From Candidatus Buchananbacteria bacterium (GTDB taxonomy: Bacteria > Patescibacteriota > Patescibacteriia > 2-01-FULL-39-33): a stretch of DNA of 38,539 nt. The translations under genes and the position numbers were made by a program. Each line of letters starts with the position of its first letter. Position 1 is the stretch's first letter. This document shows positions 1-38,539 of this stretch, one piece after another. The stretch is from contig CAIPBY010000012.1 in NCBI GenBank assembly GCA_903863425.1, forward strand, positions 1-38,539, read 5' to 3'. The notes under the pieces are model-generated. The model worked only from the letters and a program-made list of their open reading frames with translations. It ran no database searches and had not been told where the DNA came from.

Positions 1-40
1 TAATAAATCAAATATTAAAATCAAGAAAATTAAAACATAA

Positions 41-66
41 AAGCTCCACCAATGAAGGTGGAGCTT
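41..66 (-). terminator. Probable intrinsic terminator (10-bp perfect stem)
   Basis: AAGCTCCACC-aatgaa-GGTGGAGCTT; A-rich run at 31-40 reads as a U-rich tail on the minus strand. Confidence 0.6.
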
Positions 67-128
67 GGTAGGGGGTCGGCTTAAAGACAAAACATTAAGT
101 CGGCTGATCCCATCGTGATACAATTATT

Positions 129-157
129 ATATTACACTAATTAAACTATTTTGTCAA
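129..157 (-). promoter_or_regulatory. Putative sigma70 promoter (minus strand)
   Basis: Minus strand TTGACA (152-157), 17-nt spacer, TAATAT (129-134). Confidence 0.45.
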
Positions 158-202
158 TAGTAAAGTTATCCACATAACTTAAAATTAAAATAACTCTAAA
201 AT

Positions 203-1099
203 ATGTTTGAAAATGTAACCCCACCGCAACCTCAACAGCCGAATAATCCTCAATACGGTCAACCGCCAATGGGCAATGCCGGCCGTCCTCCAGTGGCACC
301 ACCTCAGCCTCCGCCTCCACCGCAATTCCAGTCACAACCCAGGCCTCAACCGAGCTACGGTCAACCAATTCCGAATTATTCCCAGCCTCAACCAGTACCC
401 AAGGCGGGCGGAGTAGAAGATATGTTTGCCACCACGGATAACCCTTATGGTCCGCCCAGATACGGCCAACCGCATCCTTATGGCAAAAATATGGGTATGC
501 CAAAAAATTTGAGATATGGCGGAGGATTCAGCTTTGGTAAGTTGCTTATCCCGATTTTAGTTTTGGTAGTGGTAGTTCTTCTTGGCGTAGCCGGATATTT
601 AGCGTATAATTATTTATATGCAGGAGGATCTCTCGGGTTGAATAGTATTAATTTGAATTTGAATAAGTCGGCAGTAACTCCTTCGACCAGTCCGGCGATA
701 GCAGTGCCAAATGATTTTCCTACGACAATCGCACCGGCTCAAAGTCCAGCCACTTCCGCACCTCTGGTCGCTCCGCCCGGTGTGCCTATCCCGGTTATCG
801 GTTCTGGAAATAATTCTGTCGGCAATCCGGTGATTGAGACCTCATCACTATCATCATCAGCTTTGGATAGCGATGGTGATGACTTAACTGATGTAGAAGA
901 AAGATCTTTGGGTACTGATCCTTTGAATCCAGATACAGATAATGATGGCTTGACTGATTATGCGGAAGTGAAAATTTATTATTCTCTTCCTAATAATCCG
1001 GATACGGATGGCGACGGCTTCCAGGACGGCGCCGAAGTCATTAACGGCTTTGATCCGACCAGAATCGGAGGCGCCAGGTTGTCCACGACAACAAATTAA
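203..1099 (+). CDS. Pro/Gln-rich single-pass membrane protein with C-terminal bacterial TSP3-like Asp-rich Ca-binding repeats
   Basis: Pro-rich N-terminus, one TM helix (LLIPILVLVVVVLLGVAGYLAY), repeats DSDGDDLTD / DTDNDGLTD / DTDGDGFQDG. Confidence 0.75.
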   Translation: MFENVTPPQPQQPNNPQYGQPPMGNAGRPPVAPPQPPPPPQFQSQPRPQPSYGQPIPNYSQPQPVPKAGGVEDMFATTDNPYGPPRYGQPHPYGKNMGMPKNLRYGGGFSFGKLLIPILVLVVVVLLGVAGYLAYNYLYAGGSLGLNSINLNLNKSAVTPSTSPAIAVPNDFPTTIAPAQSPATSAPLVAPPGVPIPVIGSGNNSVGNPVIETSSLSSSALDSDGDDLTDVEERSLGTDPLNPDTDNDGLTDYAEVKIYYSLPNNPDTDGDGFQDGAEVINGFDPTRIGGARLSTTTN

Positions 1100-1109
1100 C
1101 AATATTAAT

Positions 1110-2234
1110 ATGTTTAATCAATCAGATCAGCAATTATCTTTGGCGCAAAGCGCGGAGACGGCCGTTCCGCCACCTATGAAACCGCCAGTCGCCGATAGTA
1201 TTTATGTTATGCCCGAAAAATTCCATCCTCGGAAGCAAAGTTCGGGCGCCGGCCGTACGCTTATTATTGTTTTAATAATTTTAATCGTGGTTGCTATTGT
1301 TACGGGTAGTTATTTCGCTTATGACTATTTACAGAAAAAACAAGCCTCTTCGATTGTCAAAGTGGAGAATAGTAGTCCGGTTGTTGTCCCAGTCCAGGAT
1401 AACAATATTCTTGTTGTGCCCACTTCGACCGAGGCAACTACCACCGAAGCCACTTCCACGGCTTCGACCACCGAGGCGACTACCACCGATAATTCAATCA
1501 GCTCCAGCACTAGTCCGACTGTGCCTAGTTCTACGGTCGTGTCCATGACGCCGGCGCCTTGGAGCGTGGATACGGACAATGATAATTTGACTGACTTGGA
1601 AGAGAATTTGATTGGCACTTCGCCGGTTAATCCGGATACGGACAACGACGAATTTAAAGATGGAGATGAGATTGATAGCGGATATAGTCCGCTAATTGCC
1701 GGTGGAGCAGTCAAGGCCAAATTGGAAAATGCGCCTTTTGTGAAATTATTGGCCACTGACTTTGCAACTGATAATTTTTCGACTTTGATTCCCAAGAAGT
1801 GGCAGGCCAGCACTTTCAAATCCACAGAGCAGGCGATTATTACCGCAGATACTGGAGAAGTGATTAAGATTTCTGTCAAAGGCAATACAGATAGGATCTC
1901 GGCTTTGGATTGGTATATGAAGAATAACCCCGGCGTTCCGGCCATCTCGCTTCGGCAGATGGATTATGGCAATATTTCGGGAATTATGAGTCCGGACGGG
2001 CTTAGCGTCTATATGACGGATTCACTCAAGAGTAAATTGTATGTTTTTGAATATATCATGGATAACGGATTGCAAATGCGCTACCCGAATATGCTCAAGA
2101 TGATGATTAAGAATATGAAGCTTATTTCCGGTCCGGTCATTTCTTCTTCGACTCTCTCTAGCACTTCCTCTGGCGCTTCTTCCTCTTCTTCGACGGTTCC
2201 GGTTTCTACGACCAGCCCTTCCATAGATATATAG
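1110..2234 (+). CDS. Single-pass membrane protein with Thr/Ser-rich linker and TSP3-like repeats (same architecture as upstream gene)
   Basis: Start reassigned to ATG 1110 (MFNQSD) just after the upstream stop; TM helix; DTDNDNLTD / DTDNDEFKDG repeats. Confidence 0.7.
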   Translation: MFNQSDQQLSLAQSAETAVPPPMKPPVADSIYVMPEKFHPRKQSSGAGRTLIIVLIILIVVAIVTGSYFAYDYLQKKQASSIVKVENSSPVVVPVQDNNILVVPTSTEATTTEATSTASTTEATTTDNSISSSTSPTVPSSTVVSMTPAPWSVDTDNDNLTDLEENLIGTSPVNPDTDNDEFKDGDEIDSGYSPLIAGGAVKAKLENAPFVKLLATDFATDNFSTLIPKKWQASTFKSTEQAIITADTGEVIKISVKGNTDRISALDWYMKNNPGVPAISLRQMDYGNISGIMSPDGLSVYMTDSLKSKLYVFEYIMDNGLQMRYPNMLKMMIKNMKLISGPVISSSTLSSTSSGASSSSSTVPVSTTSPSIDI

Positions 2235-2240
2235 TCCAGA

Positions 2241-2681
2241 ATGATTAATTGGGAAATAAATAATTCAACCAAATCCAAGCCAAACCGCCGATTGATAGAG
2301 AAAGCGGTTTTGGCTTTTACGTCTGTCTCCAAGATTAGGCAAGCTTATTTCTCTTTGGCTTTCGTAGGAGATAGTGAGATGAGCAATCTTAATCGTGATT
2401 ATCGAGGTCAAGATAAGGTAACTGATGTGCTTAGCTTCGCCGAGGAGAAAGATAATTTTATCGCGCCTAGTGAGCAAAGATATTTGGGAGAGATAATTAT
2501 TTGCTTGGCGCAAGCCAAACGGCAGGCTCAAGAGTATGATTGGACGCTGAACAAAGAAATTGTTCGATTGTTAGTCCACGGTTTGGCGCATTTAATAGGG
2601 TATGATCATGAAGGAGTCAGTCGGAAAGAAGCAGAAAAGATGCAGGGATTTGAGGAGAAGGTAATGACTAGAATAAGGTAA
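2241..2681 (+). CDS. ybeY: rRNA maturation endoribonuclease YbeY
   Basis: LNRDYRGQDKVTDVLSF and HGLAHLIGYDH zinc motif. Confidence 0.95.
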   Translation: MINWEINNSTKSKPNRRLIEKAVLAFTSVSKIRQAYFSLAFVGDSEMSNLNRDYRGQDKVTDVLSFAEEKDNFIAPSEQRYLGEIIICLAQAKRQAQEYDWTLNKEIVRLLVHGLAHLIGYDHEGVSRKEAEKMQGFEEKVMTRIR

Positions 2682-2708
2682 TGAATAAAATTTGTGTTCA
2701 AGGTTAGA

Positions 2709-2737
2709 TTGCCAAAAATAAGCTTACTTGTTATAAT
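2709..2737 (+). promoter_or_regulatory. Putative sigma70 promoter of ftsA
   Basis: TTGCCA, 17 nt, TATAAT with extended -10 TG. Confidence 0.65.
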
Positions 2738-2762
2738 CTAAAATAGAAATAAAGTTAGTTCC

Positions 2763-4007
2763 ATGCCCAAAGACAATCTCATAACAGGATTGGATATCGG
2801 ATCGAGTACGATCAGAGTTGTTGTTGGCCAGAAATCTAGAAATGATGATAAATTGAAGATAATCGGAGCCGCTCAAGCGCCTGCCCATGGCATTAGTAAA
2901 GGCGTGGTGGTGAGTGTGGAAGATGCCGTGTCTTCTATCTCTTCGGCTTTGGAGAAAGCCGAGAGGATGATCGGCCAACCCATAGATCACGCCTGGGTGG
3001 GAATTAGTGGCAGTCATATTGTCGCTCAAGAGAGTAAGGGCGTGGTGGCAGTATCGAAGACCGACGGCGAGATACGCGCTGAAGATGTAGAGCGCGCTAT
3101 TGAAGCGGCCAGAGCGCTCGCCACTCCTCCTAATTATGAAATCTTGCACGTGATTCCCAAGAGCTTCACGGTGGACTCTCAGACCGGCATCAAGGATCCC
3201 ATTGGCATGACTGGCATCAGATTGGAAGCGCATGTCCAAATCATCCAGGGGCTTTCTTCGCAGATCAAGAATTTGACCAAATGTGTTTATCGGACGGGTA
3301 TTGATATTGACGATCTCGTTCTTTCTATCTTGGCTTGTTCGGAGAGCGTTTTAACTGCCAGGCAGAAAGAATTAGGCGTGGCTGTGATTAATTTGGGAGG
3401 CGCCACCGCTAGCGTAGCTGTGTTTGAGGAAAATGATGTGCTTCACAGTGCCGTGTTGCCAGTCGGGTCCGAATATATTACCAGTGACATTGCTATCGGT
3501 CTTCGAGTGTCCATTGATACGGCCGAGAAGATAAAGATCAGGCAGGGAAGTTGTTTGCCTCAGGAGTTCAAGAAGCAAGATGAAGTCAAATACAGCGACA
3601 TCGGAGCTTCCGAGGAAGGCAGTTTCTCCAAGAAAGAAGTGGCTGAGATAATCGAGGCTAGAGTTGAGGAAATTTTGGAAAAGGTGGACAAAGAATTCCG
3701 CAAGATCGGTAAGTCCAGCATGTTGCCGGCCGGAGTTATTCTGACCGGAAGCGGAGTCAAGCTTGACGGCATAGTTGATGTGGCCAAGAAAACCCTTCGT
3801 TTGCCGGCTTCTTTGGGCTATCCGCAGGAATTAGTCACCAGTATTGATAAAATCGGCGATTTGTCCTATACGACGGCAGTCGGCTTGGTGCTTTGGGGAA
3901 GCGAGATGCAAAGGAAGGGCCGTTCACTCAGATTGCCGTCCAATTTCAAGAGTGTAGACAAGGCGGTAAGTCAGATAAAAAAACTTTTTAAATCATTTTT
4001 GCCTTAA
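2763..4007 (+). CDS. ftsA: Cell division protein FtsA
   Basis: GLDIGSS, DPIGMTGIRLE, ITSDIAIGL, GVILTG motifs; upstream of ftsZ. Confidence 0.97.
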   Translation: MPKDNLITGLDIGSSTIRVVVGQKSRNDDKLKIIGAAQAPAHGISKGVVVSVEDAVSSISSALEKAERMIGQPIDHAWVGISGSHIVAQESKGVVAVSKTDGEIRAEDVERAIEAARALATPPNYEILHVIPKSFTVDSQTGIKDPIGMTGIRLEAHVQIIQGLSSQIKNLTKCVYRTGIDIDDLVLSILACSESVLTARQKELGVAVINLGGATASVAVFEENDVLHSAVLPVGSEYITSDIAIGLRVSIDTAEKIKIRQGSCLPQEFKKQDEVKYSDIGASEEGSFSKKEVAEIIEARVEEILEKVDKEFRKIGKSSMLPAGVILTGSGVKLDGIVDVAKKTLRLPASLGYPQELVTSIDKIGDLSYTTAVGLVLWGSEMQRKGRSLRLPSNFKSVDKAVSQIKKLFKSFLP

Positions 4008-4011
4008 ATTT

Positions 4012-5157
4012 ATGCCAGTTAATAATTCTCTTTCTAAAAAACCCAATTCCATCAAGAAATATGGACACTGCAAGCCCGCTTCCGGAAAAGGAGGCAAAGG
4101 ACTTCTAATTTTGGTTGTTATTCTGATTTTAATTCTTCTGGGCATTTTGGCTTTTATTTATATCTTGCCTCCGAAGGCTAGCGACAAAGAGAATATAGCT
4201 TCCAATATTGATAATTATACTGTTCCTATGAATGTGGATCTTGGCGCTTCGCAGACACCGCAAGATCCGACTGCCAATTGGCTGACTTATGATCATGCCA
4301 GTACGACTTATATTTTTAAGTATCCGACTATTTGGACTCTTCGAGAACAACCGCAGAACATAGTTTTGACCATATTCTCGGCTTCCAGTTCTGAAATTAC
4401 TTTTAGTGTTTCTACCACTTCCAAGTCATTGACTGATTATTTGGCGGAAATGGACAAGGTTAATGCCACTTCGTACGAGGGCCAGCCCTCGGTGCAAGTC
4501 CAGTCTTCCACGCCGTTTGCTTCCGGAGATATCAAAGGAGTGCAGAGAAAGCAAACTCTTTTGGCGGCCGGACTGGAACAGGATGTTATTTATTTGAGTT
4601 ATAATAATAAATTATTTACCGTTGCCCTCAATAGTCCCAAGATTACCGCTGAATTAGAAAGCGCTTTCGGTTTATTTCTTTCTACTTTGAAATTAGTTCC
4701 CGCGGTAAGTACAAGCACTCAGGCGGTTAATTCCTCTTCCAGCTCTTCGACTTTGCCAACTTCTACTCCATCAGTTCAATCCAAGACGACCAGTTATTCC
4801 AATGCTAAATTTAAATTCCAGCTGGATAATCCCTCTGGCTTGGCTTCCGCACAGAATGCGGATGGTATATCTTTTACCAGCGGTAAATATAAGTTAAACA
4901 TAACCGGAGTAAAAGGCGCAGTTCCTTCTTTGATTAAATATCAGCCCAATGGCGCAAAAATATCGGGAAGTGTAAGTATTGCCGGTCGTGATGCGGTTAA
5001 ACTGCTTGCTTCAAAACCGGCAAATTCCGATAGTCCATATATTCAATATATTCTACTTATAGATGATAAGAATTGGATTAAGATTGAATACAATGGCAAG
5101 GATGAGGTAGCGCAGAGTTTTGAGCAAATAATATCCAGCCTTAGATTTGTTAAATAA
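4012..5157 (+). CDS. Membrane-anchored hypothetical protein with two possible PsbP/Mog1-like domains
   Basis: N-terminal TM; twice repeated W/Y..Y..F.(Y)P..W ... F..I/L.S.L pattern separated by a Ser/Thr linker (fold call is inference). Confidence 0.6.
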   Translation: MPVNNSLSKKPNSIKKYGHCKPASGKGGKGLLILVVILILILLGILAFIYILPPKASDKENIASNIDNYTVPMNVDLGASQTPQDPTANWLTYDHASTTYIFKYPTIWTLREQPQNIVLTIFSASSSEITFSVSTTSKSLTDYLAEMDKVNATSYEGQPSVQVQSSTPFASGDIKGVQRKQTLLAAGLEQDVIYLSYNNKLFTVALNSPKITAELESAFGLFLSTLKLVPAVSTSTQAVNSSSSSSTLPTSTPSVQSKTTSYSNAKFKFQLDNPSGLASAQNADGISFTSGKYKLNITGVKGAVPSLIKYQPNGAKISGSVSIAGRDAVKLLASKPANSDSPYIQYILLIDDKNWIKIEYNGKDEVAQSFEQIISSLRFVK

Positions 5158-5167
5158 TGTTTTTTTT

Positions 5168-5203
5168 ACTTTATAACTTTTAACTTTTTAACTTTATAAC
5201 TAA
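5168..5203 (+). repeat. AACTTTAT-family repeat, 3' arm only, before ftsZ
   Basis: actttataacttttaactttttaactttataac-taa; final AAC is 8 nt before ftsZ ATG. Confidence 0.8.
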
Positions 5204-5208
5204 ACCAT

Positions 5209-6450
5209 ATGCCAGAAATAAAACCGGACATAGAGACTATTGCCAAAATAAAAGTCATCGGCGTAGGTGGTGCCGGAGGCTCAGCTATCAATCGCATGAT
5301 TGCTTCCAAGATAAAGGGAGTAGAATTTATTGCGATTAATACCGATATTCAGGCCTTGCATCAGAATGAGGCCAAGAAAAAATTACATATCGGCCAGAAG
5401 ACGACCCGAGGCTTGGGCGCTGGCATGAATCCGGAAGCCGGTTTGCAAGCCGCGCAGGAAAACATCAATGACATTAGGGAACTGCTTAAGGGCGCAGATA
5501 TGGTTTTTGTCACTTGCGGACTTGGCGGGGGCACTGGCACCGGAGCGTCTCCTGTGGTGGCTCAAATTGCCAAGGAGATGGGAGCGCTTACTGTGGCCGT
5601 TGTCACCAAGCCATTTTCATTTGAAGGCTCTCAGAGAGCCGCTGTGGCCGATAGAGGATTCAATGAATTGAAAGACAGAGTGGATACTATCATTACCATA
5701 CCCAACGATCGAGTGCTTCAGAATATAGACAAAAAAACTCCGCTTTTGGAAGCGTTTAAGGCTGTTGATGATATTTTGCGCCAAGGAGTCCAAGGCATTT
5801 CGGAATTAATTACTATGCCAGGATTAGTTAATGTGGATTTCGCTGATGTTAGAGCTATTATGCAAGATACGGGCTCGGCTTTGATGGGCATAGGAGAGGC
5901 CAGCGGGGAAAACAGAGGCATAACGGCGGCCAAGATGGCCATCTCCTCTCCGCTTTTGGACATTTCCATTGATGGCGCCAGAGGCATCTTATTTATAATC
6001 GTGGGCGGTCCCAGCTTGGCCATGAGCGAAGTGCATGAAGCGGCCAATATCATCTCGGCCAACGCCGATGAAAATGCCAAAATCATCTTCGGTTCAGTAA
6101 TCGATGAGAGTATGAAGGATAAGATTAGGATAACAGTCGTGGCCACCGGATTCGGCGAGACGGACAATATCAAGAAGCCTTCCAAGGCCAATGCCTACAC
6201 TCCTAACCCGGCATTTATCCACAAGAGCATCAATAATAATTTTAATTTGGAGTCAGAAGATTCTAGAAATAATGAATACGGCCCTATTTCCAACATTAAG
6301 ATTGAGAGAAACGAAGAGGAAGATGAACAAAGAGAGACTTATAGCCGGCCTCCGGTGCCCTCCCCATCCCCGATGCGAGCCCAAATGAAGATAATCCCTG
6401 AAGAGGATGACTTGGAAATTCCCGCATTTATTAGGAAAAAAATGAAATAA
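5209..6450 (+). CDS. ftsZ: Cell division protein FtsZ
   Basis: GGGTGTG tubulin signature, NVDFADV, C-terminal [10 protein letters not shown]. Confidence 0.99.
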
Positions 6451-6480
6451 TTGACAGCCTGCTAGCACAAAAGTTATAAT
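6451..6480 (+). promoter_or_regulatory. Putative sigma70 promoter upstream of nrdD
   Basis: TTGACA, 18 nt, TATAAT immediately after the ftsZ stop. Confidence 0.6.
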
Positions 6481-6497
6481 GGAATGGAGCAGGCTAA

Positions 6498-6553
6498 GGA
6501 TCTAGCGGAAGCTTGAATGTTAAAATTTTAATTTTCAACCCTAGGTCTTTTTT
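6498..6553 (+). terminator. Terminator-like hairpin in the nrdD leader
   Basis: GGATCTAG/CTAGGTCT and TTGAA/TTCAA stems followed by a T run. Confidence 0.45.
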
Positions 6554-6669
6554 GTTCCCTTTTTTCAGATTTTTGAGCGTTAAAAATAAGTTGCTTAATT
6601 GCCAGAGTTATCGGAAAATTATTCTGCCTTCGGCATTGACAAACAAAGATAAAAATTATTTTGACCATA

Positions 6670-9600
6670 ATGGAACCGAATCAAATCAATCAAATTAAGA
6701 AGCGAAATGGAGATATTGCGGATTTTGATCAGAGCAAGATAACTCTAGCAGTGTATAAGGCCATGAAGGCTGTGGGACGCGATGATGAGAAACTGGCGGA
6801 GGAGCTTTCCGAGAAGGTAATCCGGATGATCAATACTAAATTCCATCCCCGGTCTATACCGGCCATTGAAGAAGTTCAAGATGCGGTCGAAGAAGTGCTG
6901 ATCAAGGAGAATTTCGTCAAAGCGGCCAAGGCTTATATTATTTATCGCGAACAGCATTCTCGGCTGAGAGATATGAAGAAATTGCTCGATTCCAATGATA
7001 TTATCGAGGGCTATCTCAAGCAATTAGACTGGAGAGTCAAGGAAAATGCCAACATGGCTTATTCTCTTCAGGGGCTCAATAATCACGTAGCCTCGGCGGT
7101 TAGTTCTCATTATTGGCTCAATAAGATTTATCCGCCAGAAATTAGGCAGGCGCATGTTGATGGCGTAATTCATTTACATGATTTACAACTTTTGGCTGTG
7201 TATTGCTGTGGTTGGGATTTGCAAGCTTTGCTTCGATTAGGTTTTGGCGGCGTGCCAGGCAAAGTCAGCAGTAAGCCGGCCAAGCATTTGAGGGTGGCTC
7301 TGGGTCAGGCCGTGAATTTCTTCTATACTCTTCAGGGCGAGGCGGCCGGAGCGCAGGCTTTTGCTAATTTTGATACTCTGATGGCGCCGTTTATCCGATA
7401 TGACAAGATGGATGAGAAAGAAGTGAAGCAAGCCATGCAGGAATTTATTTTCGGTATGAGCGTGCCGACAAGAGTAGGATTTCAATGCTTGTCTCAAGAT
7501 ACAGAAATTTTAACCAAAGACGGATGGTGTGATTATAAAGGAATAAAAGAAAAGGACATTATTGCTACTTTTAATATTGAGCAAGGGATTATAGAATATT
7601 TGCCGGTTAAGCGTGTTTTTGCCAAAAAGTATAAAGGTAAAATGTATAATTTAACCAATCGCATCAGCGATCAGCTGATTTCTCCTGGTCATCGAGTGGT
7701 GCGTCGCCAGTTCAATGGAGGCGGTTATGTTTTGGAGCCCATAGAAAAGGTGTTAAAATTAAAATCCCCGTTTATTGTGCCTGTTGGCTCTGGCGGTAAT
7801 ATTTATGGCAAAAGTGATTTAAGCGATGCTTGGGTAAAAATGTTGGCCTGGGTGGTGGCTGAAGGCACCTTGGATAAAGGGGAGAGAGGCGCTGGACGCA
7901 TAAGTATTTATCAATCAAAAGATAAGAATGCGGATGATTATGAAGAAATAGTCGCCCTGTGTCAAGAACTGGGTCTTAAATATGCCGAAAGGATACAGAG
8001 TGGTTTGGGTGCCCAGTGTCAGGTTTTAAGATTTGACTCCATCGGAACCCAAAAAATTCTTAAATTTTTTGGTGGTAATAAATCTAAGGGCATTAAATTT
8101 ATTCCTCAAGAAATTTTAACTGCTGATGTGGAGACTGCTAGATTATTTTTGGAGACATATATTAAGGGTGATGGTCATGAAGAATGTAAAATTACAACAG
8201 TACATGAAAAAATCAAAGATGGACTAATGATGCTTTCGGCTAATGCCGGTTATGGTGCGACTGTTTATGTCCGCAAGCCGGAAGGCATATCTCGAAAAGA
8301 TAGATATATTATTCGGCTTATCAAGCATGTCGACACTTATATTAATGAAGTCAAAGAAGTTGATTATGATGGTGTTATTTGGTGTCCCAATACCGATAAT
8401 GAGACGGTTATTGCCAGGAGAAATGGCAAAATTTTTATTACCGGCAATACTCCATTTACTAACTTGACCTTTGATTTAATTTGTCCTTCGACTTTGGCCA
8501 GTGAAAGAGTTATAATAGGTGGCATACCCCAGAGCGAGACTTATGGTGAGTTCCAGAAGGAGATGGATATCATCAACAAGACCTTTGCCGAAGTGATGAT
8601 GGAAGGCGATGCCCATGGGCGCGTGTTTACCTTTCCTATTCCGACTTATAATATTACTCCTGAATTTGATTGGGATAATAAAGTCTTGGATTCCATTTGG
8701 GAGATGACGGCTAAGTATGGCATTCCTTATTTTGCCAACTTCGTCAATAGCGACATGAAGGCCGAGGACGCCAGGAGCATGTGCTGTCGTCTGCGTTTGG
8801 ATAATCGCGAGCTCCGCAAGCGTGGAGGCGGGATGTTTGCGGCTAATCCTCTGACCGGTTCTATCGGAGTAGTTACCATCAATTTGCCACGAATTGGATA
8901 TTTATCCAAAAATAACAAAGAAGCTTATTTGAATCGGCTCGGTCAAGCCATGGATTTAGCCAGGCAGAGCTTGACGCTTAAGCGGGAGATTCTGGAGAAT
9001 TTTACGGTCATGGGGCTTTATCCATACAGTAAATTTTATTTATCAGATATTAGGGAACGTTTCGGTGAGTATTGGAAGAATCATTTCAATACTATTGGCA
9101 TTAATGGCATGAATGAGTCTTTGATTAATTTTATGGGCAAGTCCATCAGCGATCCCGAGGCCTATGAATTTGCAGTCAAGATAATGGATTTTATGTTGGC
9201 TCGTATGGCTAATTATCAGGAAGAAGATAATCAATTATATAATTTGGAAGCCACGCCGGCCGAGGGAGTGACATATCGTTTCGCCAAGAAAGACAAAGAG
9301 CTTTATCCGGATATAATTGTAGCCAATGAAGACGCTTACCGAGACAAGGGAGCTGCTCCGTACTACACTAACTCCACCCACTTGCCGGTTAACTTCTCTA
9401 GTGATATATTTGAAGTGTTGGAGAAGCAAGACGGCTTGCAGACTAAGTATACCGGAGGTACAGTGGTTCATGGATTTATCGGAGAGAAAATGCCGGACAT
9501 CGAAAGTACCAAGCAGTTGGTCAAAAAGATTGCAGAAAGTTTCCATTTGCCGTATTATACACTTACACCTACATTTTCTATTTGTCCCAAGCACGGGTAT

Positions 9601-9684
9601 CTCTCTGGTGAGCATAGGTTCTGTCCGATCTGTGATGAGGAAATCGGTTTTGTGAGAGAGCAAGAGGATAAATTGGCTCTATAA
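6670..9684 (+). CDS. nrdD: Class III (anaerobic) ribonucleotide reductase large subunit with ATP-cone and intein; lacks the C-terminal glycyl-radical loop
   Basis: ATP-cone (IKKRNG..FDQSKI), HLHDL, YCCGW, RSMCCRL finger loop, EATPAEG, C-terminal CPKH..CPIC Zn site; start set to ATG 6670. Confidence 0.93.
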   Translation: MEPNQINQIKKRNGDIADFDQSKITLAVYKAMKAVGRDDEKLAEELSEKVIRMINTKFHPRSIPAIEEVQDAVEEVLIKENFVKAAKAYIIYREQHSRLRDMKKLLDSNDIIEGYLKQLDWRVKENANMAYSLQGLNNHVASAVSSHYWLNKIYPPEIRQAHVDGVIHLHDLQLLAVYCCGWDLQALLRLGFGGVPGKVSSKPAKHLRVALGQAVNFFYTLQGEAAGAQAFANFDTLMAPFIRYDKMDEKEVKQAMQEFIFGMSVPTRVGFQCLSQDTEILTKDGWCDYKGIKEKDIIATFNIEQGIIEYLPVKRVFAKKYKGKMYNLTNRISDQLISPGHRVVRRQFNGGGYVLEPIEKVLKLKSPFIVPVGSGGNIYGKSDLSDAWVKMLAWVVAEGTLDKGERGAGRISIYQSKDKNADDYEEIVALCQELGLKYAERIQSGLGAQCQVLRFDSIGTQKILKFFGGNKSKGIKFIPQEILTADVETARLFLETYIKGDGHEECKITTVHEKIKDGLMMLSANAGYGATVYVRKPEGISRKDRYIIRLIKHVDTYINEVKEVDYDGVIWCPNTDNETVIARRNGKIFITGNTPFTNLTFDLICPSTLASERVIIGGIPQSETYGEFQKEMDIINKTFAEVMMEGDAHGRVFTFPIPTYNITPEFDWDNKVLDSIWEMTAKYGIPYFANFVNSDMKAEDARSMCCRLRLDNRELRKRGGGMFAANPLTGSIGVVTINLPRIGYLSKNNKEAYLNRLGQAMDLARQSLTLKREILENFTVMGLYPYSKFYLSDIRERFGEYWKNHFNTIGINGMNESLINFMGKSISDPEAYEFAVKIMDFMLARMANYQEEDNQLYNLEATPAEGVTYRFAKKDKELYPDIIVANEDAYRDKGAAPYYTNSTHLPVNFSSDIFEVLEKQDGLQTKYTGGTVVHGFIGEKMPDIESTKQLVKKIAESFHLPYYTLTPTFSICPKHGYLSGEHRFCPICDEEIGFVREQEDKLAL
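7486..8448 (+). mobile_element. Intein (321 aa) with LAGLIDADG-type homing endonuclease in NrdD
   Basis: Starts CLSQDTEILT, has SPGHRV (block B His), MLAWVVAEG and FLETYIKGDG helices, ends FITGN; removal restores GFQ|TPFTN. Confidence 0.92.
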
Positions 9685-9842
9685 GTTATAAAGTTAAAAG
9701 TTATAAAGTTCATAAAGTTTTAGATAAAAGATATTGACTTTATTTAACTTATAATAATTAAATTATTTACTGATAGGGCGTCATAATGAAATAGATTTCT
9801 TTGAATTTACTTTATAACTTTATAACTTTTAACTTTATAAAC
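9685..9842 (+). repeat. AAGTTAT/ATAACTT-family fold-back element between nrdD and the glycyl-radical ORF
   Basis: Left arm gttataaagttaaaagttataaagttcataaagttt; right arm actttataactttataacttttaactttataaac. Confidence 0.85.
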
Positions 9843-9855
9843 TAAATATAACCAT

Positions 9856-10011
9856 ATGGAAGGTGAAAACAGACAGCAAAGGCAGGCGTGCGAAGTTTAT
9901 TCCCGCATCGTCGGCTACATTAGGCCCGTGGATCAATGGAATCCAGGCAAGCAATCAGAATTCGGGGACAGAACAACTTTCCAAGTCGGGGATTGCGGAT
10001 GCGGTAATTAA
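9856..10011 (+). CDS. Stand-alone NrdD glycyl-radical domain peptide (51 aa)
   Basis: MEGENRQQRQACEVYSRIVGYIRPVDQWNPGKQSEFGDR...DCGCGN; YSRIVGY..P...WN.GK..E...R matches the class III RNR Gly-radical signature; below the ORF-track cutoff. Confidence 0.9.
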   Translation: MEGENRQQRQACEVYSRIVGYIRPVDQWNPGKQSEFGDRTTFQVGDCGCGN

Positions 10012-10017
10012 TAAAGT

Positions 10018-10713
10018 ATGAAGATCGGGGGATTGCAACCAGTTACTATTTTGGATTATCCGCAAAAAGTGGCAGCGATTTTATTCACCGCAGGGTGCAA
10101 TATGCGCTGTCCTTTTTGTCATAATCCGGATTTGGTAATTCCGGAAAATATAGAGAAGTCCCATCTTTTGGATGAGAGTGAGCTTCTGACGTATTTGCAA
10201 AAAAGAAAGAAATATCTTGACGGCTTAGTTATAACCGGAGGAGAGCCAACTATGCAACCGGATATTATTGATTTTTGCCGGAAGGTGCATGAGATGGGTT
10301 ATGCCATTAAGCTGGATACTAACGGCCTGATGCCCGAAGTGCTAGAGAAATTATTGGAAGAAAAATTATTGGATTATCTGGCCATGGATCTTAAAGGCCC
10401 TGTGGATAAGTATGAGAAATTTTGCGGTATCAAGGCGGATTGTGATAAAATAAATAAAAGCATTAAGATCGTTAAGGACAGCGGTTTGCCATATGAGTTT
10501 CGCAGTACCCTGGTCAAGGGCTTGCATGACAAAGGTGATGTAGCGGAGATGGCTAAGGCAATCAAGGGAGCGAAATTGTATTATTTGCAGAATTTTAATT
10601 TTCAAGATAGGCTAGTTGATAGCGGTTTTTCGGGAAAGAGTTTTTTAGTCAAGGAGATTGAAAATTTGGCTAAGATAGTCCAAGAATTCATTAAAAATTG
10701 TAAAATAAGATAA
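10018..10713 (+). CDS. nrdG: Class III RNR activating enzyme (radical SAM)
   Basis: GCNMRCPFCHN CxxxCxxC, TGGEP, LDTNG; follows the nrdD locus. Confidence 0.93.
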   Translation: MKIGGLQPVTILDYPQKVAAILFTAGCNMRCPFCHNPDLVIPENIEKSHLLDESELLTYLQKRKKYLDGLVITGGEPTMQPDIIDFCRKVHEMGYAIKLDTNGLMPEVLEKLLEEKLLDYLAMDLKGPVDKYEKFCGIKADCDKINKSIKIVKDSGLPYEFRSTLVKGLHDKGDVAEMAKAIKGAKLYYLQNFNFQDRLVDSGFSGKSFLVKEIENLAKIVQEFIKNCKIR

Positions 10714-10717
10714 AATT

Positions 10718-11041
10718 ATGGAAATCAAGCCTCAAAATAGCCCTGCGGAGCCTCTAGAAAAAGGGGAGAGCCGAAATATGGCAAGCGCTCAAAAAGAGGA
10801 AAAAAGCGAATTAATCAGATTGGCCAAGGAGAATTTGGATTATACAAAATTAATTTATGAAGATACACAGAAAATCAGAAGGTTTATGTTTTGGCGTTTG
10901 ATTATAAATATATTCTGGATTATTTTAGTCATAGCTCCGATTATTGTGTCTTTAATCTGGTTGCCATCATTACTCAAGAATTATTCCCAAATGTTTACGG
11001 GCGGACAAAGCATGGATGAAATTTTTAAAATGTTAAAATAA
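10718..11041 (+). CDS. Hypothetical single-pass membrane protein
   Basis: 107-aa ORF filling the gap between nrdG and prfB, one hydrophobic helix. Confidence 0.7.
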   Translation: MEIKPQNSPAEPLEKGESRNMASAQKEEKSELIRLAKENLDYTKLIYEDTQKIRRFMFWRLIINIFWIILVIAPIIVSLIWLPSLLKNYSQMFTGGQSMDEIFKMLK

Positions 11042-11042
11042 A

Positions 11043-12138
11043 ATGGAAAATTTAATCGAAAAAATTAAAGATCTGCAAGATCAAGTCTCTAGAGTCTGGG
11101 GGTTACTTTGACTTGGATTCTATAAAAATTTCTGTCGCTGAATTGGAAGGGGAAATGGCTAAGGGTGATTTTTGGTCTGATCAAGAACATGCCAAGGCAG
11201 TTTCCCAGAAATACGAAAATTTTAAGTCAGAATTGAGTGAGTGGCAGAATCTTCAGAGCGAAGTCACTGAGTTAGGGAATTTGGCGTCAATTTCCGATGA
11301 TGATGGAGAGATGCAAGAAGAAATCAGCTCAAAGTTGATTAAGCAAGAAGCGCAATTCCGTAAGATGGAATTCGCTGTTTTGTTTTCCGGCAATCACGAT
11401 CGAGGTGATGCTATTATCGCTATCCATGCCGGTACCGGAGGCGTCGATGCGCAAGACTGGGCGCAAATTTTGATGCGCATGTACTTAAGATTTTGTGAAC
11501 GGCACAAATTAAAAACCAAAATTATTGATGAAACTCCGGGCGCGGAAGCGGGACTTAAAAGCGTGGTTATAGAAATAACTGGACCATTCGCTTATGGCTG
11601 GTTAAGATCAGAAAACGGCGTGCATCGATTGGTGCGCATCTCGCCCTTCGACGGAGAGAAAATGCGACATACATCTTTTGCGTTGGTGGAGGTGCTTCCA
11701 GCCATGGAAGAGGCGAAGGTGGTTGAACTCAAAGATGATGATTTAAAAATTGATGTGATGCGAGCCGGCGGACATGGCGGGCAGAGTGTTAATACTACAG
11801 ATTCAGCCGTGCGGGTTACTCATTTGCCGACTGGAATCGTGGTCAAGTGCCAGAACGAGAGATCGCAATTGCAGAACAAGCAGAATGCCATTAAAATTAT
11901 TAAAGCTAAGTTGCTTAAACTTCACGAGGAGCAAGAAGGGGAAAAGTTGCAAGAGATAAAAGGCGAATATCTCAAGGCGCAGTGGAGTAATCAATCGAGG
12001 TCATATGTGATGCAACCGTATAAATTAGTCAAAGACCATAGGACTGACTATGAGACGCAGGAAATTGATCGCGTGTTGGAGGGAGAATTTGATGATTTTG
12101 TGGAAAGTTATTTGAGAGAGAAAATTGATAAGAAGTAA
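11043..12138 (+). CDS. prfB: Peptide chain release factor 2 (+1 programmed frameshift)
   Basis: 22-codon ORF from ATG 11043 ends CTT TGA C; +1 frame has SPF and GGQ motifs. Confidence 0.95.
11098..11112 (+). promoter_or_regulatory. prfB +1 frameshift site
   Basis: GGGGG-TTA-CTT-TGA-C: internal SD-like run 3 nt before the canonical CTT TGA C slippery site. Confidence 0.9.
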
Positions 12139-12146
12139 TAAATTAA

Positions 12147-13796
12147 ATGAATTTCAGGAGGGAATTCAATTTACATAAGTCACAGATTTTTGGCATAGCC
12201 ATGATTTGCGTCCTTTTGGGCACGGCTCTTGGCAATTTCGTAAGCATCAATCCATTTATAATATTTTGTTTGCTATTAATTTCAGCTCTTGGGCTGATTT
12301 TTTTTATTTCCCCTCCTTTCCAAGGAGGGGTTAGGCCTGCCCGCATTGCTATGCAAAGCATTGCAGGCGGGGGTGGTTTGCCGTTGTTTTCAGAAATCTC
12401 CGGCAACCCCCTCTCCGCTTCGCTACGCTCCCCCTTGGAAAGGGGGAGAAAAATACTTAAATTCTTTTTCCTCCTTTCCTTTTGTTTTCTCCTCGGCCTT
12501 TTTCGTTATCAAATCAGTTTACCGAACTACAGTGATGCCAATAAAATTTACTATTATAATAATGAAAAAGTGAATTTTGTTGGCGTGGTCACCAAAGTGG
12601 ATAAGCGGATTAGTTATCAAAAATTAACCATTAACTCTCAGGAATTAATTCTGGGTAAAAAATCGCAAGATGTCAGTGGTAAAGTATTAATGAATCAAAA
12701 ATTATATCCGGTTTATAATTACGGAGATAAATTGGAGATTTACTGCACGCTGGCCAAGCCGGAAAAGATTGAGGATTTTGATTATGATAAGTATCTGGCG
12801 CGCTACAATATCTATTCGCTTTGTCCTTTTGGAGATATCGGGATAGTCGGTCGTAATGAGGGTAATTGGTTCATGGCTCAAATTTTAAATTTGAAAAAGA
12901 AAATGTCGCAAGGTCTTAATTTGTCGATCAATGAGCCCGAAGCGTCTTTGATGCAAGGTATGATTCTGGGAGACACGGGATCTATTTCTGCAGATTGGAG
13001 TCAAAAGTTTTCTGATCTGGGGATAACTCATATTATTGCGGTTTCCGGTTCGCATATGGTGGTTATCTCAGCCATGTTTATGTTTGTGGCTATTGCTTTG
13101 GGTCTTGGACGTAAACGAGCTTTTTGGTTTGCGAGTATTGGTATCGCGATTTATACTATCATGATTGGCATGCCATCTTCGGCCGTGAGATCGGCTATTA
13201 TGGGCATTATGTTTCTTTATGCTCAGAAAATAGGCCGTCCTGGTTCGGCCGGTAATTTGATTCTGCTCTCTGCGGTAGTTATGGTACTGGTTAATCCCAA
13301 AGTATTATTGTTTGATGCGGGATTCCAATTATCGTTTATGGCGGTGGTGGGCTTGGTATATTTTTTGCCTATATTAGAAAAATATCTTCGCAGAATTCCG
13401 AATGCGGGGCAGTTGAAAGAGATGGCACTTACAACTGTGGCGGCCGAGTTGGCGACTTTACCTTTGCTTATTTATTATTTTCAAAAAATTTCCCTGATTT
13501 CTATCTTGGCCAATATGCTGATTCTCCCCATTATTCCGGCACTGATGATTTTGGGTTTTGTTAATGCGGTAGTTAGTCTTTTATTTTTACCCTTAGCCAG
13601 AGTAGTTGGTTTGGTTAATTGGCTTTTGGCGCTTTATTGGCTCAAAGTTACGGATATTTTGCATGCCTTACCCTATGGATTTTTTAATGTGAAGATAAAT
13701 ATTTGGGGATTATTAATTATGTATTTAGTAATTTTTGCTTTGAGATTTTGGTTTAGCCGTAAGCGTAATTCCTTGACAGAGAAAAATGTGGTATAA
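12147..13796 (+). CDS. comEC: ComEC/Rec2 competence protein (membrane part, no MBL domain)
   Basis: THIIAVSGSH, RSAIM, GFQLSF, ANMLILP motifs; many TM helices. Confidence 0.92.
   Translation: MNFRREFNLHKSQIFGIAMICVLLGTALGNFVSINPFIIFCLLLISALGLIFFISPPFQGGVRPARIAMQSIAGGGGLPLFSEISGNPLSASLRSPLERGRKILKFFFLLSFCFLLGLFRYQISLPNYSDANKIYYYNNEKVNFVGVVTKVDKRISYQKLTINSQELILGKKSQDVSGKVLMNQKLYPVYNYGDKLEIYCTLAKPEKIEDFDYDKYLARYNIYSLCPFGDIGIVGRNEGNWFMAQILNLKKKMSQGLNLSINEPEASLMQGMILGDTGSISADWSQKFSDLGITHIIAVSGSHMVVISAMFMFVAIALGLGRKRAFWFASIGIAIYTIMIGMPSSAVRSAIMGIMFLYAQKIGRPGSAGNLILLSAVVMVLVNPKVLLFDAGFQLSFMAVVGLVYFLPILEKYLRRIPNAGQLKEMALTTVAAELATLPLLIYYFQKISLISILANMLILPIIPALMILGFVNAVVSLLFLPLARVVGLVNWLLALYWLKVTDILHALPYGFFNVKINIWGLLIMYLVIFALRFWFSRKRNSLTEKNVV
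12308..12450. repeat. GC-rich palindromic element inside comEC, with a nested 36-bp hairpin (12336-12371)
   Basis: Terminal IR 12308-12327/12431-12450 (17/20 match); CCCCTCCTT-tcc-AAGGAGGGG palindrome; reading frame stays open. Confidence 0.75.
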
Positions 13797-13797
13797 T
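13787..13797 (+). promoter_or_regulatory. Extended -10 promoter
   Basis: TGTG-G-TATAAT, 27 nt before ATG 13825. Confidence 0.5.
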
Positions 13798-13824
13798 AAT
13801 AATTAAGAATTTAAATTAAAAAAT

Positions 13825-14892
13825 ATGAGAAAAATATTTTTGGGGTTGGCATTCATGGCTCTATGTCTTTTGGCAGTTCATACCGCTCAAGCGGTCTATG
13901 TTCCTATGTCCGGGGATATTATTAAATTAGCCAATAGGCCGGCTTTGTATTATATTGACGATTATAATGCCAGGCATCTTTTCCCGAATTCTGCTACTTT
14001 TTGGACTTGGTATATCGGAATCTGGAAAGATCAGAAGATAAAAGTCGTTCCTCAAGTCGATTTTGATAATCTTGATGTCGGTAAAAATGTTACCGCCAGA
14101 CCTGGAACAGGTCTTGTCCAATTTGATAATGCCAATAAGGTTTATGCCCTGACTCCCGGAGCTGTCTTGTGCGAAGTCAGAGCACTTTATGGCGACAATT
14201 GGCAATCGTATGTTATCCCTATCCAAGATTCATTTGAAAGCGATTATTTCAAGAATTCCGCTTGCAATATTATCTCCACCTCCAAATATCCCGATGGCAG
14301 TATCATCCAATATGCGGGCGCCAAAGACATTTGGTATATTAGCGGAGGCAAGAAAAGGCAATTCACCGGCAATAGCTTCATAGCCAATAATTTTAAGGAT
14401 AGTTATGTAATCAAGAATGTTCCTGCTACCATCTCGTATTCTGCTGGTACCAGTATTTCCGGATCAGAAGCGGGATTTACGGTTGGTCCGACAGTTAATA
14501 TTTCCTCGAATCCCAATAATAGTTCTGCTTCTAGTAGCGTGGATTTGGCCGTAATGGATATTATTACGCCTACAAGCAAGATTTATAAAGGAAACGTTAT
14601 TGATGTTCAGGTGGTGGTCAAGAACTTGGGAGCGAATCTGACCAGTGGCAAGGGATTAGATGGGGCGGTTTTGACGGCTACGGACTGGGTGACAGATAAT
14701 ATTTCCCATGCTGATTTTCCTTCGACAGTTAGTCCATTTAAGACCGGTCAATTGTTTACCATCGATTATCGAGGCAGATTTCTTAATATAGGTGATAAGA
14801 CTATAACCGTCAAGATGGATACTGGAGGAGAGCTTGTAGAATCCAATGAGAATAATAATACTTTTTCCAAGAAGATTACGGTGAGCAATTAA
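13825..14892 (+). CDS. Secreted protein with C-terminal CARDB-like domain
   Basis: Signal peptide (..TAQA); DLAVMDI..VKNLG..D....LVESNENNN Ig-like signature. Confidence 0.75.
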   Translation: MRKIFLGLAFMALCLLAVHTAQAVYVPMSGDIIKLANRPALYYIDDYNARHLFPNSATFWTWYIGIWKDQKIKVVPQVDFDNLDVGKNVTARPGTGLVQFDNANKVYALTPGAVLCEVRALYGDNWQSYVIPIQDSFESDYFKNSACNIISTSKYPDGSIIQYAGAKDIWYISGGKKRQFTGNSFIANNFKDSYVIKNVPATISYSAGTSISGSEAGFTVGPTVNISSNPNNSSASSSVDLAVMDIITPTSKIYKGNVIDVQVVVKNLGANLTSGKGLDGAVLTATDWVTDNISHADFPSTVSPFKTGQLFTIDYRGRFLNIGDKTITVKMDTGGELVESNENNNTFSKKITVSN

Positions 14893-14901
14893 AAATTTTT
14901 A

Positions 14902-15020
14902 CTCCTACAAATTACGAATCTGTTACAAATATATAAATTTTTGCTTTCAGGTTAATTTTTGGCTGGAATGTTTTTTGCAAATATTTGTATATTTGTTATT
15001 TTATTTGTAATTTGTAGGAG
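14902..15020. repeat. Long intergenic inverted repeat of ACAAAT/ATTTGT units
   Basis: CTCCTACAAATTAC (14902-14915) is the exact reverse complement of 15007-15020; inner ACAAATATA/TATATTTGT also pair. Confidence 0.8.
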
Positions 15021-15032
15021 CATAATTAATCC

Positions 15033-15941
15033 ATGTCCAAAAATAAATTTTCAAAATATTTTCTTTTTGTCTTGCTGGGAGCGGTTTGTTTGTCTGTGGT
15101 TGCCATAATCCAAACCAACACCGGCTCAATCGGCAAAGTGAAAGGGGATTTTGCAGTTGGAGACGCTGGAAAACTGAAAGTGATATTTTTTGATGTGGGC
15201 CAAGGTGATGCCAGCTTGATAATCACGCCAGGAGGAGAAAAGATTTTGACTGATGGCGGACCTGACAATACCGTAATTCGCAAATTAGGTGAATATTTGC
15301 CTTATTATGACAAAAAAATTGATTATATTATTCTAAGTCACCCCCACGCCGATCACGTCACAGGATTGGATGAGGTTTTGCGTAGATATCAAGTGGGAAA
15401 AGTGATAACGACTGGAATTTTGCATACAGCTCCGGATTATTTGGAATTTTTGGACTTAATCAAGCAGAAGAATATTCCCGTGGAAATTATTGATAGTCGC
15501 GAAGGTATAGAGCTGGACTCGGGAGCGAGAATAGATTTTCTGTATCCGGATAAAAGTTTTGCTGGGACAAAAATGGAGAATTTAAATAATGGCTCCATTG
15601 CTTATAAATTATCTTATGCGAGTACAACTTACTTATTTATGGGAGATTTGGAAAATGAGGAGTATTTATCTTCAACAACTCCCTTAATTCTCAAGTCTGA
15701 TGTGCTCAAAGTCGGACACCACGGATCGGCTAATGCCAATGATAAGGAGTTTTTGAAATTAGTCAGTCCTAATTTTGCCATCATATCAGTCGGAGCAAGT
15801 AATACTTATGGTTTGCCCGGCTTTCGGACACTTCATGAGTTGGGGCAGGATGGAGCCCAAATATTTCGAACTGATGAAGGTGGCGATATTGAATGTGTAA
15901 GCGATGGTATGCGCGCAAATTGCACGAAGCTTGCCAAATAA
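15033..15941 (+). CDS. ComEC-type metallo-beta-lactamase fold hydrolase (stand-alone)
   Basis: DVGQGD, SHPHADHVTG, MGD, KVGHHGS, FRTD..G motifs; N-terminal TM. Confidence 0.9.
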   Translation: MSKNKFSKYFLFVLLGAVCLSVVAIIQTNTGSIGKVKGDFAVGDAGKLKVIFFDVGQGDASLIITPGGEKILTDGGPDNTVIRKLGEYLPYYDKKIDYIILSHPHADHVTGLDEVLRRYQVGKVITTGILHTAPDYLEFLDLIKQKNIPVEIIDSREGIELDSGARIDFLYPDKSFAGTKMENLNNGSIAYKLSYASTTYLFMGDLENEEYLSSTTPLILKSDVLKVGHHGSANANDKEFLKLVSPNFAIISVGASNTYGLPGFRTLHELGQDGAQIFRTDEGGDIECVSDGMRANCTKLAK

Positions 15942-15959
15942 CAGTTAATTTGCTAAACT
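15931..15959 (+). promoter_or_regulatory. Putative sigma70 promoter of the receiver gene
   Basis: TTGCCA, 17 nt, TAAACT with extended TG. Confidence 0.5.
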
Positions 15960-16015
15960 TTATTCAAGTTGAGAACATAAGAAATCTCATTTTATTTTTC
16001 TAATAATTTATAATT

Positions 16016-16393
16016 ATGAGCGATAAAAAACGCAAAATTTTGCTAGTTGAGGATGACAGCATGATTGTGGAAATGTATAAATTACGTTTTGAGGAGGAAG
16101 GATTTGAGGTGACAGTGACTGACAAGGGAAGCGAGGCCATAAAATTAGCAGAAAGTTTGAAGCCAGACATTATTCTGCTCGATATAATTCTGCCGGAAGT
16201 CGATGGGTTCAATATTTTGCAGACCCTGAAATCAGATGCCAACACCAAGGACTTGCCGATTTTACTACTAACTAATTTAGCTCAGGAATCTGACAAGGAA
16301 AGGGCTATGGCTATGGGAGCAAATGATTATTTTGTGAAGTCACAGCATACTCCCTCAGATGTTTTGCAAAAAGTAATGGAATTAATAAAATAA
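16016..16393 (+). CDS. Single-domain response regulator receiver protein
   Basis: ILLVEDD, LLDIILP, LLT, GANDYFVK. Confidence 0.93.
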   Translation: MSDKKRKILLVEDDSMIVEMYKLRFEEEGFEVTVTDKGSEAIKLAESLKPDIILLDIILPEVDGFNILQTLKSDANTKDLPILLLTNLAQESDKERAMAMGANDYFVKSQHTPSDVLQKVMELIK

Positions 16394-16398
16394 AAGAC

Positions 16399-17472
16399 AT
16401 GGAAACCAACATTGACTATTTTTTGATGAAGACAAAGGTGGAAGGATTGGATAAGAAATTTGATCTTTCCGATATTGATTCTCGAAAGGAGTATTTCGAG
16501 GCCAAAGCCGGTGACGAGATCAAGAAGTTAAAGGAATTTTTTGAAACCAACACCTTTATTGCCTATTTGCTCGGCAAGAAGAATTCCGGCAAAGGAACTT
16601 ACACTAAGTTGCTTGCGGAAATTTTTGGCAAGGACAAAATCGGCCACATCTCGGTGGGAGATATTGTCCGAGCTATTCACGCCGATATGGAAGACCCGAT
16701 CAAAAAGCAGGAGTTGCTTGATTATTTGAAAGCCAATTATCGAGGCTATATGTCGTTTGATGATGCGGTTAATGCGCTTCTTGGGCGTGATACCAAAACC
16801 TTGCTTCCCTCGGAATTCATTCTGGCTTTGCTTCAGAAAGAAATTGATAAAAGGCCGAAATCATCACTATTTATCGATGGTTTTCCTCGAGATTTGGATC
16901 AGATTTCTTATTCCCTTTTTTTCCGCAATTTGATTAATTACAGACAGGATCCAGATGTGTTTGTAGCCATTAACATCCCTGAAGCGGTTATTGATGAGAG
17001 AATGAAGAACAGGGTAGTCTGTCCGATTTGCAAAACTCCAAGAAGTTTGAAATTGTTAGCGACCAAGGAAGTGGGATTTGACCAGGAGAAAAAGGAATAT
17101 TATTTGAAATGCGATAATCCAGAATGTAATGGCGTCAAAATGGTAGGCAAAGAAGGTGATAGCATGGGCATTGAATCCATCAGAGATAGATTAGAATTAG
17201 ATCAGAAATTAATTGATAAGATCATGGAACTCCATGGCGTGCCCAAGATTTTGCTTCGCAATGCGCTTCCAGTGGCTATGGCTCATGATTTGATTGATGA
17301 TTATGAAATCACCCCAGAGTATAGCTATGAATTAGCCGAGGATGGTAAAGTGCTCACGCACGAAAAACCATGGGCTACCAAGGATGATGAAGGTAATGAG
17401 GCTTATAGTTTGATGGCACCGGCGGTGGTTGTTTCTTGGTTGAAGCAGTTGGTGAAGGCGTTTGAATTATAA
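16399..17472 (+). CDS. Divergent adenylate-kinase-family nucleoside monophosphate kinase
   Basis: P-loop GKKNSGKGT, HISVGDIVR, IDGFPR, Cys lid CPIC..CDNPEC. Confidence 0.8.
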   Translation: METNIDYFLMKTKVEGLDKKFDLSDIDSRKEYFEAKAGDEIKKLKEFFETNTFIAYLLGKKNSGKGTYTKLLAEIFGKDKIGHISVGDIVRAIHADMEDPIKKQELLDYLKANYRGYMSFDDAVNALLGRDTKTLLPSEFILALLQKEIDKRPKSSLFIDGFPRDLDQISYSLFFRNLINYRQDPDVFVAINIPEAVIDERMKNRVVCPICKTPRSLKLLATKEVGFDQEKKEYYLKCDNPECNGVKMVGKEGDSMGIESIRDRLELDQKLIDKIMELHGVPKILLRNALPVAMAHDLIDDYEITPEYSYELAEDGKVLTHEKPWATKDDEGNEAYSLMAPAVVVSWLKQLVKAFEL

Positions 17473-17493
17473 AATATTTTTCTTTATCTCAAA

Positions 17494-17653
17494 CCCACCT
17501 TTTTAAAAAGGTGGGGCCAAAACGCAAGCGTACAAAATCATGGCCAAATTTTCCCTGCGCTCACTAAGCCACATGCGCCTCTGCTGAGGCTATATGCTGG
17601 CTATACACGCTCGCGCTTAGGGAAAATTGGCAACAATATTTTGTAATGCTTGC
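17494..17653 (+). repeat. Large structured GC-rich element A (22-bp palindrome plus long hairpin)
   Basis: CCCACCTTTTT|AAAAAGGTGGG; GCAAGCG-TACAAAAT/ATTTTGTA-TGCTTGC; GCCAAATTTTCCCT/AGGGAAAATTGGC. Confidence 0.7.
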
Positions 17654-17697
17654 AAGGGTGCGGGTACAAATACAAATTTAAATTTAATAAAAAAAAT

Positions 17698-17725
17698 AAT
17701 GCCCGGAACCTCACTCGCGGGCATT
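17698..17725 (-). terminator. Terminator-like hairpin downstream of orphan 17759-18277
   Basis: Minus strand AATGCCCG-C-GA..TC-CGGGCATT followed by a T run. Confidence 0.65.
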
Positions 17726-17758
17726 TTTGGTTGTGTTGATTGAATCGCAATCCCTTTT

Positions 17759-18277
17759 TTAAGGCGTGGGTTCGGTGGACGCTATTTCGTCCGGCCAGAC
17801 CCAGAAATCGCGGTCATCGGTGAACCACTTGAAGAATCGTTTCAGCTCGTCAATTCTTCTGCCGTAGCCGTTTTTACGCCCAAGCCGACATTCGTGTCTG
17901 GCATATTCGCCTGGAAAGCGATCCACCGTTCCAGCAAGAACGACGGCTGGTCCGCCAGGCATTGTATTGCTGGCGAAATGTTTTCCGATTGCTCGGATTC
18001 TCTTTTTCGCCTCTTGGCATAAGGGATCCTGGCAGATTTCCACATGTGCAGTGAATTTCGCTGCCAGTTCATTGGTGAAGCCGAATTTATTCGCGTGGTT
18101 GGCTTCAAGCCACTTTTTGGTTATGCGAAGCTCGAGGTCTTCTCCATCTGCGTTTTCGCCAATCAGAATCACGACCGTGTTCCAAAAGATATTGTGAAAC
18201 AAGTCAGCAAAGAGCCATCCTGCCGCACGCTTCATTCCCTTGGATATCTCTTCACAGGTATACTCACGTTCAGCCAT
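17759..18277 (-). CDS. Orphan hypothetical protein (172 aa)
   Basis: Own promoter, GGAGG SD and terminator; weak HxxxC..C similarity to Zn-binding anti-sigma motifs. Confidence 0.7.
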   Translation of the reverse strand: MAEREYTCEEISKGMKRAAGWLFADLFHNIFWNTVVILIGENADGEDLELRITKKWLEANHANKFGFTNELAAKFTAHVEICQDPLCQEAKKRIRAIGKHFASNTMPGGPAVVLAGTVDRFPGEYARHECRLGRKNGYGRRIDELKRFFKWFTDDRDFWVWPDEIASTEPTP

Positions 18278-18336
18278 TGGATTAATCCTCCATTGTTGTG
18301 GCCTCTTGTCAATAACTCCAAAATGAACATAAATAG

Positions 18337-18365
18337 AGAGTACTTAAAATTACATATTTTGTCAA
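18337..18365 (-). promoter_or_regulatory. Promoter of orphan 17759-18277
   Basis: TTGACA, 17 nt, TACTCT on the minus strand. Confidence 0.55.
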
Positions 18366-18403
18366 TATTTTTTAATCCAAATTACATAATAACTTAGCGG
18401 ATT

Positions 18404-18571
18404 GGGGTTTGGGGGGAGCACCTTTCGCCAAAGCGCGAGTTGTAAGCCGAACCTCAGCCAGCAGGATGAGGTGAGCGAAACGAAGCGCGAATTAGCAAGG
18501 TATAAATCCCACCGAGCATAAGGCGAAATTGCGTACCCCAAAACCTTTGGTTCTTTCAGTTATGAAAGAAC
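18404..18571 (-). repeat. Large structured GC-rich element B
   Basis: GTTCTTTCA-gtta-TGAAAGAAC hairpin (18550-18571); GGTTTGGGG/CCCCAAAACC and TTTCGCC/GGCGAAA stems. Confidence 0.65.
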
Positions 18572-18606
18572 ATGAGAAATAGCTGAGAAATAATATAAAA
18601 GATAAT

Positions 18607-18649
18607 AAAAAACAAAAAACACCTTATTAGTAGGTGTTTTTTGTTTTTT
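18607..18649 (-). terminator. rpmB terminator (bidirectional)
   Basis: AAAAAACAAAAAACACCT-tattagt-AGGTGTTTTTTGTTTTTT. Confidence 0.8.
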
Positions 18650-18656
18650 GAGATTT

Positions 18657-18830
18657 TTACTTCCCCTTATTCACAGTTTTGATGCATCTGGCGCAGATTT
18701 TGGTCTTGACGCCATCAAGTTTTTTGGATTGAAGATTTATTTTCTGTTTTCTTTTGGTCTTTACTTTGGAATGGCTGACATTAAATGAGGTGTTGGTGCC
18801 TCTGCCACAGACTTCGCATGATTTAGACAT
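18657..18830 (-). CDS. rpmB: 50S ribosomal protein L28 (57 aa, Zn-ribbon type)
   Basis: MSKSCEVCGRGTNTSFNVSHSKVKTKRKQKINLQ...ICARCIKT; not in the ORF track. Confidence 0.93.
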   Translation of the reverse strand: MSKSCEVCGRGTNTSFNVSHSKVKTKRKQKINLQSKKLDGVKTKICARCIKTVNKGK

Positions 18831-18838
18831 GATATTTA

Positions 18839-18918
18839 GTTAAAAGTTTATAAAGTTATCAAGTTATAAAGTAAGTCCAAAGAAACTTTATGAACTTTCA
18901 ACTTTATAACTTTATAAC
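18839..18918 (-). repeat. AAGTTAT/ATAACTT-family element forming the rpmB 5' UTR
   Basis: Full fold-back; on the minus strand it ends AAC-TAAATATC-ATG. Confidence 0.85.
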
Positions 18919-18922
18919 TGAA

Positions 18923-18963
18923 ATCATAACAAATTTGTGCAAATAAGTCAATTATGTTATATT
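18923..18963. promoter_or_regulatory. Overlapping divergent promoters (rpmB on minus, M50 protease on plus)
   Basis: Minus: TTGACT-17-TATGAT (18923-18951); plus: TTGTGC-17-TATATT (18935-18963); both with extended TG. Confidence 0.55.
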
Positions 18964-18995
18964 AATAAGGAAAATAATAATCATAGTATGATTTT

Positions 18996-19631
18996 ATGCC
19001 CATAACTTGGATTCTTTCCCAACCTTTATTTTTTGTGGCCTGGATTGTTGCCATTGTGGTCACTTTGACTATCCATGAATTTTCTCATGCCCTAGCTGCC
19101 AATTATTTTGGTGATGATACGGCCAAGCAATCAGGCCGTTTGAGCCTTAATCCCTTAGTCCATGTAGATCCTATTGGTTTCCTGATGATGCTTCTAATTG
19201 GTTTCGGCTGGGCCAAGCCGGTGCCAGTAAATTCATATAATTTACGTCGTCCCAGATTAGCCATGGCCGTAATTTCTCTCGCCGGACCAGGCGCTAACTT
19301 AATCGGATTTATCGTTTTTGGCATAGTTTTGAAGATTTTGGCGCCATTTTTGGGCCCTGCCAATTTACTTACAAATTTCCTATTTTTACTTGTTTTGATT
19401 AATGTATCGTTGATGCTTTTCAATCTTATTCCTATTCCACCGTTAGACGGTTCCAAGGTGCTTTTTAGCATATTGCCCGATAAATATGCTGATTTTAAGG
19501 ATAAATTATCGCATTATGGGCCATTTGTTTTGCTAATTTTAGTGTTTGCCGACTCATTTTTGGGTTTCGATCTCTTTGGCAAGGCTTTTGGCTTAATTTT
19601 CAGCAATTTGTCAATATTTTTTAATTTTTAA
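18996..19631 (+). CDS. Site-2 protease family (M50) membrane metalloprotease
   Basis: HEFSH, GWAKPVP, AGP, NLIPIPPLDG. Confidence 0.93.
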   Translation: MPITWILSQPLFFVAWIVAIVVTLTIHEFSHALAANYFGDDTAKQSGRLSLNPLVHVDPIGFLMMLLIGFGWAKPVPVNSYNLRRPRLAMAVISLAGPGANLIGFIVFGIVLKILAPFLGPANLLTNFLFLLVLINVSLMLFNLIPIPPLDGSKVLFSILPDKYADFKDKLSHYGPFVLLILVFADSFLGFDLFGKAFGLIFSNLSIFFNF

Positions 19632-19650
19632 GCTGGTTTAGTATTCCGTC

Positions 19651-19679
19651 TTGACTTTTGCCCGGTAATTGTTTAAAAT
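19651..19679 (+). promoter_or_regulatory. Putative str operon promoter
   Basis: TTGACT, 17 nt, TAAAAT. Confidence 0.6.
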
Positions 19680-19791
19680 ATTTATGTATTAAAAAGTAAT
19701 TAACAAGAAATTCCTAGAAATATAAGTATAACCAAAGGACAGCTTATAACTCTCGGAATTCCCATCTCGGGAATTTTTTAAACTATAAATT

Positions 19792-20220
19792 ATGCCAACC
19801 ATTAATCAATTGCTCAAAAAACCAAGAGTAATCAAAAAAGCCAAGTCCAAAACACCTGATTTACAGATAACTTTGGATTCTTTGCATCGTAAGAAAAGAA
19901 CCATGCCCAAGGGTTGTTCCTTTAAGCGTGGCGTGTGCGTCCAAGTTAGAACTACTACTCCGAAGAAACCAAACTCCGCTCTACGAAAAATTGCTAGAGT
20001 TAGGCTTAGCAACGGCCAAGAAGTTACTGCTTATATCCCGGGAATTGGCCATAATTTGCAAGAGCACTCAATCGTTATGGTTCGTGGTGGCAGGGTAAAA
20101 GATTTGCCTGGTGTCAGATATCATATTGTTCGCGGTGTTTACGATAGTGCTGGCGTGGCCAACAGGAAGAAGGGTCGCAGTTTGTACGGTATGAAGAAAG
20201 AGAAGAAAGCCACGAAATAG
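19792..20220 (+). CDS. rpsL: 30S ribosomal protein S12
   Basis: [26 protein letters not shown]. Confidence 0.99.
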
Positions 20221-20327
20221 TTGAAAGTTCATAAAGTTTATAAAGTTATAAAGTAGGACTCTATAAACTAGAATGAACTTTAAAATAGTATTTAACTTTA
20301 TAACTTGATAACTTTTAACTTTATAAC
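20220..20327 (+). repeat. AAGTTAT/ATAACTT-family element (rpsL-rpsG)
   Basis: Starts in the rpsL TAG, ends AAC 8 nt before rpsG ATG. Confidence 0.85.
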
Positions 20328-20335
20328 TTAAATTT

Positions 20336-20803
20336 ATGCGAGGTAAACCAGCAACAAAAAGAAAAATAAAACCAGATAGCAAATTCAATCAAGAAAATAT
20401 TGCTAAATTCATTAATTATATAATGGAAAGAGGCAAGAAGGCCACGGCCGAGAAGATTGTTTATGAAGCCATGGATTTGATTTCCCAGAAGACCAAGCTA
20501 GATCCTTTGGATGTGTTCAATACTGCGATGCAAAACATTTCTCCATCTGTAGAAATCAAAGGTAAAAGAGTTGGTGGCGCTAACTATCAAGTTCCAGTCG
20601 CCGTACGATCGGAGAGAAGTTTGACTTTGGGAAGCAGATGGTTGATTGCAGCTGCCAAAGCCAGAAAAGGCAAGAAGATGGCTGAAAAATTAGCTGATGA
20701 AGTTATTAATGCTTACAACAATGAAGGTACAGCGATCAAGAAGAAGCAGGATACTTATAGAATGGCTGAAGCCAATCGTGCTTTTGCGCATTTTTCTAGA
20801 TAA
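20336..20803 (+). CDS. rpsG: 30S ribosomal protein S7
   Basis: RVGGANYQVP, MAEANRAFAHF. Confidence 0.99.
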   Translation: MRGKPATKRKIKPDSKFNQENIAKFINYIMERGKKATAEKIVYEAMDLISQKTKLDPLDVFNTAMQNISPSVEIKGKRVGGANYQVPVAVRSERSLTLGSRWLIAAAKARKGKKMAEKLADEVINAYNNEGTAIKKKQDTYRMAEANRAFAHFSR

Positions 20804-20817
20804 ATAAATTTTTTAAT

Positions 20818-21477
20818 ATGGCCGCCGAATTACTAGACATTTATTCTTTTGAAGGTGAGCTAGTTGGTCAGATGGAAAAGAAAGAATTTCATGAGACGAT
20901 AAGGCAAGAGTACAAAGAAAAGGGCTCAACCTCAATTAGACATAAGCATGTCCGTTTATTCCTTATGACTTCCAAGGGAAGAATAATTTTACAAAGAAGA
21001 TCTAAGTGGAAGGGCGATAATGCTGGAATGTGGGACAAGACAATCGGTGGGCATATTACCAGTGGAGATACTTTTGAATTAACCATGCTGAAGGAATGTG
21101 CGGAAGAATTAGGAATACCAGCAACAATCGTTAAGCCAGAAGATTTTGATAAGGTATCTTCTACCACAGATTTACATGTTTTGGCCATATTGAAACCATT
21201 AATTCTTTTGGATAATTATCAATCTCATAGAATGCATGGCGGAGAGAAATGGACGGAAAGTAGTATTACTCAATTTTTCTTTGGTTATTATGATGGAGCC
21301 ATTAGATTTATTGATAGCGAGTCATGTGGCGTACAAGTTTTTACCCGAGAAGAGCTAGAAGAAGAGGCTAAGGCCAGCCCTGAAAATTTTACTGACGACA
21401 TAAGATATATGATTAATAAATTTGGGACACTGATTAAGCCAGCTGAAAAGAAAATAGAGCATGTTTTGAATATTTAG
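20818..21477 (+). CDS. NUDIX-fold hydrolase (IPP-isomerase-like N-terminus)
   Basis: ILQRRS..K..GMWD..GGH..GD......KECAEELGI Nudix box. Confidence 0.8.
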   Translation: MAAELLDIYSFEGELVGQMEKKEFHETIRQEYKEKGSTSIRHKHVRLFLMTSKGRIILQRRSKWKGDNAGMWDKTIGGHITSGDTFELTMLKECAEELGIPATIVKPEDFDKVSSTTDLHVLAILKPLILLDNYQSHRMHGGEKWTESSITQFFFGYYDGAIRFIDSESCGVQVFTREELEEEAKASPENFTDDIRYMINKFGTLIKPAEKKIEHVLNI

Positions 21478-21546
21478 AAATTATTTAAAAATTCCAAAAT
21501 TGAAAATTGTTTGAAAATTATAAATTAAAAATTGAAAATTATAAAA
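21478..21546 (+). repeat. AATTGAAA-family repeat, 3' arm only, before fusA
   Basis: ATTGAAAATTGTTTGA at 21499-21514 is identical to 37571-37586. Confidence 0.7.
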
Positions 21547-21550
21547 ATGT

Positions 21551-23683
21551 ATGCCCCGTAAAATTCCTATTGAAAAAATCAGAAATATCGGTATTATCGC
21601 CCATATCGACGCTGGAAAGACAACTGTCTCCGAGCGTATTTTGTTCTACACCGGCAAGAAGCACAAAATCGGCGAAGTTCATGAAGGTGAAGCTACGATG
21701 GATTGGATGGAACAAGAGCAAGAAAGAGGTATTACCATCACTTCTGCGGCCACGACTTGTTTCTGGCCGAATGCGCAGTGGCTGGGAGGCGGGGATATCC
21801 AAATCAATATCATTGATACTCCCGGACATGTGGATTTCACAGCTGAAGTGGAGAGATCTCTTCGCGTGCTTGATGGCGGTGTCATTGTCTTCGATGGCGT
21901 GGCCGGCGTAGAGCCTCAATCAGAAACTGTTTGGCGACAATCAGAGAAATATCATGTGCCAAAAATCGGATTTGTAAACAAAATGGATCGGATGGGCGCC
22001 AATTTCTACAATGACATGAATTCCATTCATGAGAGACTCACCGCTAATGCTCATCCAATACAACTGCCAATCGGCGCCGCTGATACTTTTACCGGCATCA
22101 TTGATTTGTTTGAGATGAAAGCTGAAGTTTACCAAGATGAGTTGGGTACTAAATGGGAAGTAACCGATGTGCCCGCTGATGAGCTGGAGCGAGCCAAGGA
22201 ATTCAGAGCCAAGTTGGTTGAAGCCATTGTAGAAAATGATGAAAAATTAATGGAGAGATATTTGGCCGGAGAAGAAATTTCTATTCCAGATTTGAAAAAA
22301 ACCTTACGACGTGCAGTTATTGATAATAAAATTGTGCCGATTCTTTGCGGTTCTGCTTTGAAGAACAAGGGTGTGCAATTTTTGCTTAATGCCATTGATG
22401 AATATTTGCCATCGCCAATGGATGTTTCGGCACCGCTGGGAACTGATGTCGATGACGAAGAGAAGAAAGTGGAAGTGAAAGTTTCTGACGATGCTCCGAT
22501 GGCTGGGTTAGCATTTAAGATCGCCACTGATCCTTTTGTTGGTAAATTAGTATTTTTCAGAGTATATAGTGGAGTTATGAAATCAGGATCATATCTAGTA
22601 AATAATTCCAATGGCAACAAAGAGAGAATCGGCCGAATACTTAGAATGCATGCCAATTCCCGAGAAGAAATTGATGAAGTGTATGCCGGAGAAATTGCCG
22701 CCATTGTCGGTATCAGACAAGTTACGACTGGTGATACTTTGTCAGATCCAAGTTTCCCAGTGCACTTAGAAAATATTACTTTCCCTGAACCGGTTATTGA
22801 TATTGCGGTTGAGCCCAAGACCAAAGTTGATCAAGAAAAAATGGGATTTGCTTTGGCCAAGCTGGCTGAAGAGGATCCGACTTTCCGCGTGCACACTGAT
22901 GAAGAAACCATGCAGACGATTATTTCTGGCATGGGAGAGTTGCATTTGGATATTATCGTGGATCGTATGAAAAGAGAATTCAAGGTTGAAGCCAATATCG
23001 GCGCTCCTCAAGTCGCCTATCGTGAAACCATCAAAGGCAAAGCCGAAGCTGAAGGCAAATATATCAGGCAATCTGGTGGACGCGGACAATATGGTCATTG
23101 CTGGATCAGGATTGAACCGTCAGAAGCCAACAAAGGATTTGAATTTTTTGATGAAACAAAAGGCGGTGCTATTCCCAAGGAATATATTAAGCCAATTGAA
23201 AAAGGCATTAAGGAAGCCATGGCCAGAGGAATCCTTGCTGGTTATCCTGCGATTGATATCAAGGCGACAGTATATGATGGATCATTTCACGAAGTTGACT
23301 CTTCAGAAGCAGCTTTTAAAATCGCTGGATCACTTGCTTTCCAGGAAGCTTCCAAGCGCGCCACTCCGATTATCCTTGAGCCAGTTATGAAAATCGAGGT
23401 TGTTACTCCAGAGCAATTCATGGGAGATATTATTGGTGATCTTAATTCCAGACGCGCGATTATTCTTTCCATGGCTGATAGAGGAGCAGGCGCGACGGCT
23501 CTGAAAATTATTACGGCTAATGTTCCGTTGTCTGAAATGTTTGGTTATACTACGACTCTAAGGTCAATGTCACAAGGCAGAGCCTCATCTTCTATGGAAT
23601 TTTTCCAATACTGTGAAGTGCCGAAGAATGTAGAAATGAAGATCGTAGAAGGCAGGAAGGGAACAGGAGAGAAGAGAATATAA
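21551..23683 (+). CDS. fusA: Elongation factor G
   Basis: [32 protein letters not shown]. Confidence 0.99.
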
Positions 23684-23704
23684 AAATTGTAATTTAAAAT
23701 AAAA

Positions 23705-23760
23705 GCGCCCCGGACAGTGAAACGAACGCGTTCGAATGCGTTGCTCAAAGTCGCGGGGGC
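23705..23760 (-). terminator. GC-rich hairpin downstream of orphan 23782-24099 (also just after fusA)
   Basis: Minus strand CCCCG-C-GAC...GTC-CGGGG followed by CGCTTTTATTTT. Confidence 0.6.
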
Positions 23761-23781
23761 GAGGCGAGGCGGATATTCCCA

Positions 23782-24099
23782 TCAATCCTCCTTTCTGTTC
23801 TGGATGGGAAATATGAAAATATTTGTTAGAGGCGGAGGCGTCGCCTTGGCGGGTTTATCCATGTAGTGGCAGTAGATGGCAAAGATGACTACTGGGGTAG
23901 CGCCTATGACAATCGGTAGCATGCCTACACAAAGAAACGCCGTTACTTTGGAAATATAGTGCATCTTCTCTAAGTATTCCAACAGCGCATTACTACCAGC
24001 CACGAATGCAATTAAAGCAACGGCGACGATCTCTATGAGGAGAACAATTCCCGCGCCTATCGCATTATCCTTTATTGCCTTTTTCGTTTTTTGTTGCAT
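23782..24099 (-). CDS. Orphan two-TM membrane protein (105 aa)
   Basis: Consensus promoter, AAGGAG SD, two hydrophobic helices. Confidence 0.75.
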   Translation of the reverse strand: MQQKTKKAIKDNAIGAGIVLLIEIVAVALIAFVAGSNALLEYLEKMHYISKVTAFLCVGMLPIVIGATPVVIFAIYCHYMDKPAKATPPPLTNIFIFPIQNRKED

Positions 24100-24156
24100 T
24101 TTTTAGGCTCCTTCTTAAGCTTGAGGTGAAATGAACTTACTCTATCTTCAATTTCA

Positions 24157-24185
24157 ATTATAGCATACTATCCAATTCCTGTCAA
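24157..24185 (-). promoter_or_regulatory. Perfect consensus sigma70 promoter of orphan 23782-24099
   Basis: TTGACA, 17 nt, TATAAT with extended TG. Confidence 0.8.
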
Positions 24186-24209
24186 TAGCTAATTAAATAT
24201 TTTATCTAA

Positions 24210-24294
24210 ATCCAGCACTAATTTTAGCCAATTTTCAATATAATTTAAATAATCAACGATTTGACCCAGTCATTAATTAAAATTAGTGCTGGAT
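24210..24294. repeat. Perfect 17-bp inverted repeat with 51-bp spacer
   Basis: ATCCAGCACTAATTTTA (24210-24226) / TAAAATTAGTGCTGGAT (24278-24294). Confidence 0.85.
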
Positions 24295-24311
24295 AAATTA
24301 CCCACAATCAT

Positions 24312-24695
24312 ATGTCAAACCTTCAAAAAGTAGTGGATTTGATCAATAAAACTGGGGATAAAGCCATAGTTTTGGATCAAAATGGCGATCCTAACTATGT
24401 TTTGATGGCTTTCAGTGACTATGAACAGCTAATTGTGGGTAAATCAGAGGTTCGTGGCTTGACAGAAGCTGAACTTTTAGATAAGATTAACCGTGATATC
24501 GCAGTCTGGAAAGAAGGTCAAAAATCGCAAGATTTAGACCATGAAGGTCACGATATTCCCAGAGATTTATCTAATTTTAGAAGCTTTGAAGAGGCATTTG
24601 ACGCTGACATAGATCAGCTCAAAGAAGAAGAGGATTTTGATAATGAAGATGAGGAAAAAGACGAGGATAGGTTCTATTTTGAAACAGTAGAATAA
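24312..24695 (+). CDS. Hypothetical protein, Phd/YefM-like N-terminus and acidic tail
   Basis: KAIVLDQNGDPNYVLMAFSDYEQL resembles the Phd beta-beta-alpha pattern; D/E-rich C-terminus. Confidence 0.7.
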   Translation: MSNLQKVVDLINKTGDKAIVLDQNGDPNYVLMAFSDYEQLIVGKSEVRGLTEAELLDKINRDIAVWKEGQKSQDLDHEGHDIPRDLSNFRSFEEAFDADIDQLKEEEDFDNEDEEKDEDRFYFETVE

Positions 24696-24712
24696 TTGCC
24701 TATATTTACCTC

Positions 24713-24740
24713 TTGTAAAATTAATTAATTGTGTTATAAT
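24713..24740 (+). promoter_or_regulatory. Putative tuf/S10 promoter
   Basis: TTGTAA, 16 nt, TATAAT with extended TG. Confidence 0.6.
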
Positions 24741-24870
24741 AATTAAGCATTTAAAAATACTAATAAACCTGTTAGGTCTGGGTAAAACCTTGTAATCAAT
24801 CCGCCCCGTGTCTGCCTCTGGCAGATGGTGCGGACGAACCAGGGGACCTAATTGACAAGGAATAATCACC

Positions 24871-26058
24871 ATGGCAGAACAATTTAACAGATCCAAGCCA
24901 CATGTAAATGTGGGAACAATCGGTCACGTTGACCACGGAAAGACTACTTTAACAGCAGCCATTCTTAACACTTTAAGTGATCGAGGATTTACTGCTCAGC
25001 ACAAATCTGTTGATCAGATTGATGCCGCTCCAGAAGAAAAGGCTCGTGGTATTACTATTGCTACTGCTCACGTTGAGTATGAGACAGAGAAAAGACATTA
25101 TGCTCACGTCGATTGCCCAGGACATGCTGACTATATTAAAAACATGATTACTGGTGCCGCTCAGATGGATGGCGCAATTTTGGTTGTAGCCGCTACTGAC
25201 GGACCTATGCCTCAGACTAGAGAGCATATTCTTTTGGCTAATCAGGTTGGTGTTCCTCATATTATTGTTTTCATCAATAAGGTTGATCAGGTAGATGATG
25301 AATCATTAGTTGATTTAGTTGAAGAAGAAATTAGAGATTTACTTAAGAAATATCAATTCGACGGAGATAATGCTCCAGTTATTCGAGGTTCTGCCTTGAA
25401 AGCTTTGCAAGATCCAAAGGGTCCCGATGGCGATGCTATTATGAAACTTATGGATGCTTTGGATTCTTATATCCCTGAACCTCAGAGAGCAACTGACCAG
25501 CCATTCTTGATGCCTATTGAAGATGTCTTCTCTATTGAAGGCAGAGGAACTGTAGTAACCGGAAGAATTGAAAGAGGTATTGTCAAGATAAATGAAGAAG
25601 TTGAATTAGTTGGTTTAGCTGATACCAAGAAGACTGTTGTTACTGGAATTGAAATGTTTAACAAGAATCTTGACGAAGGCAGAGCCGGTGATAATGCTGG
25701 CGTTTTGCTTCGTGGCATTAAGAAAGATGAAGTTGAAAGAGGACAGGTGCTTTGCAAACCAGGATCAATTACTCCACATAGCGAATTTGAAGCTGAAGTT
25801 TATGTCTTATCCAAAGAAGAAGGTGGAAGACATAAGCCATTTTTCAAAGGATACAAGCCACAGTTTTATATTAGAACTACTGATGTAACTGGAGAAGTTG
25901 AATTACCAGAAGGCAAAGAAATGGTTATGCCTGGCGATACTGTCAATTTGAAAATCAAATTGGGTAAGACCGTGGCCATGGAAGAAAAGATGAAATTTGC
26001 TATCAGAGAAGGCGGACACACTGTTGGAGCTGGCGTGGTGACCAAAATAATCAAATAA
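24871..26058 (+). CDS. tuf: Elongation factor Tu
   Basis: [21 protein letters not shown]. Confidence 0.99.
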
Positions 26059-26069
26059 ATATTTTCACA

Positions 26070-26097
26070 ACAGAGACGTCTTTCGGGGCGTCTCTGT
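26070..26097 (+). other. 12-bp hairpin with UUCG loop after tuf (no U tract)
   Basis: ACAGAGACGTCT-TTCG-GGGCGTCTCTGT. Confidence 0.6.
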
Positions 26098-26134
26098 ATC
26101 GTGAATGTTTAAATACACTGATAATTACAAAAAA

Positions 26135-26482
26135 ATGGCGTTAAAAACTACTTCTGCTACACCTGAAAATGATAAGCCACATCAGAGAATCAGGATCAAA
26201 ATCAAAGCTTACGATCACAAGATAATCGATAATTCTGCCAAAAAGATTATTGATACTTGCCAAAGATTCGGAGCTAGAGTTGTTGGTCCGGTACCGCTTC
26301 CTACAGAAAAGAAGAAATACACAGTCAATAAATCGACTTTTGTACACAAGGATAGTAGGGATCAATTTGAGATGAGGGTTCATAAGAGATTGCTTGATAT
26401 ATTCGATCCAAATTCTCAGACTATTGATGCTCTTATGAGTTTGAACTTGCCAGCAGGAGTAAATGTAGAAATAAAAATGTAA
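26135..26482 (+). CDS. rpsJ: 30S ribosomal protein S10
   Basis: [21 protein letters not shown]; ATG 26135 preferred over 26105. Confidence 0.97.
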
Positions 26483-26659
26483 ATTAAATATTTCGTTTTT
26501 TGAAAAGACGGATTTATAAAGAAAATGGAGAAAGATCCGAGGACTCAGGAAGCCTTTAGCGGAAAACCTCCATCGTCAATATGAATCTCGTGAGAGGAAA
26601 ATAATTAAAATATCCAAAATTTAGATAGGTCCCATTACTCAAGATTTCTGAGGGGGAAT

Positions 26660-26692
26660 GATCTGGTTTTTGAGATATGACCAGATTTTTTT
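26660..26692 (+). terminator. Terminator-like hairpin just upstream of rplC
   Basis: GATCTGGTT/GACCAGATT stem followed by a T run. Confidence 0.55.
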
Positions 26693-26710
26693 GTTTATAA
26701 ACCATTCAAT

Positions 26711-27535
26711 ATGAAATTCATTTTAGGAAAAAAATTAGAAATGAGCCAGATTTTCAAGGAAGACGGTACCGTTATTCCCGTTACTGCTGTCGTGGCCACT
26801 GATAATGTTATTGCCCAGATTAAAACCAAAGACAAAGATGGCTATATTGCTGTCCAGGTTGGATATGGAGTGGGCAAGCACAATAACAAGGCCAAAGTGG
26901 GACATTTGAAGGGTTTGGATGCTGTGGGCTCGCTCAAAGAATTTAGAATGAAAGAAGATGAATTATCTGAAGTGAAGCGTGGAGACAAGATAGGCGTAGA
27001 AGCATTTTCCGCTGGAGATGGCGTGGATGTGATTGGTTTTTCCAAGGGAAAAGGATTTCAGGGTGTAGTCAAAAGACATGGTTTTCATGGTCAGAAGGCT
27101 TCTCATGGACACAAAGATCAAGAGAGAATGCCTGGATCTATTGGTGCTGGTGGCGTGCAAAGAGTTTTCCGAGGAGTAAGAATGGCTGGAAGAATGGGTG
27201 GAGATCAAGTGACAGTTAAGGGTTTGGAGATTATTTCCGTTGATCCAGAGAAGAACATTCTTTATATCAAAGGAGCTTTGCCAGGAGCCAGAAATGGTTT
27301 GGTTATTGTAAGTGGTGAAGGAAAGTTAGAAGTAAAACCCGCCTCCGCTGAAGCTATTTCGGGCAAGAAAGATTCTACTCCAGTAATTGAAGCCAAAGAA
27401 GGAATCAGGACAGAGGAGGCTGTTGTAGAAGAAGTTGTTAATCCAATTGAAGAAGTTAAGGTTGAAGCTCCAACTGAAGAGGTTATGGCCGAAGAAGCTG
27501 TTGTGGCAGATGAAATTCCAGAGAAAAATAATTAA
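26711..27535 (+). CDS. rplC: 50S ribosomal protein L3 (acidic C-terminal extension)
   Basis: GKGFQGVVKRHGF, PGSIG. Confidence 0.98.
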   Translation: MKFILGKKLEMSQIFKEDGTVIPVTAVVATDNVIAQIKTKDKDGYIAVQVGYGVGKHNNKAKVGHLKGLDAVGSLKEFRMKEDELSEVKRGDKIGVEAFSAGDGVDVIGFSKGKGFQGVVKRHGFHGQKASHGHKDQERMPGSIGAGGVQRVFRGVRMAGRMGGDQVTVKGLEIISVDPEKNILYIKGALPGARNGLVIVSGEGKLEVKPASAEAISGKKDSTPVIEAKEGIRTEEAVVEEVVNPIEEVKVEAPTEEVMAEEAVVADEIPEKNN

Positions 27536-27562
27536 ATTATCAGTTATTAGTTATATATTAAT

Positions 27563-28246
27563 ATGAAATTACCAGTCTACAATTTAGCGGGAGAAAAGAC
27601 CAAGGAAATAGAATTAAGTTCTAGAATATTTGGCGTGAAAGTAAAACCCGAAGTTGTTCATCAGGTGGTGATAGCCCAACAAGCAAATTCCAGACAGGTT
27701 CTGGCTCATACCAAAGATAAGAGCGAAGTTCGTGGTGGCGGTAAGAAGCCATGGAAGCAAAAAGGTACTGGACGCGCTAGACACGGATCATCCAGGTCTC
27801 CAATTTGGAAAGGTGGAGGCGTTACTTTCGGTCCTACCAAAGACAGAAATTACACTTTGGGAGTCAATACCAAGCAAAAGCAATTGGCTATGGCCATGTG
27901 TTTATCTGATAAAGTAGCAAATAATTTATTTGTAGTATTCGAAAAATTGGAATTACCCAAGGGCAAGACCAAGGAATTGACTTCATGGGTTAAAGAGATT
28001 AAGTCCAAAGTTGTTGAATTAGGAAAAACCAAGAAAATATTATTTGTTTTGGATAATAATGATGAGAAATTTATTAGATCAGCATATAACTTAGATAATG
28101 CCAATACTATTACTGCTGATTCTCTTAATTGTGTTGAATTACTTAAATATGATGCAGTTTTGGCATCATCTGAGGCCGTGGATATGATAGAAAAGCATTA
28201 CAAAAAGGTATCGCAGAAAACAGTAAATAAAGAAGAAACTAAATAA
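27563..28246 (+). CDS. rplD: 50S ribosomal protein L4
   Basis: KPWKQKGTGRARHGS. Confidence 0.98.
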   Translation: MKLPVYNLAGEKTKEIELSSRIFGVKVKPEVVHQVVIAQQANSRQVLAHTKDKSEVRGGGKKPWKQKGTGRARHGSSRSPIWKGGGVTFGPTKDRNYTLGVNTKQKQLAMAMCLSDKVANNLFVVFEKLELPKGKTKELTSWVKEIKSKVVELGKTKKILFVLDNNDEKFIRSAYNLDNANTITADSLNCVELLKYDAVLASSEAVDMIEKHYKKVSQKTVNKEETK

Positions 28247-28250
28247 AGAT

Positions 28251-28724
28251 ATGGGAATTTTCGATAAATTCAAAAATAAGAAAGATGATGATTCAACTGA
28301 TGACAAGAAGTCAGCAGTAGTTTCAAAGCCCGTCAAAGAAGAAACTAAGGCCAAAATTGAGCCTAAGATTAAGTCTGAGAATAAAGTAGAAGATGTTGTG
28401 GCTCATGAGACTGAGACTGTTTCCAAGACTGGCGCCAAAGAAAATCTATTCGGAGTTTTGGTCAGACCTATAGTTACAGAAAAATCTTCCATGCTAGGAG
28501 CGCTTAATCAATATGCTTTCTTGGTCTCCGCTGATGCTAATAAAATTCAGGTAGCTCGAGCCGTAAAGGAAAAGTATGGCGTTACTCCAAGCAGAGTGAA
28601 TATTTTGAATAAAAGCGGAAGAAAGGTGAGATATGGCAAGACTTATGGCCGAACCAGCGACACCAGAAAGGCTATCGTGTTTTTGCCAGAAGGAAAATCA
28701 ATAACTATTTACGAAGGAATATAA
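28251..28724 (+). CDS. rplW: 50S ribosomal protein L23 (long N-terminal extension)
   Basis: RPIVTEKS, ANKIQV, RKAIVFL; position in operon. Confidence 0.95.
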   Translation: MGIFDKFKNKKDDDSTDDKKSAVVSKPVKEETKAKIEPKIKSENKVEDVVAHETETVSKTGAKENLFGVLVRPIVTEKSSMLGALNQYAFLVSADANKIQVARAVKEKYGVTPSRVNILNKSGRKVRYGKTYGRTSDTRKAIVFLPEGKSITIYEGI

Positions 28725-28731
28725 TTAATAT

Positions 28732-29577
28732 ATGGCAATAAGAATTTATAAACCAACATCTCCAGCCAGGCGCCAAACATCAGTTTTGGTAACTGATACT
28801 GGTGCCAATAAGCCACTCAAGAAATTGATTCTTAGCGGTAAGAATTTTGCTGGCAGAAATAATCAAGGCAAGATTACGGTTAGGCATCAAGGTGGCGGTT
28901 ATAACAAGAAAATCAGAATTATTGATTTCAAAAGAGATAAGTTTGATATTCCTGCTGTTGTGGCTTCACTTGAATATGATCCAGGTAGAAATGCCAAGAT
29001 TGCCTTGCTTCATTATGCTGATGGCGAAAAAAGATATATAATAGCTTCAGACGGTTTGAAAGTTGGCGAGAAGTTACTTAGTTCTTCAAAACTGATTGAG
29101 ATTAAAGAAGGCAATCATATGCCTTTGGAAGTTATTCCTCCGGGAATGTTCGTCCACAGCGTAGAGCTTTGTCCAGGTAAAGGCGCTCAGATTGCTCGAG
29201 GCGCAGGAAGCAATGTTTATTTGATGGGTATTGATAATGGCAAAGCACAACTCAAGATGCCTTCAGGAGAAGTGAGATTAGTTTCTGAAAAATGTTTAGC
29301 TACTATTGGCACAGTTAGCAATTCAGAATTCAAGAATATTCGTTGGGGTAAGGCAGGAAGAATGCGACATAGAGGAATCAGGCCAACTGTCCGAGGAAAA
29401 GTTATGAATCCAGTTGATCATCCTCATGGTGGTGGTGAAGGCCATAATCCAATTGGTATGAAGCATCCGAAGACTCCTTGGGGCAAACCAGCTCTCGGAG
29501 TGAAGACCAGAAAACCGAATAAGAAATCACAGAAATTGATTTTGAAAAGAAGACCATCCAGGAAGAAAAGCAAATAA
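28732..29577 (+). CDS. rplB: 50S ribosomal protein L2
   Basis: [27 protein letters not shown]. Confidence 0.99.
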
Positions 29578-29602
29578 ATAAAAAGAGACTAAATTATAAT
29601 AT

Positions 29603-29890
29603 ATGCCAAGAAGTTTAAAGAAAGGCCCATACGTAGATCAAAGATTGATGGCCAAATTAGCTAAGTTGAAAATCGGCGAAAAAACCGTTATTAAGACTTG
29701 GGCTAGAAATTCCACAATTACTCCAGAAATGGTAGGGTTTACTTTTGGTGTGCATAATGGCAAAGAGCATATAGCAGTGTTGGTCTCAGAAAACATGGTT
29801 GGACACAAGCTAGGCGAATTTTCTCCAACCAAGAAGTTTATTAGACATGGAGGAAAGATTCAAAAGGCGATAGAGCAATCTAAGAAGTAA
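29603..29890 (+). CDS. rpsS: 30S ribosomal protein S19
   Basis: RSLKKGP, GHKLGEF. Confidence 0.99.
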
Positions 29891-29897
29891 TAAATTT

Positions 29898-30437
29898 ATG
29901 GAAACCAAAGCTAAAGCAAAATTTCTCAAGATTTCACCCAGAAAAGTCAGACTCGTTGCAGATCTGATCAGGGGTTTGAATGTGGAAGAAGCCATGGTTC
30001 AATTGCAATTCACTAGAAAAGCATCTTGCGATCCATTGAAGAAGCTTCTTAAATCCGCTATAGCCAATGCTGAAGAAAATGATGATTTGAAAAGAAGTAA
30101 TTTATTTATTTCCGAAATCAGGGTTGATGAGGCTCCTACCACCTATCGTTGGATGCCAAGAGCTATGGGTAGAGCTACTCCAATTAGAAAGAGGGCATCT
30201 CATGTCAGTTTGATTCTTGATGAAAGGATTCCTACAACGGAGAAGAAGGCCAAAGAGAAAAAAGATAGTAAAGATGATATAGTTAAGATAGAAGATTTTG
30301 ATCAATTGAAAGCCGTAGAGAAGGAAAAGAGTAAAGATGAGAAGATTACTGACGGCAAAGGAAAAGGCGGATCAACTGCCAAACCGCAAAAAGGTTTTGC
30401 TAATAAACTATTTAATAGAAGATCAGGCGAAAGATAA
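29898..30437 (+). CDS. rplV: 50S ribosomal protein L22 (C-terminal extension)
   Basis: SPRKVRLVADLIRG, PRAMGRA. Confidence 0.98.
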   Translation: METKAKAKFLKISPRKVRLVADLIRGLNVEEAMVQLQFTRKASCDPLKKLLKSAIANAEENDDLKRSNLFISEIRVDEAPTTYRWMPRAMGRATPIRKRASHVSLILDERIPTTEKKAKEKKDSKDDIVKIEDFDQLKAVEKEKSKDEKITDGKGKGGSTAKPQKGFANKLFNRRSGER

Positions 30438-30442
30438 AATAT

Positions 30443-31162
30443 ATGGGACAAAAAGTTCATCCAAAAAGTTTCAGACTGAAAATAAATAAGACTTGGGATT
30501 CCAAGTGGTATGCCGACAAAAAGGATTTTGCAGATCTTCTTCGGCAGGATGTTTTGGTTCGAAAATTTATTATGAAGAAGTTGAAGAATGCCATGGTAGC
30601 CAGAGTGGATATCGAGCGCACATCCAATGCTTTAAACATAAATATTTTTTCAGCTAAGCCGGGTGTTATTATCGGACGTGGAGGATCTGGAGCTGAAGAT
30701 TTGAAGAAAGAAATCCACAATTCATATCTTAAGGATGCTTTCAGCAGGAAAAGAGGACTCAAGAGTATTAACGTCAATATTTTGGAAGTTGAAAGGCCAG
30801 GATTAGAAGCCTCTTTGATTGGCCAAGTTATCGCCGCTGATTTAGAAAGACGTATTCCATTTAGAAGATCAATCAAGCAAGCCATTGGCAGAGTAGAAAA
30901 AGCCGGAGCTAAGGGTGTTAAGGTTATCGTTTCAGGAAGACTTGATGGAGCTGAAATTGCTAGACGCGAAACTTTATTTTCTGGCAAGATTCCTCTTCAT
31001 ACTTTGCGAGCAGACATTGATTATTCCAGAATTGCAGCTCAGACTATTTACGGAAAAGTAGGAGTAAAGGTTTGGGTGTACAAGGGAGAAGTTTTCGGAG
31101 AGCAGAAAGATAAGGAAGAAGGCAAAAATAAAGAAAATAGAGAAAGAAAATCAAATAATTAA
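30443..31162 (+). CDS. rpsC: 30S ribosomal protein S3
   Basis: [27 protein letters not shown]. Confidence 0.99.
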
Positions 31163-31167
31163 ATATT

Positions 31168-31575
31168 ATGTTGGCACCAAAGAAGTTAAAAAGAAGAAAA
31201 CAACATCGTCCAGATGTTCGAGGCGTGGCTACCGCTTGCAACACCGTTGCTTTTGGTAAATTCGCCTTGAAAGCAATTACTGGAGGTTGGATTGATGCCA
31301 AGCAAATCGAAGCATCGAGGCGGGTAATGACTAGATTCGTGAAGCGTGGCGGAAAGATTTGGATCAGAATATTCCCACATAGACCTATTACCAATAAGGG
31401 TAGTCAATCCACTATGGGTGGAGGAAAAGGTGTGCCGGAATATTATGTAGCTATTGTGAAGCCAGGAACAGTCATATTTGAAATGGACGGAGTGACAGAG
31501 GCTCAAGCCACCGAAGCCATGACTTTGGCTGGACATAAATTACCAGTAAAAACTAGAGTTGTAATCAAAGATTAA
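31168..31575 (+). CDS. rplP: 50S ribosomal protein L16
   Basis: [14 protein letters not shown]. Confidence 0.98.
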
Positions 31576-31579
31576 TTAT

Positions 31580-31765
31580 ATGGAAATTAAAGAATTAAGA
31601 TTAAAACCGATTGGAGAGTTGGATTCTATATTGCATGACTTACGCAAGAAAAGAGAGGATTTAGAATTCAAATCCAAGCAGAATCAATTGAAAAAGGTTC
31701 GAGATCTTCGGGTTGTAAAGAAAGATATTGCTCAAGTTTTAACTGTTTTAAAAGAAAAAAAATAA
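31580..31765 (+). CDS. rpmC: 50S ribosomal protein L29
   Basis: KKDIAQVLT; position in operon. Confidence 0.93.
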   Translation: MEIKELRLKPIGELDSILHDLRKKREDLEFKSKQNQLKKVRDLRVVKKDIAQVLTVLKEKK

Positions 31766-31769
31766 AAAT

Positions 31770-32018
31770 ATGAGTGAAGAAAAAAAAGTAACTAGCAGGA
31801 AGTTTAAGGGTGAGGTTGTTTCTAATAAAATGACTAAGACTATTGTGGTTAAAGTTGAGTCCTTTAAATTGCATCCTAAATATAAGAAGAGATACAAGGT
31901 AAGTAGCAAATATAAGGTTCATGACGAATTAGGAATATGCAAAGTCGGGGATAAAATTGAATTTATGGAATGCCGACCAATGAGCAAAGATAAGCGATGG
32001 ACAGTAATAAATAAATAG
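31770..32018 (+). CDS. rpsQ: 30S ribosomal protein S17
   Basis: KMTKTIVV, HPKYKK, RPMSKDKRW. Confidence 0.98.
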   Translation: MSEEKKVTSRKFKGEVVSNKMTKTIVVKVESFKLHPKYKKRYKVSSKYKVHDELGICKVGDKIEFMECRPMSKDKRWTVINK

Positions 32019-32119
32019 TTCATAAAGTTATAAAGTTCATAAAGTTAAAAGAAATGCAAAAACATCAAAACAATTATTAATTGACTTTATAAACTTTACT
32101 AACTTTATAAACTTTCAAC
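32018..32119 (+). repeat. AAGTTAT/ATAACTT-family element (rpsQ-rplN)
   Basis: TA-GTT...AAC-TA; ends 8 nt before ATG. Confidence 0.85.
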
Positions 32120-32127
32120 TAAAATAT

Positions 32128-32499
32128 ATGGTACAAATGCAATCAATATTAAAGTCTGCCGATAATACTGGAGCCAAAAAGCTCTATGTGATTAAGGCGC
32201 TTGGAGGATATCAAAGAAGATACGCTAGACTTGGCGATATTGTAACTGCTTCAGTCAAGGAAGCTACACCTCATAGCATGGTCAAAAAAGGCGATGTGGT
32301 TCAGGCAGTACTCGTTCGTACTAGAAAAGAAGTGAGACGCCCAGATGGTTCATATATCAGGTTCGATGATAATGCGGCAGTAATTATTGATATGAAGAAT
32401 AAAGAAATGAAAGGAACTAGAATTTTTGGACCAGTGGCTAGAGAGCTTAGAAATTTAGGATTCCAAAAGATTATTTCTTTGGCTCCAGAAGTATTGTAA
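32128..32499 (+). CDS. rplN: 50S ribosomal protein L14
   Basis: [19 protein letters not shown]. Confidence 0.99.
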
Positions 32500-32526
32500 A
32501 TATATAAATTATTAAATATCAAAGAT

Positions 32527-32838
32527 ATGAAGATAAAAGTCGGTGATAAAATAAAGATTTTGTCAGGCAAAGACAAAGGCAAATCCGGAAAGGTATTGCA
32601 GGTTTTTGTAGCTGAAGAAAGAGTAGTGGTTGAAGGTTTGAATTTAATGATCAAGAATCAAAAAGGCAAAAAACAAGGAGAAAAAGGACAGAGAATTCAA
32701 TTTCCTTGCCCAATTAATATTTCCAATTTAGCTCTTATCTGCCCAAGATGCGGAGCGGCTGCTAGAGTCGGATACAAAATGCTTGAAGACGGCTCCAAGA
32801 AGAGCAGAATGTGCAAGAAATGCCAAGAAGCAATATAA
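32527..32838 (+). CDS. rplX: 50S ribosomal protein L24
   Basis: GKDKGKSGKV KOW motif; CPRC..CKKC. Confidence 0.97.
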   Translation: MKIKVGDKIKILSGKDKGKSGKVLQVFVAEERVVVEGLNLMIKNQKGKKQGEKGQRIQFPCPINISNLALICPRCGAAARVGYKMLEDGSKKSRMCKKCQEAI

Positions 32839-32848
32839 GACAAAAAAT

Positions 32849-33394
32849 ATGAAATCAATATTATATAAAAAATATCAAGAAGAAGTGAAGCCGGCTTTGA
32901 AGGAAAAATTTGGCATTAAAAACCAAATGGCTATTCCTAAAATTATCAAGGTTAGTATTAATAGTGGCATAAATGCTAGAAATACTGATAGTCATTTTGT
33001 GGAATTGGTAGATAATACTTTAACTAGAATTACCGGACAGAAGCCAATTAAGACCAAAGCCAAGAAAGCTATTTCTGCTTTCAAAGTTAGAGAGAATATG
33101 GTAGTGGGAGTTACGGTCACTTTGCGAGGCCAGAAAATGTATGATTTTCTTGATAAATTAATTAATATTTCTATTCCTAGAATTAGGGATTTTAGAGGAT
33201 TATCAGAGAAGAATGTTGATAAACAGGGCAATTTAAATTTGGGCTTCAAGGAACATAATGTTTTTCCGGAAATAAGAAGCGACGAAGTCGAAAGAATTCA
33301 TGGACTCCAGATTTCTATTTCTACTACGGCCGAGAAATATGACCGAGGATTAGAGTTGTTTAAACTCCTAGGATTCCCTTTTCAAAAGAAATAA
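32849..33394 (+). CDS. rplE: 50S ribosomal protein L5
   Basis: ITGQKP, PRIRDFRG; start reassigned to ATG 32849. Confidence 0.98.
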   Translation: MKSILYKKYQEEVKPALKEKFGIKNQMAIPKIIKVSINSGINARNTDSHFVELVDNTLTRITGQKPIKTKAKKAISAFKVRENMVVGVTVTLRGQKMYDFLDKLINISIPRIRDFRGLSEKNVDKQGNLNLGFKEHNVFPEIRSDEVERIHGLQISISTTAEKYDRGLELFKLLGFPFQKK

Positions 33395-33406
33395 GATTTA
33401 TAATAT

Positions 33407-33592
33407 ATGGCAACAGAAGCACAGATCGCAAAATCCAAAAAGACACCTAAGTTTTCTTCTCGTAAAGTGAATAGATGTTGGAAATGCGGTAGAAGACATG
33501 GTTATCTTAGAGATTTCAAGTTGTGTAGAATTTGTTTCAGGGAGTTAGCCAATAACGGCCAAATTCCTGGAGTTACAAAATCTTCATGGTAA
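33407..33592 (+). CDS. rpsN: 30S ribosomal protein S14 type Z
   Basis: [24 protein letters not shown]. Confidence 0.97.
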
Positions 33593-33617
33593 TTAATATT
33601 TAATTATTTATTTTAAT

Positions 33618-34016
33618 ATGACAGATCCAATTGCAGACATGCTTACTCGAATCAGAAATGCTTCCAGAGTCAAGAAGGCGGAGGTTTTTATTCCATTTTC
33701 CAAAATAAAATTGGCTATTATTAAAATTATGAAATCTCATGGTCTTATTGAAGGATATAGCGAGATTAAGCCAGGAGAAGACAATAAATTCGGCGGTATA
33801 ATGATAAATCTTAAATATGAAGATGGCAAACCAGCCATATCCAGCCTGAAGAGAATTTCTAAGCCAGGAAGAAGGGTTTATGTAGCCAAAGATGAAATGC
33901 CTAATGTTTTGAATAATTTCGGATTGGCCATAGTTTCCACTTCACAAGGATTATTCACCAACAAAGAGGCCAAAAAGATGGGTCTTGGCGGAGAAGTGAT
34001 TTGCGAAATATACTAA
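33618..34016 (+). CDS. rpsH: 30S ribosomal protein S8
   Basis: DPIADMLTRIRNA, SKPGRRVY. Confidence 0.99.
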   Translation: MTDPIADMLTRIRNASRVKKAEVFIPFSKIKLAIIKIMKSHGLIEGYSEIKPGEDNKFGGIMINLKYEDGKPAISSLKRISKPGRRVYVAKDEMPNVLNNFGLAIVSTSQGLFTNKEAKKMGLGGEVICEIY

Positions 34017-34020
34017 TTAA

Positions 34021-34109
34021 GTTAAAAGTTATAAAGTTTATCAAGTTCATAAAGATAATGCAAATACTAATTAAAAATTTAACTTTCTAACTTTATAAAC
34101 TTTACGAAC
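34021..34109 (+). repeat. AAGTTAT/ATAACTT-family element (rpsH-rplF)
   Basis: TAA-GTT...AAC-TAA; ends 8 nt before ATG. Confidence 0.85.
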
Positions 34110-34117
34110 TAAACTAT

Positions 34118-34663
34118 ATGAGCAGAATAGGAAAACAATTAATAAGCATTCCCAGCGAAGTTGATTTCAAGATTGACGATGGCTTTGTAGTTATCAAAGG
34201 ACCAAAAGGAGAACTCAAGCAATTTATCCATCCCCAGGTGATAGTTGAATCCAAAGATGGAGTTATTACTGTCAAAGTGCAGGATGAAAATGACAAAAGT
34301 CAAAGAGCTCTTTGGGGTTTGTACGGTAGTTTGGTTAAGAATATGGTAACTGGAGTAACTGTTGGTTTCGTAGAAAAATTAGAAATCAATGGAGTCGGCA
34401 TGAAAGCCGCAGTAGCTGGTAATAAGTTGATTTTAAATGTTGGTTTTTCTCATCCAGTAGAATATAATATACCTGTTGGGATGCAAATAACCGTAGAAGG
34501 CAATATCATTTCCATTGGTGGTATAGACAAACAGGTTGTCGGTGAAATTGCTGCTCAAATCAGAAAGATTAAGAAAGTTGAGCCATACAAAGGCAAAGGC
34601 ATTAAGTATGTCGGCGAGCAAGTTCGTCGCAAGGCTGGTAAAGCTGCCGCAAAAGCTAAATAG
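34118..34663 (+). CDS. rplF: 50S ribosomal protein L6
   Basis: MSRIGK, EPYKGKGI. Confidence 0.99.
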   Translation: MSRIGKQLISIPSEVDFKIDDGFVVIKGPKGELKQFIHPQVIVESKDGVITVKVQDENDKSQRALWGLYGSLVKNMVTGVTVGFVEKLEINGVGMKAAVAGNKLILNVGFSHPVEYNIPVGMQITVEGNIISIGGIDKQVVGEIAAQIRKIKKVEPYKGKGIKYVGEQVRRKAGKAAAKAK

Positions 34664-34672
34664 TAAAAATAT

Positions 34673-35026
34673 ATGAATAAAGTAAGATCAAAAATACAAA
34701 CAAAAGTTAGAAGGCAGGCCAGAACCAGAGCCAAAATTTCTGGCACGGCAACTCGTCCTAGGATTTCTGTTGCCCGCAGTTTGAGCCATATTTATGTTCA
34801 GATGATTGATGATGCTAGTGGAAAGACTATTTTATCTGTCAAAGACGGTGAAGTGTCTGCTGGTAAGAATAAGGTTGAAACAGCTTCTGCCGTGGGCAAG
34901 CTTTTGGGAGAAAAGGCAATGGAGAAGAAAATTACAGAAGCCGTTTTTGATAAGGGCATGAATAAGTATCATGGCCGGGTTAAGGCAGTCGCTGATGGCG
35001 CCAGAGAAGCAGGATTAAAAATATAA
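34673..35026 (+). CDS. rplR: 50S ribosomal protein L18
   Basis: RPRISV, YHGRVKAVADGAREAGL. Confidence 0.98.
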   Translation: MNKVRSKIQTKVRRQARTRAKISGTATRPRISVARSLSHIYVQMIDDASGKTILSVKDGEVSAGKNKVETASAVGKLLGEKAMEKKITEAVFDKGMNKYHGRVKAVADGAREAGLKI

Positions 35027-35030
35027 AAAT

Positions 35031-35555
35031 ATGAATACAAAAGACAGCAGAAGAAAAAATCCTAGACTAAAAAAGGAAGAACCTGAATACCAACAGCAAA
35101 TTGTTGATATTGCTAGAGTTACTCGTGTTATGGCTGGTGGCAAAAGAATGAGCTTTCGAGCTTGCGTAGTTATCGGCGACAAAAAGGGAAAAGTGGGAAT
35201 GGGACTAGCCAAAGCCAAAGATGTTCCCATGGCCGTGCAAAAAGGCGTAAGACAAGCTGAGAAAAATCTTATCAAAGTAAATACTGTAAATGGTACTATA
35301 CCTCATGAAGTTTATGTCAAACTTGGCGCAGCCAAAGTGCTTTTGAAACCAGCTCCTCTTGGTACTGGTATTATTTCTGGAGGCGCAGCGAGATTGGTTC
35401 TTGAATTGGCTGGAATTGAAAATATTGTTTCCAAGATTTTGGGTACCAATAATAAAGTCAATAATGTTAGAGCGACTCTTAGGGCTTTGGAGATGCTTAA
35501 GAAGAAAAAAAAGAAGAATGAGAATATAGAAGATAAAGAGAAGGAAATAAAATAA
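35031..35555 (+). CDS. rpsE: 30S ribosomal protein S5
   Basis: RVTRVMAGGKR, PAPLGTGII. Confidence 0.98.
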   Translation: MNTKDSRRKNPRLKKEEPEYQQQIVDIARVTRVMAGGKRMSFRACVVIGDKKGKVGMGLAKAKDVPMAVQKGVRQAEKNLIKVNTVNGTIPHEVYVKLGAAKVLLKPAPLGTGIISGGAARLVLELAGIENIVSKILGTNNKVNNVRATLRALEMLKKKKKKNENIEDKEKEIK

Positions 35556-35651
35556 GTTCATAAAGTTATAAAGTTCATAAAGTTATAAAGTAAATACAAA
35601 AAATAATTAAGAATTAAACTTTATAACTTTCAACTTTATAAACTTAATAAC
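35556..35651 (+). repeat. AAGTTAT/ATAACTT-family element (rpsE-rplO, at the usual rpmD position)
   Basis: TAA-GTT...AAC-TAA; ends 8 nt before ATG. Confidence 0.85.
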
Positions 35652-35659
35652 TAAATTAT

Positions 35660-36109
35660 ATGTCATTAAACTTATCAAATTTAAAGCCAGCCAAAGGCTC
35701 GACCAAAAAGAAAAAGAGAATTGGTCGTGGAGGCAAAAGAGGCGCTTACTCTGGCAAGGGTATGAAAGGCCAAAAGGCTAGAAGCGGTGTTTCCGGTTTG
35801 AAGGCCTTGGGTTTCAGACAAACACTACTGCGAACTCCAAAGAGCAGAGGATTTCGAAGTATCAAGCCAAAGATGCCAGTCGTTGATATTGTCAGATTAG
35901 AGAAGAAAGTAGAAGATGGCGCTACTATCGACCTGAAAAAAATGAAAAGACTCAGTCTGGTTGAATCCAATATTAAATCAGTCAAAGTTATTGGTAAAGG
36001 AGAATTAACCAAGAAGTTAACTGTTATCGCCGACGGATATTCTGCAGGAGCCAAAGAATCAATTGAAAAAGCTGGCGGAAAGGCAGAGATTAAAGTAAAA
36101 AGTTCATAA
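35660..36109 (+). CDS. rplO: 50S ribosomal protein L15
   Basis: RIGRG, GKGMKGQKARSG, IEKAGG. Confidence 0.98.
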   Translation: MSLNLSNLKPAKGSTKKKKRIGRGGKRGAYSGKGMKGQKARSGVSGLKALGFRQTLLRTPKSRGFRSIKPKMPVVDIVRLEKKVEDGATIDLKKMKRLSLVESNIKSVKVIGKGELTKKLTVIADGYSAGAKESIEKAGGKAEIKVKSS

Positions 36110-36181
36110 AGTTTATAAAGTTCATAAAGTTGGGGAAGAAATCCATAACTTTATAACTTTCAACTTTATAACTTTATAAAC
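36102..36181 (+). repeat. AAGTTAT/ATAACTT-family element (rplO-secY); left arm supplies the rplO stop
   Basis: GTTCATAAAGTTTATAAAG...ACTTTATAAAC; ends 10 nt before ATG. Confidence 0.85.
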
Positions 36182-36191
36182 TAAAGTTTAT

Positions 36192-37466
36192 ATGTTAAAA
36201 AAGTTAGCACAGATTTGGAAGATAAAGGATTTGCGCAGAAGTTTGCTTTTTGTTGGTGCTATGCTTATTTTATTTCGCATAACTGCTCAAATTCCTATTC
36301 CAGGAGTTGATGTGATTGCTTTGAAGAAATTATTCGCGGGCAATCAGCTTTTAGGATTGATGGACGTGTTCTCTGGAGGCGGTATGTCTTCTTTCTCGGT
36401 TACTATGTTGGGCGTCGCTCCCTATATTACCTCTTCAATTATTTTCCAGCTTTTGGCTATGGTTGTTCCTAAGTTGGAAGAATTATCCAAAGAAGGTGAG
36501 TATGGTAGGAACAAGATTAATCAATGGACTCGTTGGTTAAGTGTGCCTTTGGCCATACTTCAATCATTCGGTATGATTACCATACTTCGAAATTCATCCG
36601 CTCATGTCATAGGTAATTTTTCTCCAGCACAGTTAGTTGTAGCAGTTTTGACCATTACAGCCGGTACGGTTTTCTTAATGTGGATTGGAGAACTTATCAC
36701 TGAGAAGCAAATCGGCAATGGTATTTCTTTGATAATTTTTGCCGGTATTATCTCTCGTTTGCCTAGCGCTATTAGCAAGAATGCCGCTACCATGGATACC
36801 AGCACCATAATCAATATGGTTATTTTTGCTATTATTGCTCTTATTACCATTATTGGTGTGGTTATTGTGACAGAAGGACAGAGAAATATACCAGTTTCTT
36901 ATGCCAGGAGAGTACGTGGCAATAAGATGTTTGGCGGAACCAATACTCATTTGCCTATTCGTGTCAACCAAGCTGGTGTAATTCCTATTATTTTTGCTAT
37001 TTCTATTATTTTGTTTCCGCCCATGATAGCAGGATTTTTCGTCAATGCCAAGACGGTTATGATTGTAAATGTGGCTCAGTGGGTTATAATGCTGTTTCAA
37101 AATCAGCTTTTCTACGGAATATTGTATTTCGTAATGGTAGTGGCCTTCACTTATTTCTATACTGCAGTTATCTTTCATCCAGATCAGATATCAGAGAATT
37201 TGCAGAAACAAGGAGGGTTTATTCCTGGAATCAGACCTGGTAAAAGTACGACCGAGTTTTTGCAAAAGATTGTGACCAGAATTGTTTTCTCTGGAGCCTT
37301 GTTCTTGGGTATTATCGCGGTCTTGCCACTCATTACAGCTCAGATTACCGGAACCAAGGCCTTGGTTGTCGGCGGTACTAGCTTGCTCATCGTGGTATCT
37401 GTAGTCATTGAAACTGTAAATCAGATCAATGCTCAACTCTCTATGAGGGATTATGAGGAAATATAA
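36192..37466 (+). CDS. secY: Preprotein translocase subunit SecY
   Basis: GVAPYITSSII, GNGISLIIF, IPGIRPG, GGTSLLI. Confidence 0.99.
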   Translation: MLKKLAQIWKIKDLRRSLLFVGAMLILFRITAQIPIPGVDVIALKKLFAGNQLLGLMDVFSGGGMSSFSVTMLGVAPYITSSIIFQLLAMVVPKLEELSKEGEYGRNKINQWTRWLSVPLAILQSFGMITILRNSSAHVIGNFSPAQLVVAVLTITAGTVFLMWIGELITEKQIGNGISLIIFAGIISRLPSAISKNAATMDTSTIINMVIFAIIALITIIGVVIVTEGQRNIPVSYARRVRGNKMFGGTNTHLPIRVNQAGVIPIIFAISIILFPPMIAGFFVNAKTVMIVNVAQWVIMLFQNQLFYGILYFVMVVAFTYFYTAVIFHPDQISENLQKQGGFIPGIRPGKSTTEFLQKIVTRIVFSGALFLGIIAVLPLITAQITGTKALVVGGTSLLIVVSVVIETVNQINAQLSMRDYEEI

Positions 37467-37490
37467 TTAAAAGCCCGTAAGGGCTTTTAA
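37467..37490 (+). terminator. Hairpin/terminator after secY
   Basis: TTAAAAGCCC-GTAA-GGGCTTTTAA (GNRA loop). Confidence 0.7.
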
Positions 37491-37613
37491 AATTTTCAAT
37501 TTATAATTTTCAATTTTCAAACAATGATTAAATTTTCAATTATCAATTTTTAAATCTTGAAAATTGATTCATTGAAAATTGTTTGATAATTGGAAATTGA
37601 AAATTTGTAAATT
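37491..37613 (+). repeat. TTTTCAAT/ATTGAAAA-family fold-back element (secY-adk)
   Basis: Left arm aattttcaatttataattttcaattttcaaacaat mirrors right arm attgtttgataattggaaattgaaaatttgtaaatt. Confidence 0.8.
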
Positions 37614-37623
37614 AATTACTATT

Positions 37624-38301
37624 ATGAATAAGAACGAAAAACCATTTGAGATTATTGTGCTCGGACCGCCTCTCTCTGGCAAAGGAACTCAGACAGAGCT
37701 AGTTGCCAAGACTTTTGATATACCACATATTTCCACTGGACCAATACTTCACACCATTAAATCCGACGTTTCTAATCCACTATCCTCCGAGGTTATGGGG
37801 TATATGGATAAGGGTCAATTAGTGCCTACTGAATTAGTAAATCGTCTAGTGGCTGATAGAATTAAGCAGGCAGATTGTAAGTTTGGCTATGCTATGGACG
37901 GCTTTCCTCGAACCTTGGAACAAGCTCAGTTTATGGATGTCAGTGCTGATGTGGATTATGTTTTCTCGATAAAAATTTCCGACACCACTATTATTGAGAG
38001 AATGTCCGGACGACGGGTTTGCAAAAATGGCCATACTTGGCACATGAAATATTCCCCACCGAAGGTTGAGGGAATTTGCGATGATTGCGGAGAACAATTA
38101 TTCCAAAGAGATGATGACAAGGAAGAGACTGTAAAAGCTAGATTGGAGATTTATCATCGTGAGACGGATGCTATTATTAAATTTTATACAGATAAAGGAA
38201 TGCTAATTGAAATAGATGGTGAGACTCACATTGAGGGAGTGTTTCAGCAGATAGTGAAGAAAATGGTGGTTGATTTGAGAGGGAAGATTGGGTGGAAGTA
38301 G
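37624..38301 (+). CDS. adk: Adenylate kinase
   Basis: GPPLSGKGTQ, HISTG, DGFPRT, QRDDD; start reassigned to ATG 37624. Confidence 0.96.
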   Translation: MNKNEKPFEIIVLGPPLSGKGTQTELVAKTFDIPHISTGPILHTIKSDVSNPLSSEVMGYMDKGQLVPTELVNRLVADRIKQADCKFGYAMDGFPRTLEQAQFMDVSADVDYVFSIKISDTTIIERMSGRRVCKNGHTWHMKYSPPKVEGICDDCGEQLFQRDDDKEETVKARLEIYHRETDAIIKFYTDKGMLIEIDGETHIEGVFQQIVKKMVVDLRGKIGWK

Positions 38302-38309
38302 AAATTATA

Positions 38310-38346
38310 AGAGCGTCGCGATGTAATATCGCGACGTTCTTTTTTT
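38310..38346 (+). terminator. Intrinsic terminator after adk
   Basis: AGAGCGTCGCGAT-gtaat-ATCGCGACGTTCT followed by a T run. Confidence 0.8.
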
Positions 38347-38348
38347 CC

Positions 38349-38376
38349 GTCATCCCGGGCTTGACCCAGGATCCAG
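38349..38376. repeat. Short REP-like palindrome
   Basis: GTCATCCCGGGCTTGACCCAGGATCCAG (ATCC-CGGG..CCCA-GGAT stem). Confidence 0.55.
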
Positions 38377-38403
38377 GTTCTTTATTATTAATTTGTTTTT
38401 ACC

Positions 38404-38539
38404 TTTTCTTTTTCTAGGAAAAGAAAAAGCTAACAAAAAGAAAAAGTCGCTCGCTGTCAAAAATCATGGCTAGATTTTATGCTTCACTCCCGAAAATTTT
38501 ACTTACGCATGATCGTAAAATTTTCTGGTCGTTCTCGCA
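38404..38539 (+). repeat. Large structured element C (truncated by window end), related to element A
   Basis: Near-perfect palindrome 38404-38427; CAAAAATCATGGCTAGATTTT..GCTTCACT vs element A CAAAATCATGGCCAAATTTT..GCGCTCACT; GAAAATTTTAC/GTAAAATTTTC hairpin. Confidence 0.6.

Follow-up and report, generated by a model that had tools for sequence, protein, structure and literature searches.

The window analysed here is a stretch of 38,539 nucleotides from the 1.12-Mb Patescibacteria assembly G000, and it contains ftsZ, a split nrdD gene, rpmB, a series of ribosomal-protein genes and secY. Between these genes lie eight elements built from short AAGTTAT and ATAACTT units; inspection of the window sequence found all eight at the places named in the original prediction (Table 1). 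Searching Rfam at its gathering thresholds gave no match in the window, and ARAGORN found no tRNA.

Table 1. The eight elements of the window and other features discussed in the text (dG in kcal/mol).
Feature	Position	Strand	Structure	Upstream side	Downstream side	Fold
ftsZ copy	5168..5203	+	start-proximal (3') arm only; 4 AACTT units; ends ..TATAACTAA	ORF stop 5155-5157, then T8 run	ftsZ ATG 5209, 8 nt past AAC	
nrdD copy	9683..9842 (earlier start 9685)	+	5-unit left arm, 96-nt loop, 3-unit right arm	starts at stop of NrdD body ORF (6670-9684)	51-aa NrdD glycyl-radical tail ORF, ATG 9856, 13 nt past AAC	dG -40.2, z -5.4
rpmB copy	18839..18918	-	full copy; ends AACTAAATATC		rpmB (L28) ATG 18830	dG -23.6, z -5.0
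rpsL-rpsG copy	20220..20329	+	full copy	rpsL stop TAG 20218-20220, the element's first TAG	rpsG ATG 20336	dG -25.4
rpsQ-rplN copy	32018..32119	+	full copy	rpsQ stop TAG 32016-32018	rplN ATG 32128	dG -21.9, z -7.9
rpsH-rplF copy	34019..34109	+	full copy	rpsH stop 34014-34016	rplF ATG 34118	dG -15.3, z -3.2
rpsE-rplO copy	35554..35651	+	full copy	rpsE stop 35553-35555	rplO ATG 35660	dG -21.5
rplO-secY copy	36100..36181	+	full copy	rplO stop TAA 36107-36109, inside first unit	secY ATG 36192	dG -26.9, z -8.6
Promoter-like site	18951-18923	-	TTGACT-17-TATGAT		ends 5 nt upstream of rpmB copy	
ORF-bearing cassette (outside window)	C63:19905-20301		AAGTT-family arms, 114-aa ORF in loop			
23S rRNA gene	C87:11949-15719		161-aa LAGLIDADG-type ORF insertion			

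The arms of the elements are tandem arrays of AAAGTT(N1-3)AT units faced by mirror arrays of AACTTT units, with three to five units per arm (one arm has two and one has six; the mean is 3.7). The unit length had been given as 7-8 nt, and periods of 7 nt (18 cases) and 8 nt (35 cases) do occur, but the range is really 7-9 nt, with 9 nt in 41 cases. The termini, TAGTT..AACTA, are an inverted repeat, and in about half of the copies TA stands at either end, a feature that is inseparable from the repeat itself; no clean target-site duplication was seen, and one would look the same as this terminal inverted repeat. The nonamer TTAACTTTA occurs 13 times within arrays and 26 times outside them.

The elements stand close to start and stop codons. 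Genome-wide, the ..AACTA(A) end lies 3-13 nt ahead of the ATG of the gene in 21 of 22 copies, and the distance from AAC to ATG has its mode at 8 nt (9 of 21 copies). In the window it is 8 nt in six copies, 10 nt at secY and 13 nt at the nrdD tail, just as the original prediction had it. Of 28 AACTA pentamers at arrays, 20 have the ATG of an ORF of at least 50 aa 3-13 nt further on, versus 82 of 2014 (4.1%) elsewhere. The leaders in the window copies read TAAAnnnn, without a purine-rich Shine-Dalgarno (SD) sequence. At the other end, the first GTT had been said to abut or overlap the upstream stop codon, and this holds for five of the six full co-directional copies (those starting at 9683, 20220, 32018, 35554 and 36100); in the sixth, the first GTT (34019) is 4 nt past the stop. 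A promoter-like site ends directly upstream of the rpmB copy (Table 1), and this copy would therefore be essentially the whole predicted 5' UTR of rpmB, which agrees with what had been proposed for it.

The window elements belong to a larger family. A genome-wide scan, which had been recommended with the original prediction, identified 22 AAGTTAT/ATAACTT copies, every one of them adjoining protein-coding genes. There are 39 arrays of at least three units in the genome, versus 0.25 on average and 2 at most in 20 shuffled genomes, and the AAGTT pattern has 33+33 matches, versus 4+7 for a backwards control. The eight copies in the window, which makes up 3.4% of the genome, amount to a nine-fold excess in this ribosomal-protein region (binomial 4e-7, calculated for copies that are not independent of each other). 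Three of the 22 (ftsZ, C38 and C66) have a single arm, which in all three is the start-proximal one, and C99 has six perfect 9-nt repeats. The genes downstream, named from N-terminal sequences, Pfam (for some) and tblastn labels, are housekeeping genes: rpsG, rplN, rplF, rplO, rpmB, rplT, infC, efp, secY, yidC, ftsZ, recA, dnaX, ligA, gatA and iscU. A second unit family (GAAAATT) is also present in G000, and at least three unit families are found side by side in a single genome.

All 18 full copies that were folded form hairpins, with dG from -11.9 to -41.0 kcal/mol and z from -2.8 to -8.6, in which the complementary ends make an extended stem-loop, as is typical of intervening sequences (IVSs) in rRNA. 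Folding and covariation had been put forward together as a check on the original prediction, and only the former gave a positive result: within the AAGTT family no copy-specific compensatory pairing was found, the arm of a given copy pairing no better with its partner than with the arms of other copies, and mismatches between arms being equally often of G:U type (12) and A:C type (12). The proposal that the elements are an RNA device thus gained no support, stable as the hairpins are. Loops differ from copy to copy without any relationship between them. It follows that the gene-less elements are not recognisable as deletion derivatives and do not stem from a single master. Comparison of the loops with the ORF of the cassette described below gave no sign that they are decayed genes of that kind, as 1 of 16 loops scored marginally above shuffles. 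In metagenome contigs (80% likeness, a noisy comparison), the left arm of one copy was seen joined to the right arm of another, with different loop letters; the same comparison gave no clean filled or empty site for the window copies.

A further idea was that units of period 7 or 8, each with a stop codon, would insulate translation by placing stops in all frames. Among cassettes from many phyla, the 30 of 80 that could be scored have 117 stops in their left arms versus 61.7 (sd 5.2), and stops in all three frames in 16 of 30, versus 3.3 expected. The left arms of the AAGTT family, which have many 9-nt periods, contain 69 stops versus 73.2, and stops in all three frames in 2 of 17, versus 7.4 expected. 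The idea fails for this family and was dropped as a general rule.

It had been suggested that a copy with an ORF in its loop be looked for, and one was found outside the window, on contig C63 (Table 1). The left arm runs straight up to the ATG of this ORF, and the first unit of the right arm contains the stop codon. The product matches PF05635 ('23S rRNA intervening-sequence protein', Avd-like) with an E value of 3.5e-33, and also TIGR02436. The model of this four-helix-bundle protein (pLDDT 97.4) matches Xcc0516 (TM 0.91), BT_0352 and then Avd, its closest characterised structural relative, which according to the titles of structure entries is a pentamer within an RNA-protein complex. PF05635 is a very large family for which, to our knowledge, no catalytic activity and no function outside DGRs have been described. 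A solved structure of the family, 2GSC, comes from Xanthomonas campestris, a member of a genus that also has GGGAATC repeats.

Cassettes of this type, with a PF05635 ORF in the loop as in some IVSs, are also present in G023, G008, G020 and G038. The subfamily of the C63 protein is found together with A/GACTTT-type arms at different loci in G023, G008, G020, G022, G014, G036 and G038, and thus arms and gene travel together. Taking one PF05635 locus per relative, the inverted-repeat score of the ORF flanks was above that of every shuffle in 23 of 30, and the same was true of 18 of 20 further loci in related genomes (the ORF call being unreliable in 3 of the 20). A stricter flank test was passed by 51 of 80 loci from many phyla, which had been found with a 9-sequence subfamily alignment and so sample one PF05635 subfamily. 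More than 15 different unit sequences flank PF05635 genes; the units are 7-9 nt long and always mirrored between the arms, and PF05635 is the only ORF found inside such elements. Among viral contigs, considered as a source of a phage vector, there were 70 pattern matches, none confirmed as a relative of the C63 protein subfamily.

The comparison of filled and empty sites in relatives, also advised at the outset, was made within the genus and beyond. In G001, whose SecY is 90% identical to that of G000, there was no PF05635 hit and no AAGTT pattern hit, and six of the nine sites examined are empty: ftsZ, nrdD, rpsG, rplN, rplO and the site of the C63 cassette. The last consists of a stop codon, 4 nt and an ATG; the rpsG site has an empty spacer of 17 nt; and the ftsZ leader has one ATAACACTAA-like unit where G000 has four units. 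At secY there is a short remnant of the AAGTT family (1+3 units versus 4+4 in G000), at rpmB an element of another family, and at rplF a different small palindrome. G001 retains GAAAATT-family arrays (14+13 matches versus 1+2 for the control), though no PF05635 gene was found in it, and G011 has AAGTT arrays without a PF05635 hit. Further afield, the junctions that hold AAGTT elements vary from genus to genus. In G023, 12 genes follow AAGTT-family arms; only one of them (efp) is orthologous to any of the 20 downstream proteins scored in G000, and the orthologous ribosomal-protein junctions in G023 and G008 carry arrays of other unit families. The AAGTT unit family and an orthologous PF05635 gene recur at different loci in several genera, even in other families of the class.

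From these observations we infer how the copies spread and what part, if any, the PF05635 protein plays. The explanation that we favour, with confidence a little better than even, is that the AAGTTAT/ATAACTT family consists of IVS-like hairpin cassettes without a gene, which appear in and vanish from the gaps between stop and start codons. They would be 'miniature' versions of a cassette with hairpin arms that normally carries a small PF05635 gene; its full-length form would comprise a left array of 7-9-nt tandem units, a mirror-image right array and, a few bases further on, the beginning of the following gene. Cassettes and gene-less derivatives would be acquired and lost over the time in which species of one genus separate, landing in very short stop-to-start gaps of transcribed operons, where the outer ends, TAGTT...AACTA, would often provide the stop codon of the upstream gene and leave a short unpaired A/U-rich leader, most often of 8 nt, ahead of the AUG. 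After insertion, slippage would make the numbers of units drift. The RNA of each copy would form an imperfect A-U hairpin of 25-35 bp spanning the whole intercistronic gap. The stems of IVSs are cut by RNase III and some IVSs carry an S23p/PF05635 ORF, according to the accessible text of PMC4990558, and PF05635 ORFs in rRNA insertions of CPR bacteria are described in the accessible text of 10.1101/2024.02.27.582315. By analogy with these rRNA intervening sequences, the stem is probably cut by RNase III, the gene for which is present in G000. Such cutting would allow the insert to be tolerated inside essential operons and may incidentally separate cistrons. Selection for a function in cis, rather than a passive pattern of insertion, could lie behind the tight spacing to the ATG and the excess of copies in the ribosomal-protein window.

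A function in cis is the essence of an alternative that we hold to be unlikely: the start-proximal arm, (AACUUUAU)n, would be a leader array bound by a factor acting in trans (ribosomal protein S1, the pentameric PF05635 protein or a cold-shock protein) that tunes translation initiation at SD-less genes, and the left arm would mask or unmask the array. A similar role was argued by MacGregor (2015) for the TAACTGA repeats of Beggiatoaceae (accessible text of PMC4679880). The single-arm copies, all of which keep the start-proximal arm, the short distance to the ATG in 21 of 22 copies, the housekeeping nature of the downstream genes, the over-representation in the ribosomal-protein cluster and the pentameric state of Avd all point this way, and units that are conserved, beside loops that are not and arms that are not matched copy by copy, fit recognition of the unit rather than pairing. 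The array occurrences of TTAACTTTA, which we take to be the T7 gene 10 'epsilon' enhancer, might be added, but twice as many lie outside arrays. The same nonamer sits in a vector linker said to hold an enhancer and a ribosome-binding site (accessible text of PMC9462701). Against leader arrays stands the turnover of the targets: a single gene in 12 is common to G000 and G023, in G001, where PF05635 genes and the AAGTT family are both missing, the orthologues are preceded by plain short spacers, and orthologous junctions in other genera have unrelated unit families. Moreover, in full copies the arm supposed to bind the factor would be locked up in a stable hairpin. Growth in place would account for single-arm copies, unrelated loops, the perfect repeats of C99, the lone unit in the G001 ftsZ leader and the shift in unit number between rplO and secY. 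Here, slippage from a seed in an A/T-rich start context (..ATAACTAA..) and strand-switching that copies an arm to its mirror would produce palindromic microsatellites, with no transfer between loci and with PF05635 genes preferring such loops as landing sites. However, independent growth leaves unexplained why one unit sequence is common to 22 loci and another to a second set, why a unit family and an orthologous PF05635 gene occur together at different loci across genera and families, and how a 420-nt unit of arms plus gene fills a 4-nt gap as a block, and we consider it improbable.

The elements had originally been called MITE-like at stop/start junctions, and in outline this has stood: there is an ORF-bearing relative, presence or absence varies within the genus, and the junctions differ between genera. 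That they are classical MITEs, mobilised by a conventional transposase encoded elsewhere or lost, whether IS630/Tc1-like with TA duplication or an enzyme of IS200/IS605 or RAYT type working on hairpins, is very improbable, even with multiple copies, a terminal inverted repeat and TA at both ends in about half of them. The 98.8% complete G000 assembly was searched for two transposase families and has neither Y1_Tnp (PF01797) nor DDE_3 (PF13358), the internal sequences are unrelated so that copies are not alike over their whole length, the arms are variable arrays and not fixed ends, and the one ORF ever found inside belongs to PF05635, which is not a transposase. REP/BIME elements with a RAYT, defined by a G+C-rich palindrome of 20-40 bp with a GTAG/CGTC tag, differ likewise from these A/T-rich arrays. 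Least probable of all is that the elements are transcription signals between cistrons, either internal promoters, with a -10-like TATAAC or TATAAA per unit, or terminators or attenuators. Units do contain TATAA(A/C), the C66 copy reads TTGACT-17-TATAAC into its arm, and the rplN copy lies where the boundary of the S10 and spc operons falls in E. coli. But promoter-like matches in 18600-38539 are not above shuffles (58 versus 55.1, sd 7.4), the rpmB copy has a separate promoter-like site outside it, and the 22 terminator-like sites of that same region include none of the elements, because they lack the G+C-rich stems and T tails of intrinsic terminators.

A more far-reaching extension of the cassette explanation is, we think, improbable. 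The arm units would be a sequence code read by the pentameric four-helix-bundle protein of the cassette, about one unit per subunit, and the gene-less copies would form a trans-controlled regulon. It would govern how ribosomal-protein, infC, efp, secY, ftsZ and recA genes are processed or translated, with each array family answering to its own PF05635 paralogue (AAGTT to the C63 protein, GAAAATT-type to the C89 protein) and the base of the stem, 8 nt from the AUG, substituting for the SD helix. A selfish IVS-type cassette would thereby have been domesticated as a global post-transcriptional regulator in SD-less bacteria.

Returning to IVS-like cassettes, the heptamer-type arrays near starts and stops in Beggiatoaceae, Xanthomonas, Nostoc and Bacteroidetes have been reported as curiosities that lack an explanation. 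The window joins such arrays to PF05635: 22 hairpins share their arms with a PF05635-bearing cassette, sit in the most essential operons of the 1.1-Mb genome of an ultra-small bacterium and are absent from a sister species. If the link is true, many 'orphan' heptamer arrays would have a common origin, the arms would be a testable substrate for the PF05635 protein, and IVS-like inserts would be seen living in mRNAs rather than rRNA. For annotation, the arrays account for contig breaks, for unusually large gaps between cistrons and for changes to C-termini or stop codons (here those of rpsL, rpsQ and rplO), and one marks the junction inside the split nrdD gene.

Several known systems resemble these elements in part. 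The STRR sequences of cyanobacteria are tandem heptanucleotides in intergenic regions, the function of which is obscure. Correia/NEMIS MITEs and REP/BIME elements are small multi-copy intergenic palindromes co-transcribed with flanking genes; here, in contrast, the arms consist of tandem arrays that vary, no internal sequence is conserved, the sole cargo is PF05635, and no transposase (Y1_Tnp and DDE_3 were searched) or RAYT partner was found. In the searchable literature, which comprises neither subscription journals nor supplementary files, we found no paper linking PF05635 genes to flanking inverted arrays of tandem units and no description of such hairpins in Patescibacteria. The initial impression that arrays with this phasing had never been described has to be withdrawn, since TAACTGA repeats upstream of starts (accessible text of PMC4679880) and paired inverted GGGAATC repeats near starts and stops (accessible text of PMC4692102) are in print.

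The GGGAATC/GGGGATT repeats of Xanthomonas and Nostoc (Rehm et al. 2015, PMC4692102, accessible text) consist of heptamer units, with arrays of about four preferred; mostly transcribed, they lie between co-directional ORFs at most 50 bp from starts or stops and sometimes overlap stops; in Xanthomonas, 70-75 pairs are convergent and can form stem-loops. They differ in being G-rich and read as G-quadruplex formers, which the A/T-rich units here cannot be, and in the accessible text no four-helix-bundle gene is linked to them ('four-helix' occurs 0 times). Another such system is the TAACTGA direct repeats of marine Beggiatoaceae, some Cyanobacteria and Bacteroidetes. As described in the accessible text of PMC4679880, they have tandem units of about 7 nt, 2-6 per set, inside ribosomal-protein operons, with a patchy phylogeny and indels between strains in whole-unit steps, and their units, like those here, are forward-oriented and end a few nt before mostly SD-less starts. 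Their unit sequence differs from AAGTT, the arrays are direct with one inverted set reported, and that text mentions no ORF-bearing form or link to PF05635 ('intervening sequence' and 'four helix' occur 0 times).

The ORF-bearing IVSs of 23S rRNA, as in helix 45 of Coxiella burnetii and in Leptospira, lie in an rRNA helix (23S helices 9, 25 and 45, or 16S), whereas the elements here are in mRNA, in stop-start gaps or a 5' UTR; their arms are tandem arrays of 7-9-nt units, and excision by RNase III is proposed for them by analogy. The 23S rRNA of G000 itself, considered as a host of the same arrays, carries none, the insertion in its gene being the LAGLIDADG-type ORF (Table 1). Other traits of IVSs, according to the accessible text of PMC4990558, are shared with the present family: complementary ends form an extended stem-loop, a PF05635/S23p ORF can sit in the loop, short gene-less forms exist, and the sporadic distribution suggests horizontal spread.

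The elements of the window are built and placed almost to the base as the original prediction had described them, as the sequence at all eight places confirms. In each, tandem AAAGTT(N1-3)AT units make up the left arm, which is followed by a loop of 15-96 nt and then by a right, start-proximal arm of mirror AACTTT units, and the outer ends read TAGTT/TAAGTT and AACTA(A); the copy at 5168 consists of a right arm only. The units of this AAGTT family have a period of 7 nt in 18 cases, 8 nt in 35 and 9 nt in 41, with 3-5 units per arm (mean 3.7). The predicted phasing holds: the terminal AAC is 8 nt upstream of the ATG in six window copies, 10 nt at secY and 13 nt at the ORF starting at 9856, and the first GTT touches or overlaps the upstream stop codon in five of the six full co-directional copies. 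The stop codons of rpsL and rpsQ are each a TAG belonging to the element itself, and the rplO stop codon is inside the first unit of its downstream element. Because a promoter-like site (TTGACT-17-TATGAT) is directly upstream of the rpmB copy, this copy would constitute the 5′ UTR.

The same architecture is found throughout the genome (G000; 1.12 Mb, 39.6% G+C, 101 contigs, of which the window is C12). Arrays of at least three AAGTT or AACTT cores, 6-10 nt apart, number 39, compared with a mean of 0.25 and a maximum of 2 in 20 shuffles of the genome; a three-unit pattern has 33 + 33 matches, compared with 4 + 7 for a backwards control. When the arrays are paired up, they resolve into 22 copies, of which 18 are left-plus-right pairs, one has a degenerate left arm (contig C101) and three are single arms (at ftsZ and on contigs C38 and C66), each being the arm that adjoins the start codon. 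The window, which makes up 3.4% of the genome, has eight of the 22 (binomial 4e-7, with non-independent copies). In 21 copies, a gene that looks real has its ATG 3-13 nt after AACTA; the commonest gap is 8 nt (9 of 21), and the copy on C91 is ambiguous. AACTA followed by such an ATG occurs in 20 of 28 cases at arrays and in 82 of 2014 (4.1%) outside arrays. The downstream genes, named partly from N-terminal sequences, with Pfam for some and tblastn labels, are housekeeping genes: ftsZ, the nrdD tail, rpmB, rpsG, rplN, rplF, rplO, secY, yidC, efp, recA, dnaX, iscU, infC, rplT, ligA and gatA. At ligA, the copy has a right arm made up of perfect 9-nt repeats, with six cores at 9-nt intervals, which suggests a recent slippage expansion.

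A copy with an ORF in its loop, the candidate autonomous partner envisaged originally, is present on contig C63. The ATG of this ORF directly follows the left arm, its stop codon (TAA) is in the first right-arm unit, and the sequence continues as ..TATAAACTAATCCC to the ATG of the next gene. The encoded protein belongs to PF05635, “23S_rRNA_IVP” (E 3.5e-33), the 23S rRNA intervening-sequence (IVS) protein family, and also matches TIGR02436, “four helix bundle protein”. Its AlphaFold model (pLDDT 97.4) superposes on Xcc0516 (2GSC, TM 0.91) and BT_0352 (2RLD); the DGR protein Avd (4DWL) and DGR ribonucleoprotein entries are more distant structural matches. The Xanthomonas protein has been described as a toroidal homopentamer (PMC4990558). 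Two further PF05635 genes of the genome (C89, C80) are located within or next to arrays from a second unit family, and a fourth match (C92) is weak and has no arrays. The loops of the other copies resemble neither one another nor the C63 ORF, with one of 16 marginally above shuffles.

The association of PF05635 genes with mirrored arms is general. PF05635 matches were found in 32 of 41 related genomes, with up to 13 in one (G038), and none in the same-genus relative G001. Complementarity between the 110 nt before the ATG and the 110 nt after the stop codon was scored in the best locus of each of 30 genomes; 23 of these loci scored above every one of 30 shuffles, and several of the seven that did not still have arrays visible by eye. 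The score also exceeded all shuffles in 18 of 20 additional loci from four relatives (G023, G008, G037, G038), the ORF call being unreliable in three of the 20. A wider scan of species-representative genomes, with a profile of nine subfamily sequences, gave 80 loci spanning many CPR lineages, Bacteroidota, Fibrobacter, Nitrospinota, Ignavibacteriota, gammaproteobacterial MAGs and others, of which 51 passed a stricter flank test. The units vary between elements (CTAGTCC, AAGCTAAT, CGTAACG, GTGTAAA, AATTACC, GACTTTAT, AACTCCT, AAGCCAT, AGAAAAT and more), but within one element the arms are always mirror images, whatever the unit, which amounts to covariation across the superfamily. The nine subfamily proteins are 61-71% identical to the C63 protein and occupy different loci in different genomes; their arms are of the A/GACTTT type in eight and GTGTAAA in one (G025), so the unit type goes with the protein subfamily. 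Two PF05635 cassettes (L058, L066) are between tRNA genes and have arm units of their own, with the left arm beginning immediately after the 3′ end of one tRNA and the right arm stopping a few nt before the next. Another (L073) has a similar unit of opposite polarity, in a genome with many strict heptamer (AAAAGTT)n arrays besides.

Taken together, these observations lead us to lean, with moderate confidence, towards the view that the AAGTT elements are gene-less members of an IVS-like, PF05635-associated family of hairpin cassettes, which would colonise the stop-start gaps of transcribed operons. The analysis shows directly that the arms are common to the gene-less copies and the ORF-bearing copy, that the architecture is widespread, that copies are gained and lost between congeners, that targets are not conserved, and that the elements are phased and able to fold; the manner in which copies spread, and the role of the PF05635 protein in the cassettes, we infer. 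The main alternative, which we regard as rather unlikely, would make the elements cis-regulatory leader arrays, the role suggested for TAACTGA repeats (PMC4679880). In its favour, the three single-arm copies have all kept the arm next to the start codon, the mode is 8 nt and copies are in excess within the ribosomal-protein cluster; turnover between relatives speaks against it. In G001 (SecY 90%, rplN 98% and ftsZ 92% identical), the AAGTT pattern has no match, and the nine orthologous sites examined include empty ones: there are plain short spacers at ftsA-ftsZ (about 21 nt), between the nrdD body and tail (about 44 nt), at rpsL-rpsG (17 nt), rpsQ-rplN (about 21 nt) and rpsE-rplO (about 22 nt), and the site of the C63 cassette is a stop codon, 4 nt and ATG. 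The remaining three hold a short AAGTT-family remnant of 1+3 units (rplO-secY), a GAAAATT-family element (rpmB region) and a different small palindrome (rpsH-rplF). At the corresponding ribosomal-protein junctions of G023 and G008 there are arrays of other unit families (AAGCTAAT, TTTTTATA), and the AAGTT-family copies of these genomes are located elsewhere, e.g. before rpsH and not rplF; only one of 12 genes behind the G023 arms (efp) is orthologous to any of 20 scored downstream proteins of G000. Because relatives have empty or differently filled sites and share so few downstream genes, the elements behave as an insert that comes and goes and not as a conserved regulon, and the reuse of ribosomal-protein junctions by different families suggests that these are preferred or permissive sites.

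Each of the 18 full copies that were folded is predicted to form a long hairpin with imperfect pairing (dG from -11.9 to -41.0 kcal/mol, z from -2.8 to -8.6), in which the base of the stem is predicted at the upstream stop codon, with the last 8 or so nt and the AUG unpaired. Within the family, compensatory pairing between arms did not emerge: the arms of 17 copies pair with their own partners (mean -23.1 kcal/mol) no better than with those of other copies (-25.4 kcal/mol; permutation p 0.98), and mismatches of the sense-RNA G:U type are as frequent (12) as those of the A:C type (12), the other positions being 516 matches and 33 transversion-type mismatches. The pairing potential within the family therefore stems from one unit building both arms, and these tests gave no signature of selection specifically on a sense-strand RNA helix. 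In window 18600-38539, promoter-like sites are not enriched (58, compared with 55.1, sd 7.4, in shuffles), and the elements are absent from the 22 terminator-like sites. What the original prediction observed is borne out, and its interpretation, a MITE-like element or an RNA device, is supported in part. The Y1 and DDE_3 transposase families have no match in G000. If the cassettes are IVS-like, their RNA stems may be cut by RNase III, for which G000 has a gene, as are those of rRNA IVSs (PMC4990558). CPR rRNA insertions with 23S_rRNA_IVP ORFs have been described (10.1101/2024.02.27.582315); the insertion in the 23S rRNA gene of G000 has a 161-aa LAGLIDADG-type ORF, and this gene has no AAGTT-type arrays.

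The second array family, (AATTTTC)n..TCAAACAAT..loop..ATTGTTTGA..(GAAAATT)n, is commoner: the pattern GAAAATTGAAAATT, with at most one mismatch, has 48 + 50 matches in G000 (control 2 + 1) and 14 + 13 in G001. G001, and likewise G011, which has AAGTT arrays and no PF05635 match, seem to be exceptions to a co-occurrence of each gene-less family with its own ORF-bearing copy. The nrdD gene of the window is split, the longer ORF matching the 562-position NRDD profile as far as position 531, whereas the shorter (..RIVGY..) matches positions 531-562, the glycyl-radical end; it is likewise split in G001. About 294 aa of the NrdD body (residues about 300-593) have no G001 counterpart, only residues 1-299 and 594-1004 aligning by tblastn, and neither an intein nor an endonuclease domain was matched in Pfam at E <= 0.001. 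The two G+C-richer repeats of the window have no Rfam match at gathering score. Absence of rpmD between rpsE and rplO has been reported for CPR bacteria.

Coordinates of elements, cassettes and neighbouring features (C, contigs, of G000 where no other genome is named; L, loci; other G, relatives)
Feature	Location	Remarks
nrdD body ORF	window 6670-9684	1004 aa
Element between nrdD ORFs	window 9683-9842	fills the gap
nrdD tail ORF	window 9856-10011	51 aa
G+C-richer repeat	window about 17470-17690	~200 nt; copies 86-96% identical on 11 other contigs; several in G001
Second G+C-richer repeat	window about 18375-18610	~230 nt; copies on C6, C13
GAAAATT-family element	window 21489-21540	before fusA ATG (21551)
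rpsE-rplO locus	window 35031-36109	rplO directly after rpsE; no rpmD (L30) between them at this locus
GAAAATT-family element	window 37491-37613	between secY terminator (37467-37490) and adk ATG (37624)
ORF-bearing AAGTT copy	C63:19905-20301	114-aa ORF
23S rRNA gene (L076)	C87:11949-15719	3771 nt; model 2925 positions
C89 PF05635 gene	C89, about 917-1238	minus strand; in loop of GAAAATT-family element
ligA copy array	C99:19459-19508	TRF: 7.3 copies, 100% identity
tRNA-flanked cassette L058	G023:C6:34325-35227	
tRNA-flanked cassette L066	G008:C16:110764-111666	
Opposite-polarity cassette L073	G037:C1:166749-167663	(AACTTTT)n, gene, (AAAAGTT)n, ATG

No earlier description with this phasing had been known to the original prediction, but two have been published. 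MacGregor (2015) described TAACTGA heptamers, in sets of 2-6, most of which end only a few nt from start codons without ribosome-binding sites and which are also present inside ribosomal-protein operons (PMC4679880). In Xanthomonas, Rehm et al. (2015) described arrays of the heptamer GGGAATC, of about four units each, of which 70-75 pairs are convergent and able to form stem-loops; they separate ORFs of the same direction, no more than 50 bp from starts or stops, and most are transcribed (PMC4692102). The four-helix-bundle gene is mentioned in neither paper; PF05635-type genes have been described wedged between cas genes (PMC3936711). A link between PF05635 genes and flanking tandem-unit inverted arrays was not found in the literature outside subscription journals and supplements. 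The IVS and the start-proximal heptamer array are the known kinds of element to which the AAGTT elements relate.

Follow-up and report, generated by a model that had tools for sequence, protein, structure and literature searches.

The solved examples of class III ribonucleotide reductase (RNR) are single-chain enzymes worked by NrdD together with NrdG, namely those of T. maritima (4COI/4U3E), P. copri (8P23) and phage T4 (1H78). In these a single chain carries first the zinc site and then the radical domain, with the zinc site of 4COI ending at residue 610 and its loop spanning 616-646 of 651, and the loop of 8P23 spanning 712-738 of 743. The nrdA of Aeromonas phage Aeh1 is said to be a gene in pieces whose RNR large subunit works as two polypeptides, the split having reportedly been made by a homing-endonuclease gene between the halves. 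A natural two-chain catalytic subunit is described for the split class II RNR NrdJa/NrdJb of Pseudomonas aeruginosa, in which a C-terminal functional module resides on the second chain (Crona et al., 2015, as cited in PMC9669993). GrcA/YfiD is a small stand-alone homologue of the PFL radical domain, activated by the activase of PFL and backing up intact PFL after oxygen cleavage, as set out in PMC13450708. The locus described here lies in a window of 38,539 nucleotides, the whole stretch of DNA analysed, from a Candidatus Buchananbacteria bacterium, and the genes of the locus are on the forward strand.

Layout of the locus

The nrdD body (6670-9684) carries an ATP-cone (E 1.4e-18), a catalytic barrel whose finger loop reads M-C-C-R, and a zinc site. 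The start at ATG 6670 agrees with the N-termini of relatives, the first start codon in the frame being TTG 6661. An intein of 321 aa (7486-8448) interrupts the gene in frame, sitting precisely between a Q and a T that are neighbours in intein-free relatives; its first residue is Cys and its last Asn, followed by Thr, and its domain matches are weak (intein_Nterm 17.9 bits, cut-off 24.5; LAGLIDADG_3 16.8 bits, cut-off 22.5). The finger loop S-M-C-C-R lines up with the C-C-R of 4COI, and the metal ligands C-x2-H ... C-x2-C (C-P-K-H ... C-P-I-C, 9583-9633) align with the cysteines that form the metal site in 4COI and 8P23, the second ligand being His as in most relatives. Beyond the zinc site the frame continues for a 16-residue tail, D-E-E-I-G-F-V-R-E-Q-E-D-K-L-A-L (9634-9684 with the stop), and closes with TAA at 9682-9684. 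The first-pass annotation had claimed that NrdD ends shortly past its zinc site without an R-x-x-G-Y loop, and in keeping with this the loop is absent from the whole nrdD frame, Pfam NRDD covers the body only to profile position 531 of 562 (581.8 bits, cut-off 26.2; 2e-174) and NCBIfam NF006126 (995.4 bits, cut-off 548) reaches position 653 of 684. The locus has the catalytic barrel, finger-loop cysteine, four-ligand metal site and NrdG activase of a class III NrdD, but the glycyl-radical domain, expected C-terminally on the same chain, is a separate ORF.

The Glu of T-P-A-E in nrdD aligns with the P-A-E of the T. maritima enzyme and is presumably the proposed proton-donor Glu. This Glu, within E-A-T-P-A-E, and the M-C-C-R loop had been read as suggesting a redoxin-dependent subtype; the motif is present but the label is too narrow, MCCR enzymes being the majority of the double-cysteine type and appearing able to use formate or thioredoxin, according to section 2.5 of PMC9669993, from which the finger-loop motif classes (MGCR, MCCR) are taken.

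An AT-rich spacer of 171 nt (9685-9855) separates the nrdD stop from an ORF of 51 aa (9856-10011) with the radical Gly20 (9913-9915) in the motif R-I-V-G-Y. Pfam NRDD matches this peptide at positions 531-562 (E 5.3e-10, 39 bits, cut-off 26.2), where the match to the body ends, and NF006126 covers it at positions 648-683. NRDD rather than the PFL Gly_radical family (PF01228) is the only Pfam family listed for the peptide. Its profile gave no match among solved structures at E 0.01, while at E 10 it retrieved 4COI/4U3E (0.013) and 8P23 (0.21). Fifteen peptide columns are invariant among 80 stand-alone sequences. Radical-domain ORFs of 45-60 aa are easily overlooked in annotation; small ORFs homologous to the peptide carry the NCBI/JGI name 'anaerobic ribonucleoside-triphosphate reductase'. 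The peptide stop (10009-10011) leaves 6 nt before the ATG of nrdG at 10018, exactly as first reported, with nrdG (10018-10713) encoding a radical-SAM activase of the NrdG2 type (TIGR02495, 220.6 bits against a cut-off of 131.15 in the NCBIfam profile search).

The start context of the peptide, described in the first-pass annotation as typical of the host, is shared with other genes, the repeat arm before its ATG also directly preceding four other ATGs in the window (5209, 20336, 34118 and 36192), and an SD-like word is present in only 4 of 28 long ORFs of the window. The peptide start M-E-G-[DE] is confined to the family of the window, with other families beginning differently; it was considered as a Shine-Dalgarno word for a later start and discarded, no start codon following the motif. 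Likewise, the conserved Cys12 (9889-9891) is not specific to the split, many fused relatives also having a Cys directly ahead of E-V-Y-S-R. The C-G-C at the C-terminus (9994-10002) had been proposed as a possible redox or metal site, but the motif is accessory at best and is rejected as a conserved redox site: among 20 aligned relatives, 8 have a tail with CxC or CxxC, another 4 have just one Cys there and the remaining 8 lack it.

Conservation of the break and predicted docking

In each of the 22 family relatives that possess nrdD the break falls at one and the same position, leaving no continuous nrdD among them. In other families of the class the gene is split in G025, G035, G038 and G039 and fused only in G026 and G037. 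The gap from the nrdD stop to the peptide ATG is 17-171 nt in 21 loci, with frame relations 0, 1 and 2 in 5, 5 and 11 of them, and 15, 23 and 23 nt in three further loci; in G001, of the same genus, it is 44 nt. The 16-residue body tail is kept in the family relatives and missing in the fused forms. When the phylum was sampled evenly, 113 genomes had the radical domain, 72 of them in a separate frame of at most 130 aa, a length also not exceeded by 147 of the best 150 cluster representatives.

The complex was modelled with the G001 body (683 aa) and the G001 peptide (52 aa) using custom alignments. The body-peptide ipSAE was 0.86 in three of three runs and 0.00 in the best of three controls. 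Among solved complexes 58 of 80 attain the ipSAE mark, as do 2 of 110 mismatched pairs, counts that are only roughly valid here. The runs had at least 88% of contacts in common, a partner pLDDT of 74-75 and an interface of 177-182 contact pairs, with peptide residues 10-16 predicted to pair with zinc-ribbon residues 647-651 and 659-664 of the body. The finger loop is absent from the confidently placed contacts. Cys12 is predicted to contact the zinc ligands C651 and C664, raising the idea that it might have a role at the metal site. The model leaves unplaced the end of the body tail (R-E-Q-E-x-K-L-P-L) and the peptide start M-E-G-[DE], both of which are conserved, and part of the conserved sequence is therefore unexplained. 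The model supports docking of the peptide on the body, although this predicted result may merely echo the solved single-chain NrdD structures (4COI, 8P23), an effect of which the modelling tool cautions for halves of a split gene.

Explanations for the separate radical domain

One alternative is that a single polypeptide is still made, through an intron, translational bypass or stop read-through, or that the break is an assembly artefact. Two observations in the window favour it: the nrdD and peptide ORFs are in the same frame, since 171 nt is 57 codons, and a long hairpin is predicted for the spacer (-59.2 kcal/mol, z -3.2). The nrdD frame, however, meets many stops in the spacer, and all three frame relations occur among relatives, with gaps down to 15-17 nt. 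The hairpin corresponds to a genome-wide intergenic repeat, the perfect 25-nt inverted repeat of the spacer (arms 9686-9710 and 9816-9840) having 15 sites with no more than three mismatches as against 0 for a control. An Rfam E-value scan of 9300-10300 for introns and structured RNAs yielded five matches, all far below gathering scores, with no intron family, and a consensus scan found no promoter or terminator within 9685-9855, promoter-like totals being at chance level (4 against 4.4 expected). An assembly error around 9660-9860 had been raised as a concern, yet contigs assembled from three further samples run across the gap with 0 differences, those of runs X2 (9495-10119) and X3 (9515-10289) each crossing the stop, spacer and peptide and X4 doing so with a pair of overlapping contigs (9300-9779 and 9760-9990). 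This check is not fully independent, as X1-X4 all come from one study and the X1 contig, which covers the whole stretch, may be the source assembly. Taken with the stops, gaps and repeat, the matching contigs leave continued production of one chain highly improbable. Small-genome bacteria of this kind often rely on other cells, which would be in keeping with a decaying gene, in which the radical domain of nrdD has been lost, leaving the small ORF as a relic, and dNTPs are obtained by salvage. Against such decay, the peptide has a dN/dS of 0.02-0.05 in four of five within-genus pairs (synonymous sites being saturated in the fifth), the split is conserved between families, nrdG is retained directly downstream and the body scores far above the family cut-off, making decay extremely unlikely. 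The sequence of the body tail is likewise unchanged despite 7-10 synonymous differences.

The locus very probably encodes a functional class III RNR of two separately translated chains and an activase, because the split is conserved, the selection is purifying and the genome has no other RNR. The earlier proposal of a three-gene enzyme is upheld on the same grounds. In the genome of the window (G000), which is 98.8% complete, neither a class I/II RNR domain (PF02867) nor a PFL-like or Gly_radical domain (PF01228) was found. The 1004-aa body, with its intein removed, would contribute the zinc ribbon, the ATP-cone and a barrel holding the thiyl-radical finger loop, and the peptide would bring the glycyl-radical loop. 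In the modelled docking mode the peptide would form paired strands with the zinc ribbon and with the short body extension C-D-x-E-x-G-[FY], positioning Gly20 within the barrel. NrdG would take a hydrogen from Gly20, presumably with the peptide either free or bound, and, as happens in the single-chain enzymes, the radical would then move to the cysteine of the finger loop. The likely pay-off would be that the chain which enters the activase and is cleaved by oxygen can be made and replaced alone.

That the peptide is in fact exchanged or replaced is possible, though somewhat short of probable. Its replaceability as a cheap part is plausible, with circumstantial support from extra copies in Fe-S operons of three relatives, the G117 gene and viral orphans. 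In G005, G009 and G016 extra peptide copies lie in Rrf2-IscU-peptide-cysteine desulfurase operons for Fe-S assembly, in G117 an 89-aa zinc-ribbon-plus-radical-domain protein adjoins an intact nrdD, and 74 of the best 80 viral loci have the radical domain with neither body nor activase in the flanks examined. Tentatively, the peptide may be a consumable, exchangeable radical cartridge, loaded by NrdG off the enzyme, plugged in via the zinc ribbon and swapped after oxygen cleavage. If so, the copies in Rrf2-controlled Fe-S operons would be repair supplies and the orphan viral copies boosters for the host body. The design would then be the first of spare-part type beyond the formate lyases, and the majority one for class III RNR across a whole phylum. 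It may equally be, although this too falls a little below an even chance, that gene fission was neutral, giving a permanent tight heterodimer equal to the single-chain enzyme, with no benefit and no exchange or off-enzyme activation. Neutral fissions can become fixed where genomes are small and selection weak, the interface in the model is large, and in the genome of the window the radical domain is a single copy, in the operon directly before nrdG, with no second copy in the isc locus (Rrf2, IscU and a 79-aa ORF that is Nfu-like by eye). The extra operon copies, the G117 protein and the viral loci speak against neutral fission, as do three distinct break points at the zinc site (type A after it, type B inside its second knuckle and type C before that knuckle) and the at least six fused/split changes required by the body tree, without proving a benefit.

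Comparison with known systems

No paper describing a split NrdD with a detached radical peptide was found in a search confined to the texts of papers. Such a detached domain would provide NrdG with a native substrate of 50 residues, would let one ask whether activation occurs on or off the enzyme and would allow radical transfer between chains to be tested directly. It may also explain how very small anaerobes living where oxic and anoxic zones meet keep their sole dNTP source running after oxygen pulses, and for annotation it means that NrdD bodies ending at the zinc site are not to be taken for pseudogenes.

The barrel, double-cysteine finger loop, zinc site, radical-loop sequence and NrdG2-type activase are common to this locus and the single-chain class III enzymes. 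It differs from the solved NrdD chains in the stop, spacer and new start between zinc site and radical domain, and in the conserved extensions borne by both new ends. Unlike the Aeh1 nrdA, the spacer holds no ORF of at least 30 aa beyond chance frames, and spacers are 15-171 nt among loci. NrdJa/NrdJb belongs to another RNR class with another radical source. The peptide resembles GrcA/YfiD in being small, separate from its parent enzyme and homologous to that enzyme's radical domain, but it belongs to the NrdD family and GrcA/YfiD to the PFL Gly_radical family. GrcA backs up a parent enzyme with its own radical domain, a feature lacking in the genome of the window and present in G117; here the peptide is obligatory, because the body itself lacks a radical domain. 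G117, with its intact nrdD and accompanying small protein, is a closer analogue of GrcA than the peptide of the window.

Organisation of the nrdD, peptide and nrdG genes

The nrdD body, a product of 1004 aa without the glycyl-radical domain, is encoded on the forward strand at 6670-9684 in frame 1 (ATG 6670, TAA 9682-9684), the first start codon of the frame being TTG at 6661. The zinc site C-P-K-H...C-P-I-C (9583-9633, forward strand) is its last recognisable NrdD family feature, with the stop reached 16 residues further on and the Pfam NRDD match ending at profile position 531 of 562. Profile positions 531-562 are matched (E 5.3e-10) by a 51-aa peptide encoded on the same strand at 9856-10011, and NCBIfam models partition body and peptide in the same way. 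Residue 20 of the peptide (9913-9915), within the motif R-I-V-G-Y, is the radical glycine. A distance of 6 nt separates the peptide stop from the activase gene nrdG, which is of the NrdG2 type (220.6 bits). ORF coordinates and profiles therefore agree with the first-pass annotation, which had NrdD ending soon after its zinc site and the radical loop on a separate ORF just before nrdG. A 107-aa ORF directly after nrdG (10718-11041) has a hydrophobic stretch and no assigned NCBIfam family.

The body also contains a 321-aa intein (7486-8448, forward strand), flanked directly by a Q and a T, residues that adjoin in intein-free relatives, and probably including a LAGLIDADG endonuclease. Two relatives (G011, G023) share this insertion site (profile position about 157), and three (G004, G007, G020) have breaks or inserts around position 263-272.

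The 171-nt spacer between nrdD and the peptide contains numerous stops in the nrdD frame and a perfect 25-nt inverted repeat that folds as a long hairpin. This repeat occurs at 15 sites in the genome at ≤3 mismatches, compared with 0 for a reversed control, with one arm immediately 5' of the ATG in four further window genes. It belongs to an AT-rich palindromic repeat that fills intergenic spacers genome-wide, often with an arm adjoining the ATG of the following gene, and that lies in the window at 5165-5204, 9686-9840, 18832-18930, 20225-20336, 32007-32113, 34014-34118, 35555-35649 and 36092-36185. Since the repeat is genome-wide and the spacer of a same-genus relative (G001) is 44 nt long and lacks this inverted repeat, the length of the gap is explained by an ordinary intergenic repeat lodged in a pre-existing spacer. 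The repeat may act as an RNA hairpin or regulatory site; a consensus scan found no promoter or terminator inside the spacer. Comparable words are present downstream of nrdD in other genera too (loci L018, L031, L039). An SD-like word precedes just 4 of the 28 start codons of the long window ORFs, start contexts being AT-rich, and in many relatives' spacers a T-T-A-T-T-A-A-T-A-A-like word lies 15-20 nt before the ATG.

Conservation and origins of the split

A break between body and peptide could reflect misassembly, a recent disruption, or a single product restored by read-through, bypass or an intron. Run X1 covers the whole stretch but may be the assembly source; the region from the nrdD stop through the spacer and the peptide gene is also bridged, with no sequence difference, by contigs from X2 and from X3 and by an overlapping pair from X4. 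The four runs belong to one study and are thus not fully independent, but their agreement makes an assembly artefact very unlikely. A PF13597 search matched 30 of 41 genomes (the window's genome and 40 relatives), and the split lies at profile position about 531 in all 22 matching members of the window's family and likewise in G025, G035, G038 and G039 from other families; nrdD is fused in G026 and G037, and the G027 locus is interrupted by a contig end. Peptide dN/dS was 0.02-0.05 in four of five within-genus pairs, the fifth being saturated, which with the shared split makes a decaying or recently disrupted gene very unlikely. The stop-to-ATG gap ranged from 17 to 171 nt across 21 loci (15, 23 and 23 nt at three additional loci) with frame relations 0/1/2 in 5, 5 and 11 cases; these variable gaps (15-171 nt) and the presence of all three frame relations exclude read-through, bypass and introns, and Rfam found no intron in the gap region. 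As judged from sequence, body and detached peptide are a real, conserved and selected two-chain class III RNR. Body C-termini in the family read C-D-x-E-x-G-[FY]-x-R-E-Q-x-x-K-L-P-[LI] and peptide N-termini M-E-G-[DE]; in fused forms the linker from zinc site to radical domain is only 4-7 residues. The window's genome (98.8% complete) holds one radical-domain copy, with no class I/II RNR domain and no PFL-like or Gly_radical domain found.

Three layouts were distinguished among 20 divergent split loci. In type A, the window's type (12 loci), the break falls past the complete zinc site and both chains have longer tails; in type B (L060, L063, L066, L067) the body stops within the second zinc knuckle and the peptide opens with the missing cysteine (K-C-G-K-K-T-L-V-Y-S-R); in type C (L068-L071) the whole C-P-F-C-G-S knuckle is on the peptide. 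A quick IQ-TREE of 99 bodies (10 of 109 ORFs removed as partial or masked; 535 barrel columns, zinc and radical region left out), from loci hand-picked in the phylum profile survey and hence a non-random sample, requires 6 fused/split changes, with fission and re-fusion indistinguishable because the tree is unrooted. Well-supported branches alone force at least two origins of type A. At the radical loop, a clade of fused NrdD paralogues (support 100) reads V-V-G-K rather than V-G-Y, with a second nrdD adjoining in both genomes located (L048 4428-6749; L101 261-2444; reverse strand).

Distribution and additional copies

A profile built from 80 stand-alone peptides matched 113 of 401 genomes (the window's genome and an even sample of 400 from the phylum). 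The domain was in a frame of ≤130 aa in 72 of the 113 (G117 and G384 having a fused copy too), only in frames of ≥600 aa in 36, and in frames of 231-355 aa in 3, with weak matches only in 2. At E ≤0.001 the peptide profile matched 5034 proteins in a library of 1.84 billion; among the best 150 representatives 147 were ≤130 aa, two 146-149 aa and one 711 aa. The nearest peptide clusters carry the NCBI names Patescibacteria, Parcubacteria or Buchananbacteria.

In three family relatives (G005, G009, G016) another copy of the peptide gene is flanked by IscU (NifU_N) and a class-V aminotransferase, with an Rrf2 regulator upstream, in Rrf2-IscU-cysteine desulfurase operons (L049 2535-2687; L050 1651-1821; L051 2416-2574), the operon genes being Pfam-confirmed in G005 and identified by sequence likeness in G009 and G016; none was found in the isc locus of the window's genome. 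G384 has one fused NrdD paralogue and one split. In G117 an intact fused nrdD is followed by an 89-aa protein (L047 3542-3811), in which a C-x2-C...C-x2-C zinc ribbon is fused to the radical domain, and then nrdG. Similar ribbon-plus-radical-domain proteins are present on viral contigs L148, L172, L178 and L187.

Of 229 candidate stretches in IMG/VR, 209 proved to code for a relative. The 80 best loci (L126-L205) comprise 69 frames of ≤130 aa (55 distinct), 5 of 131-200 aa and 6 fused, orphan radical peptides of 41-130 aa being the majority, and no NrdD body or NrdG-like ORF was found at the 74 non-fused loci in flanks of up to 4 kb.

Reductant, docking and possible peptide exchange

The body has the finger loop M-C-C-R, on which a redoxin-dependent subtype had been proposed. 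The loop is present; exclusive redoxin use does not follow, as, according to section 2.5 of PMC9669993, M-C-C-R enzymes can apparently draw on either formate or thioredoxin. With no PFL found, the window's genome has no obvious internal formate source, and its gene content tentatively favours a redoxin as reductant.

Prediction of the complex of the same-genus (G001) body and peptide from custom alignments gave a body-peptide ipSAE of 0.86 in 3/3 runs, against 0.00 for the best of three controls; of 80 solved complexes 58 reach the ipSAE mark, as do 2 of 110 mismatched pairs, counts that are rough for this pair. The runs had at least 88% of contacts in common (partner pLDDT 74-75), pairing peptide residues 10-16 with body residues 647-651 and 659-664. 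As structures of single-chain NrdD have been solved, the docking may simply reproduce what the model learned from them.

Searches of the main text of papers uncovered no account of a split class III RNR. Exchange of a damaged peptide on the body is plausible and testable, if still somewhat doubtful. Spare-part proteins of the GrcA/YfiD kind are, according to a 2026 review (PMC13450708), known only for formate lyases.
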